Below, in pieces: positions 1 to 64,000 of a DNA stretch of 64,000 nucleotides. Position 1 is the stretch's first letter. Each line of letters begins with the position of its first letter. The translations under genes and the position numbers were made by a program. Source of the DNA: a virus (Duplodnaviria; Caudoviricetes); the IMG/VR virus record IMGVR_UViG_3300029705_000055, positions 1 through 64,000 of that record. One strand, 5' to 3'. Below the pieces are notes generated by a model. The model was not told where the DNA came from, did no database searches, and worked only from the letters and a program-made list of their open reading frames with translations.

Positions 1-92
1 AAATCAAGAGACTGTATTGTCGAGGCTGTAATGGGAAGTTCGTCAAGATGGGTTACTGCAACAATTTCTCGCTCTTCTCTCTTATCTTCCAT
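1..92 (-). CDS. 5' part of a gene running off the window (MEDKRREREIVAVTHLDELP...)
   Basis: ATG at 92 downstream of an AAAGGAG RBS; frame is open to the window edge. Confidence 0.6.
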   Translation of the reverse strand, partial: MEDKREEREIVAVTHLDELPITASTIQSLD

Positions 93-110
93 GAGTTACC
101 GCTCCTTTGA

Positions 111-1082
111 TTAAAAATCCATTATGTCTTCGGAGCCGACAGAACGAGCGGGCGCCGGGGTTTCAACGACTTCCTGTTCTTCCTTCGCGCGTTCCCTTTC
201 AAGCGCACGCTGGCCGTTTTTCTGCATTTTTTCTTCGCGCTTAAGCAGTCCTTCGCGCACGGCTTCAGCAGTTATGCACCCCTCTTCGCCCTGTTTGATA
301 GGCTTAGCGCTACCGCCAAGGATACGACGCTCTCTAATGAATTTCGTTTCATACTGCGGATCGGGGGAACGTCCAAAGAAATCTTCGGTATTCTGCTCTT
401 TCAAAATGCGCTCCTGAATGCTTACCACATCGCCCTTTATGGTGACGGTGTCGCCGACGTGATAATTTTTCTTAATATATGAAGCAACGTTGTCTTCTTC
501 TACTGCTACAAATTCGATAGAATCTACGGATCCATCATATTTGGGAACGAGCCCCTCAAGAATTACACGCCCTGTGGACGTTTCGTTTTCATCAATCTCG
601 TCTTCCAGCTTATTGACGTAAACCTCAATATCGAATTCCGCACAGGGGGTAAAGGCCTTTTCGCCACCAGTTTTAGAGAACCCGGCCTTAAAACCTTTAA
701 GAGTGGTTATAGACGAAACCCTTTCGCCCTTACGAGAGGCGTATTCTTCAAGAGTTGCCATGACCCAAACCTTACTAGCCACTTCAGACGCGGTCGCAAA
801 ATTTGCTTCGGTATTATTTTTTAAATAAGACGCAACACTAATTGTGTTTTCAGGAAGAAGTCCTTCAAGCGCCTTGTAATCATCGGACTCGTTTCCATTG
901 TAAAGGAATTCCGGAGTCCAAAACTGAACTTTGTAACTGCTTATCTTATCTGTTGCGATAACAAGTGAACCGCGAATGACATCCATGTCTTTCACGGAAC
1001 GGATTTTTTCCAGATTGTTTTCTTTTAAAAAGCCGACAATTTTTACACGATTAACTCTTCTTTTTTCTTTTTCTTTAGCCAT
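111..1082 (-). CDS. Putative single-stranded DNA-binding protein (tandem OB-fold-like)
   Basis: 323 aa, N-terminal NRVKIVG and a later GDTVTIKGDV strand pattern, acidic C-tail ending EDIMDF; no TAG. Confidence 0.6.
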   Translation of the reverse strand: MAKEKEKRRVNRVKIVGFLKENNLEKIRSVKDMDVIRGSLVIATDKISSYKVQFWTPEFLYNGNESDDYKALEGLLPENTISVASYLKNNTEANFATASEVASKVWVMATLEEYASRKGERVSSITTLKGFKAGFSKTGGEKAFTPCAEFDIEVYVNKLEDEIDENETSTGRVILEGLVPKYDGSVDSIEFVAVEEDNVASYIKKNYHVGDTVTIKGDVVSIQERILKEQNTEDFFGRSPDPQYETKFIRERRILGGSAKPIKQGEEGCITAEAVREGLLKREEKMQKNGQRALERERAKEEQEVVETPAPARSVGSEDIMDF

Positions 1083-1174
1083 TTTAAATTCTCCTTAATC
1101 CTTATAAATAATACAATAATACTATGCGCGAGTACGTCTCGCTCTTTATTAATTTATGGGGTTTTTTCTTAAAA

Positions 1175-1411
1175 TCAATTTTTTTCTAACATTTTATCTG
1201 CAATATTTTGCGCATAGGCTAAATACCACTGTGCCTTTTGGAGGTCTTCTTTTAGTTTTCCTTTATGCTTTGCGCGGCTGATATACTTAATTACATTCCC
1301 TATACAAAAATCATAGGTCCCCTCTTCACCAAGAGTGCTACGAATGTAATCAATTACTTCAATACTGCCGAAATTATAGTGAGAAGGATGATTAACTTGT
1401 TCTTTTTCCAT
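1175..1411 (-). CDS. DUF3310-family phage protein
   Basis: VNHPSHY...IEVIDYI...FCIGNVIKYISRAKHKG..EDLQKAQWYL signature. Confidence 0.85.
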   Translation of the reverse strand: MEKEQVNHPSHYNFGSIEVIDYIRSTLGEEGTYDFCIGNVIKYISRAKHKGKLKEDLQKAQWYLAYAQNIADKMLEKN

Positions 1412-1421
1412 ATTGCTCTCC

Positions 1422-1604
1422 TTAATTTTTTCCACGGGAAAATTTCTCGACTTCTGTATCGGGTGTAATAAAAACCTCGGTGTTATCGTATATGATACGC
1501 GCGTTTGCTTCGGAAGTCGGGTCAGGTATTTTCATATAAATTATCTTTTCCGGGTCTCCAATTATACGGAAAAGCGTCCCTCGATCCAATTCTTTAATCT
1601 TCAT
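1422..1604 (-). CDS. Hypothetical protein
   Basis: MKIKELDRG start with RBS, overlaps the end of the upstream gene. Confidence 0.6.
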   Translation of the reverse strand: MKIKELDRGTLFRIIGDPEKIIYMKIPDPTSEANARIIYDNTEVFITPDTEVEKFSRGKN

Positions 1605-1854
1605 GTGTCTTTCCCTCTTCCAGCGCACGCACATGCTTTGCTAATGCCAACACCTGGGTGCCCCAGAAACTGATTCGCTCGTGCAAATGTGCCATTTCAC
1701 GTTTATCTCTATTATAGGCCCAGGCAGCAAAAAATTCACTTAAAACAACCGGAGATAATAGTACGACATAAGGCCAAATTTCCGTACGCCCCTGAAGAAG
1801 CAGGACAATCGCGCCACCGAGACAAAACAACGATAAATAAATACAAGTCAACAT
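1594..1854 (-). CDS. Small membrane protein
   Basis: Two hydrophobic segments; tight operon packing. Confidence 0.6.
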   Translation of the reverse strand: MLTCIYLSLFCLGGAIVLLLQGRTEIWPYVVLLSPVVLSEFFAAWAYNRDKREMAHLHERISFWGTQVLALAKHVRALEEGKTHED

Positions 1855-1856
1855 AT

Positions 1857-2171
1857 TTATTTGTCTCCCTGCTCCGCGTTTACACCTTCTACTGTTTCCT
1901 TGTTTTTGGTATTGAACCCCTTTTGATAAAGAAGACCTATGGATTCGCGAGCGGCATCCACAGTGTCACAAAGCTCTTTAAATCCCTTGTACACCATCCA
2001 GGCACCGTTTAACAGGACCAAAACATCTAACGAGATGCATGAAATATAAAATGCGAGAGACCAGCTGATTTCGTGGCTCATAGTGGCTACAACCACCCCA
2101 AGGGCCGCGGCGGCAAAAACCATGGAAACAATTCCCCAAAAAACTCTGTTTGCAATTTCTTTCATTTTCAT
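1857..2171 (-). CDS. Small membrane protein
   Basis: Two hydrophobic segments; AAAGGA RBS. Confidence 0.65.
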   Translation of the reverse strand: MKMKEIANRVFWGIVSMVFAAAALGVVVATMSHEISWSLAFYISCISLDVLVLLNGAWMVYKGFKELCDTVDAARESIGLLYQKGFNTKNKETVEGVNAEQGDK

Positions 2172-2198
2172 TATTATTTTCCTTTCAGACGTTGTTAT

Positions 2199-2525
2199 TT
2201 ACTTTGTGTCTAGGTTATATATCTTTTTTTCTACAATATAGACCGCCCGAATTCGTGGGGCGCAAGTCAATGCCTCAAAGAGGGCGCAAATACCATCGAC
2301 ATCGTTAGAGTCATATCCTTTTAGCGCTTTTAGAAGCATCTCGCTACTATATCCAGTATATTTACTCATTTCCCACAGCGCATCTTTAAACGAAATACCA
2401 CAGGTCATTTCATAAACAGAATCATCATCAAACTGGAACAAATAAAACTGTTCTTTCATTTCTGATTCTGGGCCGGCGGTGGGTTTAAAACCGAGTTCCA
2501 TTGGATTAAGATATTCTCCTGCCAT
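2199..2525 (-). CDS. Hypothetical protein
   Basis: Start reassigned to MAGEYLNP (GAGGAG RBS). Confidence 0.65.
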   Translation of the reverse strand: MAGEYLNPMELGFKPTAGPESEMKEQFYLFQFDDDSVYEMTCGISFKDALWEMSKYTGYSSEMLLKALKGYDSNDVDGICALFEALTCAPRIRAVYIVEKKIYNLDTK

Positions 2526-2538
2526 TTTAGTTCTCCTC

Positions 2539-2748
2539 TCAAAAACCCAATTCTTCGTATTGACTGGGTATATGTATGTGTATGGGACAAGTGAACGGTT
2601 TCCTACCAAGATGACATTCGACTTTTCTTTCGTATACCTGATAACTAACCTCGGTCTCATGTACATTTTTGAAAGGACAATGTTCACAATCACCGGGTTG
2701 AAAATTATCAGGAACAAAAATTTCTAAATGTACTGATGCTTTTCTCAT
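2539..2748 (-). CDS. Small Cys-rich hypothetical protein
   Basis: CEHCPF...C...CP; ATGA overlap with the upstream gene. Confidence 0.65.
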   Translation of the reverse strand: MRKASVHLEIFVPDNFQPGDCEHCPFKNVHETEVSYQVYERKVECHLGRKPFTCPIHIHIPSQYEELGF

Positions 2749-3098
2749 TTGTTATTCTCTCCTATCTGTATAGAGCCAACCATGATCCCCTTCAAGTTCC
2801 TCTTTCCATCCATTTTTGCACCGCAATGTGCGCAGTAATGGGTTTTCTTTTGTGAAGTATGGTTGCACTGATTACAAATATAATATTTGCTGATCGGAAC
2901 AGTTATGCCATTGCCGAAATGATCCTCGCGCCACTTTCCGTGCCGGACTTCCTGTACATTGGCGATGGGTAAATTTTCTAACCATTCTTTATATGTTTCG
3001 CATCCAAGAATAAAATCTTCATTTGCATTTTCATGGTCATATTGCTCGTTTGCAAAAGGAAAAGATAGCACTGTCTTTCTATCAATATAATCAGCCAT
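2745..3098 (-). CDS. Zn-ribbon phage protein
   Basis: MADYIDR...VQEVRHGKW...CNQC...YCAHCGAKMD, a common Clostridia-phage pattern. Confidence 0.75.
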   Translation of the reverse strand: MADYIDRKTVLSFPFANEQYDHENANEDFILGCETYKEWLENLPIANVQEVRHGKWREDHFGNGITVPISKYYICNQCNHTSQKKTHYCAHCGAKMDGKRNLKGIMVGSIQIGENNK

Positions 3099-3495
3099 TC
3101 TCGCTCTCCTTTTCATCCATCTCCTCGTACTCACTATATTCAAACGCTCCGGCCAAATACATCTTTTCAATGTGGTGTGCGTAACGTATTTCTTTGTCTG
3201 TCAGCGAGTCAATTCTCTTAAATTCTTCCAGCTCATCAACCCAGATATAAATATCTGTGTGATTTTCTTTATGGTTCCAGCCATATCTGTGGTCTAACGC
3301 AATTAAAGAATTAGTAAACACCACCGCTTTATCGACAAAATCGGTAGGATTGTCACTTATGTCATCTAAAAGCACCCTATTCATTGACGGGCCATCTCCG
3401 GCATCAAGCGTTATAAAAGGGGGTTCTAATTCTTTTATATCTCTGTGCTTGCAAATAAAATCAGTTAAAATTCCGTCATAAAATAATATTTTCAT
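3091..3495 (-). CDS. Hypothetical protein, first gene of the TAG-free block
   Basis: AAGGAG RBS, 134 aa, follows the predicted promoter. Confidence 0.75.
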   Translation of the reverse strand: MKILFYDGILTDFICKHRDIKELEPPFITLDAGDGPSMNRVLLDDISDNPTDFVDKAVVFTNSLIALDHRYGWNHKENHTDIYIWVDELEEFKRIDSLTDKEIRYAHHIEKMYLAGAFEYSEYEEMDEKESENG

Positions 3496-3565
3496 ATTTT
3501 CTCCTTATAATATGCTTCATATAACTTTCCACATCTATCGCGAGGTTTATAATCCTTCCGCAATA

Positions 3566-3595
3566 ATAATATAGGAGGTTTTACAACAAAGTCAA
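3566..3595 (-). promoter_or_regulatory. Sigma70/SigA-type promoter driving the genes from 3495 leftwards
   Basis: Minus strand TTGACT (3595-3590), then TATATT/TATTAT after 16-18 nt, directly after a terminator. Confidence 0.6.
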
Positions 3596-3608
3596 GGTAT
3601 AGGGAGAT

Positions 3609-3637
3609 AAAAAAAGGTAGGAAAAGATTTCCTACCT
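3609..3637 (-). terminator. Intrinsic terminator ending the structural/lysis operon
   Basis: Stem AGGTAGGAAA/TTTCCTACCT followed by a U-tract on the minus strand, downstream of the endolysin. Confidence 0.8.
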
Positions 3638-3654
3638 AATACACAAAAATATTT

Positions 3655-3713
3655 TTGTGCATTTTATACAATATTAAAATATTATATAATAATTTTTTTG
3701 TGCAATTTAACAA
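3655..3713. promoter_or_regulatory. Paired palindromic box, copy A
   Basis: TTGTGCATTTTATACAA (3655) and TTGTGCAATTTAACAA (3698), 43 bp start-to-start as in copies B and C. Confidence 0.6.
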
Positions 3714-3730
3714 CAAAAAATCAAATAAAA

Positions 3731-4762
3731 TTACGGTTTTATTAACTCGCCTTGTTTGAGAAGGTTAAGAAGCGTTGCATTCTGCTTCGAAGTTCCCAGA
3801 TAAGCAGTAATCCCATTGGCTTTTGCAATCTTACTTCTGTAACTGAAAGAGTCGTTCACCTGAATAGACTGTAAAGCCGCCTTGATCGAGGTACCAGTAT
3901 AGGATACCGCCGGGAAGGTTTCAGGCTTCGGGGCTTCTTCGGCCGTAACTTTTACAAGATACTTACTATCCACGGCAGAATTAAGAGAATGCTTCCCATC
4001 TTCCGACTTACCCAGGACAGTACGACCCGTCAGGTGATTAATCGAAGTGACCTTCCAATTATATTGTAATATAGATTTGGGGATGGATTTACCATTCCAA
4101 TATACTGCTCCAGCAATAATCGAAACGATATCACCCGCTTCTATTACATAAGAAGGAATGGGCGGCTCTTTCTTTTTAATCCCGTAATATTTTTCAATAA
4201 GCGCCACTTCTGCTTCTGCGATTTTCTGCAAGTTGCCGTCGTCCAGCAAAAACGCACAGTCGTGCTTGTTAGTGTGGAAGCCGTGCTCGATAATATAGGA
4301 ATGCTTACAACCCACTTCTATAGAATTGCGAATCACGGAATAATAGTCGTCACCATTTTTTTTGGTCTTTTGTTTGGCGCCACGACTATAAATACCCATA
4401 ATTTCCGCAGTCTTTTTTGCGAGATCCACAGCAAAAGCTTTATCATCGGGTCTTTTTATGCTATAGAACGAAATCGTCCCTGTGCATTTTTCATAGGCCG
4501 GGGTACCTTTGTCATCGGACCCCGGGGTGTTAGAGTGAAGCGAGAGGAAGAAATCGGCTCCCACCGCCATTTTACCACGCTCTTCGGGCGTAGGATTGTC
4601 GTCTATGGATGGACGGGTGCATATAACTGAACATTCATAGTCGGCAAGAATAGCAAGAATTTTTTGGGCCAACTTCCACATTTGCGTTCCTTCTTTATAT
4701 TCAGGATACACGCCCTTGTTGTCGTTTTTCCCATGACCGGGATCAATTACAATTTTAAACAT
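3731..4762 (-). CDS. Endolysin, N-acetylmuramoyl-L-alanine amidase (Amidase_3) with C-terminal wall-binding region
   Basis: IVIDPGHG...E...SLHSN...IEHGFHTN Zn-amidase motifs; no TAG. Confidence 0.9.
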   Translation of the reverse strand: MFKIVIDPGHGKNDNKGVYPEYKEGTQMWKLAQKILAILADYECSVICTRPSIDDNPTPEERGKMAVGADFFLSLHSNTPGSDDKGTPAYEKCTGTISFYSIKRPDDKAFAVDLAKKTAEIMGIYSRGAKQKTKKNGDDYYSVIRNSIEVGCKHSYIIEHGFHTNKHDCAFLLDDGNLQKIAEAEVALIEKYYGIKKKEPPIPSYVIEAGDIVSIIAGAVYWNGKSIPKSILQYNWKVTSINHLTGRTVLGKSEDGKHSLNSAVDSKYLVKVTAEEAPKPETFPAVSYTGTSIKAALQSIQVNDSFSYRSKIAKANGITAYLGTSKQNATLLNLLKQGELIKP

Positions 4763-4787
4763 TATATTCCCTTCCTTGTAAACTCAT

Positions 4788-5528
4788 TTAATTTTCTACG
4801 TCGCCGCCGCCATTTTGCGTAAAATTCCAAGTTGTTTGTGAGGCACCGCCACTCGAGGAAAAGTAACCATCGGTATCCAACGCGTGTGCCTTATATATAT
4901 CATTATCGCCACCGATAACATCTAGGTTCGCTGCTGTTAAATTCAGATAATAATTACCAACGCTCCCATATATAGCCAATCTTATACATCTTCCCGCACT
5001 AAAAGCATCATAAATTTCTTTCAATGTTTTATCTGCAGTAAAGCCATCTATAAGGGAAGTCTTCTTGGGATTGTCTCGGGTTAAGCTAACAATCAAAGCG
5101 CAACCTGACGCTCCCCCGTCATCATTATCGCCGCCATCTTCGTTACCATCGTCGCTCTTTTCTTGAATAGCACTAACGATATTGTTAATAGCTTGAACAA
5201 TATCTGCAGAAGAAACGCTCTCTGTCTAATTCTGGGCATACTTCTTTAACCATGCTATCAAAGCAGGATTACCGGCATCGGGACCGCCATCAATGCTGAT
5301 GTTTTGATATTCCTCATCAGACCATTCGCCATAAGGATATTCAACGACTTTTATATCATCAAAATACAAAACACCGCTATTCTCCCAGTCTTCGAATGTC
5401 ATCGAGGAAAATTCCTCTTCCCCCACAAAGAAATGAATATTAAATTTATTTATTCCTGTACCAATAACACCGGGTATATCAATGATTTTCCACACGGTGT
5501 TGCTTAAATTTTTAATATTGTTATACAT
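4788..5528 (-). CDS. Virion/tail-associated protein, paralog 1 (code 15, 246 aa)
   Basis: ORFs 5226-5528 and 4788-5096 are joined by in-frame TAG 5226; N-terminal module is nearly identical to the next gene. Confidence 0.75.
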
Positions 5529-5562
5529 TACAACATACCTCCAATCGTGGTAAAATCATTGC

Positions 5563-6267
5563 TTAATTGTGAAGAGTCGGCTTTGCGTCGTCCGAATCGG
5601 CAAGGAACCCCGAGAACTCGCCAGACATACATTCAAAGGCGTACATTACTACATCGGGCGCAGAGCCCCGATAGGCCTCAACAATAGGAATCAACAGGGC
5701 TCGCTCTTCAACCCACTAAACACCATCGTTCTCATATTGTTGTTCGTCGATAGTGGAAAGATATACAGGAGTATCCAGTTTTTTAATTATGTCATACAAT
5801 TCTTTGGCCTCCATATCAATATAAGCATAAGGAGACTCTTCAATTAGTACAACGGGTACAATCCGCACACCGTTACTACCATTGGCGCTACTGTCGCCAC
5901 GAACAGCGCTGGCAACGTTATTTAAAGCGCCAACGATACCCGCGTAAGAAGCACTACCGTTTTGATTCTTGGCATATTTTTGAAGCCAGGCGATTAGAGC
6001 AGGATTTTCTGCGTCGAGACCCCCGTCGATAGATATATTTTGATATTTTTCATCTGTCCATTCACCGACGGGATACTCGACTATTTTTGTGCTATCAAAA
6101 TACAACGCCCCATTATCTCCCTGATCTTCAAATTTCATAGACGAAAATTCTTCTTCGCCCACAAAGAAATGAATATCAAATATATTGGTGCCCGTACCGA
6201 TTACCCCAGGGACATCTACAATCCTCCATGCGGTGTTGCTAAGATTTTTTAAACCTTGACCACGCAT
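5563..6267 (-). CDS. Virion/tail-associated protein, paralog 2 (code 15, 234 aa)
   Basis: Reads through TAG 5716 to TAA 5563. Confidence 0.75.
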
Positions 6268-6298
6268 AACATTAACATCTCCTTATTATTTTATTAAA

Positions 6299-8470
6299 TC
6301 ACGACGTTGATACCAATTGTGAATAGGTTGCACTTAGCGGAATATTATCTACCTCCGCGGTAACTGAAATAACACTTCCATTGTAGAAAGTGTACAAACG
6401 TTGAGGAACCACTCTGTTAACAGTTTCTTCTGCAAGAGGATAAACAACTATCACAGGTGTGCCAGCAGCATACTGAGCAGTAAGAAATGCTTGGACATCA
6501 CTAGTGCTCGCAAATGAACTATCTTTAATACCGATATTTTGAGAAGAAAATGCGACAATACTCTTGTCTGGAGCATTTGCCATTGTCGCAGATGAATAAG
6601 GATAGTGCGAACAAAGCACATCAAGTTTGCTTTTCAATTTATCAGATATTGCGATTGCCCAACCTTCACCGCTAGCAGAAACCGATTCCGTTCCATCAAA
6701 TACTTTAATTCCGACTTTACGAGTGATATCACCAGTAATAATATCTTGTGTGTCTTTATAATTACCCACAGCAAATAAATCTGCTACGCTCGCAGTTTGT
6801 GGAGTGGCATATGACACATGGCTAGTTGCTGTTGCACCATACTCAACTTGCATCCACGAGTTATTTGATAATTCGACCCCGCCAGTTTTATATAGAGTAA
6901 AGTTAATTAAACTAACCCCTGCACCAACCGTGTAAGTTAAAGTACCGCCCGTCGCTGCGATTGCTTGACGAGTATTCCAACTACCGTCTTCTAACCAGGT
7001 GTTGATAAACACGCCAGAGATACCACCCTCGATATTACCACAACTAACGGTGAATTTTTCCCCTTCTTTGGTGGGGATTTGACAAAGAGTGCCCGCAAAA
7101 GTTGAAGATGTAGAAGTACCGCCAGTTGAAGTATAGCCGATATGGTCGAGGTCCCCAGCATTGAGGTTCTTACTGCCAACACTTAATACTTCAGGCGTAC
7201 CAGCTGCGCCTGCTGTAAGATGTGTGTCATCATAAGCACCTTTCACAGGAGCAGAACCCTGTGGCTCAAGAAATACCCCCTCGATGGCTTCATAATAACC
7301 AATTGCACCGTCTGATACTCTCTCGCAGGGGATATATTTGAGCCTAGTTCCAATTGTAATGTTGCCAATGATTTTGCCCTCATACTTTGGAGAACTTGAA
7401 TTTGGTAATGAACCAATCCACGCAACGCTCGTTGTCTCAAAATCAACTGTATTATGTGTCACATTTGTTTTAAAACCAGTTGTTCCACCTGCTCCAAACG
7501 TAATCGTTCTTTGAGAAGTACTGCCTACAACTGGACGATAGATGGTTTGACCATATCTCCAATATGCCTGACCAGTAGAAGTGCCGTAAATATACAGTGA
7601 AAAGTTATATACATCATCACCTGTGCCAGAATAGCACCCAAACAAGTTTTGTCCACCTGATGTAAAATCAGAAATGGTCATTGTAACAACATCTGAACCA
7701 TATAACTTCTTGTTGGTGTTATAATATGTGCTAGCAGAGAAAATTATGCTCGCAAGTCGTTTATAACCATACGGTAATTCTGCATCCTTTAACACTATCG
7801 AGCCATTATTACATTTAATGGCCACTGGAGCGCTAGGAGCTGGGGTCCCATTCTATACGCACACTCCTGTTTGCTCTAACTCCGTAATATAGGCTCTTGC
7901 TGAGTCTGTAAAAGACAGGGGGGGCGTACCAGTAACCGTAGATGCTGTAACTTGTCGACACGTGTATGTCATGCCGCTACCCACAGTTACTGGTCCTGTT
8001 GGATTGCTTATTGTTATAACCCCTGAGGGAACAAAATAGGAGCCAGTAACTCCGCTAAAACCGACAACCGCCTCGGGACATGCGTATCCCGCGTTGGGCA
8101 CAAATCTCATTTTTGCAACACCATTATCAACAACCCTTGAGCTTCCTTCGAGAGAGCCATTTTCAACTGTTCCGTTGAAACTAATGTTGTAAGAAGCCGG
8201 CAATGAATCGAGCTGACTTTGAAAATCGTTGGGGAAAGCAAGCAAATTCGATATTTTTGTTTGAACACGCACAGAATCAGCGACATCCGTTAAATCCGAT
8301 TCAAGTTGTGCAACATCTAACATCTGGGCGTCCCGGTCTTCTTGTTGCACCGCATTGGTTTCTAACCATGATATTAACGAAGCGTTAGTCGCATCTGTGC
8401 CGCCCTTTATTCTTATTGTGCGATATTCCTGATCAATCCAGGTATCGTTATTTTCTAAATTGTTCGGCAT
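6299..8470 (-). CDS. Tail fibre/receptor-binding-like protein (code 15, 723 aa)
   Basis: TAG 7853 restores GVCV-Q-NGTPAPSAPV; contains an LPYGYKRL beta-sandwich-like module similar to one in the 44111 fibre. Confidence 0.75.
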
Positions 8471-8494
8471 ATTTTGTCACTTCCAATAAATTAA

Positions 8495-9070
8495 TTAATT
8501 TGGTTCACCAATGTTTATATTTTTTTCCGAAAACCAGTTTATTATAAATTTGATCATTTCTTTAGTAGAAACTCCCCAATCGCTCAAAGCCTTCGGCACT
8601 TTAATCATCGGTTTTAAACAAACTTTTTGTATAAGGTCAAAATTTTGCGTAGTTGATACTAAAATTACAATATTGCACCAGCGCCAATCGGGAGGAAGGT
8701 TCTACGCCGCACCGCTTGCCACCTTAAAACCGTCAATTAACAAATCGTTTCCTTCTACCCACGCGTTAAGATTTTTGTTCTTAAAATAGATACACAAATC
8801 ATCTATAAATTCTGTAGATAAAAATTCAGGAAAACGATCATGGGAATAAATATAATTCAATGCTAAACTACCAGCCGCATGGACTATTGTTCCCCCCGGT
8901 CCCTTCCTATTATAGCAAGGAATATTATTATCTATACAATATTGTATATTGCACTCCTCTTCAGAGCCATAAGTAACTTCGTCTTGGTGTAAAATCGCGA
9001 ACCTTAGATGTTCGTGTTGGTCAGCCCTGAATTCGTCGATATGGTCCAAAAAATCCTAATTTGCATTCAT
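8495..9070 (-). CDS. Lipoate-protein ligase (LplA/LipB/BPL superfamily)-like protein (code 15, 191 aa)
   Basis: RKGPGGTIVH, GNDLLIDGFKVASGAA-Q; two TAGs; ATGA-coupled to the upstream gene. Confidence 0.7.
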
Positions 9071-10182
9071 GATTCCCAATCACTCCCATCAATATGATAT
9101 ACATTAACAGTGGTATACTATCCCGCTTTTGCTAGAGCCGCGTTTTTAATTGCTGTGTTGTCGGTATAAATCTTATATGCCGCTGAATTCTTAGCCCCAC
9201 CTTGGGAGGGGGTAAAGGTTGTTGCTACATTTGCCACGTCAAACTGTGGCGTATCTTCGTCCGTAAAAAGATAACAAACGGAAATTTGACTGTTTCCCTC
9301 AGCCTTAAATGCATTAGTTCCCAAAGAAGTAAGATTGGGACCCAAAACCAACCGGGGCGAGAAACAGTCACTAAAAGCCCTAAATCCCCCTTCTCCGATC
9401 GAAGTAACATGCGTTAAATCCCAATCAACCTCAGGAAGCGTGCTGTGCTAAAAAGCCTGGTCAAAAGCATGGGCGGCGATATTCGCTGGAATGTAAACTT
9501 GAGGGGCTTCTTCATACTAATTATATACAAAAGAAGCAAAATATCCGTATTCTGGTACTTCTGTAAAAGGACACCTAGGTGTATAAATAAAATACCCCCC
9601 AGAGCCCTACACCATCAGTGTGTTGCCTCCCATAAATAATGAAGCACACCCCCTCGTAGTTAAAGAGGGATGTCCGCCCGCAGAGACGGTCTAATAATCA
9701 AATAAATTTTCGGCATTCCCTTCGCAGCGAACGGGGAAAGTGGTACTATCTCCAATGGACAGCTGTGTATAAAACATTGCCGCGAGCGCCGCCGCCGAAG
9801 TGCGAAAATGTGTATTTCCAGTTCCACGAAGATAAAGACAGTATTCACCGTCAACAGGAGCCGCCGTCACTTGCGTAGAATCATCACCAAGAAATGTTGA
9901 CCAGTGCTCGGTGTCAGTAGAATATTCTACAGTACCATCCCACTCCGCAGCCCCCTACTTCCTAAGAATAAAAGAATAGGGGCTACTAAGAGTTAGATAT
10001 GGCTTTTCTTCCTCGTACCCATAAACTATTTTATGATCATATTTTATATATGTATCTCCACATTTAAATCTTGGAAATGTTTTTTCATTAGATTTAAAAT
10101 CAATTGCAAAGGCACGTAAATTATCTAAAGAGGGATCAGAATAAAACGTCCATTTTGTATTGGATAAATCTTGTACACTCAT
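9067..10182 (-). CDS. Tail-associated protein with BspA-like leucine-rich repeats (code 15, 371 aa)
   Basis: Six in-frame TAGs; GNAENLFDY-Q-TV, VTSIGEGGF, LTSLGTNAF; ends at TGA 9067. Confidence 0.7.
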
Positions 10183-10199
10183 AACGTTCTCCCTCCGTT

Positions 10200-11303
10200 T
10201 TAATAGGGTCCAATCCACTGTCCTGCGTCGTTGACACTTATGCGCTAAGTGTCTAAGTTTCTAAAGCCAGTTGCCGTGGAGCCAGCTGTACTGTAATAAT
10301 AAACCGTGTTACCATATATAACCACTGGTAAAAAACCAGCCGACAGGGCAGCGTTTATTTCTGCGCGTGTGGTGGTTCCATATTGCGCCTTAAACAATGT
10401 ACCGGCGGGGCCTTGGGGGCCACGAATGTTGGTCGTATATGTTAACGTAGCGCCACCTGGTCCGCTCTCTACAATTGTGTAAACGTCTCCGTTATAAAAC
10501 GTTCTACCCGTGTCGGGGGTGTCTACACCAGACCAAAGATATAAGTCTCCCGCATCGGGTTGCGCCCCCGCAGGAAAATCGCGTTCGTCCCAGAATATAT
10601 CGCCATCGTCCATATATAAATCATTACCGCTGTACCAGAAATTCGCCTGTCCGCGAGGACCTGGAGCCCCGGTGGTACCCTGTAATCCACGAGGACCAGT
10701 AATATTAGTCTAATAAGATACGCTACTGGTGGTTGCACCCGGGGTGGTAACAATATACACATCTCCGGTTTTAGAAATAACAACGTCATTTGCTTTTGGG
10801 TAGCCATTCTATACACTGCCGTTTGTGATTTGTAGAGTGGAACTTCCAGCGGTGTTTACATTATAATAAAGCACCTGGTTCCCCGCTATGTTTGTTAAAA
10901 ACGTTACAGACCACTTGGCGGAAGATGAATTATAGGTGGTCGTAGTATAAACATCAGCATTTCGAGAAATTAAAATGTCCCCCGCGACCACATCCCTTGA
11001 GGAATGTAATATATTACTATTAAGGATAAGGGTGGTTTGCGCTCCATCTGTGTTTGTCTCAACATACCAAATGCTGTTTTCGGTGGAACCGCCTATACGC
11101 TACAGTTCGCTCCCCGTCCTTCTCCACATACTTCCCATGGGATAAGTTGCGCTACCCTGGCTACAAACAAGTATCTTATTGGGGGGCATTGTAGCCCAGT
11201 AAGTTTGATCGCCCAGCTAAGAAGCAGTCATTAAAACAGTTTGCGCTCCAACACTCTCGTCTACTTGTGCGCCGGTATAGCTAGAATTATAATTTTCAGC
11301 CAT
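10200..11303 (-). CDS. Tail fibre-like protein with short collagen-like repeats (code 15, 367 aa)
   Basis: MAENYNSSYTGAQVDE start with AGGAGG; five TAGs; GPRGLQGTTGAPGPRGQ and GPQGPAG. Confidence 0.75.
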
Positions 11304-11326
11304 GTATCTCCCTCCTCTTTAAAATT

Positions 11327-12595
11327 TTAATATGTAAATGGTAAATTATTTAAGTTTGTAAAACTAATATTCATACGCCCCGTAAAATCTAGAGAACAGG
11401 AGACCGATTGAATAAGAAATTTTTCACAAGTAAGCTCAAAAAATTTATCAGAAATTGCTATAATGTTGTTGACTTCTAACAACGGATTGAAAAACACCTC
11501 TGTGCTGGTCGAGCTCTTTAAAATTAATTGCTTTCTTAGCTCATAATCAGCACGTTCTTGTGCCAGGCTCGTTGTATAAATATTACTATCGTTAATAATA
11601 TTACCAGTTCGATATCCTATTCTTTTCCAACAAAGGGGCGACGCGGGATCATCGTTAGAAGCGACCGCCGAAAGTGCGCCTCCGCCAACACCAGTTCCCA
11701 CCACAACAATCCTGTTGATGATTTGGTTGTAATCAAATGTAAAACTCATGGAAGACACATCACCATCTAAATCGGTCGGACCGACCTCTCTTACTTGCGT
11801 GTCAAAAGAATAGAGCAACGGTTTGTCTTTGTCCAAAGTGACTTCGTTAATTGGCGCTATGACAAGTTTTCCGCAGCTGTTATAAAATATCTCAGCCGAT
11901 AATTGAGTGGCTAAGTCTGTAAGAATGGATCCAAGTGTGTCCCCGGCATTTTTACTAATGCGAACTTGTGTTTTTTTACCTGTAAAAATATTTGGATATA
12001 TAAAATCTTGGGGATCTAAAACGCATCCATTGCCCATATCTGTGCGTAAAATGTCGCGAATAATAGTATAAATATCTATCCCATAATCAATAATATATGT
12101 AGACCACAGACGTCCGGTAGCACCATCAAACAATTCGAACTTATCTCCCGCTTGTACAGAAACCTCGCGCATCAATGCAGTTTCTGAAGGAGTAACAGAA
12201 TTAATCACGAAAGTGCCCTTCCGAAACCAATAAGTTTTCCCGGTGCTTATTTTTACACCCAAATCGAAACGCAGGCGGGTGCCCGCCCAAAAAGTATTTA
12301 TATCGGGGGTATAGCGTCCGTCATAATTATATAGAGTGAAAGAAAGAGTCCTTCTTTGCCCGTTTTGATAGTTTTCATTATAACTACCACCCAGCTTTAT
12401 ATCATGAGACGGAATTTCATATGCAATTGTTTCGTCTGCATATAATACAAAAATTCTAAAGCACGATTGTACATAATTTAAGTTAATTTCTCTGCGCAGC
12501 AATTCAAAATCGACGTCTCCGTCTACATAGCCGTAATCTTCAGAAGCGTCGACAGACAAAACCTCCCCACTCGCAAGGTTATAATAAGAGCTCAC
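11327..12595 (-). CDS. Baseplate hub/tail tip protein
   Basis: GTG start after AGGAGGGG; RRTLSFTL...INRIVVVG...LAQERADYEL...PLLEVNNII hub-like pattern; no TAG. Confidence 0.65.
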   Translation of the reverse strand: MSSYYNLASGEVLSVDASEDYGYVDGDVDFELLRREINLNYVQSCFRIFVLYADETIAYEIPSHDIKLGGSYNENYQNGQRRTLSFTLYNYDGRYTPDINTFWAGTRLRFDLGVKISTGKTYWFRKGTFVINSVTPSETALMREVSVQAGDKFELFDGATGRLWSTYIIDYGIDIYTIIRDILRTDMGNGCVLDPQDFIYPNIFTGKKTQVRISKNAGDTLGSILTDLATQLSAEIFYNSCGKLVIAPINEVTLDKDKPLLYSFDTQVREVGPTDLDGDVSSMSFTFDYNQIINRIVVVGTGVGGGALSAVASNDDPASPLCWKRIGYRTGNIINDSNIYTTSLAQERADYELRKQLILKSSTSTEVFFNPLLEVNNIIAISDKFFELTCEKFLIQSVSCSLDFTGRMNISFTNLNNLPFTY

Positions 12596-12611
12596 TTTTC
12601 CCCCTCCTTTT

Positions 12612-12670
12612 TTGTTTATTTTGCACAACCCCGCGATTTCTCGCGGGGTTGTTTTTGTATATTTTGACGA
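12612..12670. promoter_or_regulatory. Paired palindromic box with enclosed GC hairpin, copy B
   Basis: TTGTTTATTTTGCACAA (12612) and TTGTATATTTTGACGA (12655) flank ACAACCCCGCGA-GAAA-TCGCGGGGTTGT (minus strand). Confidence 0.65.
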
Positions 12671-12695
12671 TAAATTTTAAGATAAAAGGTCAATT

Positions 12696-14348
12696 TTATC
12701 CAGAAATTGGGCGGTAGCATATACGCGTGCCCGTAAAATTTGCGCTATAAGTACTTGCACTTCCTCCAGAAAGATACCAGAGGCCGGCAGCACCAGAATC
12801 GTTACAGCAACCGCCACCCATTAATACCTAACCAGAAGCATCATAAATATAATGAACCCCTAAATATTTATCTGAGGCGGCCCCCCCACCAATTACACGA
12901 GGAAAGGCCATCGAAGGGTGGTTCGGGCTATAAGAAAGATACTTTACATAACCGCTTGATGTGGGACGATAGAAATCTTGATCTACTTCCGAGGGGTGGG
13001 TCACAGCATCTTTAAAACTAAGAGGATTTTCAAACACGGCGGTTCCGCTGCTGCTAAAAGCCACACCGTCGATCCACTTATCCACGTTGGCAAATGGATT
13101 TTCAACTCCTAAAATTTCCATAACCCCAAAAGACTCATCCCATCCAGAAAGAGGCACATCACTTGAAGCGTCAAAACCAAAGGCAGTGTCAATCGACATA
13201 GTCAGTCCTGTTGTGCAGGCTCTGGAATACCCCGCGGGTTGGGCTATACGACCAGTGCAAAACGCATAACTAAGGTTAGAACGTTGCAAATAAGCCATAC
13301 ATAAAAAATTATACAGAGTTACGATTGAAAGGTCTAGTTGCTGATAACCACTGCCCCATCCTGCGATATTATTTCTAAGATTTGACCGAGTCCCATATGT
13401 AGGAGTTTTACCAGCCTAACTAAGAGCCCTTGACCCGCTCCCACCGGCCTCATATTTTCCAATATACACCGAGTCTAAATAAGTGCTCATATCATTGGGA
13501 TTGCCAAAACAAGAGGGTATAAACCAGCTCCCCCCACTTTGGGTTTTAGAAAATTTAATACCATCAATAACGGAAATTCCGTCTATCGTCGTAGTAATCC
13601 ACTGAATAGACATTTTAGGTATGCGTATAAAAACATTCCCCTAACTGTCTGTCCATTCGCGTATTTCGTTAAAAGGGAAAATGCTATCGAGCGGATTGTT
13701 AACACACACTACCGGACCTTTTCTTTGAAGAGTATATCCACCCATATCCGCCGCATCATCTGTAAGAGTTAGCACACCGTCAGAACGAGTGACTCCCGTT
13801 ATCCCAACAATTGCGTCGGCGGGGGTAATGAAGTGCGCAATTAGCGTCATATCGGTGGTGGGGGAGAGGGGGAAGGTTTGTATATTTCCCCCAACCGTCC
13901 AGCCAACGAAAACTTTACCGCTCGGTGGTTCGGGCGGCGTGGGAGGCTATGTAGTCTCCCCCACCACCACATATTGTTTAATATAATCTGTGTCTGCGTC
14001 TTCTTTGTAGGTTAAAGTGCACACACCAGCCGGTAATTCAGACCCACCACCGCCAGGTACGTTAACCACAATATCAGCAGTGCAATATTTATTTTGCGTA
14101 GCAAGTGTCGCTTGTGTAGAAGTAACATTATACGAACCCGTGTATGTGCCAATTTGTCCAAGCACGGAACCGCTCGGTCCATAAAAATGGTGGCCTGCCA
14201 ATATATATGCCCCACTGTTGTCCGCATCAGAGGTATTATAAAAATTTGCGCTAGAGCCCCCAGCTAAAGGGACATTAATACAGTCTATGTCTTGATAAGT
14301 AACGGGTTTCCCGTATGCATCAAAGACTTTTACATCTTGTTGTGCCAT
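12696..14348 (-). CDS. Receptor-binding-like protein with C-terminal C-type-lectin (Mtd/FGE-like) domain (code 15, 550 aa)
   Basis: Four TAGs join four ORFs; YIGKYEA...GYQQLD...GVENPFANVDKWIDG...AGLWYL...GTRICYRP. Confidence 0.7.
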
Positions 14349-14368
14349 TGTTTCACCTCATTTTTATG

Positions 14369-17300
14369 TTAATTAATAATTAATTGCGATTCGTTGGCGC
14401 TAAGACTATAAGCCTATTGAATATGTAATTCGCTACCAAATACGTTTGGATCGCGCCACATATATACATATTCGCCGGCACCATACTCAATTCCGCCAAC
14501 AGTAAATGCTGGCAAAATCACGGCATCGCTCATGCGACGGTCGGGCTCAAAGGCACAAACCTTAACACCATATCTTACACCCAACACAAGCTCGCCGACT
14601 CCAAGCGTGTTCAAATTATAAGTTCCCGTAGAAGCACTGGTAGAAATGGTAACATTTTTATTTATACCAGATAAATCTTCAAACAAGAAAATGAGTTCCG
14701 TACCCGCGGTGTACGTAGGCGAAGAAACAACAACGGTATATGCGTTACTTCTCGAAAGAACAGGCGCCGTCGACTGTGTCTCCACGCCGCTTGTGGGTCT
14801 ATAACACAATCTGGCATTGACCGATTCTTTAGATTCTCGATACGCCACGTCTGTAAGCCACAATCCCATCTTTTTGTTCTTCTTACCAATTTCGCAAAAT
14901 ACAGGGTGTCCGATCGCGGGATGAATCAATGTTGATTCATTATAATCGTGTGCAAAGTATTCATCACAGTAATAGGTGTTATATTTCGCCGTAATCGATG
15001 CCGAACCGTCTACTTTTGCCGGATAGTTGAAGAACGGAAAATCCTCATCGTAACCAAGTGCCGTAATTTCGGCAGTCATGAAACCATCGGGGTTTAACCA
15101 GTTGCTATTCCAGGCCGGGCGCTGATATGCATCAATGTCTTTGTACCAGTTGTTATCCGTGTAGTCCGCATAATGGGTCGGGGTAGTTGCTATTCTCCAT
15201 GTTAAGAGACTGGAATCGCTATCTGCCATACCTCTTACGCCATCAACCCAGACAGGATAATTCAGATCACAGACGCCCAAACATTCTGTAATTTCGCTAG
15301 CACCGTTTTGGAAGTTAACACCGCGATTATTCAAAATTAACGCCAAGTCCACAAAAAGTTTTTGGAATTGCCAGTCAAACTGCTGATATCCGGGACCGTT
15401 GACCCTGGCCGCAGAACGCATTACGTCGATTCCCGCCAACGCCGGTTCCTCGCCAGTGTCTCTGGGTTTGCTGGTCATAAGACCATCTGCCGCATACAAA
15501 TCACCCGATGCATATTTACCGATATATACATATGGCAATATATTGTTATCGGCGTCTACAAACACAGAGTACGGCTCATATGTATCATCTACTTTTGTAG
15601 TAGAAATCTTAAAGTCTCGAATAGAGCCACCGGATAATTGACTATAATCATATTTTGTAACCTTACGATACAACGTAGGTATCTTGATAAAGATATTGCC
15701 ATATTCGTCGTTGACTTCTTCAAACACTCTCGGGAAGTCTTCTTTAATCCTGATCGAAACATTTTGCGGCGACCTGGTGCCAAGATTGATGACGTCAGCA
15801 TAATCTTTAAGAAGCACTCTAGCCATATCCAGCTCGGTGCAGTTGCCCGTGCAACAAACTTCGGGGCTTGTTGCAAAGAACCCCTTTTGTTCGGGGGCGC
15901 TATCTTGGGTATTTGCCACCCTCTCCTCTACAGTACCGTAGTCGCCATAAATGATCAGCCCGCGAGTTGAGTCGACTTGTTTCCATTCGAAGGAAATAGT
16001 GGACGGAACGGGCTCCACAAAATCACGCGTGGTGACGGAGTTACCCGTAATATGGACGATCCAGGCGTTACCTTTAATATCCCTGAGAAGTTTGGGATTC
16101 TTCGAATAAACAAATTGTTGCCACTGCCGCAGCATTTCCGCTTTCTCATTTGTAGAAATCGGGGCATAGCGACTAAATGGCATCCGCTCTATATATTTAT
16201 ATTTGCTTGTCGGTACAAGCTCGCTGCCAAGCAGCGCAGAGATAGAACCGCTGTCGGCATTCATTTCGCCAAAGCCGAATTTGGGGTAACGTCCTAAGGT
16301 GTCAAACTCCTAGCGTTGAATATTTTGTGTCTGCGAACCAGTTTCTAAAGAGTATTTAAACAACCAGACATTTTTATTATTAACACGATATTGTTTGCGT
16401 AACAAAGGAATATCTACGTTAATGGTTTCCGGTTCCAGCTCGGCAATGCTCCAATAATCCCACTTCGTGCACATGGGTTGCCCGGCAACATTCGAGGTTT
16501 CGTAACTACCTTTGACGATTTGCCCTTGTATTGTCGGCTCTCCGTATAAATCACTCGTGTCACCTGTGTTGTTTTTCCAAATTAATCCATCATAATTGGC
16601 AAAAGTTTGGAAAGTGTTTGACATATCATTAATGTCAATTTTATATGTGCCGGGATAAACCACATACTGATACGAGCGACCATTGGTAATATTAAAGTCT
16701 CTGAAAACTTTTTTATCTATTGAGGTGTGTATTACAACGGGCTCCCAATCACCGATGACGAAGGAAGCCGCATCTGTTTTATCGAAATAATACTCACCAA
16801 TAGCAGACCTCTTGCACGTATACATGGTGGGCTCGCTTACGCTGCCAACTGTTCCTTTCTCGGGAACGGCCAAGAAATACTGTTTCCTATTATATGTTTG
16901 TTCATTGCTTCTGTAAATCGTACCATCCTCCCCACGGAAAGTAGAGCCACCCACATAGGTGCCCTTAATAACGGGGGTTTGGGGATAAACATCGTACTCT
17001 CTGCGGTAGATTGAATATGTTGCGTCCCCCTGAAGGTTAAACGATGACTCGTCTATATCGATAAAAATCACATTAGACTCCGTAGTACAGTCATACTACA
17101 CAACAAACTTATCACCCTCGCTAAGAAGAGTCTTTGAACGTGTTCCGGAAGCAACATATAATATCACTTCTTGAGTGAAAACGTCTCCCAAATCATTCTC
17201 CAACATCAAGACAAATTTATAAGGAATGTCTTGTGCGGTGTCATTTGCAAGACCATAGAAGGTGGCGGTGATATTTTTATCATATCGCCACCCCGTGTCC

Positions 17301-19927
17301 TACAATAACTTCGAATAGTCATCAGGACCGTCGTCTGGTGCCTTCCCATATAATGCCCAGCGATAGTTTTCCCACGACGATTGACCAAATTGCATATATT
17401 GTGCCGATAACTTGACAGCGCGCGCCGCGATGGCGTTCATCGGGGAGGAAAAACCAACCGTATAAGGTGAACCGCCGACGACAACAAACGACTCTTGCCC
17501 GTATGCGCCGTCACTAACCATATAGTTCTCTCTTGAAAAATTCATTCCCAGGGTAGAGAAAATTTCGTCATTCTTATACAGAATTACATATGGAGACTCA
17601 TATGAATAGAAAGGATTCTCGTCAGAGGTCTTAAAATAAGTTTTAATTTCATAACGCCAAGGATAAGAAGTATCAGTGGTGCTAAAGGATTTTATAGCAG
17701 ACGATAAAGCGTCGTGCGTGATATAATATTGTTTGCTATTGAACCCCTTGATATTAATCCATTGTTGACCGCCAACGTTATGATTATCAAGAAGTTTCAA
17801 CTTCATTGTTTTAGCAATCTCTATCCAAGGTGTAATAAAAGTTTGTGTTGTACTGTTTTTAAGAATTTTTGCCGTACTTAAATCCGCATTATGATCTCGT
17901 AATGAAGTTCCACTTCTTTTTATAACAGTTTTCCCGTTGTTTTGTCCTCTGCGAATGTAATAATAGCCCCCACTTTTTGTACTGTTAGAGTTTTTTGTTG
18001 TGTACCAGGAGACTCCACTGCTATTGGTGCTAATATTCGCAACAGTGGCATAATTACCTTTTGAATACAAAATAACGTCTCCAACATTAACCCCTACACC
18101 ATCAACCGTGCCCTTATACGAACTACTGCTTCCCGGAGGATTCTCGTTGTTCGAATCGTACAAATCAAAGCTTCCCTTCGCAGCATTTAAAAACAATATT
18201 ATCGGCTATTCTACTCGGAAATAAATGGGGCTATCCCCAGAAACCGTGTCAACTTTTTTGGGATTCCACAAAGTATATAATCCTGGGGTCGCTAAAGATT
18301 CATAATTAAGCCCATCGTATAAAGAATACATAACTTTCCCAAGATAAGAGGCCCAAGTTTCGTAAGAAGGGGCACGCTAAATACAATATTTACCATATTC
18401 TTGATAATATTGATACACCCCGTTTTGTTTGGGCTCGTGTTGCGCATATAAAAGTATGTAATCACCGACATTTGCACCCGCAATACCTTTCCCGTCTTTT
18501 CCGGCCCAGATGTGCCTTTCAGCCACATAAGAATTGGCTTCCCATCCCTCTTCTGTGCCGTAGGTCTTCCAACTTCCATCTTGAAGTGCAGCAAATTCAA
18601 TTGTTACGGGCGTATTAAAAGCTCGGTTTATAATATCGGTATCTAAAATGTCATTGGGATCATTAGAATGTTTAAAAAACTAGCAAACATCATTACGGCT
18701 TACATCGTCGCCGGTAAGGCTGCCGCTAACTGGATATACATGGGCGAAAGAAGCATCATAAGCCTTCACTCCCACTCGTGTATTGGAAGCACTCCCCAGT
18801 GCCATATACGTGTTTTGTAATATCAGGGGGTCTGCGTCAGTTCCTTCGGGAATGATGTTAAGCCCCAAAGCATCAATATCGCCAAGCTAAATTCTTTCGG
18901 GCGTGGACCCCAGAATTGTGCCGTCCATGACCGTCATGTCCAACCATTCTATATCCACATCTTCATAACGAATGTAGGGTGGCATTAAATAACCAAAGAC
19001 ATTCGTGTCCTCAGGATATTCTGAATAATTGCCTTGATATAAAGTAATTTCCCATTTATAGTTATTATTATTGGCATCAAATAATTCAACAACCTGCTCT
19101 TTTGCGCGTCCGTCAGAATAATTAGTATCGTATACCAAACTTACCCAATGTGCGCGAGTATCAGCAGCATGTTCAAAACGTTTAGAAGTGTTGTTGTAAA
19201 CCCAATAGCTATTATGCTGGGTACGCCCCTTAACTACCGTGGCGCTAGTAAGACCCGTCATTTTTTCTAAATAAGTGCTACTGATCAAGTTGCCCAACAC
19301 ATCATATGAACGCAATATTCTCGCACGGTATACACCGTCAATATTGGTGCCCAGCGCGGTTCCCTGGGTGCTCGCAACAACAAGATCGCCTTCTTGTAAA
19401 GCTTCGCCGTCTAACAAAATTATGTTACGGCGCGCGGCGTCTCCATCAGTATCGTTGGGCCAATTGTAAGTCAGCCTCTTTGTGCGCGCTGTGTATGTCC
19501 AGTTATTTATGTTCGATGGATCGTTTGCGTCCATGTCCGCCGTATAATATAAAACGCGATCTGCCAAAGCATCGGCAGTATAATACATCGCATTATAAGA
19601 CTCGTTTAATTTTTTACGATTGTTCTGGAAAAAGGGGATACGTAAAAAAGTACCATTCACACCGGAATTTAATTCAGCATTCAAGTCACTTTCTTCGAGT
19701 CTTAATTCTAACAATTCGGAAATAGGGCTGATTTCGTCGCCCTCAAAAACCACCTGGTTATTATCGGTTAGAATTCTTATTTTATATCCGGTGATATTCT
19801 TGTTTGATGTGTCAACTTTACACGAAAAATACTTGACCGGAGTTTCTTCGGGGGTTTGGCTAATCGCAACCCTCGCATCTACCCCCGTTGCGAAAGGGAA
19901 GCAATATGTAGGCTTATAAACCGCCAT
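14369..19927 (-). CDS. Large baseplate/tail tip protein (code 15, 1852 aa)
   Basis: One frame from ATG 19927 (AGGAGG) to TAA 14369 with eight TAGs; directly after the tape measure; carries a second YIGKYAS...RLCYRP domain. Confidence 0.8.
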
Positions 19928-20031
19928 TAATTTCAATCCTCCTTTCTTATGCCCCAAAGGGCACGCTTGCTTTCCAAAAATAAAAATATTAAAAATGTAG
20001 TATCCTTACTTTAAGAAAGCAAGGTGTTTTT

Positions 20032-20090
20032 TTGTATATTTTACACAACCCCGTGGTTTCCCACGGGGTTGTATTTGTGCAATTTCACAA
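20032..20090. promoter_or_regulatory. Paired palindromic box with enclosed GC hairpin, copy C
   Basis: TTGTATATTTTACACAA (20032) and TTGTGCAATTTCACAA (20075) flank ACAACCCCGTGG-GAAA-CCACGGGGTTGT (minus strand). Confidence 0.65.
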
Positions 20091-20132
20091 CAGATTTTCG
20101 CGATAAAATTTCTTTTTTATACTGTCGTAAAA

Positions 20133-23100
20133 TTACGTAAGATTTTTAGTTAAAGCGACTCTCGCTTTTATGGACTTAACAAATGCATCAGCATCAAACG
20201 AACTATCTGCAGACACATTCATAGTAAGATTGTTAATGTTGAAAGATTCATCACAGAGAGGTGCAGATCCAGACACACCATTACGCAGAGATATACCGCC
20301 CTCGACAGCCCTAAGGAGATTGGGAGCTATTTCTCCCAACGCCCAGAGATTCGAGGTGATATCCGCAGGGAGGATGCCGGAGTGTGCGGGGAGCGCGGTG
20401 AGCGTTCCCGAAGGAGTAATAATTGCTTCTGTACCAAATTCATTAAGAAGCGCAGTAGCGCCTGCAAAATTGGTTGTTCCCAAAGCGTTCCGAACGAGAG
20501 GGACTTCGGGCTTACCCCAGAACGGAGAAGGAGAAGAAAAAATGGTATTGATTCCCATTTCGTTACCCCAAACTACACTTGACTAAGAACTTCCCTCTGA
20601 GCTTTTGCTGAGTGCATAGAAAGCTCCGTCGTGGTAAAGGGCGCTCCGACCATCCCCATGCTAGAACAAAAGATCTTCGACCCCTCGCTCTTGCAAAAAG
20701 GCGGCGAGATCTTCCGCCGACTCATATAAACCTATATCCTCGCCATAGGCTTTGCTTATAAATTGAGCGAAAGAACCGCCCCAAGTGCCTGCTTTTGCAT
20801 CAGACCAATTGCCCGATTTTTTATTTCTGGGGTCTTGCATAAACCTAATGTTTTTGTCGGGGTCAAGAATTTCGCTTACAATACTCTTTTGCGCAGAACT
20901 ATAATCTGTAACATAGCTTTGGCTACCCGAGGGGGTATTAACCGAATAAGAATATTTAGGAGTGTACATATCCTAAGTGGCAGCCTTTAACGCCTCAAGA
21001 GAATTAACTCCCGTTCCAGCACTTTGGTGGAAATCAGAGCCAATATATCCTTTGCTTTCTGCGATCGAATAAATTCTTTGATACTTTTCGAGCGCAGAGT
21101 TTAATTCAGAGGCCGTCTTATTTTTACCCAATAGTTTTGTATAGTCTTTCCAGGCATTAGTTAAATCTGCTAAAGTCTGTTCTCTATCTTCCAGAGAGGC
21201 TTCAACCACCTACTCACTGATCTTATCAACACCAACTTCAATACCATCCAGCAAAAAGACAGCCTAGGATAGCAAACTAGCTGCGGTGCCGCCGCCATCT
21301 GTAAGTGTGTTATTAAAATCTTCTGAGAAGCCTTCCACGATTGCCTACACGGCGCCGCGGCCATTTGATGAAAACTCACCAAAGAAAACTTCTGTTAGTT
21401 CTTGCTTTTGTTCTTCGGTGCGAACATCCCACAAGGTTTTCCATTTATCGGCAATGTATGCAATCGCAGAAATCTATTTGTCAATTTTAGAAATTTGTTT
21501 TTCTACAGACAGGTCTTCAATTTCCTTTTGGGCTTCTGCGATCTTATTTTGATCGGCTTCGTATACCCAGCCAACCCCTGCACGGTAAATGCGTCGCTTA
21601 TCGTTCATTGCCTCTTCTAATCTGACGCGCGCCTTTAAAAGCTTCAGCTCATATTCACGTTGCTTATTAATATTTTCTAACATATTGCGCTGCTCAGTTA
21701 AAGCGTCAACCTGTTTCTGGTAAGCGCTGGCAATAAACTCAGTGGCGTTTTTCAACTATTCGCGGTACAAATCTGCGACTAAAGTATCGCCACTAGCATG
21801 CTAAAACGCCTCAATAAGAACTTTATTAATTTCTTTAGAAGTGTCTGTCCCCATTAAATATTTCAGCAAGCTCGCCATTGTTGTTGCCCCCGACTGCTGA
21901 AGCGCATTATCAATATCTGCGTCTGTGAGTTCGGTTTTTTGCATTTTTCTCAAACTGGCAACATAGGAAAAAATACCCGGTTTAAACACTTTGTCGTAAT
22001 GGTCACCGCTTGCCGCATATTGATTCCATTGCTCCTTGAGTTCTTGGTTATTAAGCTGCCTAAGTTGCGTCATGATTTCCTACATGACGCGCGGTGTGTC
22101 GGACATATAAGCAATAAGATCAGGATATTGTTGAACAATTTTATTCATCCAGCCAGAAATGCTTTCCGTACTCGAGGCCATGGTATTTAATAACGAAGAG
22201 AAGGCGCTCGTAGAATCAATTAATTCTTGGGTGCTCTTTAATAAATCTGCCAGGGTTAATTCTCCAAGCTTATCAATAAACTAGGGTAGATTACTTACGG
22301 TTGTTCCAATGGCAGAAGCAAAACTCTCCAGAATTTTTTTATCAAACTAATCCTTTGGATTTAGTTTTTCTAACGCCTCTTTAAGTTTATATGCTTCACC
22401 GCTAAGCACCGCTGCAATTTCCTCATCGGTCTTAAGTACGCGCTCTGCGTATTTCAAGAACCCTTCACTTAAATCACCATTTTCATATCTCATTGAATAT
22501 CCCGCAAGACCGCCGGATTTCTCAACTTCTTCGGCGAGCGTACGATAAATTTTACCTACACCCAGACGTTTTAATTCAACGACATTTAAATCTGTTAAAT
22601 AAGCATTGCGCCCAGCGGACATTGTTTGGGCTGTCAAGAGAGCCTCTTCAACCAACATTTTGTTGTCTTCATCGCGAAGCGTCCACATATATTGCTGGTA
22701 ATCTTTGAGGGCTCTAGCCATTTCCTCCGTAGCCGCTAACTGCTATTGCGCGTCCTCTCGAGCCTAATCGTTACCTGTTTCAATAATTCTTTTCATGAGC
22801 TCGGCTTGTTCAGATAAAATAGTCAATTTATCCGAGACCAGGGATCTCTCCCACTCCTAAGCTCTCTGTTGTTTATAGTTATTTGTTATAGCAGAACCAA
22901 CAGCCGACCCAGCACCAAAACCAGCAACCAGGCTGCCGCCCAACAAGGCACCCCCGATAAGCTTTCCAAGGAGCCCCGGCCACGCCGCTAATAATATTGC
23001 TCCGGTAGTTGCTAACGCCCCCGCGGTCCCTATACCAGCAGCTGTACCGCCGCCCCAGGCCATTGCAGATTCTCGGTTGGTTATACCCAAATCGGTAAAC

Positions 23101-26100
23101 CCATCCAAAGCGGAATTATATTTTAACTAGGCGTTTCCAACTTTTTGCTCTTGATTATAAATATCTTCTGTCCGAGCAATTTTTTCTTGTTGATGCAACG
23201 CTTTAACTTGCGCAATCTCTAGTTTACGGGCTGCCTCTCTGCGTCCTTCTCCAACCTCATTTTTAAACGACTAAACAAGTTTATAGAGGTCATCGTCACC
23301 GTTGTTAATTTTACCCAATTCTTCTTTGAAAACTTTTCTAGTAGAATCATTTTCAGATTTATAAATATCGGACAAAAATTCATCAGCCAACGCATCTGCT
23401 CGACGAATATCATCAATACTTTTAAGAGTGGATAAACTTTTAATTTCCGAGACCTAAGAGCTGATATGCTCTAAAACATTAGTGGTTTCCTGTGCGTCAG
23501 CAGAAAGATTATGGATGTCATCTCGTATTTTATCAATGGACCGCGCAACCCAGTTGCCGACAAGGTCGCCCAAGAACCCACCGATAAAAGGTATCGCGGC
23601 ACTCAGAGCCGCGTCTACACTTCGAGAAACACTTTTGGCCTCTTCGGAAGACGTAACAGTATTTCCCCTTGAGTCGGTATGTGTTTGTCCACCCGTCATA
23701 TAGGCAGAGGCCCCCGCCATAGTTTGGTTAATGGCCATAGTAGCCAGCAACGCGCCCTTGGATGCCCACAAAGATCCGCCAGAAGCCCCTTCGCCGCCTT
23801 GCTGTTTAAGGGCCAGCTGTTTCTCTTCCTCTTGGGTTTCTTGCGCGCCTAGCCGTGCAGTGTTTTCTTTGTGCTGTTCTTCCAGAACGCTGTCAAACGT
23901 TATTTGTTCGCCGGTTTCTTCCATGGCGGCCTGAGTTTCTTGAGCGGACTTTGCTGTATTTTCTGCTGCTTTTTCAAACTCTTTGGCAGATTTAAACACG
24001 CGCTCCCCTCTGGCAGCCACATAGGCGTCGGTCGCGTCGCGACGCTTATCGCCAATAAAGAAACTTCTCAGACTCCGAAGTCTGCCTTTTTCCTCAAGCC
24101 CTTTCAATCCCTTTTGGAGCCAGGATTGCCCAGAGAGTGCCCTATAATTACTCATTCCAGCGATCAGACCGGGCATCCACTTAAGAATCTTAGGAAGAGC
24201 ATCGACAATTTCCGCAAGAAGATTAATCCCTTCGGTTAACAATCCAGCCACGCCGCTGTTACTAGCAATGTTTTCAACCGCCGCAGTAAGCCGCTTTTGT
24301 GCCGCTTGATATGATTCTTGGTATGCGGTATATTTTGTCTCGGCTGTGCCGCGAGAGTTACGAGACACCTCAAGAAGCTCCTCGTACTTTGTCCAGTTAG
24401 ACAAAAGTGTAACAACGCTTTCCTGCTGCCTAATACCCGCAAGTGCGGTCGCAATAGCTTTCTTGGAAACATTGTCGAGAGCGTCCCATTTTTCAGCCAC
24501 TTCTGCTAAGACTTCATCGAAATCTTTGAAAGTTAAGCTCGAACTACGAATTGAAATCCCTATTTTATTCAGAACTTTTTCAACATCGTTTACCGCATCG
24601 CCCTCTTCAGCAGAAGCGAGATTCATTTTATTATACGCGCCAGCTTTAACATTACCATAACGAGAAATAATCGTCTTCATACTGGTACCAACTTGCGTAC
24701 CAGAAGCTTGCGTAACGTCAGCAATGGTTGCAACATATGCAGCCGCCTGGTCCATATCAACACCAGCCAAGCTACCGATGTTTGCGAACTAAGCAAGACC
24801 CTCGGCAATATCACCGGCAGAAGTTGCTGCTTTAAGGTCAATTGCAGTCAGCTTATCCACGATATCCATAGATTCGGACGCCTGCATTTTGAATCCCTTT
24901 AACGCACTCGTTACTTTTGTATTTAATAAGGGTCGCTACTCCTTATTGTGCAAAGCACCTCGCGCTTTCGCGTGAGAATTGACTATATCATCATCCCAAA
25001 ATTAACACCGGGATGTCACTTGCTTCCATCTCGCTCGAGATGTACTCCATAAAGGATAGTCGATGGGGCTGGGTCTTATAAAGACCCCTGCCTGCTGATT
25101 GCCCAATCCCCGTTACTTTACTTCTGACTACACCTCGCGGTGTCAGTTAGCGAACGAGGCTCTAAGGGGTTCCCAGCATATCAAGTGATTTATTTTTCTA
25201 TATATTACTATATAGCGGACCTAATTTGTTAAGTCCTTGGTTGCCGCAGTGGCGTCTATCATACCTAACTTACTCAGATACAAGGAGGCCGTAACCAGGT
25301 CTTGAATCTGGGCAGTTTGGTAGCCCTGCCTTTGCCATTCGAGTGCAGAAGCCGAAACTTCTTGCGTTGTCGCGCCAATCTTTTGACCCAAGTTCGAATA
25401 CTCGGTCATTAATCTGCGCGTATCTTCTTTAGTACCGTTGGTAACAATACGCAAATTCGTTAAAGTACCATCAAGGGCTTTTGCGTTTTGTACTAATAAT
25501 TTAATACCTTGACGCAGCTTCGCCATAATATTCATTGCGGCACGGCCAACAACAAATCGAGAGAAATAATTAGAGAACTATCCAGAGATATCGCCCAACA
25601 AACCGCCATCAGCCGTCTGCGCCTTTTCGGCGCGCTCGCGAACCCGCGTATCAAGACGCGCGCGTCTTTGCCCCGTGGCTAAATATCCACCCGCGCCCGT
25701 CCAATTGGGATCGTTTTTATGCGCTTCTGCTAAAAGATCAACCGTTTCTTGCGCAATGTTACGCAACTCTTCAAGATCTGCTTTTTCTTGCTCAAGGATA
25801 TCTCGTTTATCTTGGTTTGTTTCTTTTACAAGCGCCGCATCGACCGAATTAATACGAGACTCATATCCATATAAATCTTTATATGCAGAGTACGCGCTCT
25901 GTCTATCACTACGTATACGCTTATATTCGTCGATTTTTGCTCGTCTTCCAGCAAGCGCACCCTCAACCACTAAACGATCACTAACGGTGCTGCCTTCTTT
26001 TTCGAGCTTCGAAATCAACGTGTCCATATCCGCGCTAGTAGCGGTTGCATCGGTCTCTCTAATCAGTTGTAATAATTTCGAAAGCCGCTTTTCAATATGC

Positions 26101-29100
26101 TCTGCTAAATAACTATCGACTTCTTTAAGGTCCTCTGTTATTTTGGCTTGCTCTTCTGGAGAAAGAGCCTTAGAGCCCTGTTTAGCCGCCAAATCCACGC
26201 GTTTTAAAGAATACTTTTCTTTGTCACCCAGAAGCTCTCGGTATTCCTCTATATATTGCTTTGCAAGACCCTCTTTATTAAGCGGGGTATCTCTTCCCTC
26301 GTCTTCTAAACTCTTACTTTCAGCTATGAGAGCTAAAAGCTCTTCTTCTTTAAACTTAGGAATCTCAGTACCACCAAAGCTATCAAGAAGACGGGAGGTC
26401 TATTCTGCATAGAGATCCGGGGTATAGGTCTTAGACCTTCCCACGTTATCTGTAACTGTAATAGCACCAGAGAAATAATTATTACCGCCAATAAGAGCAT
26501 TCATCAGGGCAGCGGCTCGCTGTTTTTTGGCAGACTGCTCTTGTTTGGTTCCTGAATTTATGTGTTTATTATAAAGCTGTGCAACTTTTTGCGCGTTGGC
26601 TTTTTGCCCGGTGTATCCGTGGCCAAGTGCAAAATTTGTTAAGAAATCTTCTGCAGAAGTTGCTCCCGATGCTTCCAATGCTTGTTCAAGCAGCTGAAGA
26701 TTCGAAATTTCGTTTAAAACCTGTGCAATATCGTCTGCGTGTAAATCTGTCGAGCCCCTGGTTTTATAGTCGCTAACCGTAAAGTGCTTTTTACCCTCTT
26801 CGTCAACCACGAAAGACACCAGGTCGGCTATGGAGGCCTCTTCTTTCCCGAACGCAACTCCGGGGATGGAGATTTCAGCCAGCTTAGTCGCGTTTGGACC
26901 AAGGTGTTCGTCCATGCGCTGTGCCATGGCCGTTCCAATCCCCATCCTAGAAGCCATCTCTGCGCGGGCAGCTTGCGCATAATCAAACGAACCATCAGGG
27001 TTGATGGTTATTCCGCGAATTTCCGCAAGAGTGGGATCTAAGGTTAAGGCTCCAAGCGCGTAAAGCTTTTCATAGTTATGAAGAATGTTCTCTTCAGCTT
27101 CACGCTGGGCTTTATTGAGTTTTCCTTTAGAATTAGCAAGCTCTGCAAAATGATGTGCAGCCGTGCCTCCAAGCATTGATATAGAAGTAGCAAATTCATC
27201 TTTATGCGTATCAATAAATTTTTCGCGCGCCACAGGGTCATTAATATCAAGTTTTTCCAGTTGATCAAAAAAGCTCGATTTTGTGCGTGCGTAAATAAAA
27301 TTTTTCGTGCCTAAAAATGGCCGTCGCTTTGCTTCTGTGGTTGACGTAAAACCATGTGAGGAACTTAAAATTTTCCCCGCAGTGGCTAAAGCAGACTTTT
27401 CACCGGCATTGCCCACTTCTGAATATTGACGGCCACCAAAAATATCATCAGGAGAAAATTTATATTCAGAATTCTTATAACGATTCTGAATCATAACGCC
27501 TAATGAGGTACCGCCATGGGATGTTCGATACGCCTCGTTGGCTTTAAGAATATCTTTTATAATAGCGTCTTCAGTTAAACCGGACACACCTTCTACAAAC
27601 TGATCTGTGATACCGAGTTCCGCACGTGCATCCATGAGGTTCGCCATAACCTCTCCAGAGAACATGTCGTCCTTCTCGCCAACGATACCCAAAAGCCGCA
27701 TTGTGGCAAAGAATCTTTCCAACCCCTCTCGAGTATCGAAAGTGCCCGATTGAGTCGCTTGATAATAAAGACTATTTAACAAATCGGCGGGATTGTGCCC
27801 CTTTAACTTTTTGGTGCTAACATTTTTAATGTTAATACCAGTCTAATATGACTACCCAATTAAGTTAATTAACTGGCGTACACCCCCGAGGGACCCGTCT
27901 GCTCCTAAGTCACCAGTAAGCTCCCTTAGAAGCTTTCCGCTTCGCCCGGCCCATTCGGCGCCCACATTGGCGTACATCGCCTTCATGAGCTATTCGGCCT
28001 TATTTAAGGGGTCTTCTAATTCGGAAACTTTGCCGATATCTAAAGAAGATCCTTTACTCTCGGCCTTTCTCGCTTGCTCTTGCCGTTTTGCTAATTTTGT
28101 ATAATATTTTTGTCCGGCAGCAATGGCACCACTTAGATCACCGTTTAATGCGGCATTGTAAATTGCAAGACGGTCGCCATCGAAATCCCCATGCATAGTT
28201 CTTAGCAAATCCGGGTTAATGAGCGCGTTGCCCTCTTCTATTGAATCCAATATAATAGCGCCGGCCTACACAGAGTCGTCTACCATTTTTAAGATGGGGT
28301 ATCTCATCATTAAAAACTGTCCGCTGATAGCCCCTTTGTATTTTTTAGACATTGGATTAATGGCCTATTTAATGGCGCCAATCATTTGTTCAGATGTCAG
28401 CCCCTTCTTTGGGCCGTGCTTAAACAAATCTTTATAAAGGGACTTTAATTCATCGGGCGCCAACTCCGTTAGCATAGTTTCAACATCTTTAGAGCTTAAT
28501 GCTAAGGAGGGCATTGCCCCAGATTTAACACCATATATATCAGATAGGTTATTAAAAACCTCGGTGTTCATCGCTTGCGCTAAGAAATAACCGCCGCTTT
28601 TTTCTTCTAAAGTATGGTACTCTTTATATATTGATCCCTTTTTTTCTTTATTGATAGAATCAAGAATATTATTATAAGACTATGCAATTTTCTCGCCCGC
28701 GCGTTCCTGCTTTTTCCTTTGTTCGGGAGCGCTCATCGTGGTGAGATCAAACTTAGATAACTCTGAAATTGTGCGGAGCTATCGAATGGTCTCTGCGCCA
28801 ATCGCATCTGTAACCGCGTATGTCTCTCCGCCAACCGAATACTCGGGCCCCAATTCAAACACGCCACCGCGCACATGGTAACCAGTATGCTCAGTTCCGC
28901 TGGAATCAGAGGCGTAGACGGGAATTACATTACCACTACTGTCTGTGGCGTAAAATACAAAGGGTACCTCATCAGGAGACCGGATCCCCTTCTCTAAGTA
29001 CTTATCTTTGTTGCGATTAAATTCTTCGGTTTGAGCCTCACGAATGCGGCGAAGCGCCGCGGCGCCGCTCTAAGCAGAGATGCCCCCGCGGCCGCTTTCC

Positions 29101-31691
29101 TAATCAAATTCAATATCTCCGAATCCCCCAGCGGGAACTAACTCTTCAACATTAAATTGCAGCCCAAGCTCGTTTGCCCTTTGTTTACTGGTTTTTTCGT
29201 TCTCTTGCTGGAAGGTCGCAAAAAGAGAATTCTTCGTATTAACCATATAGCGTCTTTTGAAGTCTTCTTCTTTCTTTGCCAGGGCTCCCTCCAGCTCTTT
29301 TGCTTTATTTTCCCAAGGGGTCAAATCTAATTTGGGAGCAAGCTTCCGCATGTTTTCAATACTAGCTTTGAAACTATAAAGGTCCAGTCTGTCGTATTTT
29401 TTTCTTGAAGCATTGGGACCTGTTCCTTGGTAACGGTCGATTGAGCTCATCTCCGCCCCCTGCGAGAGAGGGAGGGGGCGTTCAGCCCATTGTAATATTT
29501 CTTCCCCGGGGTCTCCCACCTTTCGCACGGCATTGCCTTTCAGCCCATAAGCCTCTCCCATAACTTTACCAAGTTTCAGAAGTACACCTGTGATACCGCC
29601 TTCAGTATCAATCATATGCTGTAAGGCAACCTCGTTAATATCAAGACCCGCGCCCTCAACAAATTTCAGAACACCAGGAAGTTGCCTGTTAATTTCAGCA
29701 ATTATTTGAGAATTACTATGCCCCGTTCGCTCCAGCTGACCGATGGTGCTTTCTAGCATTCCATTGAATGTATCGCGAGTTTTTAATTTATGCTCGCCGC
29801 GTCCAATCACCATTTTAAGATTGCCGTTTTCATCAAAAACGTCTTTCTCTGAATATCCATGCTTGACAAAAGCTAATCCCAATAACTATTCAGTTATATC
29901 GCTTATCACGGAACGGAAATCGGACATTTTACCGCCGCGGCTAGTGAATGTCTTGTTACGATTTTTCTCGGTTATATCTATTCCAAGCACAGCCGAAGTC
30001 GGATCATCTTTGATAACAAGTTTACTGCTATTTTTAAGTTTTAAAATATGGCGTACCGCCTCAGTACGAAGCTCGTCTTTTCGGTTGTCTAACACCTTTT
30101 TTAAGGCCTGCTCTCGAGTCGCTTCGTTTTTATACTCGTCTGTATGCCCTATTGCTTTAATTGCCAGTTTCTAGATCTCTTCTTCAACAACATCTCTAGC
30201 AATTTCTTTACTATACTGCATTGAAACCGCAAAATCTTCAGCGATAGAACGAGCATAAACAGATGCGTCGGCTTCTACGCCTTTGAGCATATCCATTCTG
30301 ATTGTGTTTAACTCTATTCGTTCTTTTTTAGTAGAAGCCGCGTATAGCTGATCAAATTTAGCTTTAGAGAGAGATCCTCTAACAGCCTTGCCAAATTTTT
30401 CTTTATATTTACCTTTTAATATATCTTGCCCCGCAGCAACAATGTCAGCGTCAGAAATCGTACCTGCAAGATAAGACCGAGAAATGTGTTTACCCGCAGC
30501 AAGATCAGCTGCAGAATAAAGCTTCCTTTGCTCCGCCGTTGTGATTGTCGAATATTTACCGGCTATACTTTTATCCGCTACGGCCCCCCTAGAAGAAGTA
30601 TACTTTTGTAAGGCTTTTGTTGTTTCTTTATTAAAGTCTTTTACATAAGATCTTAAATTAGCTAAAACTTTTCTATCTGTTAAGCCCGCCAAAAACGCAG
30701 TGGGGACAGGAGGTTGTGCGAAAGACATTAGACCGGGGGTGCCTTCTTTCTTGCCACCCTGGACGGGGCCGAGTCCGTACACCAAATTAAAAGTTTTTTC
30801 TAAATCGCCCTTCCAAAGATTAGTATAGATCCACGGATGAGCCCTTTTCACATATTGTCCGAAATCTTTCGTTGAAGCAAAGCCATTGGATTCAAAAAAG
30901 ACATTCTGGAGCTCTTTTGCCAACGCAGCATCGTCTCTGGGCGCGCCATATTTACCCAGTTTGCTTTTATAATTATTTGCCATGGTCTTGAAAAGCCAGG
31001 ACAAATGCACCTGCATACCCATGGCAGCTACGCCCTCGCGCCGAAGCCCGTTAATATTCCCAATAGAGGTGGCTTTTTGAAACTGCTCTTTTTGGGTTCT
31101 CGAGGCAGCCGAGGGGCTTTCGTGTGTAATACCACGCAACGTTTGGTTCAGTTGACGCATAACCAGCTTAGCTTTTTTATTATAATCATCAACCTGTTTA
31201 TCCATCCAGACCATTCGACTGGCTAGTTCATTCGCGGCGGCATCAATGGCAAGTGCCCTTGCGCTGGCAAGCCCGATTTCTTTCCCTTGGTTTTGAACAA
31301 AAAACAAGGCATCCACTGACGGGAGATTATTCTGAATCGTTAAACCAGTCCCGCTGCTAGGTAAAATTTCAAGGCTGGGAATATTCTTCTCGTCAATTGC
31401 TTTGCGAGCTTCGGGGTTAGAAGGAAGAAAGGAAATTTTAAATCCCGCTTTTTCATCGCCGGTGATTTGTATGTCTCCGAACCCTGCTTGCCCCATAACA
31501 CCAGCAAGGTGTTTTATACTTTTTTCGGTAGAATGAATATCTGTACCAACCTTTAATGCATTCTTAAAAACTTTTTCTTGACTGTTAGCCTGAGTGCCCG
31601 ATTTTATAAAACGCTATGCTAAAATTTGGTCATTCAAAAATCCATCGCTAAGTGCGTTGAACCAGGAATTTATATTAGTCCAGCTACCCAA
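20133..31691 (-). CDS. Giant RNA polymerase-nuclease-tape measure fusion (code 15, spliced: exons 31691-25232 and 24913-20133; ~3746 aa)
   Basis: TTG start after AAAGGAGGGG; single frame with about 33 in-frame TAGs by manual count; RNAP motifs at ~29950-29740 and 28304-28173; nuclease motifs at 27170-26720; TP901-type tape-measure core at ~25535-24300; NALGT...NEFGTE C-terminus. Confidence 0.85.
24914..25231 (-). ncRNA. Group I self-splicing intron (IA-like, no internal ORF), 318 nt
   Basis: P1 GGACU|UAA-CAAA-UUAGGUCC with U-G at the splice site; P3 UCACUUG/CAAGUGA; P4 UGCUG/CAGCA; P7 GACUAU/AUAGUC with P7.1/P7.2; P9 GAAA loop; terminal G. Splicing restores KDL-TSALKGF. Confidence 0.92.
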
Positions 31692-31796
31692 TTATATCCC
31701 CTCCTTTATATATATAGATATGGTGCCATATATAGACACCTGTTTATTCAAAAAGGACAAACCACATGTCCTATTCATATTTTTTAACATTAACAT
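31692..31796 (-). CDS. Possible 34-aa leader ORF abutting the giant gene's TTG start
   Basis: AAAGGAGAG RBS then ATG; its TAA is immediately followed by the in-frame TTG. Confidence 0.3.
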   Translation of the reverse strand: MLMLKNMNRTCGLSFLNKQVSIYGTISIYIKEGI

Positions 31797-31829
31797 ATGC
31801 TCTCTCCTTTATGAGTAAAATATGAAAAT

Positions 31830-31857
31830 CCCCCGACCAATTTTTCATGGTCGGGGG
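31830..31857 (-). terminator. Intrinsic terminator
   Basis: CCCCGACCA/TGGTCGGGG stem followed by a U-rich tract on the minus strand. Confidence 0.65.
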
Positions 31858-31897
31858 TGCCTCAGTGTATAATTATTCAAATAATATGCAAATTAAT

Positions 31898-32236
31898 TCA
31901 GAACCAGAACCAATTCGCAAGCGCCTGACTCAGCACATTAAGCGCCTCGTCGGGATTTTCTTTCGAAGAATACGACATGTGGAACGAGCCATAGTCTTCA
32001 ATGAATTTATTGCGCAGTTTGTAATACTCTTCATCTGCTGCTTTAATCATCTCAGAAGCAGATTTACGCACATCCTGCGCGTGTTTGTAGGCCTCTTCGA
32101 CCTCTTTGGCCCTTTCTTTCTTTTCCTGGGCCTTCTTTTTGATTTCTTCCTGAGCCGCGTCGTAGGTCTTTTCGGCTTCGTTCAGCTCTTCTTCGGTCTT
32201 GTAGAACTTTTTGTCTTTTTCGCTATAGTACAACAT
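31898..32236 (-). CDS. Small coiled-coil hypothetical protein
   Basis: AAGGAGGG RBS, 112 aa, K/E-rich. Confidence 0.8.
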   Translation of the reverse strand: MLYYSEKDKKFYKTEEELNEAEKTYDAAQEEIKKKAQEKKERAKEVEEAYKHAQDVRKSASEMIKAADEEYYKLRNKFIEDYGSFHMSYSSKENPDEALNVLSQALANWFWF

Positions 32237-32377
32237 GTTTAAACCCTCCTTTTGGTTTAAAGCACCACAATATCTTGTATTATTTGATTCTTTCGAACCC
32301 CAATATATTGTGGCAAAAATAAAATCCTATTTTTATTTCTATGTACTACGGGGCTGAGGTGCCCCCGCAATATTTTC

Positions 32378-32453
32378 TGGAGCCGCCAGAGGGAATCAAA
32401 CCCACGCCCTGATAATTACAAATCATCTGCTCTATCTGCTGAGCTATGGCGGC
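32378..32453 (-). tRNA. tRNA-Thr(UGU) with encoded CCA
   Basis: GCCGCCA acceptor stem, D arm, anticodon arm GATGA-TT-TGT-AA-TTATC; non-canonical T loop TTTGATT. Confidence 0.85.
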
Positions 32454-32488
32454 ACGAAGGAACACTAAGCGTGTTCCTTAATATTTAA

Positions 32489-32713
32489 TTACTCTGTAGG
32501 TTCCCCTTCGAAGTCAACCTCCTCAGGTTCTTCTTCAGAATCGTCTTCAGGACCCTCTTCGATCGGTATATCGGTTTCGATATAATGAATCGGGGCGCTA
32601 CGCAGGTCTATCGCCTCCGCATACATGTCTCCCGTTTCGATTTGCTGGATCAAGACATTTAAATCCGAATATCTCCGGACCAGATCGGTCTCAATAAATT
32701 CTTCAACAATCAT
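32489..32713 (-). CDS. Small acidic phage protein
   Basis: YSD...IQQIETG..Y.EAID...YIETDIPIE pattern; 74 aa. Confidence 0.75.
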   Translation of the reverse strand: MIVEEFIETDLVRRYSDLNVLIQQIETGDMYAEAIDLRSAPIHYIETDIPIEEGPEDDSEEEPEEVDFEGEPTE

Positions 32714-32715
32714 GA

Positions 32716-33693
32716 TTACTTGCCTCTCTCTATCTTTTTAAGCCAATCATCAATCGTGATTGCCTCCATAAGCATGCCCTCATTAACGGAACGCTGTCTT
32801 ACGGAATTAGATATCTGCATTTTTTCTGCTAATGGCATTGCAAGCCAATCGACTTTGTGCTTCTTAAAATATTCTTTAAATCTTCTCTCTACGGCCTTCC
32901 GATAGACTTGATTGTCCTGATTGACCCATTCCGGTTTATTCATGGTGTAATAGGCATCAAAAATCATGAAGCTCGTATAGAACATTACCTTGTCCATCAT
33001 CCCGCGCCTTATAAACTCGTCAATAAGTGCATCGTTAGAGTCAAGCATATTGTTGTATGTTTTCAAAATATACTTGGGATCGTGTCGACATACAGAGCTA
33101 TCTCTCCATTTCCAAAGATAGAAAGGAGTGGGACAGTACTTCACATTCGTCGAACAGTTCTGACAAAGAATATTAAAGTAAGAATCCTCGTGAATGGTGA
33201 GAGCATCGTTCCAGCGAATTTTCTTGTCAACCAAATATTGGCGACGATGAACTTTCCCGTGTACAAAAGTCGAGTCCATTTCATGATTAACGAAAATAAA
33301 GTCTTCAGAAAATGGAACTTTTGTTTCTTCGATAAAAACAGAAATCAAAGAGTCGAAGTCGCCACTGGCCATTTCTCTAAATAATATCCATAAACCGCAC
33401 ATATTGTAAAACATGTCGTCCGCATCACAAAACATGACATAATCTGCTGTGGCCTTGTCGAAACAAGCGTTACGCGTCGCAGACACGCCTTTGTGCTCGC
33501 AGAGATAATATTGGATATCATAGGGGTAAGATTTTAAGAACTTTTCATCAAGATGAACATCTGTGCCATCGTTACAGATAATTACACCGACGTCGCTAAA
33601 GTCGATTCTTTGCTGGAGGGCGATGGAATCCAAGAGGGGTTTTAAGACCTCTTCGGTTTCTTTATACTGGGGTACCAATATTTGTAATTTCAT
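32716..33693 (-). CDS. Glycosyltransferase family 2
   Basis: ILVPQYKE, IICNDGTD, GVSATRN, MFCDADD (DxD), HED motifs; no TAG. Confidence 0.9.
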   Translation of the reverse strand: MKLQILVPQYKETEEVLKPLLDSIALQQRIDFSDVGVIICNDGTDVHLDEKFLKSYPYDIQYYLCEHKGVSATRNACFDKATADYVMFCDADDMFYNMCGLWILFREMASGDFDSLISVFIEETKVPFSEDFIFVNHEMDSTFVHGKVHRRQYLVDKKIRWNDALTIHEDSYFNILCQNCSTNVKYCPTPFYLWKWRDSSVCRHDPKYILKTYNNMLDSNDALIDEFIRRGMMDKVMFYTSFMIFDAYYTMNKPEWVNQDNQVYRKAVERRFKEYFKKHKVDWLAMPLAEKMQISNSVRQRSVNEGMLMEAITIDDWLKKIERGK

Positions 33694-33758
33694 GCATTCA
33701 TTTCCTTTCTTTTTTAAATATATAGGGTTTTTGAGAAAAGTCAACAAAAATACAAAAA

Positions 33759-36700
33759 TTAATATGCAGTAATCGACGCCGCAAACGAATCGCCATAAAC
33801 AGACATGGTCATGGCCGCCGGGTTTGTAGAACTAGTCTCTAAAATTACATTAGTTTGAGTACCGCTAGTATTTTCCTCGACAAAAAGAGTCTCTTCTGTC
33901 GGCGTAAGAGTCACAATTGCCCCGAAACGAACACACACGTTAGCAGAAACATCGCATGGAAAAACCGCTGAAGAAGCGGCTGTTAACACTGTAGAACTGG
34001 GGGTTGCTGGGTGGGTTGAATCGTAAAGATTGCCCACGGTTACGCTGCCGGGATTTATAAAATGCGCCGATACAGTACCCGAATAATAAATAGGCGCCAA
34101 AACACCGATAGCGTCAGTAAAGCCCTGGGGAAACCCTAAATCTTCAGTGGTGTGTCCTTTTGCACGAATTAGATCTGCGATTTGAACTAAAGAGTCTTCT
34201 AATCCAATTACATCAGCTAATACGGGCTCTCCAATTACTGTTCCATTTGCCATTAAAAAAGAAATAAGATCACTATTAGTCACATCTACGCCATCTACTA
34301 TGCGAATGGTTTTAGCATCTCGCAACCAACCGCTGTGTTCATCATACACCTAGCCATAATCTTGCTCCCCACCGGGGTTAAATCCGTTGTACCACATTCC
34401 ATCGTCCCATACACCCAACGAACTTGAGGTATAGGTTTGTTCATTATATGGGATTTCGTAATTTATATTAAAATCTCCGCCACCAGAACCAGAAGGAAGA
34501 GTCAACACATTGTTAAATGTCCAAGTAGTATTGGTTAAATTCATATTACCAGCTTGCGCCATGCCCTGTGACACCAGAACAGCTGCATCAGCAGGATTCC
34601 ATGTACGGACAGAACCAGATGTATCGAGACCTACGTACATCGCATAATTTTGATTTACTAGTGGAGTAGATATGATGAGTTGATATTTATTTGAAGAGCC
34701 TACACCATATTGACCACTTAAAATCGTATATCTACCAATAGATGTCTCTGGCGATGTGTTGTTAGCCATCTCTATGTAAGAAACATCTCCAGATACTGTA
34801 TTGGAGCAACAATAGTTACCGAAAGAGTTACCAGAGCAATCGTTGCCGAAGGAGTTGTGGGAGCAACCGTTACCGAAGGAGTTGCCCTGGCAGCTGTTGC
34901 CAAAGGAATTGTAATTACAGTTACATCCTGCAATATTAAATAAATATTCAGTGACAGTCCTTGTCCCAGACATATTGGAGAAAATATTTAATAAATTATT
35001 ATCACCAAAATTATTGTTCCAACACCACTCATCGGACACTCCTGTAAGATATTCAAATATATTTACAGGCAATCCTTCTGGGATGTTTTGCAATGACAAA
35101 GTAAACGAAAGTGCGTCTGGTGCTCGCCCAATCACGTTGTCATAAGTAACCACAAGACCAGACGAATTAAGCGTTTTATCTTGGTGTTCGCCAGTAGAGG
35201 TATTGTATTCATCAAACGTATAATACCAATCCGCATTAAACGCACTCAAATATGTAGTGTCCACTGTGGGGAACTGAATAGTTCCCAATATATTTGCACC
35301 AACAGAAAAGTCTTTGTGCCAAGTATTGGGGAACGGGGATGTATATGTACCGCTCTGTAAATAGTAGCTCAAAGCTTGGAACACGTAATATACAGAACCA
35401 TACCTATTGGGCTGCGTACTCGCATCATAACATAAGTCATCTTCGTACTGCGCATCGGTGTACGTAATTGCATATGCAATATACTGAATATTTTTGAAGT
35501 CATAGTGGCATTCGTTGCCGAATTCGTCCTTCATATAATAGATGACACCCTTACCATTTGTTGCATCTGCCCACGCATATAATGAGGGATTATTCTCAAC
35601 AGTATATTTTAACTGCCAAACAGTTAAGCTACTGTTAGCGAAATAAGTATCCCCGGCATGCTAAATTGCCGATGCATTTTCGCTCAGTTTGTTGCCGCTG
35701 AGCGCCTGTACAATTATATCGAACGGATGCTCTGCAGATTTAGCATAATGCACATATGCGGCGGAACCCGCCATAGAACTAATGTCATATGTACCGTTAA
35801 TTTTTGTTACATAGTCAGTAATTCTATAATAAGCGCCCGCTCTAAGCGTGCCCGCGGTTTTCAAAGCAGTAAGCTGCGCATAGGTTACAGGGATAACGAG
35901 GTCATTCGTTGTTACAAACGTGGCCCCACCTGTTGACCAAGAGTCACCGTTGCTTACGCCTATCCACCTTACGCCCGCAGAATTGGGTAAAGTAAATGTC
36001 GCGAGGCTCGCAGTTATCTCGCTAAGTGTATAAACAGCATATTCGTTAGAACCGGACTCGTCATACACAACACGACAAATACGCCCCTTTAAATAAGCAG
36101 AAAGAATGTCAGAATAACTGGTAACACCGTACTCTGCATCAAAATTTTCTACCTGAAAACCAATCCAGCCGCTTGTATTAGAACCGTTGTTCCAATATGT
36201 ATATTCCCAGCGATAAGGAGCGAGGTTGCCGCTGGTCAGCACCAAGTGAATAACTTTTCCGCTCGTGCCGGTGCCGTGCATTATTTCAACAACAACTTCT
36301 GCGTTCGCAAGTGTGGACGGCAGGTCGCTCCAACGAACCTCACCAAGATAAGACATACCCGCGACCGCACCAGAGTCTGCATTAACCGCATCGCAAAACG
36401 CCTTTGTGGTGGTTGCCGACGTAGTGGGCCAACTCGTCGGGAAAGCTTGATTGGTTGCAATGTCCATATTCCCGCTTCCCAAGATCGACTGATTGTTTAT
36501 GGTTTTTATATTCGTGCCGCTTACCAATACGGGTTGATATTGCGACATATCAGGGCCGATAGCAATCCATTGCGGGGTTCCTTCGTATTCGCCCCAAGCA
36601 TATTCGGTCCCATCGGGAGTCGTACCCGAAGTACCCTTATATTTAACAGTATATGCATCACCTGGTTCGGGCGACGTAATTCCTGACAAATCGCTATAAT

Positions 36701-36818
36701 AATCAACGGCTCCGCGATAAACCAAGCTGCTCGAAAGGCTATCAAGGCGGCTATTCGCAAGATCTGCCGCGGCGCCCGCACTGGCACCAAGCCCTCTTGC
36801 AATAATATCAACAGCCAT
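33759..36818 (-). CDS. Mosaic fibre/spike-like virion protein (code 15, 1019 aa)
   Basis: TAGs at 35661 and 34350 join three ORFs; GKGVIYYMKDEFGNECHYDFKNIQ, NSFGNxC repeats and the shared LxNTxW module. Confidence 0.75.
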
Positions 36819-36820
36819 AA

Positions 36821-37198
36821 TTACACCTCCGCAACACCAACAATTGTTGTCTCGCCAGAAGCAGAGGCAACAACGACACGTACTCGCGCGGTACCATTAA
36901 TGCCGATGGCATATATGCCCGGGGCCGTAATGCTGCTCGACACACTGTAATCGCTTAAACTAATAATAGCCAACTCGGTCCACTCGCATTGCGCGTCGGT
37001 TTTCGCGGTCCCGTCGGTATTCAGGATATTTATACATCCCTCAACAGTGAGAGACACGCTTCCCGATGTGGACACTTCAAGATTGAGCACAGAGAAACCA
37101 TTATTATAAAACGGTTCACTCGTACCCGCCGTAGTAATGGGGGTTTTCACGGAATCAAAAAAGGGAAAGATTTGCTTGTCTGTTCTAATGCTAGGCAT
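36821..37198 (-). CDS. Beta-rich hypothetical virion protein
   Basis: AGGAGG RBS, 125 aa. Confidence 0.75.
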   Translation of the reverse strand: MPSIRTDKQIFPFFDSVKTPITTAGTSEPFYNNGFSVLNLEVSTSGSVSLTVEGCINILNTDGTAKTDAQCEWTELAIISLSDYSVSSSITAPGIYAIGINGTARVRVVVASASGETTIVGVAEV

Positions 37199-37257
37199 CT
37201 TTAATTCCTCCTATAAAAATAAAGTATAAAAATAATCCCCCACGGGGGAGCGATATA

Positions 37258-37800
37258 TCATTTGGGCGCTGTTTTGTCATACCCAATGATATATCGCGTT
37301 AAATCATGCAAAGGATTTTTACGGAACTTGTAAGTAGCATTTACAAGCTACCCGTCTTTCTTTTCAAAATAAAGCTGGTTGCTAAAGGGAAAGGGGAGCG
37401 GGCCGCAGCTTTCACGACTCCACGTTTTTGCGTCCACTTTGGGCGCAATCCAACGCCCAATTTTATACAGGTCTATATATGGCAAGAGATCGATATCTAT
37501 TGAATCCATGCCACTATAAAAACCAACTTTCATATTGGAATGTGCGTGCACATAATTAGCAATACGTTTGATATCTTCATGGTCGGCATCACCGCCCATA
37601 AGGCCAAATACAGTACAATAACAATGTGAATTAATTAAATTCTGAATCGCGTCATCGGTTAAATAAGATCCAACATCTAAACGAAGCCAGGGCTCAGAAC
37701 ACTCATCGCACATACCCGGGCAATTAGTAATATTAACACACACAGCGACCTCGTCTGGAAACTCCGAAAACGTCACCGCATGGTCATAATACTTAAGCAC
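37258..37800 (-). CDS. nrdG: Anaerobic RNR activating enzyme (radical SAM), code 15
   Basis: CPGMCDEC (CxxxCxxC), adjacent to nrdD; reads through TAG 37348 to TGA 37258. Confidence 0.85.
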
Positions 37801-39676
37801 GCTGCGCCCCCTCCGGGGAGGCATAATAGCGCTGTGCAGCCTCTTTCTGCCGCACCTCGCTAAAATTGGAAACTCGTTTTAGGTAGCCTATGATTCTGGT
37901 GGCATAATCAACATCCGTGCTTCCGCATTCAGAGCAACGATCATGCATATGTTTATCTATATGCCCGCAGCTATTACACACGGTGTTTGGAACATTAAAA
38001 GTAAAATAACTACACCCAACTTTTGCAGCGATATCCATTAGCTTACGATATTGTTCTTGTGAAAGATGCTCGTCGAGATTACAATGATAGGCCGAACCAC
38101 CATCAAGATTACCAATAAAATCTTCTCCGTGCAGGCACATTTTTTCTACGGGATCATAGGTTGGATCCTCAACAGGATAGAAATAAGAATTGTAACACAC
38201 ACGAGAATCAGGCACCCAATACCCATCCTCTTTGTCCCACTTGTAATGTTTGACTCCCACGGACTCACCCGGTATCATCTCGCAGTTAAACTTACAATGT
38301 TCTGCTCGATCTTTAGTGTTTAAATCTTTAATTGTACCAAGTATATCCCTGGCCAGCTGCTGATACTGTTTGTTGTCATGTTTTACACGGATTCCATTAT
38401 ACGCAGTGTCATTCTGCATACCTAAAAATTCAGCCGCCTCGACGAAGCCATTAAATCCACAAGTTAAATACTCATCGTCAAGGCTAATGAAGCCAGCCGA
38501 AAATACGGTGAGAATGCCCGCTTCAAAATCATCCCATAGTTTTCTATTCCAGGACATCAGATATTTGTGAAGCCTGTTGACGATAGGGACGAGGTAGTCC
38601 TTAAGCGGAATGGAATGACCGGAACGATACCAATCCTACACAATGCGGTTGAGGTTCAGAGTTATAACTCTCTTGGACCCGGTTTTGACCCCACCAGCAC
38701 CAAGAGTATAGCTGAAAACATTCGACTCAATTTTATTTTTAAGCCGACAGCACGAGCTTAACGCATCAGCGGAATCGCTATTATATAAGAAAAATGAATG
38801 TCCCTCTGCCCACATCTCGGCAGTAAAATCAGCCATTTCTTGATCTTTGTACTCTTTGGTTTCGGGGTCCCATAATAAATTCATGGTTTCCACGGGGAAA
38901 GTAAGAACTTCTCTTGTTCTTTCTTTATTAAACCATTTCATAAACATTTTCTATAATTCTTTTGTGGTCTCCCAACAAGGCTCGTCGCCGTCGGGGAAAA
39001 CAAAATCTCTAAAAATGCTTGCAAAATAATATTTATCGTAATAAGAAATGTTCGTAAAGGGAGACTAATAATTGCGACTGCCAGCGGGCTAATTAATAGA
39101 ATAAACAAATTGCTGGAACCAATCTTCTATTCTGTGCCTCAGCGCACCGTTGTCATCGTCTAAATGATCGGTGTAATCTTGACCGAAATCCAGTCTCAAA
39201 AAATGGTCCATATAAACTAGTGTTTCGGGTGCGGCGCAAGCGCCGGCAAGCTGACCCGCAACGAGGAAAATTAAATTAATTAAACCACCTATATAGCCGT
39301 TTGTATGCTTAGGTGGACCACTAGAGCCCCCTAAATCTTTCAGACCATTCAGCAAGAACGGATACAGAGAAATAGCAGCGCAATAGGGATACCCTCCGAG
39401 CGTACTTTCATCATTTGTGTAAATAGTATGGTGCTCAAGGTCTTTGATATACTGTTCTGCCAAATCTTCGCCAAAACATTTCTTTATGTATTCGTGTGCC
39501 ACGTAACGCTGCACGTCTATACCAAGTTTTTTAATTGATTCGGCCTACATGGTTGCGATGTTTTTTGTAGTCACATTGGCATTTTGGTCGTATTTTGCCC
39601 CTGTTGCAGCATTACTTGCTTTTTTATATTCATCAAAAAAATTAACAATTTCTGTTACACGATCTTTAGGTCTCAT
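37793..39676 (-). CDS. nrdD: Class III anaerobic ribonucleoside-triphosphate reductase (code 15, 627 aa)
   Basis: YPYC, N-Q-PAGSRNY-Q-SPFTN, SSCCRL, CxxC/CxxC Zn site and RIIGYL glycyl-radical loop; five TAGs. Confidence 0.93.
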
Positions 39677-39885
39677 ACCGCGCGCTGCCCCCTAATCCAA
39701 TCGAAGATTTCTTTACCAGATAAAAGGTTTCCTTCCACTTCGAGGACAGGAGTGTGTTGAAGCCCGCGGGCGATCATCGTGTCGAGGTCTGTGCAAGACT
39801 CGTATTCTACTTTTTCTTTTTTTAACATCATTTCAACGGCCTTGCACTGTGGACAAGTCAACGTATGATAAAAGATGACTTTCAT
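39673..39885 (-). CDS. Glutaredoxin/NrdH-like protein
   Basis: CPQC and TPVL motifs; ATGA-coupled to nrdD. Confidence 0.85.
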   Translation of the reverse strand: MKVIFYHTLTCPQCKAVEMMLKKEKVEYESCTDLDTMIARGLQHTPVLEVEGNLLSGKEIFDWIRGQRAV

Positions 39886-39938
39886 TTGTCATAACCTCCA
39901 AAAATAATAAATAAATTTAGAAAAATTGTGCAAAATGC

Positions 39939-40670
39939 TCAGGTGTTATCTTCGGAGGTTTCTTCGGCCACTTCTTCTTCTTCGGCTTCTTCGCTTTCGC
40001 GTTCTGCCACCCTAGCTGCCGCAGCATCTCTGATAACCTAGGCAAGCTTTTCGTCGTTGGCCACTGCGACTTCGGCTTGCTGAAGCCCCTCTGTCGCAAG
40101 TTGTCTGTCGAGGTCGCTTAAGCCGCCCGTCGCCTTTTCGTTTATCGCTAAGAGATCCCTGATCATTTCAGGGGTCAGGGAAGTCTTGACTTCCTTCATG
40201 GTGTCTACCCACTTGTCATACTCGGTGGTGCTTTGGAGAGCCGCCGTCTCGACGAGACGCTCCATGTTGGAAATATTAATCATATCACTAACCATACCAC
40301 AAAAAGTAGCATAGTCGTCTTTGGAAACTTCTAAAATTTTCTTAGCCAGACCGTGCTCCATGAGCATATCATACACCGAGAAAGTTCTACCAATTATACC
40401 CGTGTCGTTTTCGAGGTTGACACAATAACCGAGAAGACCGAAGACAACTTTACCGTTTTCGATATTACCCGCTGCGCCCGGCGCATCGTAATCGCGGGGA
40501 ACAGTAGACAAAATTTCCATGGAATGCATTACTTTTTCTTTAAGTGGCATATACTCTTTTACAACAAGTTCACTCAAAAAAGTTTTTATGGCTTCTTCTT
40601 TTTCTTCGGAGCCATCTTTTTCAAAATCTGCACACATATGCAGATAATCAGTTAATTTTAATTCGGTCAT
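39939..40670 (-). CDS. Hypothetical protein (code 15, 243 aa), possibly a tail assembly factor
   Basis: Reads through TAG 40038 to TGA 39939; function guessed from position only. Confidence 0.65.
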
Positions 40671-40673
40671 GAA

Positions 40674-41690
40674 TCATTCTCCTTTCACATCGTCTGAACT
40701 TTGAGTTTTGAAGTTCATAAAGAACTCCCCAAGAATTTCTTCCGGGGGAATGTCTGAATATATTTTAATCATATCTGAGTTGGCCCAGCCAAAAATCTGT
40801 GTAATTACATCATCGGGCAACTTCTTGCGTTTTAACATGGTGCAAAAGAAGTGTCTGCTCGAGTGCGTGTAATAATCGATTTTAAAAATTTTTGATATAC
40901 GCAGAGCAAAATTATTAGCGGTCGATATTGTTGCGGGGTAATATTCGCCCTTCGATTTTGTAACGAAGAGAGCGTCCTCGGTAATACCGAGTTTCTTGCG
41001 TTCAGCAAGCCACGCATCCAAAAACGGCTAAAACAGCTCTTTGATAACATACTTTTTAATAAGCTTCCCTTGCTTACCCGCACCTTTAGCGCGAACCTCG
41101 GGGGTACAATACATATACCCGTTAAAGACCTCGCGCTCCGGGGTAAAGAAACTTACTTTCATTTGTAATAATTCTGCTTTGCGACTACCAGAAGCGCAGG
41201 CTAAAGCAAGATAGCAGGCCAACTGGTATTCTTTACGATCTAAAAGTCCCTATAACATTTCTTTCATACGCTCGTCTGCAATTACGGTCTTTTCACGAAC
41301 CGGAGCAATTTTAACAGCCTCAAGCGCACGAAGCTGATTGTGAAACTTAGGATAAAGATCCTCATAAAGCAGCTCAATCTCAGAGGATAAGCTGCTTAAG
41401 GCAGACTTAAGGGTGGAAATTCGGTTCGCACTCATACCGAGATCACGACACCACCCAAAATAATAAACAAAGTCTCTGCGTTTTAAATCAATAAAAAATT
41501 TATTCTCGTTTTCTTTGTAATTCCAGCAAAAAAACACTTTGAGCCACTCTTCATACTGGCTGATAGTTTGGGGGGACTTGTCATTGGATTTGCAATATTG
41601 GATAAAATCCTTAACGAGCCGCTTGTTCTCAGAAGACACGTTTTCCCAATCGCTGGTTAAATTTGTATTATAAACTGTAGTACGACTCAT
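40674..41690 (-). CDS. Tyrosine recombinase (XerC/integrase family), code 15, 338 aa
   Basis: SGSRKAE (R), AKG (K), HSSRH (HxxR), FGW, IKIY (Y); TAGs at 41250 and 41028. Confidence 0.9.
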
Positions 41691-42377
41691 TTATTCGCCC
41701 TCCTTTTCCACCTTTAGCGCACCAAGCCGCTTTATTTCTTCATCACAAGCAGCAATAGCATGAGCGCTCTTTAGCGTCTTTTTGTGTCGTTTTATATCTC
41801 TAACGGCTTCTTCAATATCTTTATTGATTTTTATATCGACGAATGTGCGCGCTAAAAAAATAGCGTCATACTCATCAAAAGAAAGATCTGAAGAAACCCC
41901 ATACTGTTCAATCACATAGCGTTTAATATCATCTTTTGTTACTTTAAAGGACGCATCCCAGGCTCTCAGCTTACGCAGATAGGCATGCGTGGAGGCCGGA
42001 AAAACCCCCACGCAATCATAAGCCGAAATCTCATTCTGCGCCAGATATAAGTTTAGAACAGCGTGCGCCTTTGCAAGCGCAACGAATGTCTAGACTGTGG
42101 AGTTACCCCCGCGCAGCTGGGTAGGCATCGCTTCTTTAGACACTAACAAGCTTTCTTTACGAAATCCTCTTTCACTTAGGAGGTCAAAAAATGCGCCTAT
42201 CGCTGCATAGAGATCTCTCTCTTTATAAATTCCCGTATCTGTAACGGAAATTTTGTATGTTAAAATGGGAATTTTATGTTGGATATCCCACAAACATATG
42301 CCCGTATTTTTACTCGCAAGATCAAACATAACGAGATATTCAAAATCGGTTAATTTTTTTTGAAGTTTAACTTCCAT
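41691..42377 (-). CDS. RuvC-like Holliday junction resolvase (code 15)
   Basis: FDLASKNTG, SKE, K..IK, DEYDAI motifs; TAG 42090. Confidence 0.75.
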
Positions 42378-42401
42378 ATAATTCCCACCTTTCATACCTT
42401 T

Positions 42402-44111
42402 TTATCCATAAATAAGTATTTGCGCAATTTCTGCATCAGTCAAAGAAACAAATCTTGCAGAATAATTTACCCAGTTTGTTGATGCTATATACGTCGCATA
42501 CAACGAGGCACGTACAAAAATTGACCCATGAACACCGCCTGTAGAGGTCGTATAAGTAGAAATTGGTGTGCTCAAAAAAGCATTTATGTTTGACAGCTTA
42601 CACACTGTGGTACTTAACAAATACAAAGACAATAAATGCGTACAACCACTGAAGCAGGAACTCCCAACAACAGAACAGCTAGATAATATTACCGTATTCA
42701 ACCGATTCCTTGTTTTAAATACACCTGAATACGCAAGACGCAGGGCCGGAGCATAAACATAAGCTATAGTAGTACAGTTAAAAAACGCACTTGTAACCAT
42801 ACTTGAGCACGCAGGCACTATTAAACTTTGCAATGCTGCGTACTGAAATGCATAAGCTGGAATAGTGGTGCACTTGGGTAGAGAAAGAGTCGTTAACGCC
42901 GTACAATAACCAAACGTTTCACTTCCAAGAGTAGTACAGTTAGGTAAATAAACAGTTGTCAGTGCCGTACAGCTATAGAATGTACGACTTGGAGCGGCGG
43001 TGCACTTAGGAAGAGAAACATTTGTCAATGCCGTACAATTCCAGAACACATTACTGTAAAGAGTAGTACATTGAGGTAATGTTATAGAAGTAAGCGCTAA
43101 ACATTGTCCAAAGGTCCATTCCTACACCGTCTGGCACGCGGGTAGGTACACTATCGAAAGCGAGGAGCAATATTGAAAACCTCGACTACCAATCGATTTA
43201 CATATCGGTAAATTTACCGAGGGGAGGGCATTGCATGAATAAAAAGCTGCCTCCCCCACTATCGTACACTAAGAAAAAGCCATAGTCAATGAACTTAGAA
43301 CATAGCAGCTTCCGAACATCCAGCTTGTAATGTGTGAACACAAGGGCATCGATAGAGTAGATAATTGAAAGCACCCTAAGAAAGTTTGCGACTCTACTGA
43401 AGTAACAGAAGGTAAGGAAAGAGCTTGTAAAATTCCACAATCACGAATTGCGGCAAGGCCTAAATAGGAGCAAACAGGGAGAGAAATATCTGTTAATGCA
43501 ACACAGCGTACAAAGGCTTGGTTATCTACATATGTACATGCAGGAAAATTAGCGCTTGTCAGCTAGCTACAATCCGCAAGCGCATATGGGCGAAGCGAAG
43601 TAACGGAGCTGTTAGCGTAGGCACCGCTAATTGTGCCATTAAGCATGGCTGTCGCGGTAGCATCTCCTCCACCGCCAGTTGGTATATTGCTTATAGCGCT
43701 ACCTAATCCCTCTGGACAACTAATTGTCGAAGAAGCGCCGCCTTTTGCACGAATTGCATTTGCAGCCAAACGCATATTTGCATCAAGCCAGTCTGCATTA
43801 ACTGACCTTACATCTACATCTAATTGTATTGCATATTCCTCTAACCAGTCAATCATATCTGAATCAGTAACATCTGTCCCGCCATAGATATAAATTGTCC
43901 GATAATTTTGATTTGACCAAGCATTCGTATCAAATACATGCGTACTGTTATAATAAATATCAAGGTTATCCTGATTATCCTCTAATTCTAAACTCGTATA
44001 CTCAGTACTATTGCTTGAAAATTGAAGGTCAAGCGGACCTATGCCCCCTTGAGGGGGTTGGAGTGATATGTTTATTTGCCACTTCGTATTAAGTAAAGTA
44101 TTCACACTCAT
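42402..44111 (-). CDS. BspA/LRR_5 leucine-rich repeat virion protein (code 15, 569 aa)
   Basis: Many F..C..L..v.LP.C repeats; three TAGs; N-terminal shared LxNTxW module. Confidence 0.85.
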
Positions 44112-47100
44112 TAATAGTTACCCCCTGTCCATTGAGCCATAGTAGCAGCGACCCAGTTACCATTACTATCAACTGTTAAAATTTTGCCTGCGTCTGCCGA
44201 TGTAACCGAAGGCAGAGAATTAGTTGTTGCTGCAAAAGCACTACCAGTCCAATAAACTGGTTGAGTAGATGAACCAATTGCGGGTGTGCCCAAGCCTGTA
44301 GCCGCGGAAACAATGCTACTTGCATATGTTACAGCTCCGGGTGTATGTATTGCAATATTAGATAAATACAGACCATCCGCACTGCTCCATGTTAATGTAC
44401 CAGAAATACCATTCACCAAAGCGCCGCCATAGGCAATCATATCAGGGAATAGTATATCAATTTGTTCGGCGTGTAACCCCAACGCATTTGAGACAATTAC
44501 GCCATTAAAGACAAGGATTGTACCTGAAACAACGGGTACCACTTGGCTCAAAGCGTATTTAACATATTGTGAATCAAGTGCTGATGCTATATCGGTTATT
44601 CCTTCTGTTGGTCCCAAATAAACGCATGTCCACTGATTATTAGCAAAAGTAACTTGAAAATGTGGATGTAACGTGGTGGATGTATACCAAGTTTGAACAC
44701 TTCCTGCATCAATACCCGTACCACCCTGACTTAATGGGACAGTCCCAGTAACGGAAACATTCGACCAAGAAGCGCTTCCTGAACCATCTGCGGTTAATAC
44801 TTGACCTGAAGTTGCGTAATTACCAGTAGTTCCACTTTTGATGTATGCCCCTTGTATATCCTCCCAGGAGATAGAGATACCACTAGAGCTTCCCGTGCCC
44901 TGTAAAAATTTAGTTGTTCCAGGACCTGCTAATCGTGTAGGTGCACCGCTATCGCCACCAACAATGATATCACCTTTTGTTGTCATTGGGTTAGCAATAT
45001 ATGCACTACTATCTACAGAAACAACACCAGAGGTATCGGTTTTCAGTAACCCAGCTGTTGACCAGTTTGACCACGCGGTTGTACCGCTAGTTGTGGTAGA
45101 TAATAAGACTTTGTTTGCGGTAGTTGTATTGGGGAATTTTCCCTCAATCCAACCCTTAAGCGCATCGCCACGGACAGCACAATATTGATAAACATTGCTG
45201 CCATAATGTGTACCCGTTGCGCCTGCTTGAAGGACAACTTGTCTGGCGGCGCGATATGTATTATCGCCGTCATAGTTCAAAAATAGGTTGTCTTTCGTGC
45301 AAGCACCGCCGCTGGTGGGCGTGTTGACACCACAGATACCACGGGTGACAAGACCAGATTTGGCAGCAGTACCGCCAATGATTATACCATTCGGTGTGTA
45401 GATACGGGTCTTGTCATAAGTATAAGTCGTAACAACTGTAGTAGCGCCAGAGCCGCCGGGCGCACCAGTACCAGGTACAGTAACATTATTATTCTGTGTG
45501 GCTGTTACCACTTTCCCCCACTCAGTCGTTGTTGGGAGTTTATAACCAGAATCTATACCTACAGTTAATGTACCAGAAGAAGTTATTGGGCCGCCAGTAA
45601 CCGATATACCGCCCGAACCCGTACCCCCTACACTTGTAACAGTACCCGAACCACCACCAGCAGCCCACGAAACGCCACCGCTACCATCGGCGGTAAGCAC
45701 ATAACCAGAAGTCGCAGAACCGCTACTAATGCCCGAAGTGGTCACAGAACCCCAAATAGGAGCATTGCCATCACTAGTCAAAACCTTACCCGAAGTCCCG
45801 ATGGCCAATCTTGTACCAGCACTACCATCAGCATTACCATATATTAAATCGCCTAATGCTGTAATAGGATTGACCAAATAACTACTTGTGTCTAATGCCC
45901 AAGTATTCGCGGCAGTCTTCTTTAATAAACCAGAAGTACCAGTTAACCCCTCTATTGCTTGTAAATCATCTGTTCCGCTAATTTCCGAGAGAGAGTAGCT
46001 CGGTTTTGTGGACTCAAGCGCCCAAGAAGGAACGTTTGGCACATCAGACATCGTTGCTATCTTATTTGTACTGCTATTATAAGCGGTATTAGTAAGAATA
46101 TTAGCAACCCCGCTACTCAGAATACTCGTACCATTTATTTGAACATCTGTAACAGGAACCGAAGGAATGTTGCTCGTCAGAGCAATCGTTCCCGTAGTGT
46201 TTGGTAAAGTATAGGTATAGGCGTTGTTTACAAAAGTATTGTTATTGTTAAATTCCCACATACCAATAAGATTGGTCGCAGGAGTTTGTTGAATAGATGT
46301 TTGTCCAGATGCGTGGTTAAAGAGTTGTACCTTAGATGGTAAAAATTGTGCAATGTTATTTCTTGTAGTGACATTATGCGATGTAGCAACAGAGAAAGCA
46401 ATGAGGTCAGGGCCAAACGAGGTGCTGTCGCCGTTTCGTGAACCGAACTCGACAGCGTTGCCCCCACCGTTGGAATAAGCATTATTGTCAATACTAACAA
46501 ACCCAACCACACTTGAACCATTGGTCTCATATGTTGGTACAGTCAACCGCGCTAATTTTCTTGTGCCAGCTGACACTGTTGTGGCAGAAACGTTTGCGCC
46601 AAACACGACGCACCCACTCGGAGAACCACTCTGGAATTTTTGTTGAGCCGTAAATGTTTTTGTTGCCGAAACGGTCTGCGCAGTATTAGTGGTCACATAG
46701 TTTGTCGGAATAGTAGGGAGGTTATTTAAGTCATTGTAATCGCCGCTAAAAGCAACCTGACTTAAATCATCCTCAAATACCATCGGTGTTGGGGTAGGTG
46801 TCCCAGCACCTGTCAGTGTACCAGAAGAATTTGCATTGGTATAATATTGATTATTAATAACATCATACATACCGTATGTGGTGGTACCACCAGATACATA
46901 TTTAACAGGATACATATCCTGAACAAGCGCACCACTACGCCATACTCTATACCGATAAACACGGCCCTTCATAGTCGCCGTTGGCGCTGTACCACCTGGG
47001 TTTATGGTAAATAAATAGGCATTATAGCTGAATGTGAAATTCGCCGCCCAACCTTCCGATTTACCATAGTCAACGCCGTCGAAATAACAATGACCGCTTG

Positions 47101-49894
47101 GTAAAATCTTCAATGTGTGCTTTTTTGTATCAATAGTTCCAAGCGCTATGAGGGCTTGTTGTCCATCTCGTGTCTCTTGACGCACACACCAACCAACAGA
47201 ATAGGTCATCGATACGTTTTTCCCAGCATAAGAAGATTGGTTAAAAGTACCCCAAATACGATAGTTCGCGGTATCATCTTGTTGGAATATTAACTCAACA
47301 GAATCATCGGTCGAATATTTACGACCCGTATTTATATATGCAGTGCCATCGCTATGGATATACTCTAATTGAGTATAGCCACTGGGCAACGTAACTGTAT
47401 TTGGATACAAAGGACGCTCAACGAAGGTTTTAGTACCATCAATAGATTGGTCAGTGTCTGTCAAGACCACTTTACTCCACTCAGTTGTGGTAGGTAATTT
47501 ATAACCACTATCAATACCGATAGTAGTATTTAATGTCGAAGTTTGAGCCGTGCTTTGAGATGAAGTAAGGCCCGTTCCAGCCTGTACTTGGACACTGGTA
47601 ACCGTTCCCGCATTCGGAGTTGTCCAAGAAGCACCACCAGAACCATCAGCAGTTAAGACTTTCCCAGAAGATGCAGTACCAGAACTTATGCCTGATGTGG
47701 TGACGGAACCCCAAGCAGGGACATATCCATCAGATATTAAAACCTGACCCGCTGTGCCAATTCCGAGACGCATTGGGTTGCCACCAGCATCACCGTGGAT
47801 AATATCGCCAAGCGTGGTCATACCTATGTCGGCTTTTACACCAGCAGCATGACCAGATATATTACTCCACGAAACGGAGTTTGCACTACCTGAAGTTGTT
47901 GCATAGGGGATTGTCACCCAAGTCGTTCCGGAACCGCTTCCACCAGCCGTTAAACCAAGTTTGTTAGCGTTGTCACCAGTTCCACTAACTGTCAGCGAAT
48001 AAGTGGTGTTAGTATCTGTAGCGGCGATAGTAATTTTACGATTTGATGTATCATCAGTAAGGGTAATATTACTACCAGCCTCTAATGTTAAATCAGAAGT
48101 AGAGGTACCTGACCCAGAACCACCCGCTGTTAGAGTTGATGTGAATTTATGACTGGCAAGTGCACCGCTCAATGCGTATGTGGTATTGGTATCGGTAGGT
48201 GTATCCCAGGTACCGTCTTTCTTCAAATAAGTTGAACCGCTGGACGAGATTCCTATATCTGTTTTAACACCGTCCGCATGTCCTGATACATTAGCCCAAG
48301 CCACAGAATTTGCTACATCAGCAGTGCTTGCCGTAGTTGCGCTGCCTGCGGTTGTTGCAGAATTAGCGGTGTTGGCAGAGGTGGCATACGGAATAGTGTA
48401 CCAAACCGTGCCTGACCCAGAACCACCTGCTACAAGACCTACCTTGTTAGCATTATCGCCCGTACCACTTACATTCAATGTATACGTGGTGTTAGTATCA
48501 ACTGGTATGGTCGGTTTATCGTTTAAGTCATTATAACTGCCTGTTTTTGATACTTTGTGCAGAGTAATGTTATTGCTAAAAGACTCGGAAGCAGAAGTTG
48601 TCTGCGCTGTTGTAGCAGTTGTATCAAGAGTGCCAACCGTGGCAGGGGTAGCAGGAGTAGCCCAGTAAGGTATACTCCCGTCTGAGGTTAAAACCTGCCC
48701 GCTTGTGCCAATGGATAATTTAATTGGGTCAGCGCCCGCATCTCCATAAATCATGTCACCCAATGCCGTCATCGGGTTCGCCATTCCGCTATCAGCAGGG
48801 TTGGTCCAAATACGGATTGCGCCATCTTTATGGTAATAAACAGGATGATTTAAAAGAATTTCAAACGCTGTCGCGCTAACCGCTCGACCAAGAAAAATGT
48901 AAATTTTACCGTCGTCAGTACTAGGAAGCGCCTGCACATAAGGGGTGTTGGCATCAATAATAGCAGAGCCATTAGATTGAGGCGTACATTTAATATAGAT
49001 AGGTCGGTTTGCGGTCATTGTAGCCGCTGCACCAGTGTTATTAAACGAGTAGCCAATTAAAGTATATGTATCATAATATTGTTGCCACAGTTGAGCCGCT
49101 GTAACATTGGCGTTAGCTTCTATCACCGTTGTTGTGCCGTACCAAGTAATTTCCCCGAATGGGTCAATGGGGCGCTGGTTAACATTCCGCGCCGAAGTAG
49201 CATTAGTAGAAGTACTCGTGTTGGCGGGTACCCATTGTGTACCATCAGCAGAGGTAAACAACAGTCTATAGCGATAAAATTTATCAGATGCCTTCAAAGT
49301 TGAGTTATTAGTTCTCACCTGATAACCAATTGTGTTTGTGTTGGCATCATAACCACGATAACAAATCCAACATCCACCGCTTACACGTGTCGAGTTATAT
49401 GTAAACAGCATCGCATAGTTGATGTTAAAGATTGTTGTATCTCGTGTCGGGTCTGTAGGAGTTACGGGATTGCCCAGCGCCATGTTTGAATATGAGGGCT
49501 TTGCACCTAACCCATTTACATTAATAGTGAACCCAGAAGCCGATGTTACTTTACCATTATACAGCAAAAGAGTTAACCCATCATAATATTCGGTTGCCGT
49601 TAGTTCGGGAATTGTTACCGTAAAGTTTGTTGAGGTAGATGTGCTGTCTACTTGAGCGTAAAAAATTCCTTGCGTTTTTTCGGGAATATTCGCTCCCCAT
49701 TGTGGGGCGCCATTCGACGATTTTAATATCTACCCATCTGTACCAGCGGCAAGGGTAGTCAACGCACCGCCCGTGCCACCATAAATAAGATCCCCAGCAG
49801 AAGTTGTTGGGAACCCAGTAACTTTATCTATACTAGTTTGGGGGTATAAAATGTCCCCGGACGAGGTTTTTAATTGACCTTTAAAAGTGCTCAC
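44111..49894 (-). CDS. Long mosaic tail fibre (code 15, 1927 aa)
   Basis: GTG start after AAGGAGGGGG; single TAG at 49730; repeated GDxIxG...GQVL...PxW and GIDSGYKLPTTTEW modules. Confidence 0.85.
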
Positions 49895-49946
49895 AGGTAT
49901 CTACCCCCTCCTTTCTCAATAATTATAAAAATAAAACGCGCCAAAA

Positions 49947-51494
49947 TTAAGCGTCTTTTTCAAAATACCAACCACCTGTAACAACGATGGGTGTGGCACC
50001 ATTATTAATTACTTCCAAAACTTGTCCACCAGCAGTCACGAGCCCTTTGGTGTTAACGGTTACAGCACTATAAGTGCCCGCGGAAACGCCAGTGTTTGCG
50101 AGAGTAACTGTGATCGCCGTTGCGCCGCTGCCAGTGGCGTCACCACTCAGGGTAATAGTCTGGTTGCCAGTTAAAACCTCGGCGTTGTTACTGTACAATT
50201 TACCGCTCTGCATGTAGACGCTGGCATTGGTGTTTTCTGTCGCCACAGAGGTCGTCGAACTAGAACCAATAAGATAACGCTTCGCGGTAGATGTTGTAAT
50301 CGCGCTTTCCGGCGCATAAAATGAAGCCGTACTGTTGCTTTTACTAGTGCCATTAAGAGTTACCGAGGTCCAAGTAGGATCTTGCCAAAACGGTTCGTTG
50401 GCTGCGTTCGAGCCAAGAATTTGCCCCGGATTTCCTCCAGCTAATCGGGTGGGGGTTCCAGAGGCGCCTCCAACAATCATGTCCCCCGCTGTCGTCATTG
50501 GGTTGGAAAAATACCCCGAGGGCATGTCTGCTGTTGTTAAAGCACGAAACGTGGGTACACCATTGGCGTTTGAAGGCGCGGCTAAAACATAATTTTGCGT
50601 CTTACTTGCATAAGGATTCTTAGTATCACCGTAATTATCGGCTAAGCTGATTGTACGGTTAGCCGCAAGAGAACCGCCGCCAGTTAAACCAGTGCCGGCA
50701 CTAATTGTGGTGGTCTTAAGAGCAAAAGAAGACTCATCTCCCAGTTCTTCCCAAGTCGCTGCCTGTCCCACACCCTCCTCGGTGCAAAGATATTCTTTAT
50801 CCTCGATAATAATAACGTCCCCACGATGTGCCGCCACTGCTTCTGCAGTGCCCGTGGTTGTCACGCGCACATAATAAGGAGGATCGCTGGGAAAATATAT
50901 ATATTGGCCAGCAGAAGGCTGCGTCGTAGTGCCTACACCAATAAATTTTAATGCACTTGTTAAACCAAGATCAGCTGCTGTAATATTAATAGTTGTAGGA
51001 CCTGTTTGATTTGCAGTAAACGTACCTTTTGTTGTTCCTTCGGTTTGAATTGTAAGGGTACCATCCCCTATAGTAGGTGTTCCCGAAAGATCGGAATATG
51101 CGCCAGTCTTTGCGACTTTAGCCAAGGTAATGTCCGAACCACTCGAGTTCGCGATTGCGCCGCCACTTTGAGTCACCCCGGCCTTGAGCGTTACAATATT
51201 AGAGCTCACCGAAGCAATCGTAGCCGAACCGTCGGTAAAGGCGGGTTCTGCCCCAATATTAGCTGGGGTTAAATTGACTTGTCCAGTACGGTAAGTAGAT
51301 TCTGCATTACCCTTAACGCCAGTTACACCGACACCAGAACTGACAATTTCATCAATAGCCGCTTGAACATTGGTCGCAGCTAAGCCACTGGTTGTATTAC
51401 TATAAGATACTATGTCGGCATCGGTTGCAGGATGTAGAATATCAAATGAATTGGTACCAGTTTTCTATTTTAATTTTCCTTTAAAGGTTGCCAT
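49947..51494 (-). CDS. Tail fibre protein (code 15, 515 aa)
   Basis: MATFKGKLK-Q-K start; ATNVQAAIDE, VTGVKGNAESTYRTG, TVNTKGLVTA fibre motifs. Confidence 0.8.
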
Positions 51495-51518
51495 TTTCTT
51501 CATCCTCCATTATTTATA

Positions 51519-52526
51519 TTAATTATCTCTTAAAAAAATAAAGTCATCTACTCTAACGGCATCTAAATCTTGAGTCGATTGTACCACCATACGAGTATAG
51601 GGTAGCTGACTAACAGGAGTTCTGTATCCCGTACCGCCCGCACCTTGAATATATATATCATAATTATCCATCTACGGATATGTTAAAGTGCCAAGATTCA
51701 GGTTTGTGCACCCCGAAATATCCAGAGAAAGCTCTCCAACAGAGTTAGCCACTGTAGAAGATAATCCATTTCCCGTAGTCAAAGACGCAATGTTATTCAA
51801 AACGATTGAAGAACCGTCGAGAAGCACTTCGTCCACAGTTCCAGCACCGGAGTCGACACGGGTAGATTTTAAAGTTGCAATATTATTGGTTGTATCAACA
51901 GCATATACCCAGCGATTCGGATATTGGTCTTGAACAACAAAAATGCTGTCTCCAACCTTCAAAGACCCGGGAGCTATACTGGTCCCGTTTGTGTCGGTGA
52001 AATTTGCAGTCAACACAAGCTCAGAACTATCGGTTGCAAATACATCACTTACTGTAGCGTCAACAACATAAGCGCCCTATTCTTGAGCTGCTACTTCTGA
52101 TAAAGCCACATACACGGCCCTTGCAGAGGGATACTGCTAATCTGTGGAGTCGCCCGAAATGGCCGTCGTTTTATTTGTGGTTAATTCCATATTCTGCATT
52201 TGAGGGGCGAGTCTTTCTTCCCCTAAGGTTAAAGTGGCCCCCGTACTAGCAGAGCTTCCCGTAGGAATAATTTTATCACAAATAAACGAATTGCTTAACT
52301 AATTGTTAATTTTATATACATAACAAAAATCGCCCGTTTGGAATACATAGGGCGTCATGTTGGGAATTGCCGATAAAACCGAATTTTGATCGGGTACAAT
52401 AATTAAGTCATAATGCGTATCATCAACGCGTGCTTTTACTTGACAAAGTATCGTTTGATCCTTTTTCGCAAATTCTTGTTGGTAGATGTCGCGAATCACA
52501 TCTACAAATTCATTAACGGCTCCCAC
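51519..52526 (-). CDS. Tail/fibre-anchor protein (code 15, 335 aa)
   Basis: Four TAGs; restores STD-Q-QYPSARAVY. Confidence 0.75.
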
Positions 52527-52556
52527 GACACCACCTCCTATAAAAATTTAAAGATG

Positions 52557-52586
52557 AAAAACCCCTCACAGTTTCCTGTGAGGGGT
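52557..52586 (-). terminator. Intrinsic terminator
   Basis: ACCCCTCACAG-GAAA-CTGTGAGGGGT followed by TTTT on the minus strand. Confidence 0.75.
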
Positions 52587-52592
52587 GATTAA

Positions 52593-52856
52593 TTACGCGT
52601 CTTCGTCTTTGTTTTCTTCTTCTTTAGACTCAGGACCGTTTATAGCCTCATCCACAACGAGATATGCGCGCTGACGGGGTTTTCTGCCCTTGCGACTACC
52701 TTTGTTGCCCTCGGCCGATTCCTTTTCACCTTCACCAGAAATTTTTTCAGTTTTAACGACCTTGATTTCGGCCTCTTCCAAAATTTTCTGTTGCGCCGCT
52801 GCGTTTTTCTTTGCTTTGATTGCAGCGTTCTTTTCCAATAATTCCTTAAGCGTCAT
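52593..52856 (-). CDS. Small charged hypothetical protein
   Basis: AAGGAG RBS, 87 aa. Confidence 0.7.
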   Translation of the reverse strand: MTLKELLEKNAAIKAKKNAAAQQKILEEAEIKVVKTEKISGEGEKESAEGNKGSRKGRKPRQRAYLVVDEAINGPESKEEENKDEDA

Positions 52857-52872
52857 TTCACAATCTCCTTAA

Positions 52873-53250
52873 TTAATGCTTTGCCTCATAAATCATAGAT
52901 TCGATCTTATGAGCAATCCAAACTTCGAGATCCCCAAAGTTTTCTTCAATGAACTCTCTCATGCTTGCGGTCAGTTGTACTTCTATAATTTCAATGGCTT
53001 TTTCTTTAACCATTCTCTGGGCTTCTTCATCGAACTTGCCCTGTTTCTTGAGACCCTCAACGAATTCCTGATATACCGCTTGAACTGCGTCTTTCACAAT
53101 ATATGTAATCTTTTCAAGAAGCGCGGCAAATTTCTTATCTTTAATCTTCAGTTTCAGCCAAGAAACAATAGCTTCCGCCGCCCAAGATGCCAGTGCAGCA
53201 ATAATCACACCAACAGCCGCAAGTATGGCATTAAGTAATTCTTCTGTCAT
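52873..53250 (-). CDS. Putative holin (LL-H-like)
   Basis: One N-terminal transmembrane segment, AVQAVYQ..V..LK..GKF and IESMIYE pattern; no TAG. Confidence 0.65.
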   Translation of the reverse strand: MTEELLNAILAAVGVIIAALASWAAEAIVSWLKLKIKDKKFAALLEKITYIVKDAVQAVYQEFVEGLKKQGKFDEEAQRMVKEKAIEIIEVQLTASMREFIEENFGDLEVWIAHKIESMIYEAKH

Positions 53251-53384
53251 GTCATATACCTCCTAAAATAAAACTCGAATTTTATGCGCACACACAGGCG
53301 CACTTGTAGACATTTTTATATAAAAATACCTACAACAGCGCCCGTTGGGGCCCCTGTTGGGGCCCCGGGGGCCGCGCATAATAT

Positions 53385-53546
53385 TTATGCCTTATCTGTT
53401 TTTTGTTTTTTAAAGGCGGGACATTTTTCGCACCCGTCTATAACAAAACGTTGTTGTAAAGTACAATATCTCTGATAGGGACAACGCTTTTTAAGCAAGG
53501 TGCATTTAAACCAATCTTTCCCGTCCCCTTTCAGATTTTTGCACAT
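53385..53546 (-). CDS. 53-aa Cys-rich protein missed by the ORF track
   Basis: MCKNLKGDGKDWFKCTLLKKRCPYQRYC...CEKCP..., directly after the major tail gene. Confidence 0.6.
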   Translation of the reverse strand: MCKNLKGDGKDWFKCTLLKKRCPYQRYCTLQQRFVIDGCEKCPAFKKQKTDKA

Positions 53547-53576
53547 TTAATTCATTAAACGATGTAATCGTTTAAA

Positions 53577-54620
53577 TTACGCACCGATTTCGACTTCTTC
53601 AGAAACAGCTGCGGTGCCCTTCAGACGGAAAATATAGTTCGTGCTAGAAACAAACACATACTCCGCAGTAAGATCGGTCCAGTTTTCACCGTCGTCGGTA
53701 GTGTATTCAATACCATCGGCAGCGGTGAGGGCTTTGAGGTGACCGTCTTTCAGCTCAGCATAGATCGAAGGATGATCGCCAGCTTCAGCAGACTCGGCAT
53801 CAACAATCAGAGACGCCACGTCTTCTTTCCAGCTACGATTATCTATAACTTCAATAATGCGGAGGAGCTTACCGCCGTTGACTTCGCAGTCAGCCGATTC
53901 AGAAGCAAGCGCAACACCAGAGAGCGACATCGTCTGGTTGGAGCTCATGTTCATGGTAAATTCCTGAGAACCATTGAGCAGGAATCTGGGAACTTCAAAA
54001 GTAATGTGACCAGCGGCTTTGCCCTTAGAAGCGGCGCAAGCATCACCGGCATAAATGGGGGCGGTGATGATAAGGAAGAGTTCTTCCGGAATTATCGTCG
54101 AGGTAATTTCGGCGGCCTTGGCATTAGAAACAGGACCAAGGTAGCGAATGCAGTATGCACCCGAAGCGCCGGTAAGAGAAAGCTGTTTGGAAGTGGCATC
54201 ATAATCGATTTTCTGCCATTCATCCATACCCTTCTTAGTACCCCAAACAAGATAGTCCTCTCCGCAAGGAAGCGGCATCTTATTGATGGTCTTGTTATAA
54301 GAAGCGACACCATCAGTAAATTCAACTTCATCACTTACATAATCTTCATCGCCGGTGGTGAAGCGAGCGCCGAGCTGAGCCTCCAGATATTCAGGCTTCC
54401 AAAGAACGTCGGTAAGGGTTATATCGACATTAGAATCGTGGTAGAAGCTGAACTGAACAGGAGCACCTTCGCCAGCGCGAATATCATCTTTGGTCGTAGT
54501 AATATTCAGACCGGAGTCAGTAAGGGTCTTGGAAACAAAAGCCACGGTTCTTTCGCCAGTGGCGGCGTCATAACGGAAGGCTTCTGCTTTACCAACAGAA
54601 CCTAAAAAGTACTTTGCCAT
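53577..54620 (-). CDS. Major tail (tube) protein
   Basis: Position after neck genes; acidic, beta-rich, FEVPRFLLNGSQEFTM; no TAG. Confidence 0.7.
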   Translation of the reverse strand: MAKYFLGSVGKAEAFRYDAATGERTVAFVSKTLTDSGLNITTTKDDIRAGEGAPVQFSFYHDSNVDITLTDVLWKPEYLEAQLGARFTTGDEDYVSDEVEFTDGVASYNKTINKMPLPCGEDYLVWGTKKGMDEWQKIDYDATSKQLSLTGASGAYCIRYLGPVSNAKAAEITSTIIPEELFLIITAPIYAGDACAASKGKAAGHITFEVPRFLLNGSQEFTMNMSSNQTMSLSGVALASESADCEVNGGKLLRIIEVIDNRSWKEDVASLIVDAESAEAGDHPSIYAELKDGHLKALTAADGIEYTTDDGENWTDLTAEYVFVSSTNYIFRLKGTAAVSEEVEIGA

Positions 54621-54654
54621 AGTTTTAATCTCCTTTTCAAAATTTTATTTTTTA

Positions 54655-55722
54655 TTACAAAACAGAAACTTGCTGCTGAAGCTCGTCCATACTCTTATAT
54701 GCATCCCCATACATATCTTTATTGGGCTTGTAAATCCAATGCTCAATACTCTTTCCTTTTGGTAAAGACACAAATCCGGACGACACAGCCTGCTTCATAA
54801 TTTTATAATTAATTAAATCATCTACCGTGGCAAGCGCCATGGTAAACTTACGAATGGGCATATTGTAGCACTCTTCAAAAGTATAGTGAGTGGCAATCGA
54901 AAGACACACGACCTTCTTTTCAATCGAAGCATGCACATCGTTTCGTTGTTGTTCAAGCCTGATTTTTTCATCGTGGTCTTTCTTTAATTCTGGGTCGACC
55001 CAAGAATCATCCACATAATCATAAAAATTTTGATAGGGAACAATTTGCCGCAATTTATTAAAATCGCTACGATTTATAATATGCCCGTCAACACTCAAAC
55101 ATTTTCGTTTGGGATTATCGGGGTCTTGAATAACTTTTATCATTTCCATAAAGTCTTCACCGCCGCATCCCTCTTCGGGACAAATTAGTCTGGGAACCTC
55201 TTCTTCGCCCCCCTCTTCGGGAGTTGGATCTAGGGTCGCTTCCGCCTAGCCTGTCACCGCCTCAAAATGTTTCTGCGCATATTTCTATACACTAAGCATG
55301 AAATCAAGAAAAACTTTGTCGTCATATTTCATAATATGACCACATTTATTACATTTTAATCCATTCTCTATATGAAACACCATTTCCAACAAACGCTGTA
55401 AACGATACGACCACTCTTTTCCCTCTTGCCCCGGCAATTGTGTCTGAGCAATTAAATAGTCTAAATGCGAAAGGGCAATCCCCTTAGGCGTTTCGTTCTT
55501 ATTTAACGTAAAACAAGGGAGACAATTGGAAAAAGGTTCAAAATACCGCACCTAAATCGGATAAATGGTTAATCCACAAAAAGGAATGGGTTTATCTTCT
55601 CGAAAATATTCATGCTCATAAGATTTTAATAATTTCACAATGTCTGCAGGAAGCTAGCCATATTTGGGATCCGCTTCTGCGGGATCAATTTCTGGCTGTA
55701 TTATTTTTTCTTCTTCAGGCAT
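54655..55722 (-). CDS. Neck/tail-assembly protein with Zn-ribbon insert (code 15, 355 aa)
   Basis: TAATG coupling; four TAGs; CNKC...CPEEGC. Confidence 0.7.
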
Positions 55723-56468
55723 TAAAATCCCCCCTCGGGGTCATCTGAAATGCCCGACATCGTGACATTAAAACCAATTCTATGACCAAAAAACGAGCGA
55801 TTATTAAATAACGAAAGAGTTGCTTTGCTTTTTATCGCATCGCCTTCATTGGGTTTACTTGCAATAAATCCCAAATATCCCACCCCATCTATATATAAAC
55901 CATTTAACTCAGCTAATAAACACTTCAGCAACACAGTCGCCCTGCTTTTAAATCTCACGGCGGGATTTTCTTCATTTTTATAATAATAATCATTCGCGTT
56001 GATTAATTCTTTAGCAGGGTTTGCTTGTTCTGGGTCACCCGCATCGCAATTAGTGGCGGGGCCGTTGCTTAAAAAATTTATTTTTGCATGAATAACGGTT
56101 TCTACAGCAACACTCACAATTGAGCGCATATGATCAATAGGATATATGTCATCTACATAAATGTAAATAGACGAACACTCTTTCGTCCATGCATCATCAA
56201 CAAAGGGGGAAAAGAATACCCTGGCGTCTGCCGTCTAACCACCGATTCGATTATTGGCATAACCATCTATTAAAGCCCACTTTTCTTTGGAAGTTAATGG
56301 GGCTTTTGAAAGCGCGTCTTGGGTATCATACTTTAACAAGCGCCAAAACGTTTCCGCATATGCGGTTTTAGAAGTTAACAGGTGCTGTATAATTTTTCCC
56401 TCAATGCCGTCAATATTTATAAAGCGATTAAAGTCGTTATAACCGCCATACTCATAAAAATCTGCCAT
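55722..56468 (-). CDS. Putative tail completion/neck protein (code 15, 248 aa)
   Basis: TAG 56235 joins two ORFs; function from position. Confidence 0.7.
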
Positions 56469-56495
56469 CTCTTTGACCTCTTACCTCCGGGCAAC

Positions 56496-57656
56496 TCAAC
56501 TTAAATCTAAGTCAAACTCAGCAGATATCTCTTCTTGCGTGGGAGAATCTTCTGCTTTAACATACCACTTAAGGTGCATGGGGCCTCTTAAATAAATACG
56601 TTTTCTGCGAAGCTTAAACACGCCGCCCTCTATTACAAGCTCGTAATAATTTTCGGGGCACGCCTCTAAAAGATTTTCTAAAGAAATATCTAATTTGATA
56701 TCGACACCCTAAACGACGTCCTCTCCGTGCTTAAGTACGGGTATAAAACTCTCAAACTCTTCACTTAAGGTATAAGTAATAAAGTCTGGGGAGGAGAACT
56801 AAATGGAATACGCATCCTTTCCTCCTGCATCGCCAGGAACGTCAGTCACAATAACCGGCGTATCCGCTTGGGCGGCAATGCGGTGTTCAAAATCATCCAA
56901 AGGAGAAATTTCTGTAATTTCCATATATATTCGCATCAACCCGATATCTGTCGGATGAAAAGTTGAATTACTATAAAATTTATTGATTGCTTTTATACGA
57001 TACACTCTATCGTAACCAATGATAAAGCGCTGATTGAGAAAATAATCTCTAGTATAATCATTATGCTACGCAATGATTATCAATTCAGACTGCGGAGAAA
57101 CCGCCGTCTCGTTGTAAAACAGATTTACTGATGATAACTCGCGCCCTTGTATAACAGGTTCATAATGATAGTGCGAAATCCCCTGCGAATCTACCCAGAG
57201 ACTCCCGAGGGTCCCGTTGCAGCGCTCAATGATCATACTAGAGGTCATTTGGACGCTGTTTGTATTCGTAGCCAGCCAAACATTTTTCTTGGCATCGGGG
57301 ATGGCATCTAAATCAAGTTCATCGAGGGGGAACTCTTCATATCTAAAACGGCTCCCGATCACAAAACGTTTATCGAGAATGTCTCTAAAAACGATGTTCC
57401 TGCAGTCGTTTGAAATTGCTGTTCCCTTCTCAGATTTGACAGACTGTATAACAACTTCAATGGGAGAATAAGTTTGTTCGCCCCACTGGTTTTCATATTC
57501 AATATCCACGCGGTTAGGTCGATATTCCCAGTCGGCGTCCACCTTATCCTATAACTCTTTTATAAAATAATTATCTGCGCTATAGTTTTTGGGGGTTTGA
57601 GAAAGAATATCATACTTGTTCGCCGCATGGGTGATATCAATAACTTTTCGCGCCAT
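56496..57656 (-). CDS. Putative head-closure/neck protein (code 15, 386 aa)
   Basis: Four TAGs; A-Q-HNDYT...NQRFI; ends at TGA. Confidence 0.7.
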
Positions 57657-57669
57657 ACGTCGTGCCCCC

Positions 57670-58014
57670 TTATTTACGATCTCCGATTAAATGATCGAGA
57701 ATTCCTTTTGACTCCATGATTTGACGTTTTACTTGCGCATGCGTCAAATTTTTATAATTTGCTCCATCATATAGGCCGTGTATTTTTACAACAACCCTGG
57801 TAAGTTTATTATCGCATAACACATTAGCTGAAGCTAAATCAAACATAAAACCATAGAACCACAAATCTATATTCCCTTCGCCCCGAGACTCTGCTTCTAT
57901 CATATATAAAAGTTTAATCAACTGGCTGCGCAGTCCAATATAGCATTCGCGCTCTTCCCCCGGAGAAAATCTAATTTCTGCTTTTTGCACATTTATCTGT
58001 TCATTATTTTCCAA
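57670..58014 (-). CDS. Hypothetical head/neck-region protein
   Basis: TTG start after GAGGAGG. Confidence 0.7.
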   Translation of the reverse strand: MENNEQINVQKAEIRFSPGEERECYIGLRSQLIKLLYMIEAESRGEGNIDLWFYGFMFDLASANVLCDNKLTRVVVKIHGLYDGANYKNLTHAQVKRQIMESKGILDHLIGDRK

Positions 58015-58705
58015 AATTAGAGCCTCCTCTGGGAGTCGACATAATCCTCCAATTTAATTCTGAGACCAAAGTATCCATGTCTCTGTTCATTTGATTTCGC
58101 CACTCTACTTTTGCTCTCGCCGAATTTGCGGGTGAATACATCTAAAAATCTGTATCAGTTAAAATATTCCTAACCTCTAAAACGCGCCCAACTTCTTTAT
58201 CGCCCCAGGCGGAACATAAAGCATAAGCAAGTATGTTTATTACTTTATCCATGATCGCGTCCATTGGAAAATCGGAACGAAGACAATCAGAAAAGTCAGC
58301 TGTAAAAGCGCCCGCATAGAACCACGAGACAGCCCAAGTTTCATCGGAGTTGATTGCTCGAGGAAAAGTTACTGAGTTGGTCTCGGGATCATACGATCCA
58401 AAAACCTTCTCTTTACCAATTACGTAAGTAAATCCAACACCAACTCCACCATTGGCAACCTGTTGTTCTAGAACATAAGTATCGTTTCCATCGCCTGAAT
58501 CACTTTCCATCTTTCCTTCCGGCTACGCACATACCAATAACTTGTCGGTAATAGCCACCGGGGAAGTGAATTTATTTTTTCCAATTATGAGAAAATCAAG
58601 CATGTCACTTTGAAAACCCGCTTGATCATTGTAATATTTCTTACTTAAGTCGGGGTCATCAAATAGATTGAAAGCCCTTTCAAAAATATCGTAAAACTAT
58701 ATCAA
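58004..58705 (-). CDS. Putative head-tail adaptor (code 15, 233 aa)
   Basis: TTG start after GGAGGGG; TAGs at 58697, 58523 and 58142; TDF-Q-MYSPAN. Confidence 0.65.
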
Positions 58706-58729
58706 TTCGACCCCTCCTTCGCTAAAGTA

Positions 58730-59386
58730 TTACATTTCGGTCGGTTGAATTTTATAACGGCCACTCAGCTCGTCTTGCTCTCTTTTGAAGCCGCCTTTGG
58801 TTAATCTGTCTAAAAGATCAACTTTTTCGCGATCTAAGAAAGCCGGATCGCCCTCTACAAACTTACGTTTATAGTAGCATACAACACTTTCTTTGAGGTT
58901 TTGAAGCTTCAGACCGCTCCAAAGATGTTCCAAGTCACGGGCCGACATCTTACCGATTGCATACAAAGTAGCGACATCGAGACCGAGTTCTTTATCGGTA
59001 AAAACACCTTTTGCGGAAGCAACATCCGCATTTTTATAAGAAACAGCAAAAACACCGCGATCAAACCAAGAACGATATTTACCAACCAGCTCATCAAATT
59101 GCGAACGAGTCATAACGAACTCTTCCCCATATCTGGTGCAGTTAATTTCCATGTTGCTAATTTTGGCATACCCAAGACTGTCAGAACAGTATACCAGCGT
59201 TACATCTGTAGACGGAGTGGCGGGCGCTGCAACAACGGTTGTTTTTGCGGGTTCCGCAGCAGCTGCGGTCGCTTTTTCGAGCAGGGCTTGAAGCTCCGCT
59301 ATCTTTGCCTCAAGATCAGCTTTGGTCGGCCCCTTGCTCGAAGGTGCTTTAGTGGTGTTTTTATTTGTAGTTTTATTGGTAGCCAT
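58730..59386 (-). CDS. Hypothetical protein downstream of the capsid gene
   Basis: AAAGGAG RBS, 218 aa. Confidence 0.8.
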   Translation of the reverse strand: MATNKTTNKNTTKAPSSKGPTKADLEAKIAELQALLEKATAAAAEPAKTTVVAAPATPSTDVTLVYCSDSLGYAKISNMEINCTRYGEEFVMTRSQFDELVGKYRSWFDRGVFAVSYKNADVASAKGVFTDKELGLDVATLYAIGKMSARDLEHLWSGLKLQNLKESVVCYYKRKFVEGDPAFLDREKVDLLDRLTKGGFKREQDELSGRYKIQPTEM

Positions 59387-59408
59387 ATATATCTCCTTTT
59401 ACTTCTAT

Positions 59409-59434
59409 AAGAGGGGCGCATGGGCGCCCCTCTT
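59409..59434. terminator. GC hairpin after the major capsid gene (partial terminator or mRNA stabiliser)
   Basis: AAGAGGGGCGC/GCGCCCCTCTT; the U-tract is better on the plus strand. Confidence 0.55.
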
Positions 59435-59469
59435 TATTTTTTTAAATACAATAATTACTCAGTAGAAAA

Positions 59470-60555
59470 TTACAGAGCAATAGTACCGTACTTGGAACCA
59501 ACCACAGCAGACACGCCGACTCTTAATTCGACAGAGATGCCATAACGTTTGTCAGAAGTGGATTCGGGGTTGAACGAAACAGAAATTTCGTCGCCTTCGA
59601 AAACTATCTTAACAGGACGAACGCCGCCGACAGGAATCATGTAAATTCTATTGTCGGGAAGAGCGAGGGTGGCAGTGCTATTGGTAGTGCCGGGGATAAG
59701 AACATTGTTAAGACCAACAAGGGGAACACCAAGATACTGATCAAGGTATCCAACTTTGTTCATCTCTTCGCCTATCTGGACCTGGAAGTTGCCCTGCAGC
59801 GAAACATTGCTGAGAGCCACAGCGGTACCGATAGCAATAACGTTCATGCCGCCATTGGCAGCAGAAACTCTTTCTCTAAGGGTGCCCCAAAGAGTCGGAG
59901 TTACGCCATTGGTGGTATAAGCAGCACCGAAATCGGTGGTAGCCTGAGTCATGCCTTTAACGGCTTTAAGGAAGATGTAAGCCATGAACGAACGGCCGAT
60001 CTTAAGAGCGAAGTTGCCCATATCGAACACGCCCGCCACGAACGGATACCAGTCAATGCAAGCGTCCACGGTAAGGGGAGCAGCATTGACGGTGATTTCG
60101 TCATCGAACATCGGCTGATCAACGCCCTTGCGAACGCCTTCAGCTTTAGAGTTAACTCTGAAAAGATCATTCGATTCAATTATGAAACGAGCGGTCTCGC
60201 CGTAGCCAACTTGATGAACATCGGCAATGAACTTAGAGAAAGTATCGTTAACCACTTCGGGAACGATAGCATTGATAACCTGTGCGATCACCGCATTGAA
60301 GTTATCGCGAACGGTGCTGTTGTTTTTAACCATAGGACGGTTGTAAACAGCAAGGCCTTCAGCTTCGAAAGCAGCCTCATAACGGGTGCCTTCAACGCCT
60401 TTCTTACCCATAGCGTAAAGCAGGTCTTTGTTGCGAGCTTCATAATCAGCAGGTTTTCTGCCTTCGTAGCAGGCTCTCGCAAGGTCAAGGGTGCAATCAA
60501 CGAGCGAGTTGAAGGACTCGTCCGTGGATTTCGTATAAGCAAAATATTTTTCCAT
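59470..60555 (-). CDS. Major capsid protein
   Basis: 361 aa after protease/scaffold and decoration-like genes; strongly biased codons; no TAG. Confidence 0.75.
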   Translation of the reverse strand: MEKYFAYTKSTDESFNSLVDCTLDLARACYEGRKPADYEARNKDLLYAMGKKGVEGTRYEAAFEAEGLAVYNRPMVKNNSTVRDNFNAVIAQVINAIVPEVVNDTFSKFIADVHQVGYGETARFIIESNDLFRVNSKAEGVRKGVDQPMFDDEITVNAAPLTVDACIDWYPFVAGVFDMGNFALKIGRSFMAYIFLKAVKGMTQATTDFGAAYTTNGVTPTLWGTLRERVSAANGGMNVIAIGTAVALSNVSLQGNFQVQIGEEMNKVGYLDQYLGVPLVGLNNVLIPGTTNSTATLALPDNRIYMIPVGGVRPVKIVFEGDEISVSFNPESTSDKRYGISVELRVGVSAVVGSKYGTIAL

Positions 60556-60580
60556 TATATTAACCCTCCTCCTTTACAAA

Positions 60581-61126
60581 TTAGAGCTGAACGACTTCAA
60601 CGAGGTAGATGGAACCGTTAGATTTCATACCAGTCGTGAGGTCTTCTTTAATAAGAACTTTAACGGCAAAGCCAGAACCAGGAAGAGAAGCAGCTGCTTT
60701 GTGAGTGAATTCACCAGCTTCAGCAGTAGCAAACTTACCAACAGTGGGTTCGGTATCGAAGTTGTCTTCGCCTATCCAGTATTTGTCGTGAAGAGCAAGT
60801 CTACGAGCTCTAGCTATGGTACCAGCAGGAACCTTCAGACCATAGAGCTTGTTGCCCATTTTGTAAACATTATCGGCAATAGCGCCTTCAGAAATGCCAG
60901 CGTAGTCAACAATGACAACTTCATCGGTAGCAGCCGCGGGGGCAGCAACGATATAAGTGTCATATTCAAGACCGTCCAGACCAGCAGGATCATAAACGGT
61001 GTTAGGAGCAAGATCGCCACAGACGACGAGAGCGCCATCGGGGAGTTCTACGTCAGCAACAACGTTAGTCAGGTAAGAATCGGCAACGCCACTAAGCATC
61101 TTACCTCTTTTAAAAACATTAGCCAT
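60581..61126 (-). CDS. Putative capsid decoration/head protein
   Basis: 181 aa, immediately upstream of the capsid gene; no TAG. Confidence 0.6.
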   Translation of the reverse strand: MANVFKRGKMLSGVADSYLTNVVADVELPDGALVVCGDLAPNTVYDPAGLDGLEYDTYIVAAPAAATDEVVIVDYAGISEGAIADNVYKMGNKLYGLKVPAGTIARARRLALHDKYWIGEDNFDTEPTVGKFATAEAGEFTHKAAASLPGSGFAVKVLIKEDLTTGMKSNGSIYLVEVVQL

Positions 61127-61244
61127 AGTTTAATTCTCCTTTTAAATGTAAATTAATTTTTGGTTTAACGTATATATAAAACTAGATCTATCGCAGGATC
61201 GACTTCGGCGATATCGATAGAGCGACGTCTCTGTCTTAACAAGG

Positions 61245-63032
61245 TTATCTATTTGCGTAATCACGCAGGCGATCCCAAGAGCTAGCAGAGGCTTTCTTGG
61301 AATCTTCTTTTTTGGAAAAGACGGAATTGGTGTCGGGGGTTGAGATTGGTGCGCTAAATGACATTTCAGAAGCACCGTCTGTCTCTTCCTCCTGGACTTG
61401 TTCGGGCGCGGTAGCCATGTTTTGCTCAAGAAGCGCCATAGCAACCTTTACGCGCAAATCATCAAGAGAATTAATTTCTCCGCTTTCGCACCTTTGAGTA
61501 AATTCAGTTGCACTTTCAGAAGATATTTTCGACGAAGCAATTAACTTCTTGGCAGAGGCCACAAATTCCGCATGCTCAAATTTTGCAATTATTTCAGAAG
61601 CAGACTGAAGTTCGTTTTCAATTACGGCCTTTTCACCCTCGAGCTTCTCGTAAGCTTTTATAAGAGCATAGTGATCCGGATACTGCTGCAGCTTACTTTC
61701 ATAGGCAAGCTTTTCATCATCAACCTAACCCTCCGCGATAACAGCAGCAAGATTAGTTAAGTCTGCAAGGATACCGCGCACAGAATTAAGCGAACGACTT
61801 AATACATTAATAATATATTCACGATTCTCAATCTCTTCCGGCGCATTCTGGTAATATTCTAAGCATTCCGCGATATCACCGTCTTGCCAGTCAAAAGAAG
61901 ATATGAGCCAAGCTACATCTCTCATCGGAGCGTGCTCACATTCTTCACACTCTTCACAAGAATTTTCTTCACGTATGGTCTCTTTTTCCTCGCAAGGCTC
62001 TGCGTCTATAGCTTCGTGTCTACCGCCGCACTCAACGGCTTTTTCTTCGCATTCGCAAGGAGCTTTACCGCAATCAGGGCAAACCTCTTCACATTTTCCT
62101 CCACACTCGTCGGTTCTTTCTTCGCCGCAGGCTTCCTCTGCTTCCACGGCAGCGCCGCATTCACAAGAAGCGCCCTCGGTCTCAGAACAAGTGTCCTCGA
62201 AATTCTCCGTAGAAGAATCAGAGGTTTCAGAGATGGAGGTATCCGTCACAACTTCTTCAGTTGCAACGTTTTGTTCAAATTCCTCTGTGGAATTAAGAAC
62301 TTCTTCCATATTTTTCTCCTTCTTAACTTCGGTAGAGTTATCGAGTTTTTCATAAGCCAAACGCAAGGCCTGGACTTGCCTATCGTAAAGCTCTCTGCCC
62401 ATTACATCCACTACCGACAATTCTGCATTTTCTATTCCAGGCTCAACTTTTATACCGTTCCTGGAACCTAAAATTGTAACACCAATAAGCTCAAACTCAT
62501 TGATTTTCATTACACCGTTTTCAAGCATTTCATAATCGAGTATATCTACCTCAACAGAAATGTTTTTTGCGGGGCCGCCATTTTTCTTTGCACGGCGAGC
62601 ATCTTTAATTAATCTTTTTACTTGCTTAAAATTATACTGAGACCAGAGCGCGCATGTAAAGGTAATCCAATATAAACCATCGGATCCCTGTATAATTTTA
62701 CGCTCGTCAGATTCACGAATGATCCCAAGTATTCTCTCACCTTCGGTGTCCCAGGTATCAAAATAGGGAAGGTCTGTTTCGCCGTCTACCTTCCACTCCC
62801 CATTATGGGAAACGAAGTCGCCCTGTTTGAAATATCCCAAAATAGGCTTATTAACAAAAGTACCAATGGATCTTTCCATAGACTCTTTTGTAAACCAGGA
62901 ACCGTTTCGGTTGGGGTTGGCGCTGCTAATAGCGCGCATTTGCAATTCAAGAAAATCTTTTTTTAATAATTGAGTGACGCTGATTTGGTCGGCGTCAACT
63001 TCCAGAAAAAGTCTGGTATTATTATTTGCCAC
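61245..63032 (-). CDS. Putative prohead protease-scaffold protein (code 15, 595 aa)
   Basis: NRNGSWF...KPILG...SVEV...GVTILG N-domain, acidic/Cys-rich linker, coiled-coil C-terminus; TAG 61725. Confidence 0.7.
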
Positions 63033-63480
63033 TACCTTCAGTGCCCCCCTTTTGTTTTAAAAATTGTTCTTTGGTCGGCAGAGCATCAAACCGGGACATA
63101 ATATCGGACACGAAAGAGTTGCCGTTTAATTCATCATAGGAATCATATAAATCGTGCAAATTCTCGTAATCATAGTCATTTCTGTACCCCTTACCGAGAC
63201 AATCATAGTAACAACGTAAAATATCGTTACGCAGCGTCGATAATGTGCCATTGCCAATTTTTTCCAAACGATCGTTAATATAATCCATTTTGTCACATAT
63301 CGGTTTGACCTCTTCGGCAATAATATTACGAATCTACTCTGCAGACTCTTTTTGTTTCAGTTCTTTCACATGCTGGCTGTTCGCAACTTTTTTATCATGA
63401 AGATCTTTCCAAACGAGACTACTTACTGTTGAAAGGCTGAGAACAGACACAACTAAAGATACAATCTAAAGCCATTCCAT
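63022..63480 (-). CDS. Membrane-anchored phage protein, holin-like (code 15, 152 aa)
   Basis: MEWL-Q-IVSLVVSVLSL transmembrane segment; LR..IL..Y...G....EN...LY..Y..L.GN; two TAGs. Confidence 0.65.
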
Positions 63481-63499
63481 TTTCTTATACCCCCATCAC

Positions 63500-63997
63500 T
63501 CAATCATCATCGATATTAATGAAGTGGGTATATTTCTTAATATGTACATTTAATTTGTTCGCATCCATCTTACCAGCAGCATCAAGCCACTCTTCGCTCT
63601 GCTTTACGTAGTCTAATAATTTCATTAAAAATTCTTCCGCAAAAATTCTGACTTCGTCGTCATCATTTAAGTCGGCGACTTCAATTAATTCACGTACATA
63701 TTGTCTTAAATTACCAAGTGTTTCTACGAGCGCTTTAAAAACATCAACAGGTTCCTCATAATCTGTCGAATAACCGCCGATCGGATACCTTACAGGTCTG
63801 GCGGAAAGCTTCAACATTTGATCAGACACCTCGTCTGCCAAAGCCGGCATAGCGTGCGCCACATAGTGATGAACAACTTCAGCAATTCTATTATAATAAT
63901 GATAATCCAGACTATACGCAAGATTATCAATAACCGCGTTTGCGTCAAAAAGCATCGCGACAAGTTTATTCATACCTTCGTATGAATCTCTAGACAT
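63500..63997 (-). CDS. Ferritin/Dps-like four-helix-bundle protein (start may lie outside the window)
   Basis: Helical pattern HHYVAH...AD.V ... D..V..FAEEF. Confidence 0.5.
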   Translation of the reverse strand: MSRDSYEGMNKLVAMLFDANAVIDNLAYSLDYHYYNRIAEVVHHYVAHAMPALADEVSDQMLKLSARPVRYPIGGYSTDYEEPVDVFKALVETLGNLRQYVRELIEVADLNDDDEVRIFAEEFLMKLLDYVKQSEEWLDAAGKMDANKLNVHIKKYTHFINIDDD

Positions 63998-64000
63998 ACG

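Follow-up and report, generated by a model that had tools for sequence, protein, structure and literature searches.

UAG very probably serves as a glutamine codon in the late genes of this phage, in the manner of genetic code 15, judging from the sequence of a block that carries head and other virion genes, tail and fibre genes, the giant RNA-polymerase-like/tape-measure gene, nrdD/nrdG and a recombinase. This is the reading given in the preliminary description, and it is supported by glutamine opposite the TAG sites in a relative that uses the standard code, by coding density and by a tRNA gene with a CUA anticodon. The reassignment is not genome-wide. It covers the late block at approximately 3.5–72 kb and two genes of the replication block. 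Recoding of this type in gut phages, which the preliminary description had given as known, is well documented (Borges 2021, bioRxiv 10.1101/2021.08.26.457843; Peters 2022, PMC9523058; Babkin 2023, PMC10607447); the phenomenon, the amino acid and the proposed role are all in print, and the present phage is a clear but ordinary example.

The window, which is the whole 64,000-nucleotide stretch of DNA analysed, covers the first 64 kb of a phage genome that is complete, at 133,443 bp (CheckV completeness 96%), and whose termini overlap by 144 bp with identity at 143 of the 144 positions. The phage comes from animal gut samples and recurs across 17 studies of faeces and bovine gut, in a total of 24 sequencing runs, indicating that it is not an assembly artefact; no RNA run was among the sequencing runs listed for it. 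Its GC content is 43%, which is not low, and the genome holds four tRNA genes, one of them a suppressor.

Gene structure and coding density with TAG as a sense codon

4788–63480, minus strand: TAG-recoded late-gene block within the limits of the preliminary description, from the map of open reading frames with TAG as sense

The recoded minus-strand block in fact extends from about 3.5 to about 71.7 kb, beyond the end of the window. Once TAG is treated as a sense codon, this block closes up into a dense array of genes. Between 4788 and 63480 it holds 40 genes, 29 of which contain in-frame TAG, with a total of 103 TAGs, a few of these falling upstream of a likely start or within a group I intron; TAG makes up 15% of the glutamine codons in this interval. 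Over the block at 3.4–72.1 kb, coverage rose from 0.837 to 0.971 and the mean ORF length from 178 to 429 aa, and coverage of the whole genome rose from 0.872 to 0.943. Peters et al. regard a gain in coding density of more than 5% as a sign of recoding in contigs of at least 100 kb, and the gain found here lies above that value for the genome and for the late block. The coding score of the late block increased from 3988 to 4605 while that of the 72–111 kb region stayed flat (1475 vs 1474). The comparison of tables 11 and 15 that had been proposed as a check thus favours code 15.

Opening TAG produced ORFs of 2182, 1934, 1878 and 1622 aa, whereas opening TGA as sense neither lengthened the ORFs nor increased the coverage. 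Because the absence of in-frame TAA and TGA follows from how the gene models were built, it is this comparison of TGA with TAG that provides independent support, and it bears out the earlier observation that all gene breaks are in-frame TAG. The rebuilt genes had also been said to end in TAA or TGA, often with ATGA or TAATG coupling. They do end in this way (32 in TAA and 8 in TGA), but by construction of the model, and the coupled junctions exist, although "often" was an overstatement, with 5 ATGA, 3 TAATG and 1 TGATG among the 50 genes of the block.

Distribution of TAG across the genome

In-frame TAG occurs in 34 of the 50 block genes versus 2 of the 31 genes in the replication region (111–133 kb plus the first 3.4 kb), with no gain in coding score at 72–111 kb, which is the concentration in late and structural genes seen in phages with code-15-type recoding. 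The genes for DNA polymerase, a DnaB-like helicase and exonuclease V are TAG-free; the two recoded genes of the replication block are an exonuclease at 127,155–128,168, with four TAGs, and one further gene. NrdD/NrdG and a recombinase are recoded though they are not classical late genes. The partition of TAG between late and replication genes is therefore not clean. Within the middle region, only about 5 of 55 ORFs terminate in TAG. TAG-containing ORFs at 72–111 kb were dropped as evidence for recoding, as they had no PHROG match and negative coding scores and most look spurious; one of them, at 88,932–90,152, is clearly a shadow, lying antisense to a TAG-free plus-strand gene.

TAG use also differs among the virion genes. 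The presumed high-copy genes, namely the major-capsid candidate at 59470–60555 and the genes at 53577–54620 and 11327–12628, are TAG-free, as is the endolysin, whereas the presumed low-copy giant proteins carry 13–20 TAGs each.

Glutamine at the TAG sites

The amino acid was inferred by DNA-level tblastn against G001, a syntenic relative that uses the standard code and shares 50–80% protein identity with the phage. Glutamine stands opposite 27 of the 55 aligned TAG sites (49%), compared with a background glutamine frequency of 3.4% (binomial p ~5e-25), and ordinary CAA/CAG glutamines are conserved in the same relative at 52%. The log-likelihoods were -116 for Gln, -167 for Lys and -178 for Glu, placing Gln about 50 units ahead of Lys, the next candidate. 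Gln stayed ahead when NrdD was left out (-111 vs -150) and when the genes of the window were taken alone (Gln at 11 of 27 sites, p 3e-10; -62 vs -81 for Lys). The codon opposite the glutamine-matched TAG sites is CAA in 23 of 27 cases and CAG in 4, but as G001 scarcely uses CAG anywhere, these counts give no clear signal on CAG as the precursor codon. The preliminary description had staked its reading on glutamine enrichment at the TAG columns, and that enrichment was found by this codon inference.

Individual TAG sites were then compared with protein families, structures and internal repeats.

37793–39676, minus strand: NrdD, anaerobic ribonucleotide reductase; Pfam PF13597 aligned over residues 65–625 in one stretch across the TAGs
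39065–39067, minus strand: TAG in the Q-S-P-[FY]-T-N motif of NrdD
27843–27845, minus strand: TAG in an L-Y-Q-x-G-I-N column of the giant RNA-polymerase-like protein
5226–5228, minus strand: TAG aligned with a CAA (Gln) codon of the tandem paralogue at 5563–6267
49730–49732, minus strand: TAG in the Gln slot of the internal G-Q-[VI]-L repeat of a 1927-aa fibre-like protein
8702–8704, minus strand: TAG in a gene with an LplA-like catalytic domain (Pfam PF21948 over residues 19–145)
28266–28268, minus strand: TAG in the RNA-polymerase-like protein, 36 codons upstream of a DFDGD motif

NrdD contains five TAGs, at 39545, 39089, 39065, 38951 and 38636. Among 120 homologues, glutamine occupies four of the TAG columns in 116, 120, 119 and 120 sequences, and the fifth column is split between 40 Gln and 71 Ser. 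In the Thermotoga maritima structure (PDB 4coi), three of the five sites are Gln, among them the motif at 39065, where the structure reads QSPYTN and where all 120 homologues have Gln, in line with the earlier assignment of this TAG to the QSPFTN motif. Close relatives have NrdD proteins that are 78–94% identical. In the RNA-polymerase-like protein, the TAG at 27843 falls in a column that is invariantly Gln in 10 of 10 homologues. The two alignments drawn up earlier within the window itself also held. Against its paralogue (BLASTP E 1e-60), the gene with TAG 5226 has glutamine at the TAG and 55% identity that persists past it, and TAG 49730 lies in one G-X-I-L copy that faces three G-Q-V-L copies in the same protein.

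Two motif assignments of the preliminary description failed in the closest homologues. TAG 8702 had been read as the glutamine of an LplA-type motif, but 15 homologues show N, I, V, H, A, D or T there and none has Gln. The column is variable, yet conservation resumes beyond the TAG in these homologues, indicating that it is read through; LplA structures in the PDB align only as far as the TAG. TAG 28266 had been taken for the glutamine of a β'-type xQA motif, whereas that column holds G, S, L, M or N, and never Gln, in the ten homologues of the family.

The most TAG-dense reading frame is that of the RNA-polymerase-like protein and the tape measure.

20133–24953, minus strand: tape-measure ORF, 1606 aa, matching PHROG tape-measure families (E 1e-35)
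25143–31691, minus strand: RNA-polymerase-like giant ORF with about 13 coding TAGs

The tape-measure ORF is the most TAG-dense gene with 20 TAGs, only one of which aligned to G001, with Gln there. Together, the RNA-polymerase/tape-measure reading frame holds about 33 TAGs. A group I intron contains TAG 25221 and the TGA "stop" at 25143 of the RNA-polymerase-like ORF. The giant gene had no match among GenBank phages by megablast, the RNA-polymerase-like core had none in the PDB by sequence search, and searches for related loci with the 2182-aa and 383-aa proteins gave no match.

The tRNA with anticodon CUA and the decoding machinery

Genome positions 110,262–110,335 (outside the window), minus strand: tRNA with anticodon CUA, 74 nt, recognised by its cloverleaf

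The search of the rest of the genome for a tRNA-CUA, proposed in the preliminary description, found one. It lies on the same strand as, and downstream of, the TAG-free replication genes at 111–133 kb. The cloverleaf is normal, with U1 unpaired against C72, G73, G10 and a C3-G70 pair. G73, G10 and a U1 that pairs weakly or not at all with position 72 are identity elements of glutaminyl-tRNA synthetase, and the features of the tRNA are consistent with a putative glutamine isotype. ARAGORN labels the tRNA "Pyl", solely from the CUA anticodon. A scan of bacterial genomes for the acceptor stem returned mostly tRNA-Met(CAT), with 9 Cys and 2 Gln; among the bacterial tRNAs sharing this stem, only two tRNA-Gln(CUG) also have U1, G73 and the first nine bases. 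Taken as a whole, the body is more often similar to elongator Met-type acceptor stems than to Gln, in a similarity ranking that is crude and biased by the choice of set. A pattern scan with the anticodon arm gave 40 chance matches and one tRNA-Gln(UUG). No homologue of the tRNA was found in GenBank phages or in five relatives, where only the T-arm matched.

The same search covered the decoding proteins. RF-1, PCRF and class Ic synthetase domains are all absent from the genome, at 96% completeness, which thus encodes neither a release factor nor a glutaminyl-tRNA synthetase, nor a Glu-tRNA synthetase. No factor that would remove release factor 1 was found in the genome either.

Comparison with known recoded phages and suppressors

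In crAss-like phages, peptides prove that TAG is translated as Gln (Peters et al.). The present phage resembles the TAG-to-Gln gut phages (crAss-like, Lak, Garnet and Amethyst among others) in having TAG in structural and late genes and replication genes compatible with the standard code, and it shares with those of Borges et al. an encoded suppressor tRNA(CUA), a close standard-code relative and a gut habitat. It differs in its tape measure, in its giant RNA-polymerase-like protein, in a TerL whose closest matches are terminases of Bacillus siphophages, in the recoding of NrdD/NrdG, a recombinase and an exonuclease, in lacking release factor 2 and in its GC content. Its TAG-free endolysin contrasts with the lysis-gene bias reported by Borges et al.

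A further likeness in print is phAss-1, a 136-kb phage with TAG in 41 ORFs and suppressor tRNAs but no synthetase (Babkin 2023). Like phAss-1 and the proposed Phassvirus group, the present phage is of siphovirus type, comes from the gut and measures about 135 kb; it has TAG in about 40 ORFs, those for TerL, portal, tape measure and fibre among them, and a suppressor tRNA-CUA without a dedicated synthetase; NrdG is also recoded in some members of that group. In contrast, phAss-1 has 36 tRNA genes, three of them suppressors. Membership of Phassvirus was examined through similarity to OQ749652, BK046881 or BK025033, in a collection that may lack these records, and through a complement of about 30 tRNA genes, and was not supported, as the giant gene has no megablast match among GenBank phages and the genome only 4 tRNA genes. 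By tblastn against GenBank phages, TerL matched only Bacillus and Microcystis phages at 26–36% identity, so no close kinship to phAss-1 is shown. Crassvirales, which are podoviruses with no tape measure and with crAss-type TerL and major capsid proteins, were rejected, given the tape-measure PHROG match and the siphophage-like TerL.

The cellular counterpart is E. coli supE (tRNA-Gln, CUA), which likewise competes with release factor 1 to place Gln at UAG and shares G73, G10 and U1 with a 1-72 pair that is weak or missing. However, supE is a weak suppressor of rare nonsense mutations, whereas the phage tRNA has over 130 sense UAGs to decode. Nor can the body of the phage tRNA, which has C3-G70 and another D-arm, be recognised as a derivative of tRNA-Gln.

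Proposed mechanism and alternative explanations

Following the late-gene model of Borges et al., recoding would act as a translational timing lock on the late genes. The host would have the standard code, and because the early and replication genes are nearly without TAG, they would be translated normally after infection. The phage tRNA(CUA) would be made next and charged with Gln by host enzymes, and it would then outcompete host release factor 1, full-length late proteins becoming possible only at that stage. A difficulty for this scheme is that the RNA-polymerase/tape-measure frame, with about 33 TAGs, calls for nearly complete suppression.

A leakier scheme, in which UAG is read as Gln only part of the time against host release factor 1 and TAG density sets protein yield rather than on/off timing, seems to us improbable. 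It would fit the lack of an encoded release factor 2, release-factor-1 inhibitor or synthetase, and the absence of TAG from presumed high-copy virion genes when the low-copy giants have so many. However, the frame of about 33 TAGs would give almost no full-length product unless each TAG were read at well over 90%, and the share of TAG among the glutamine codons of the block suggests little selective cost. A further possibility is that one tRNA alone, with a body not obviously that of a tRNA-Gln, alters the meaning of UAG, with TAG use graded by protein copy number (0 in the capsid, tail-tube-like and endolysin genes; 13–20 in the giant low-copy proteins) and with the most TAG-dense frame also needing its group I intron spliced; TAG density would then be a tuned device for dosage and timing and not neutral drift, a reading that we consider worth stating though not the likelier one. 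On this reading, efficient read-through would imply that host release factor 1 is silenced in some undiscovered way.

The remaining alternatives are far weaker. It is very unlikely that the host itself reads TAG as Gln and the phage merely matches it. Nothing in the analysis favoured this; against it, a tRNA(CUA) is encoded by the phage, in-frame TAG is avoided in the replication genes and the middle region, about five middle-region ORFs end in TAG, hosts of such phages have the standard code according to Borges et al., and to our knowledge no bacterium uses code 15. Still less plausible is a sense TAG with another residue such as Glu, Lys/pyrrolysine or Ala. The "Pyl" label, the body that is not clearly Gln-like and Lys as the second commonest residue opposite TAG in G001 (7 of 55 sites) could be cited for it, but the log-likelihoods, the near-invariant Gln columns (120/120, 120/120, 119/120 and 10/10) and the normal cloverleaf speak for glutamine. 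G3-U70, the identity pair for alanine, is ruled out by the C3-G70 of the tRNA. The least credible reading, to which we attach hardly any weight, is that the TAGs are true stops, the block then consisting of fragmented pseudogenes or having been broken up by errors in sequencing or assembly. Table 11 does break the block into about 110 short ORFs, 59–71 of them with TAG as the terminator. Yet the interruptions are only TAG, homology, Pfam domains and coding score run on across every one of them, the same sequence recurs in many independent metagenomes, and a matching suppressor tRNA is encoded.

Significance

Glutamine at UAG in the late block thus remains the preferred reading. The phage adds to the TAG-recoded phages a bovine-gut lineage of siphovirus type with a standard-code sister, and it is a clean case of recoding by tRNA alone; it opens no new question. 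Since table 11 shreds more than half of the late genes, code 15 is needed when this lineage is annotated, its proteins are clustered or its host range is studied. In the public protein collection, the window's own proteins are present with Gln at the TAG sites, at least part of it having been translated in this way.

Reading TAG as sense in the late block

When the window is translated with the standard code (table 11), its minus strand appears as a series of short ORFs, the majority of which have TAG as their terminator. When TAG is read as sense, the same strand becomes a compact array that includes ORFs of 2182, 1927, 1862, 1606, and 1019 aa, and reading TGA as sense leaves the ORF picture of this strand unchanged. 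For the block at 3.4–72.1 kb, translating TAG increased the coding coverage from 0.837 to 0.971 and the codon-usage score from 3988 to 4605, and lengthened the average ORF from 178 to 429 aa. At 4788–63480, where the preliminary description had proposed the reassignment of TAG to glutamine (genetic code 15), 29 of the 40 minus-strand genes contain TAG, with 103 TAGs in total, accounting for 15% of the Gln-type codons. The gene coupling it had reported as frequent does exist but "often" was generous, as ATGA, TAATG, or TGATG is found at 9 of 50 junctions.

The following features of the late block are referred to below.

4788–5528 and 5563–6267, minus strand: tandem paralogues with a common N-terminal module of ~120 aa (55% identity, E 1e-60)
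8495–9079, minus strand: LplA/LipB catalytic-domain-only protein of ~190 aa
24959–25240, minus strand: group I intron (Rfam RF00028, 76.4 bits, full-length model)
25143–31691, minus strand: giant RNA-polymerase-like ORF with DFDGD at 28173–28187
37258–39885, minus strand: cluster of NrdD, an NrdG-like gene, and a small CPQC thioredoxin/glutaredoxin-like gene, embedded in the late block

UAG encodes glutamine in the late block

The amino acid was assigned by homologue-based codon inference, which is independent of existing gene calls. An NrdD search returned 16 viral contigs, among them G001 (IMGVR_UViG_3300028048_000063, 150 kb), a relative that is syntenic with the head-to-NrdD region of the window and with the TerL/portal region just past it, with protein identities of 31–80%. 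G001 uses the standard code: its genes are uninterrupted by in-frame stops in table 11, and reading TAG as sense adds no coverage. Its GC content is 33% versus 43% in the phage. At its loci L001, L017, and L018, Gln is nearly always CAA and TAG gene ends are rare (3 of 40).

G001 DNA was translated with the standard code and aligned to the TAG sites of the phage. Gln stands opposite TAG at 27 of 55 aligned sites (49%), and in the same alignments Gln encoded by CAA or CAG faces Gln in 52% of cases; against a background Gln frequency of 3.4%, the binomial p is ~5e-25. With a substitution table derived from these alignments, Gln has a log-likelihood of −116 as the meaning of TAG, ahead of Lys (−167) and Glu (−178), favouring the glutamine of the preliminary description. 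On these likelihoods, the Glu and Ala readings of TAG proposed for some other phages are excluded here. Gln also leads with the window genes alone (11 of 27 sites; −62 versus −81 for Lys) and with NrdD excluded (−111 versus −150 for Lys). In the late block, UAG encodes Gln.

The support from individual sites is stronger still than that from G001. NrdD has five in-gene TAGs (the NrdG-like gene has one), and a single Pfam PF13597 alignment runs over all five. Among 120 uninterrupted homologues, four of these columns hold Gln in 116, 120, 119, and 120 sequences and the fifth holds Gln in 40 and Ser in 71. In the Thermotoga maritima enzyme, for which a structure is solved, three of these five positions are Gln. 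In the giant RNA-polymerase-like protein, the column of TAG 27843 is Gln in all 10 homologues found. Two database matches with Gln at every TAG (P0122 and P0124) were not counted, being the window's own proteins as translated at the source.

Three of the five sites cited earlier for Gln held up: TAG 5226 is aligned with a Gln of the tandem paralogue, with the alignment extending past it, TAG 49730 falls at the Gln position of an internal motif present in four copies, and TAG 39065 lies in the Q-S-P motif of NrdD. The other two were not confirmed as Gln columns. TAG 8702 in the LplA-like gene falls in a variable column with Gln in 0 of 15 homologues, and the column of TAG 28266, 36 codons upstream of the genuine DFDGD motif, holds G, S, L, M, or N in ten family members. 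Even so, conservation picks up again beyond each of these two TAGs, which shows clearly that both are read through.

The C-terminal parts of the tandem paralogues are unrelated. The LplA-like protein belongs to a small family with similar-sized homologues on metagenomic contigs and a conserved lysine motif, K-V-A-S. The R-x-P...DFDGD stretch of the giant ORF resembles the catalytic double-psi barrel of multisubunit RNA polymerases, and the ORF has no sequence match in Pfam, PHROG, or PDB. A search of 1.84 billion representatives found only nine homologues, most of them 3900–4200 aa. The group I intron sits between this ORF and the tape-measure ORF, and contains both TAG 25221 and the apparent TGA terminator of the 2182-aa ORF. 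DNA contigs from two other runs represent intron-less alleles, joining 24899 to 25234 with 16 other letters between. Because the RNA-polymerase-like homologues are ~4000 aa long, this ORF and the tape-measure ORF probably form a single spliced gene.

A phage tRNA with anticodon CUA

According to ARAGORN, the genome carries four tRNA genes. Thr(UGU) lies inside the window; the other three lie outside it and are Gln(UUG), Pro(UGG), and a tRNA with anticodon CUA. This CUA tRNA, at 110,262–110,335 on the minus strand, is the tRNA for which the preliminary description had proposed searching the remaining genome. It is a regular 74-nt cloverleaf with a 7-nt D-loop and a 4-nt variable loop, in which U1 is unpaired against C72, accompanied by G2-C71, C3-G70, G10, and G73. 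The known identity elements of E. coli GlnRS include an unpaired or weak 1-72 pair, G73, G10, and U35. When bacterial genomes were scanned for tRNAs with this acceptor stem, most matches were tRNA-Met(CAT), and the only ones to agree also in U1, G73, and the first nine bases were two tRNA-Gln(CUG). The phage has its own tRNA(CUA) and encodes neither a release factor nor a synthetase; an HMM search of the genome in all six frames gave no RF-1, PCRF, or class Ic synthetase domain, and the positive controls matched.

Extent of recoding and occurrence of the phage

The 133,443-bp record, with the window as its bases 1–64,000, was treated as a complete, circularly assembled phage genome because its last 144 bases repeat the first 144 with one mismatch and its CheckV completeness is 96%. 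Within the window, PHROG and Pfam matches mark a tape measure, tail proteins, an endolysin, NrdD, the LplA-like domain, and a tyrosine recombinase; beyond it they mark TerL, a DNA polymerase, a DnaB-like helicase, and exonuclease V. The recoded block spans ~3.5 kb to ~71.7 kb on the minus strand. Reading TAG as sense brings no gain in the small-gene region at 72–111 kb (score 1475 versus 1474), where only ~5 of 55 ORFs end in TAG. Most apparent TAG-containing ORFs there score as non-coding, and the one at 88,932–90,152 is clearly an antisense shadow of a TAG-free gene. The replication genes at 111–133 kb, with the tRNA cluster at their downstream end, are on the minus strand and lack in-frame TAG except in two genes.

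127,155–128,168 (L022:3155–4168), outside the window, minus strand: exonuclease (phrog_69) with a PHROG alignment spanning four in-frame TAGs
132,371–133,000: second TAG-containing gene of the replication block

The coding score of the recoded exonuclease is on a par with that of its neighbours in this otherwise nearly TAG-free block. Outside the late block, TAG hardly occurs, whether as a sense codon or as a terminator. The genes there are correctly readable under both decoding states.

The phage is a real, recurrent entity. Its DNA or close variants are present in 24 public sequencing runs, which come from 17 studies covering animal faeces and bovine gut, and contigs of 4 of these runs were aligned onto the genome. 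It belongs to the known class of code-15-type recoded gut phages, and is similar to a 136-kb gut phage with suppressor tRNAs and without a synthetase (Babkin et al., PMC10607447). Peptide evidence for TAG recoding comes from crAss-like phages (Peters et al., PMC9523058). The present phage does not belong to the crAss-like group, as it encodes a tape measure and has a TerL whose nearest matches are terminases of Bacillus siphophages. GenBank phage and TerL searches established no link to the Phassvirus group.

A probable staged model and its awkward points

In the most likely mechanism, the host would use the standard code and the TAG-free early and replication genes would be translated first. 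The tRNA(CUA) would build up and be charged with Gln by host enzymes, and full-length late proteins would become possible only after the charged tRNA had accumulated. Borges et al. (bioRxiv 10.1101/2021.08.26.457843) described the same staged late-gene model. Several observations are awkward for it. The endolysin and presumed high-copy virion genes lack TAG, and NrdD, NrdG, the recombinase, and the exonuclease are recoded. The RNA-polymerase-like and tape-measure frame holds ~33 TAGs and therefore demands very efficient suppression, yet nothing that would counter release factor 1 is visible.

40674–41690, minus strand: tyrosine recombinase/integrase-like gene lying mid-way along the late block, with two in-frame TAGs (phrog_1, E 1e-23)

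An 80%-identical copy of this recombinase is present in G001. An integrase that could be made only after the code switch would be unexpected if it served lysogeny.

The following genes in or beside the block are TAG-free.

59470–60555, minus strand
53577–54620, minus strand
11327–12628, minus strand
58730–59386, minus strand
60581–61126, minus strand
3731–4762, minus strand: endolysin

Together they comprise ~3000 codons, in which ~20 TAGs would be expected. Besides the endolysin, their products include the likely major capsid protein, another virion protein, and a tail protein. In some of these genes and a few early genes the Gln codon is almost exclusively CAG, whereas the rest of the block prefers CAA.

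What the first reader, a model, noticed from the sequence alone, without database searches (positions are those of the whole stretch)
27840..31691. Two-barrel RNA polymerase fused to the N-terminus of the tape measure protein
Seen: with TAG read as Gln, the giant gene contains FLMMRYPILKMVDDSV-Q-AGAIILDSIEEGNALINPDLLRTMHGDFDGDRLAIY (RYP 28304-28296, DFDGD 28187-28173). About 590 codons earlier it has NKTFTSRGGK...SVISDI...VFDENGNLKMVI...TRDTFNGMLESTIG. Established: these parallel the beta' catalytic barrel (NRAPTLHRLGIQAF...HP...NADFDGDQMAV) and the beta barrel (GDKMAGRHGNKGVISKI...PYDENG..VDIVL...SR...GQILE.HLG), with the same 8-residue lysine spacing. A tail-tape-fused virion RNAP has precedent in Thermus phage P23-45 (gp96), but I know of none in a recoded Firmicute phage. 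Inference: a single-chain RNAP is packaged with the tape measure and injected to transcribe the first genes. Standard annotation cuts it into many fragments and would miss it.
Basis: partly seen in the sequence, partly recalled or inferred. Interest (0 to 1): 0.97.

Follow-up and report, generated by a model that had tools for sequence, protein, structure and literature searches.

The report
Candidate RNA polymerase fused to tape measure
The giant tail "ruler" gene of a stop-codon-recoded gut phage carries, ahead of the ruler part, a conserved active-site module of cell-type RNA polymerases, so the phage probably injects its own transcription enzyme, as shown so far only for Thermus phages; the fold could not be confirmed here.

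Summary
With TAG read as Gln, 31691..25143(-) is one open frame. RYP and DFDGD lie exactly where stated. Across a group I intron (25231..24914) the frame continues into a PF10145 tape measure, giving about 3,746 aa.

About 20 relatives, most unrecoded, have the same N-terminal module. In the full-length ones (about 4,000 aa) it is fused to the tape measure.

R1130-x-P1132, N/H-P-x7-G and D1169/D1171/D1173 are invariant in 22/22 sequences. Profile-profile comparison with a Pfam-validated single-chain beta/beta' RNAP family matches this stretch in register (82%, P=1e-5). A proven RNAP, gp64, scores worse in the same test. A protein-language-model search on a homologue also points to the Rpb1 active-site domain.

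Not shown:
- The second barrel. R585, D591 and R593 are, also 8 apart.
- The fold. Two AlphaFold models reached only pLDDT 54-55 and gave no structural match.

The P23-45 gp96 precedent is real (PMC10770324). The phage also encodes a TAG-poor YonO-type RNAP, so it has two polymerases, as P23-45 does. An invariant RecB-like nuclease motif lies between polymerase module and ruler.

This scan has noted tape-measure-RNAP candidates in at least 56 other genomes. Verdict: partly supported, a new variant of a known kind.

The parts
20133..31691 (-). Whole tape measure gene: exon 1 31691..25232, group I intron 25231..24914, exon 2 24913..20133. The spliced product is about 3,746 aa with 33 in-frame TAG codons read as Gln (14 in exon 1, 19 in exon 2).
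   Evidence: TAG=Q frames. Junction ...KDLT|SALKGF... fits the homologue consensus ATATKDLTSAMKGFK. Homologues are single ORFs of 3,900-4,200 aa with PF10145.
31700..31706 (-). Ribosome-binding site AAGGAGG, 8 nt before the TTG start at 31691.
   Evidence: Read directly from the sequence. The N-terminus aligns with the starts of the homologues.
29712..29957 (-). Candidate second (beta-like) barrel, residues 579-660. Conserved R585 (21/22; 29939..29937), D591 (29921..29919) and R593 (29915..29913), both 22/22. Assignment not demonstrated.
   Evidence: These are the only (near-)invariant charged residues between residues 480 and 1120. K580 and K588 vary. hhalign against RNAP barrel-B profiles is not significant, and the same is true between proven RNAP families. 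The Atlas gave no usable hit.
28137..28634 (-). beta'-type catalytic barrel (DPBB-A), about residues 1020-1185. R1130-Y-P1132 at 28304..28296, N1159-P, G1168, D1169-F-D-G-D1173 at 28187..28173.
   Evidence: R1130, P1132, D1139, G1154, D1169, D1171 and D1173 are invariant in 22/22. hhalign against the fused beta/beta' RNAP family gives Prob 82%, P=1e-5, in register. Against gp96+TSP4 it gives P=5e-4, in register. Controls are, the Atlas result.
27819..27965 (-). Conserved stretch after the barrel, residues 1243-1291. Consensus N-x-G-A-K-G-A-G-I-Y-G and L-Y-Q-E-G-I-N-I-K-N. The invariant Q1283 is a TAG codon (27845..27843). Possible bridge helix and trigger-loop start; this is inference only.
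   Evidence: G1249, G1252, Q1283, I1286 and K1289 are invariant; Y1282 is 21/22. The Q-x-x-[ILM]-x-x-[KF]-[NH] spacing resembles the fused RNAP family's TQs.LQaKH. The hhalign match is not significant (P=0.22).
26697..27179 (-). RecB/PD-(D/E)XK-like nuclease motif set, residues 1505-1665: G-x-x-x-H1513-x-x-x-E1517, E1606, D1623, D1641-Y-K1643, Q1657.
   Evidence: Invariant or 21/22 across 22 sequences. Pfam gives only weak hits: PDDEXK_1 E=0.0056 in relative L007 and DUF2800 E=0.77 in the window.
24914..25231 (-). ORF-less group I intron that splits the tape measure core domain.
   Evidence: Rfam RF00028, 76.4 bits, E=1.2e-17, at 24959..25240. Boundaries come from protein homology, a U before the 5' splice site and a terminal G. 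The intron is present in the 97% variant contig.
24389..25439 (-). Tape measure core (PF10145 PhageMin_Tail) spanning the intron.
   Evidence: PF10145 E=6.9e-19, profile positions 61-201, in exon-2 residues 14-173. phrog_4211 and others, 'tail length tape measure protein', E=1.4e-35. The end of exon 1 is the most conserved block of the family.

Best explanation
The gene encodes one polyprotein of about 3,746 aa. Its first ~1,500 residues appear to form a very divergent single-chain polymerase of the two-barrel (cellular RNAP) class. A RecB-like nuclease module follows, then a conventional tape measure.

Shown: the polypeptide is continuous after TAG read-through and intron splicing; it carries a tape measure domain; and a beta'-type active-site motif set is absolutely conserved and matches a bona fide RNAP family.

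Inferred: a partner barrel around R585/D591/R593 completes the active site. The protein sits in the tail lumen, is ejected ahead of the DNA and transcribes the first genes at the entry pore, as proposed for P23-45 gp96. The nearly TAG-free YonO-type RNAP gene (genome 72487..75375) would be made early under the host's standard code and would take over later transcription. The TAG-rich tape measure gene can be translated only late, once the phage suppressor tRNA is present, so the virion enzyme is made only for the next round of infection.
For: - One frame with TAG=Q; tRNA-CTA in the genome; invariant Q at a TAG codon.
- Group I intron with a junction that restores the tape measure consensus.
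- PF10145 and PHROG tape measure hits.
- HMMER against 1.84 billion proteins finds 8 clusters, 6 of them proteins of about 4,000 aa. The 14 proteins include 12 full-length ones (3,897-4,219 aa), all with PF10145.
- R-x-P ... [NH]P-x7-G-D-x-D-G-D is invariant in 22/22. It meets the published two-barrel filter [RK]xPx{20,100}DxDxD and has the same N/H-to-Asp spacing as gp96 and the L012 RNAP.
- hhalign against the 94-member fused beta/beta' family, whose members hit PF00562 and PF00623: Prob 82%, P=1e-5. It is the top and only hit along 2,150 residues. Thirty column shuffles gave P>=0.031.
- Calibration: proven gp64 scores only P=0.016 and YonO-type P=0.014 against the same family.
- ESM Atlas on homologue P0009: score 0.90 with 175 shared features to a PF00623 cluster, and 10/10 structure rows are RNAP beta'.
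- Second RNAP: P0020 hits Pfam RdRP (5e-11) and SPbeta YonO (1e-28). It is kept at 62-73% identity in both sufficiently complete relatives.
- Late genes are TAG-rich and the early blocks nearly TAG-free.
Against: - No Pfam, PHROG or PDB sequence match for the N-terminal 2,100 residues.
- Two AlphaFold2 models are poor exactly at the barrel (pLDDT 53.7 and 55.2), and structure searches return only noise.
- Most of the profile signal comes from the GDxDGD motif. With both profiles cut before it, P is 0.03; the reversed profile scores 0.0058.
- The second barrel has no statistical support.
- The bridge-helix and trigger-loop assignment is not significant.
- SPbeta-type phages are thought to use the host RNAP for early genes, so a virion RNAP is not obviously needed.
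- A tyrosine-recombinase-like gene hints at a temperate lifestyle.
- There are no virion, expression or activity data.
Confidence: 0.6

Rival explanations
1. The module keeps a beta'-type barrel but is not a self-sufficient transcriptase. It could be a half-enzyme that needs a partner barrel in trans. It could be a two-barrel enzyme with another template or product, such as PolD-like DNA synthesis, priming or RNA-templated synthesis. Or it could be a DNA-gripping or translocating device that, with the adjacent RecB-like nuclease, processes or pulls in the genome end during ejection.
For: Only barrel A is supported. No barrel-B signal was found. An invariant PD-(D/E)XK motif set follows directly in the same chain, which gp96 is not reported to have. 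The genome already has a complete YonO-type RNAP.
Against: All three Asp, the R-x-P and R585/D591/R593 are invariant at 20-30% overall identity, which fits a complete active site under selection. Barrel B is equally undetectable between proven RNAP families. The only characterised tape-measure-fused two-barrel enzyme is a DNA-dependent RNAP.
Confidence: 0.2
2. It is not a polymerase. GD(F/M/Y)DGD is a conserved metal- or Ca-binding loop in an otherwise unrelated N-terminal tape measure domain, for example a structural or envelope-acting one. The likeness to RNAP would then be motif convergence.
For: The fold is unconfirmed. Similarity outside the motif is marginal (P=0.03), and the near-palindromic motif alone gives P=0.0058 on the reversed profile. 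D-x-D-G-D strings occur by chance elsewhere in this genome. The looser published filter hits 9 frames against 2.1 expected.
Against: Three separate elements (R-x-P, N/H-P and G-D-x-D-G-D) recur with RNAP spacing and are invariant. The strict pattern was seen 0 times in 200 shuffles. The Atlas searches, which do not rest on alignment, return the Rpb1 active-site domain. The architecture parallels gp96.
Confidence: 0.15
3. It is an annotation artefact. The TAGs are true stops and the stretch holds several unrelated short genes or pseudogene debris.
For: Under table 11 the region splits into many fragments. No RNA data are available.
Against: Unrecoded homologues are colinear single ORFs. The genome has a tRNA-CTA. 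TAG falls in invariant-Q columns. The DNA is identical in independent runs, and the variants show transition-rich, frame-preserving change.
Confidence: 0.02

Closest known systems
Thermus phage P23-45 gp96 (also P74-26, G20c, TSP4): tape-measure-fused virion RNAP (Chaban et al. 2024, PMC10770324)
   Same: A giant tape measure whose N-terminal part carries R-x-P ... N-x8-G/V-DFDGD. The R-to-Asp spacing is nearly the same (38 versus 39 residues). A second, non-virion single-chain RNAP is encoded elsewhere in the genome. Overall similarity to other RNAPs is too low for ordinary searches.
   Different: There is no tblastn or HMMER similarity. hhalign gives only P=5e-4 over about 51 columns, so common origin of the fusion is not shown. 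Here DFDGD is at residue 1169, against 779 in gp96. The candidate barrel B lies about 580 residues upstream, against roughly 200 in gp96. A RecB-like nuclease module is present. No metallopeptidase domain was found. The gene has a group I intron and TAG recoding. The partner RNAP is YonO-type, not gp64-type. The host is probably a gut Bacillota member, not Thermus.
Single-chain fused beta/beta' phage RNAPs of 1,800-2,600 aa (family of L012:1882-7491, P0021-P0115), which hit PF00562 and PF00623
   Same: This is the best profile match: WRDPvL...vaINP...GDFDGD against nR.PTIk...IN..La..kGDMDGDR, Prob 82%, P=1e-5. Both are large virus-encoded single chains.
   Different: Those proteins reach the Pfam cut-offs for both barrels; the window's protein reaches none. 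In L012 the gene lies between a head protease and a helicase, not in a tape measure.
YonO of Bacillus phage SPbeta (QDE-1/RdRP-like two-barrel RNAP)
   Same: The same genome encodes a true YonO homologue, P0020 (Pfam RdRP 5e-11; tblastn to yonO 1e-28). The genome size of 133 kb is SPbeta-like.
   Different: The tape measure module itself is not YonO-like. The YonO-family profile against it gives P=0.14 over 13 columns.
crAss-like phage phi14:2 gp66 and N4 virion RNAPs
   Same: These are RNAPs embedded in very large virion proteins and ejected to transcribe the first genes (as cited).
   Different: Those are not tape measure fusions, and N4's enzyme is T7-like. No sequence comparison with them was made here.

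Membership tests
Two-barrel (cellular-type) RNA polymerase superfamily | Metal-binding D-x-D-G-D loop, conserved in relatives | tested here: met
   D1169, D1171 and D1173 are invariant in 22/22. One member has DNDAD, which keeps D-x-D-x-D.
Two-barrel (cellular-type) RNA polymerase superfamily | [RK]-x-P 20-100 residues before the Asp triad (filter used by Chaban et al.) | tested here: met
   R1130-x-P1132 lies 36 residues upstream and is invariant. The filter alone is weak: 9 hits in this genome against 2.1 expected.
Two-barrel (cellular-type) RNA polymerase superfamily | Profile-level homology of barrel A to an accepted RNAP family | tested here: met
   hhalign Prob 82%, P=1e-5, in register and unique along the protein. 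Shuffle controls gave P>=0.031. The signal rests largely on the motif.
Two-barrel (cellular-type) RNA polymerase superfamily | Second (beta-like) barrel with conserved basic residues facing the Asp loop | tested here: inconclusive
   R585, D591 and R593 are conserved, but no profile or Atlas support was found. The same test also fails between proven RNAP families.
Two-barrel (cellular-type) RNA polymerase superfamily | Double-psi beta-barrel fold | tested here: inconclusive
   AlphaFold2 pLDDT was 53.7 and 55.2 and below 50 at the motif. Foldseek and VIA returned nothing meaningful.
Two-barrel (cellular-type) RNA polymerase superfamily | Template-dependent RNA synthesis | not testable with these tools
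   Needs biochemistry.
Pfam RNA_pol_Rpb1_2 (PF00623) / RNA_pol_Rpb2_6 (PF00562) | Score above the gathering cut-off | tested here: not met
   No hit at E<=1 for P0001, P0009, P0010 or the L006 ORF. I therefore do not file it under these Pfam families. According to the paper, gp96 likewise shows no detectable similarity to known RNAPs outside the motif.
gp96-type tape-measure-fused virion RNAP | Polymerase module and tape measure in one polypeptide | tested here: met
   Met at the level of architecture.
gp96-type tape-measure-fused virion RNAP | Sequence homology to gp96 beyond the active-site motif | tested here: not met
   tblastn with gp96 finds only Thermus phages. hhalign gives P=5e-4 and is restricted to barrel A.
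gp96-type tape-measure-fused virion RNAP | Presence in virions and rifampicin-resistant pre-early transcription | not testable with these tools
   Uncultured phage; no RNA runs are listed.
Phage tail tape measure protein (PF10145) | PhageMin_Tail core domain in the tail module | tested here: met
   PF10145 E=6.9e-19. PHROG tape measure families match and tail proteins lie downstream.
Group I intron (RF00028) | Covariance-model score above the gathering cut-off, and splice sites that restore the frame | tested here: met
   76.4 bits against a cut-off of 50. Junction shown.
PD-(D/E)XK (RecB/Cas4-like) nuclease | Motifs G..H...E / E / D / D-x-K / Q in order and conserved | tested here: inconclusive
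   The motifs are invariant. Pfam hits are only sub-threshold: PDDEXK_1 0.0056 and DUF2800 0.77. No fold was obtained.
YonO/QDE-1-type RNAP (for the tape measure module) | Profile similarity to the YonO family | tested here: not met
   P=0.14 over 13 columns. The separate gene P0020 is the YonO homologue.

The most novel reading that the evidence does not exclude
A lineage of ~130-155 kb SPbeta-like phages, probably of gut Bacillota, has put a complete, highly divergent RNAP together with a RecB-type nuclease in front of the tape measure, possibly independently of Thermus phages. The ejected protein would transcribe and process the entering genome end at the pore. Together with a YonO-type enzyme it would make the phage largely independent of host RNAP. 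Stop-codon recoding plus an intron would restrict its synthesis to the late phase. Tape-measure-delivered polymerases would then be a general strategy rather than a Thermus curiosity.
Probability: 0.3. Interest if true: 0.8.

Novelty: new variant of a known kind. Interest (0 to 1): 0.6.

Why it matters
The only published tape-measure-RNAP fusion is in Thermus phages. A full-text search for 'tape measure', 'RNA polymerase' and 'double-psi' returned only that work as relevant. Its survey lists gp96 relatives only in Thermus phages.

An active enzyme here would extend virion-delivered two-barrel RNAPs to large phages of ruminant and other animal guts. It would show that ordinary annotation misses them for three reasons: recoding, introns and extreme divergence. 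It would also offer a second system, with a nuclease attached, for studying how a folded enzyme travels through a tail tube and couples transcription to DNA entry.

It also gives a concrete test of the idea that TAG recoding times the synthesis of late proteins.

Tried and rejected
- Pfam, PHROG and PDB phmmer/profile searches of the N-terminal part gave nothing. tblastn in INPHARED phages gave nothing.
- hhalign of the whole-length profile against single gp96 or gp64 sequences gave nothing useful.
- AlphaFold2 was run twice, on residues 421-1520 and 1000-1360. Both models were poor. Foldseek PDB and VIA wide returned only helical noise, so no fold statement is made.
- ESM Atlas on the barrel-B region of P0011 gave no usable hit.
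- Searching shorter homologues of P0003 found none.
- hhalign for barrel B and for the bridge helix/trigger loop was not significant.
- YonO-family profile against the tape measure module: no specific relation. A recent duplication of the phage's own YonO is therefore rejected.
- Exact repeated k-mers as promoter candidates: none stood out.
- The suppressor tRNA is not a close paralogue of the phage tRNA-Gln. Its amino-acid identity therefore rests on the alignment columns.
- No RNA holder is listed among public runs, so expression and splicing could not be examined.

Full report
**What is there.** The window is the first 64 kb of a 133,443-bp IMG/VR virus record estimated 96% complete. Under table 11 the region 25-32 kb holds only fragments. 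With TAG=Gln it becomes one 2,182-codon frame, 31691..25143 on the minus strand, followed by a 1,606-codon frame, 24953..20133. A strong AAGGAGG site lies 8 nt before the TTG start. Rfam finds a group I intron between the two frames (76.4 bits). Joining ...KDLT (exon 1 ends at 25232) to SALKGF... (exon 2 starts at 24913) restores the homologue consensus ATATKDLTSAMKGFK. It respects a U before the 5' splice site and a terminal G. Exon 2 opens with PF10145 positions 61-201 and PHROG tape-measure families, and tail proteins lie downstream. The gene is therefore a tape measure of about 3,746 aa with an N-terminal extension of about 2,080 residues.

**Recoding is real.** The genome carries a tRNA with anticodon CTA. 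TAG 1283 falls in a column that is Q in all homologues, and TAG 1234 in one that is mostly Q. The residue mix at TAG columns matches that at ordinary Gln columns. Independent animal-faeces runs hold identical DNA. A 97% bovine-gut variant spans the whole stretch in one contig, with transition-dominated differences and exonic indels that are in frame or compensated. Late structural genes (1-72 kb, minus strand) are TAG-rich, while the blocks at 72-106 kb and 107-133 kb are almost TAG-free.

RYP and DFDGD are at the stated coordinates. An exhaustive HMMER search of 1.84 billion representatives found only 8 clusters, 6 of them proteins of about 4,000 aa. A word-indexed search added more, and all 12 of the full-length ones (3,897-4,219 aa) carry PF10145. 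Five further loci came from viral and metagenome contigs, and one from a 130-kb contig binned with Clostridium sp. CAG:343. The fusion is therefore conserved and the family is rare.

Across 22 sequences at 20-34% identity the following residues are conserved:
- R585 (21/22), D591 and R593
- R1130, P1132, D1139, G1154, D1169, D1171 and D1173
- G1249, G1252, Y1282 (21/22), Q1283, I1286 and K1289
- H1513, E1517, E1606, D1623, D1641, K1643 and Q1657 (21/22)

**Is it an RNA polymerase?** Ordinary searches fail. The same is reported for gp96 itself.

A tblastn side-hit, L012, proved useful. Its 1,870-aa ORF reaches the Pfam cut-offs for both Rpb2_6 and Rpb1_2 and belongs to a family of 95 single-chain beta/beta' proteins. 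Results of the profile-profile comparisons:
- This tape measure family (residues 1090-1330) against that family's barrel A: Prob 82%, P=1e-5. R-x-P, I-N-P and G-D-x-D-G-D are superposed.
- Along all 2,150 N-terminal residues this is the only hit.
- Column shuffles gave P>=0.031. The reversed profile gave 0.0058 because the motif is nearly palindromic. Cutting both profiles before the motif left P=0.03, still in register. So the signal is real but motif-centred.
- Calibration against the same RNAP family: gp96+TSP4 gave P=1e-9, but the proven RNAP gp64 only 0.016 and the YonO family 0.014.
- gp96+TSP4 against this family gave P=5e-4, in register.

The spacing from the N/H of N/H-P to the residue before the first Asp is 9 in this protein, gp96 and L012. 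From memory, E. coli beta' has the same spacing.

An ESM Atlas search with the 415-aa homologue fragment P0009 returned a PF00623 cluster at 0.90 with 175 shared features. All ten structure rows were RNAP beta', although at TM 0.31-0.34. I take a beta'-type catalytic barrel as likely, at about 0.85.

**What could not be shown.** Two AlphaFold2 runs (pLDDT 53.7 and 55.2, below 50 at the motif) gave no usable fold. Foldseek and VIA returned noise.

The second barrel is unproven. R585, D591 and R593 are the only (near-)invariant charged residues between residues 480 and 1120. R585 and R593 are 8 residues apart, like the two conserved beta lysines as I recall them. However, hhalign and the Atlas are silent. 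The best, non-significant alignment pairs this motif with the acidic GYN-x-ED-like half of barrel B rather than with the lysine half. Barrel B is equally undetectable between proven families, except for gp96 against gp64. Absence of signal is therefore not evidence against it.

The stretch G-A-K-G-A-G-I-Y-G ... Y-Q-E-G-I-N-I-K-N could be the bridge helix and the start of the trigger loop. This rests on pattern only.

**Context.** Genome 72487..75375(+) encodes a 962-aa protein, P0020, with SDSDYDGD. It hits Pfam RdRP (5e-11) and SPbeta YonO (1e-28). It has one TAG, at codon 20, and opens the nearly TAG-free plus-strand block. It is kept at 62-73% identity in both sufficiently complete relatives. 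All its phage homologues with a named host infect Bacillota, and 13 of 400 genomes of the same class as the G001 assembly carry one. The phage thus has two polymerases, as P23-45 has gp96 and gp64. The tape measure module is not a YonO duplicate.

The residues 1505-1665 carry a complete, invariant RecB-type motif set (D-L-V ... D-Y-K-T) with only sub-threshold Pfam support.

**Mechanism proposed.** Shown: one translated chain holds a polymerase-like module, a nuclease-like module and a tape measure. Inferred from gp96: the chain lies in the tail, leaves first, forms or stays at the entry pore, and transcribes the first genes while the DNA enters. The YonO-type enzyme, translatable under the host's standard code, would then take over. 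The TAG-rich tape measure is made only late.

**Comparison and novelty.** This family shares the architecture and the active-site signature with gp96, but no wider homology. It differs in five ways: the nuclease, the intron, the recoding, a YonO-type partner and a probable Bacillota host. This scan has already noted tape-measure-RNAP candidates in at least 56 genomes. One of them is a roughly 4,010-aa spliced cattle-gut case whose fold also could not be confirmed. I rate this a new variant of a known kind, with interest 0.6.

Noticed in passing
L002:8487-11375 (+), = genome 72487..75375, outside the window: A 962-aa YonO/QDE-1-type single-chain RNAP (SDSDYDGD; Pfam RdRP 5e-11; 27% identical to SPbeta yonO). 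It is the first large gene of the nearly TAG-free plus-strand block. It is conserved at 62-73% identity in two related phage genomes. It ends in a (TD)n repeat encoded by ACACAG repeats.
   Followed up: yes
L004:6262-6335 (-), = genome 110262..110335: tRNA with anticodon CTA (ARAGORN calls it 'Pyl'), near tRNA-Gln(TTG) and tRNA-Pro. It has a U1/C72 mismatch and G73. It is not a close paralogue of the phage tRNA-Gln.
   Followed up: partly
window 26697-27179 (-): A complete RecB/PD-(D/E)XK-like motif set (H1513, E1517, E1606, D1623, D1641-Y-K1643, Q1657), conserved in the 22 family members, lies between the polymerase-like module and the tape measure. Pfam support is only sub-threshold.
   Followed up: partly
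L006:10471-11775: In a 154.7-kb relative the tape measure core is interrupted at a different place (about PF10145 position 139) by an insert that encodes an HNH homing endonuclease. The tape measure resumes at L006:11776. The tape measure core seems to be a hot spot for introns in this family.
   Followed up: partly
L012:1891-7494 (+): A 119-kb contig of a Ruminococcus MAG encodes a 1,867-aa single-chain beta/beta' RNAP (PF00562 + PF00623). It lies between a head maturation protease and a helicase. It belongs to a family of at least 95 clusters found in metagenomes and in some actinobacterial genomes.
   Followed up: partly
window 40674-41690 (-) and 37793-39700 (-): A tyrosine-recombinase/integrase-like gene (phrog_1, 1e-23) and an anaerobic ribonucleotide reductase NrdD (PF13597, 2e-88) sit inside the structural-gene block. 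The integrase hints at a temperate, SPbeta-like lifestyle.
   Followed up: no
window 31815-31860 (-) and 32378-32453 (-): A GC-rich hairpin followed by a T-run (terminator-like) and a tRNA-Thr(TGT) lie just upstream of the tape measure gene. The gene may therefore have its own promoter.
   Followed up: no
window 22900-23070 (-), exon-2 residues about 640-695: A glycine-zipper-like hydrophobic segment of the tape measure gave the only PDB profile hit: crAss-like phage cargo protein gp45, 7qog_M, E=0.0011. This is probably a compositional match.
   Followed up: no
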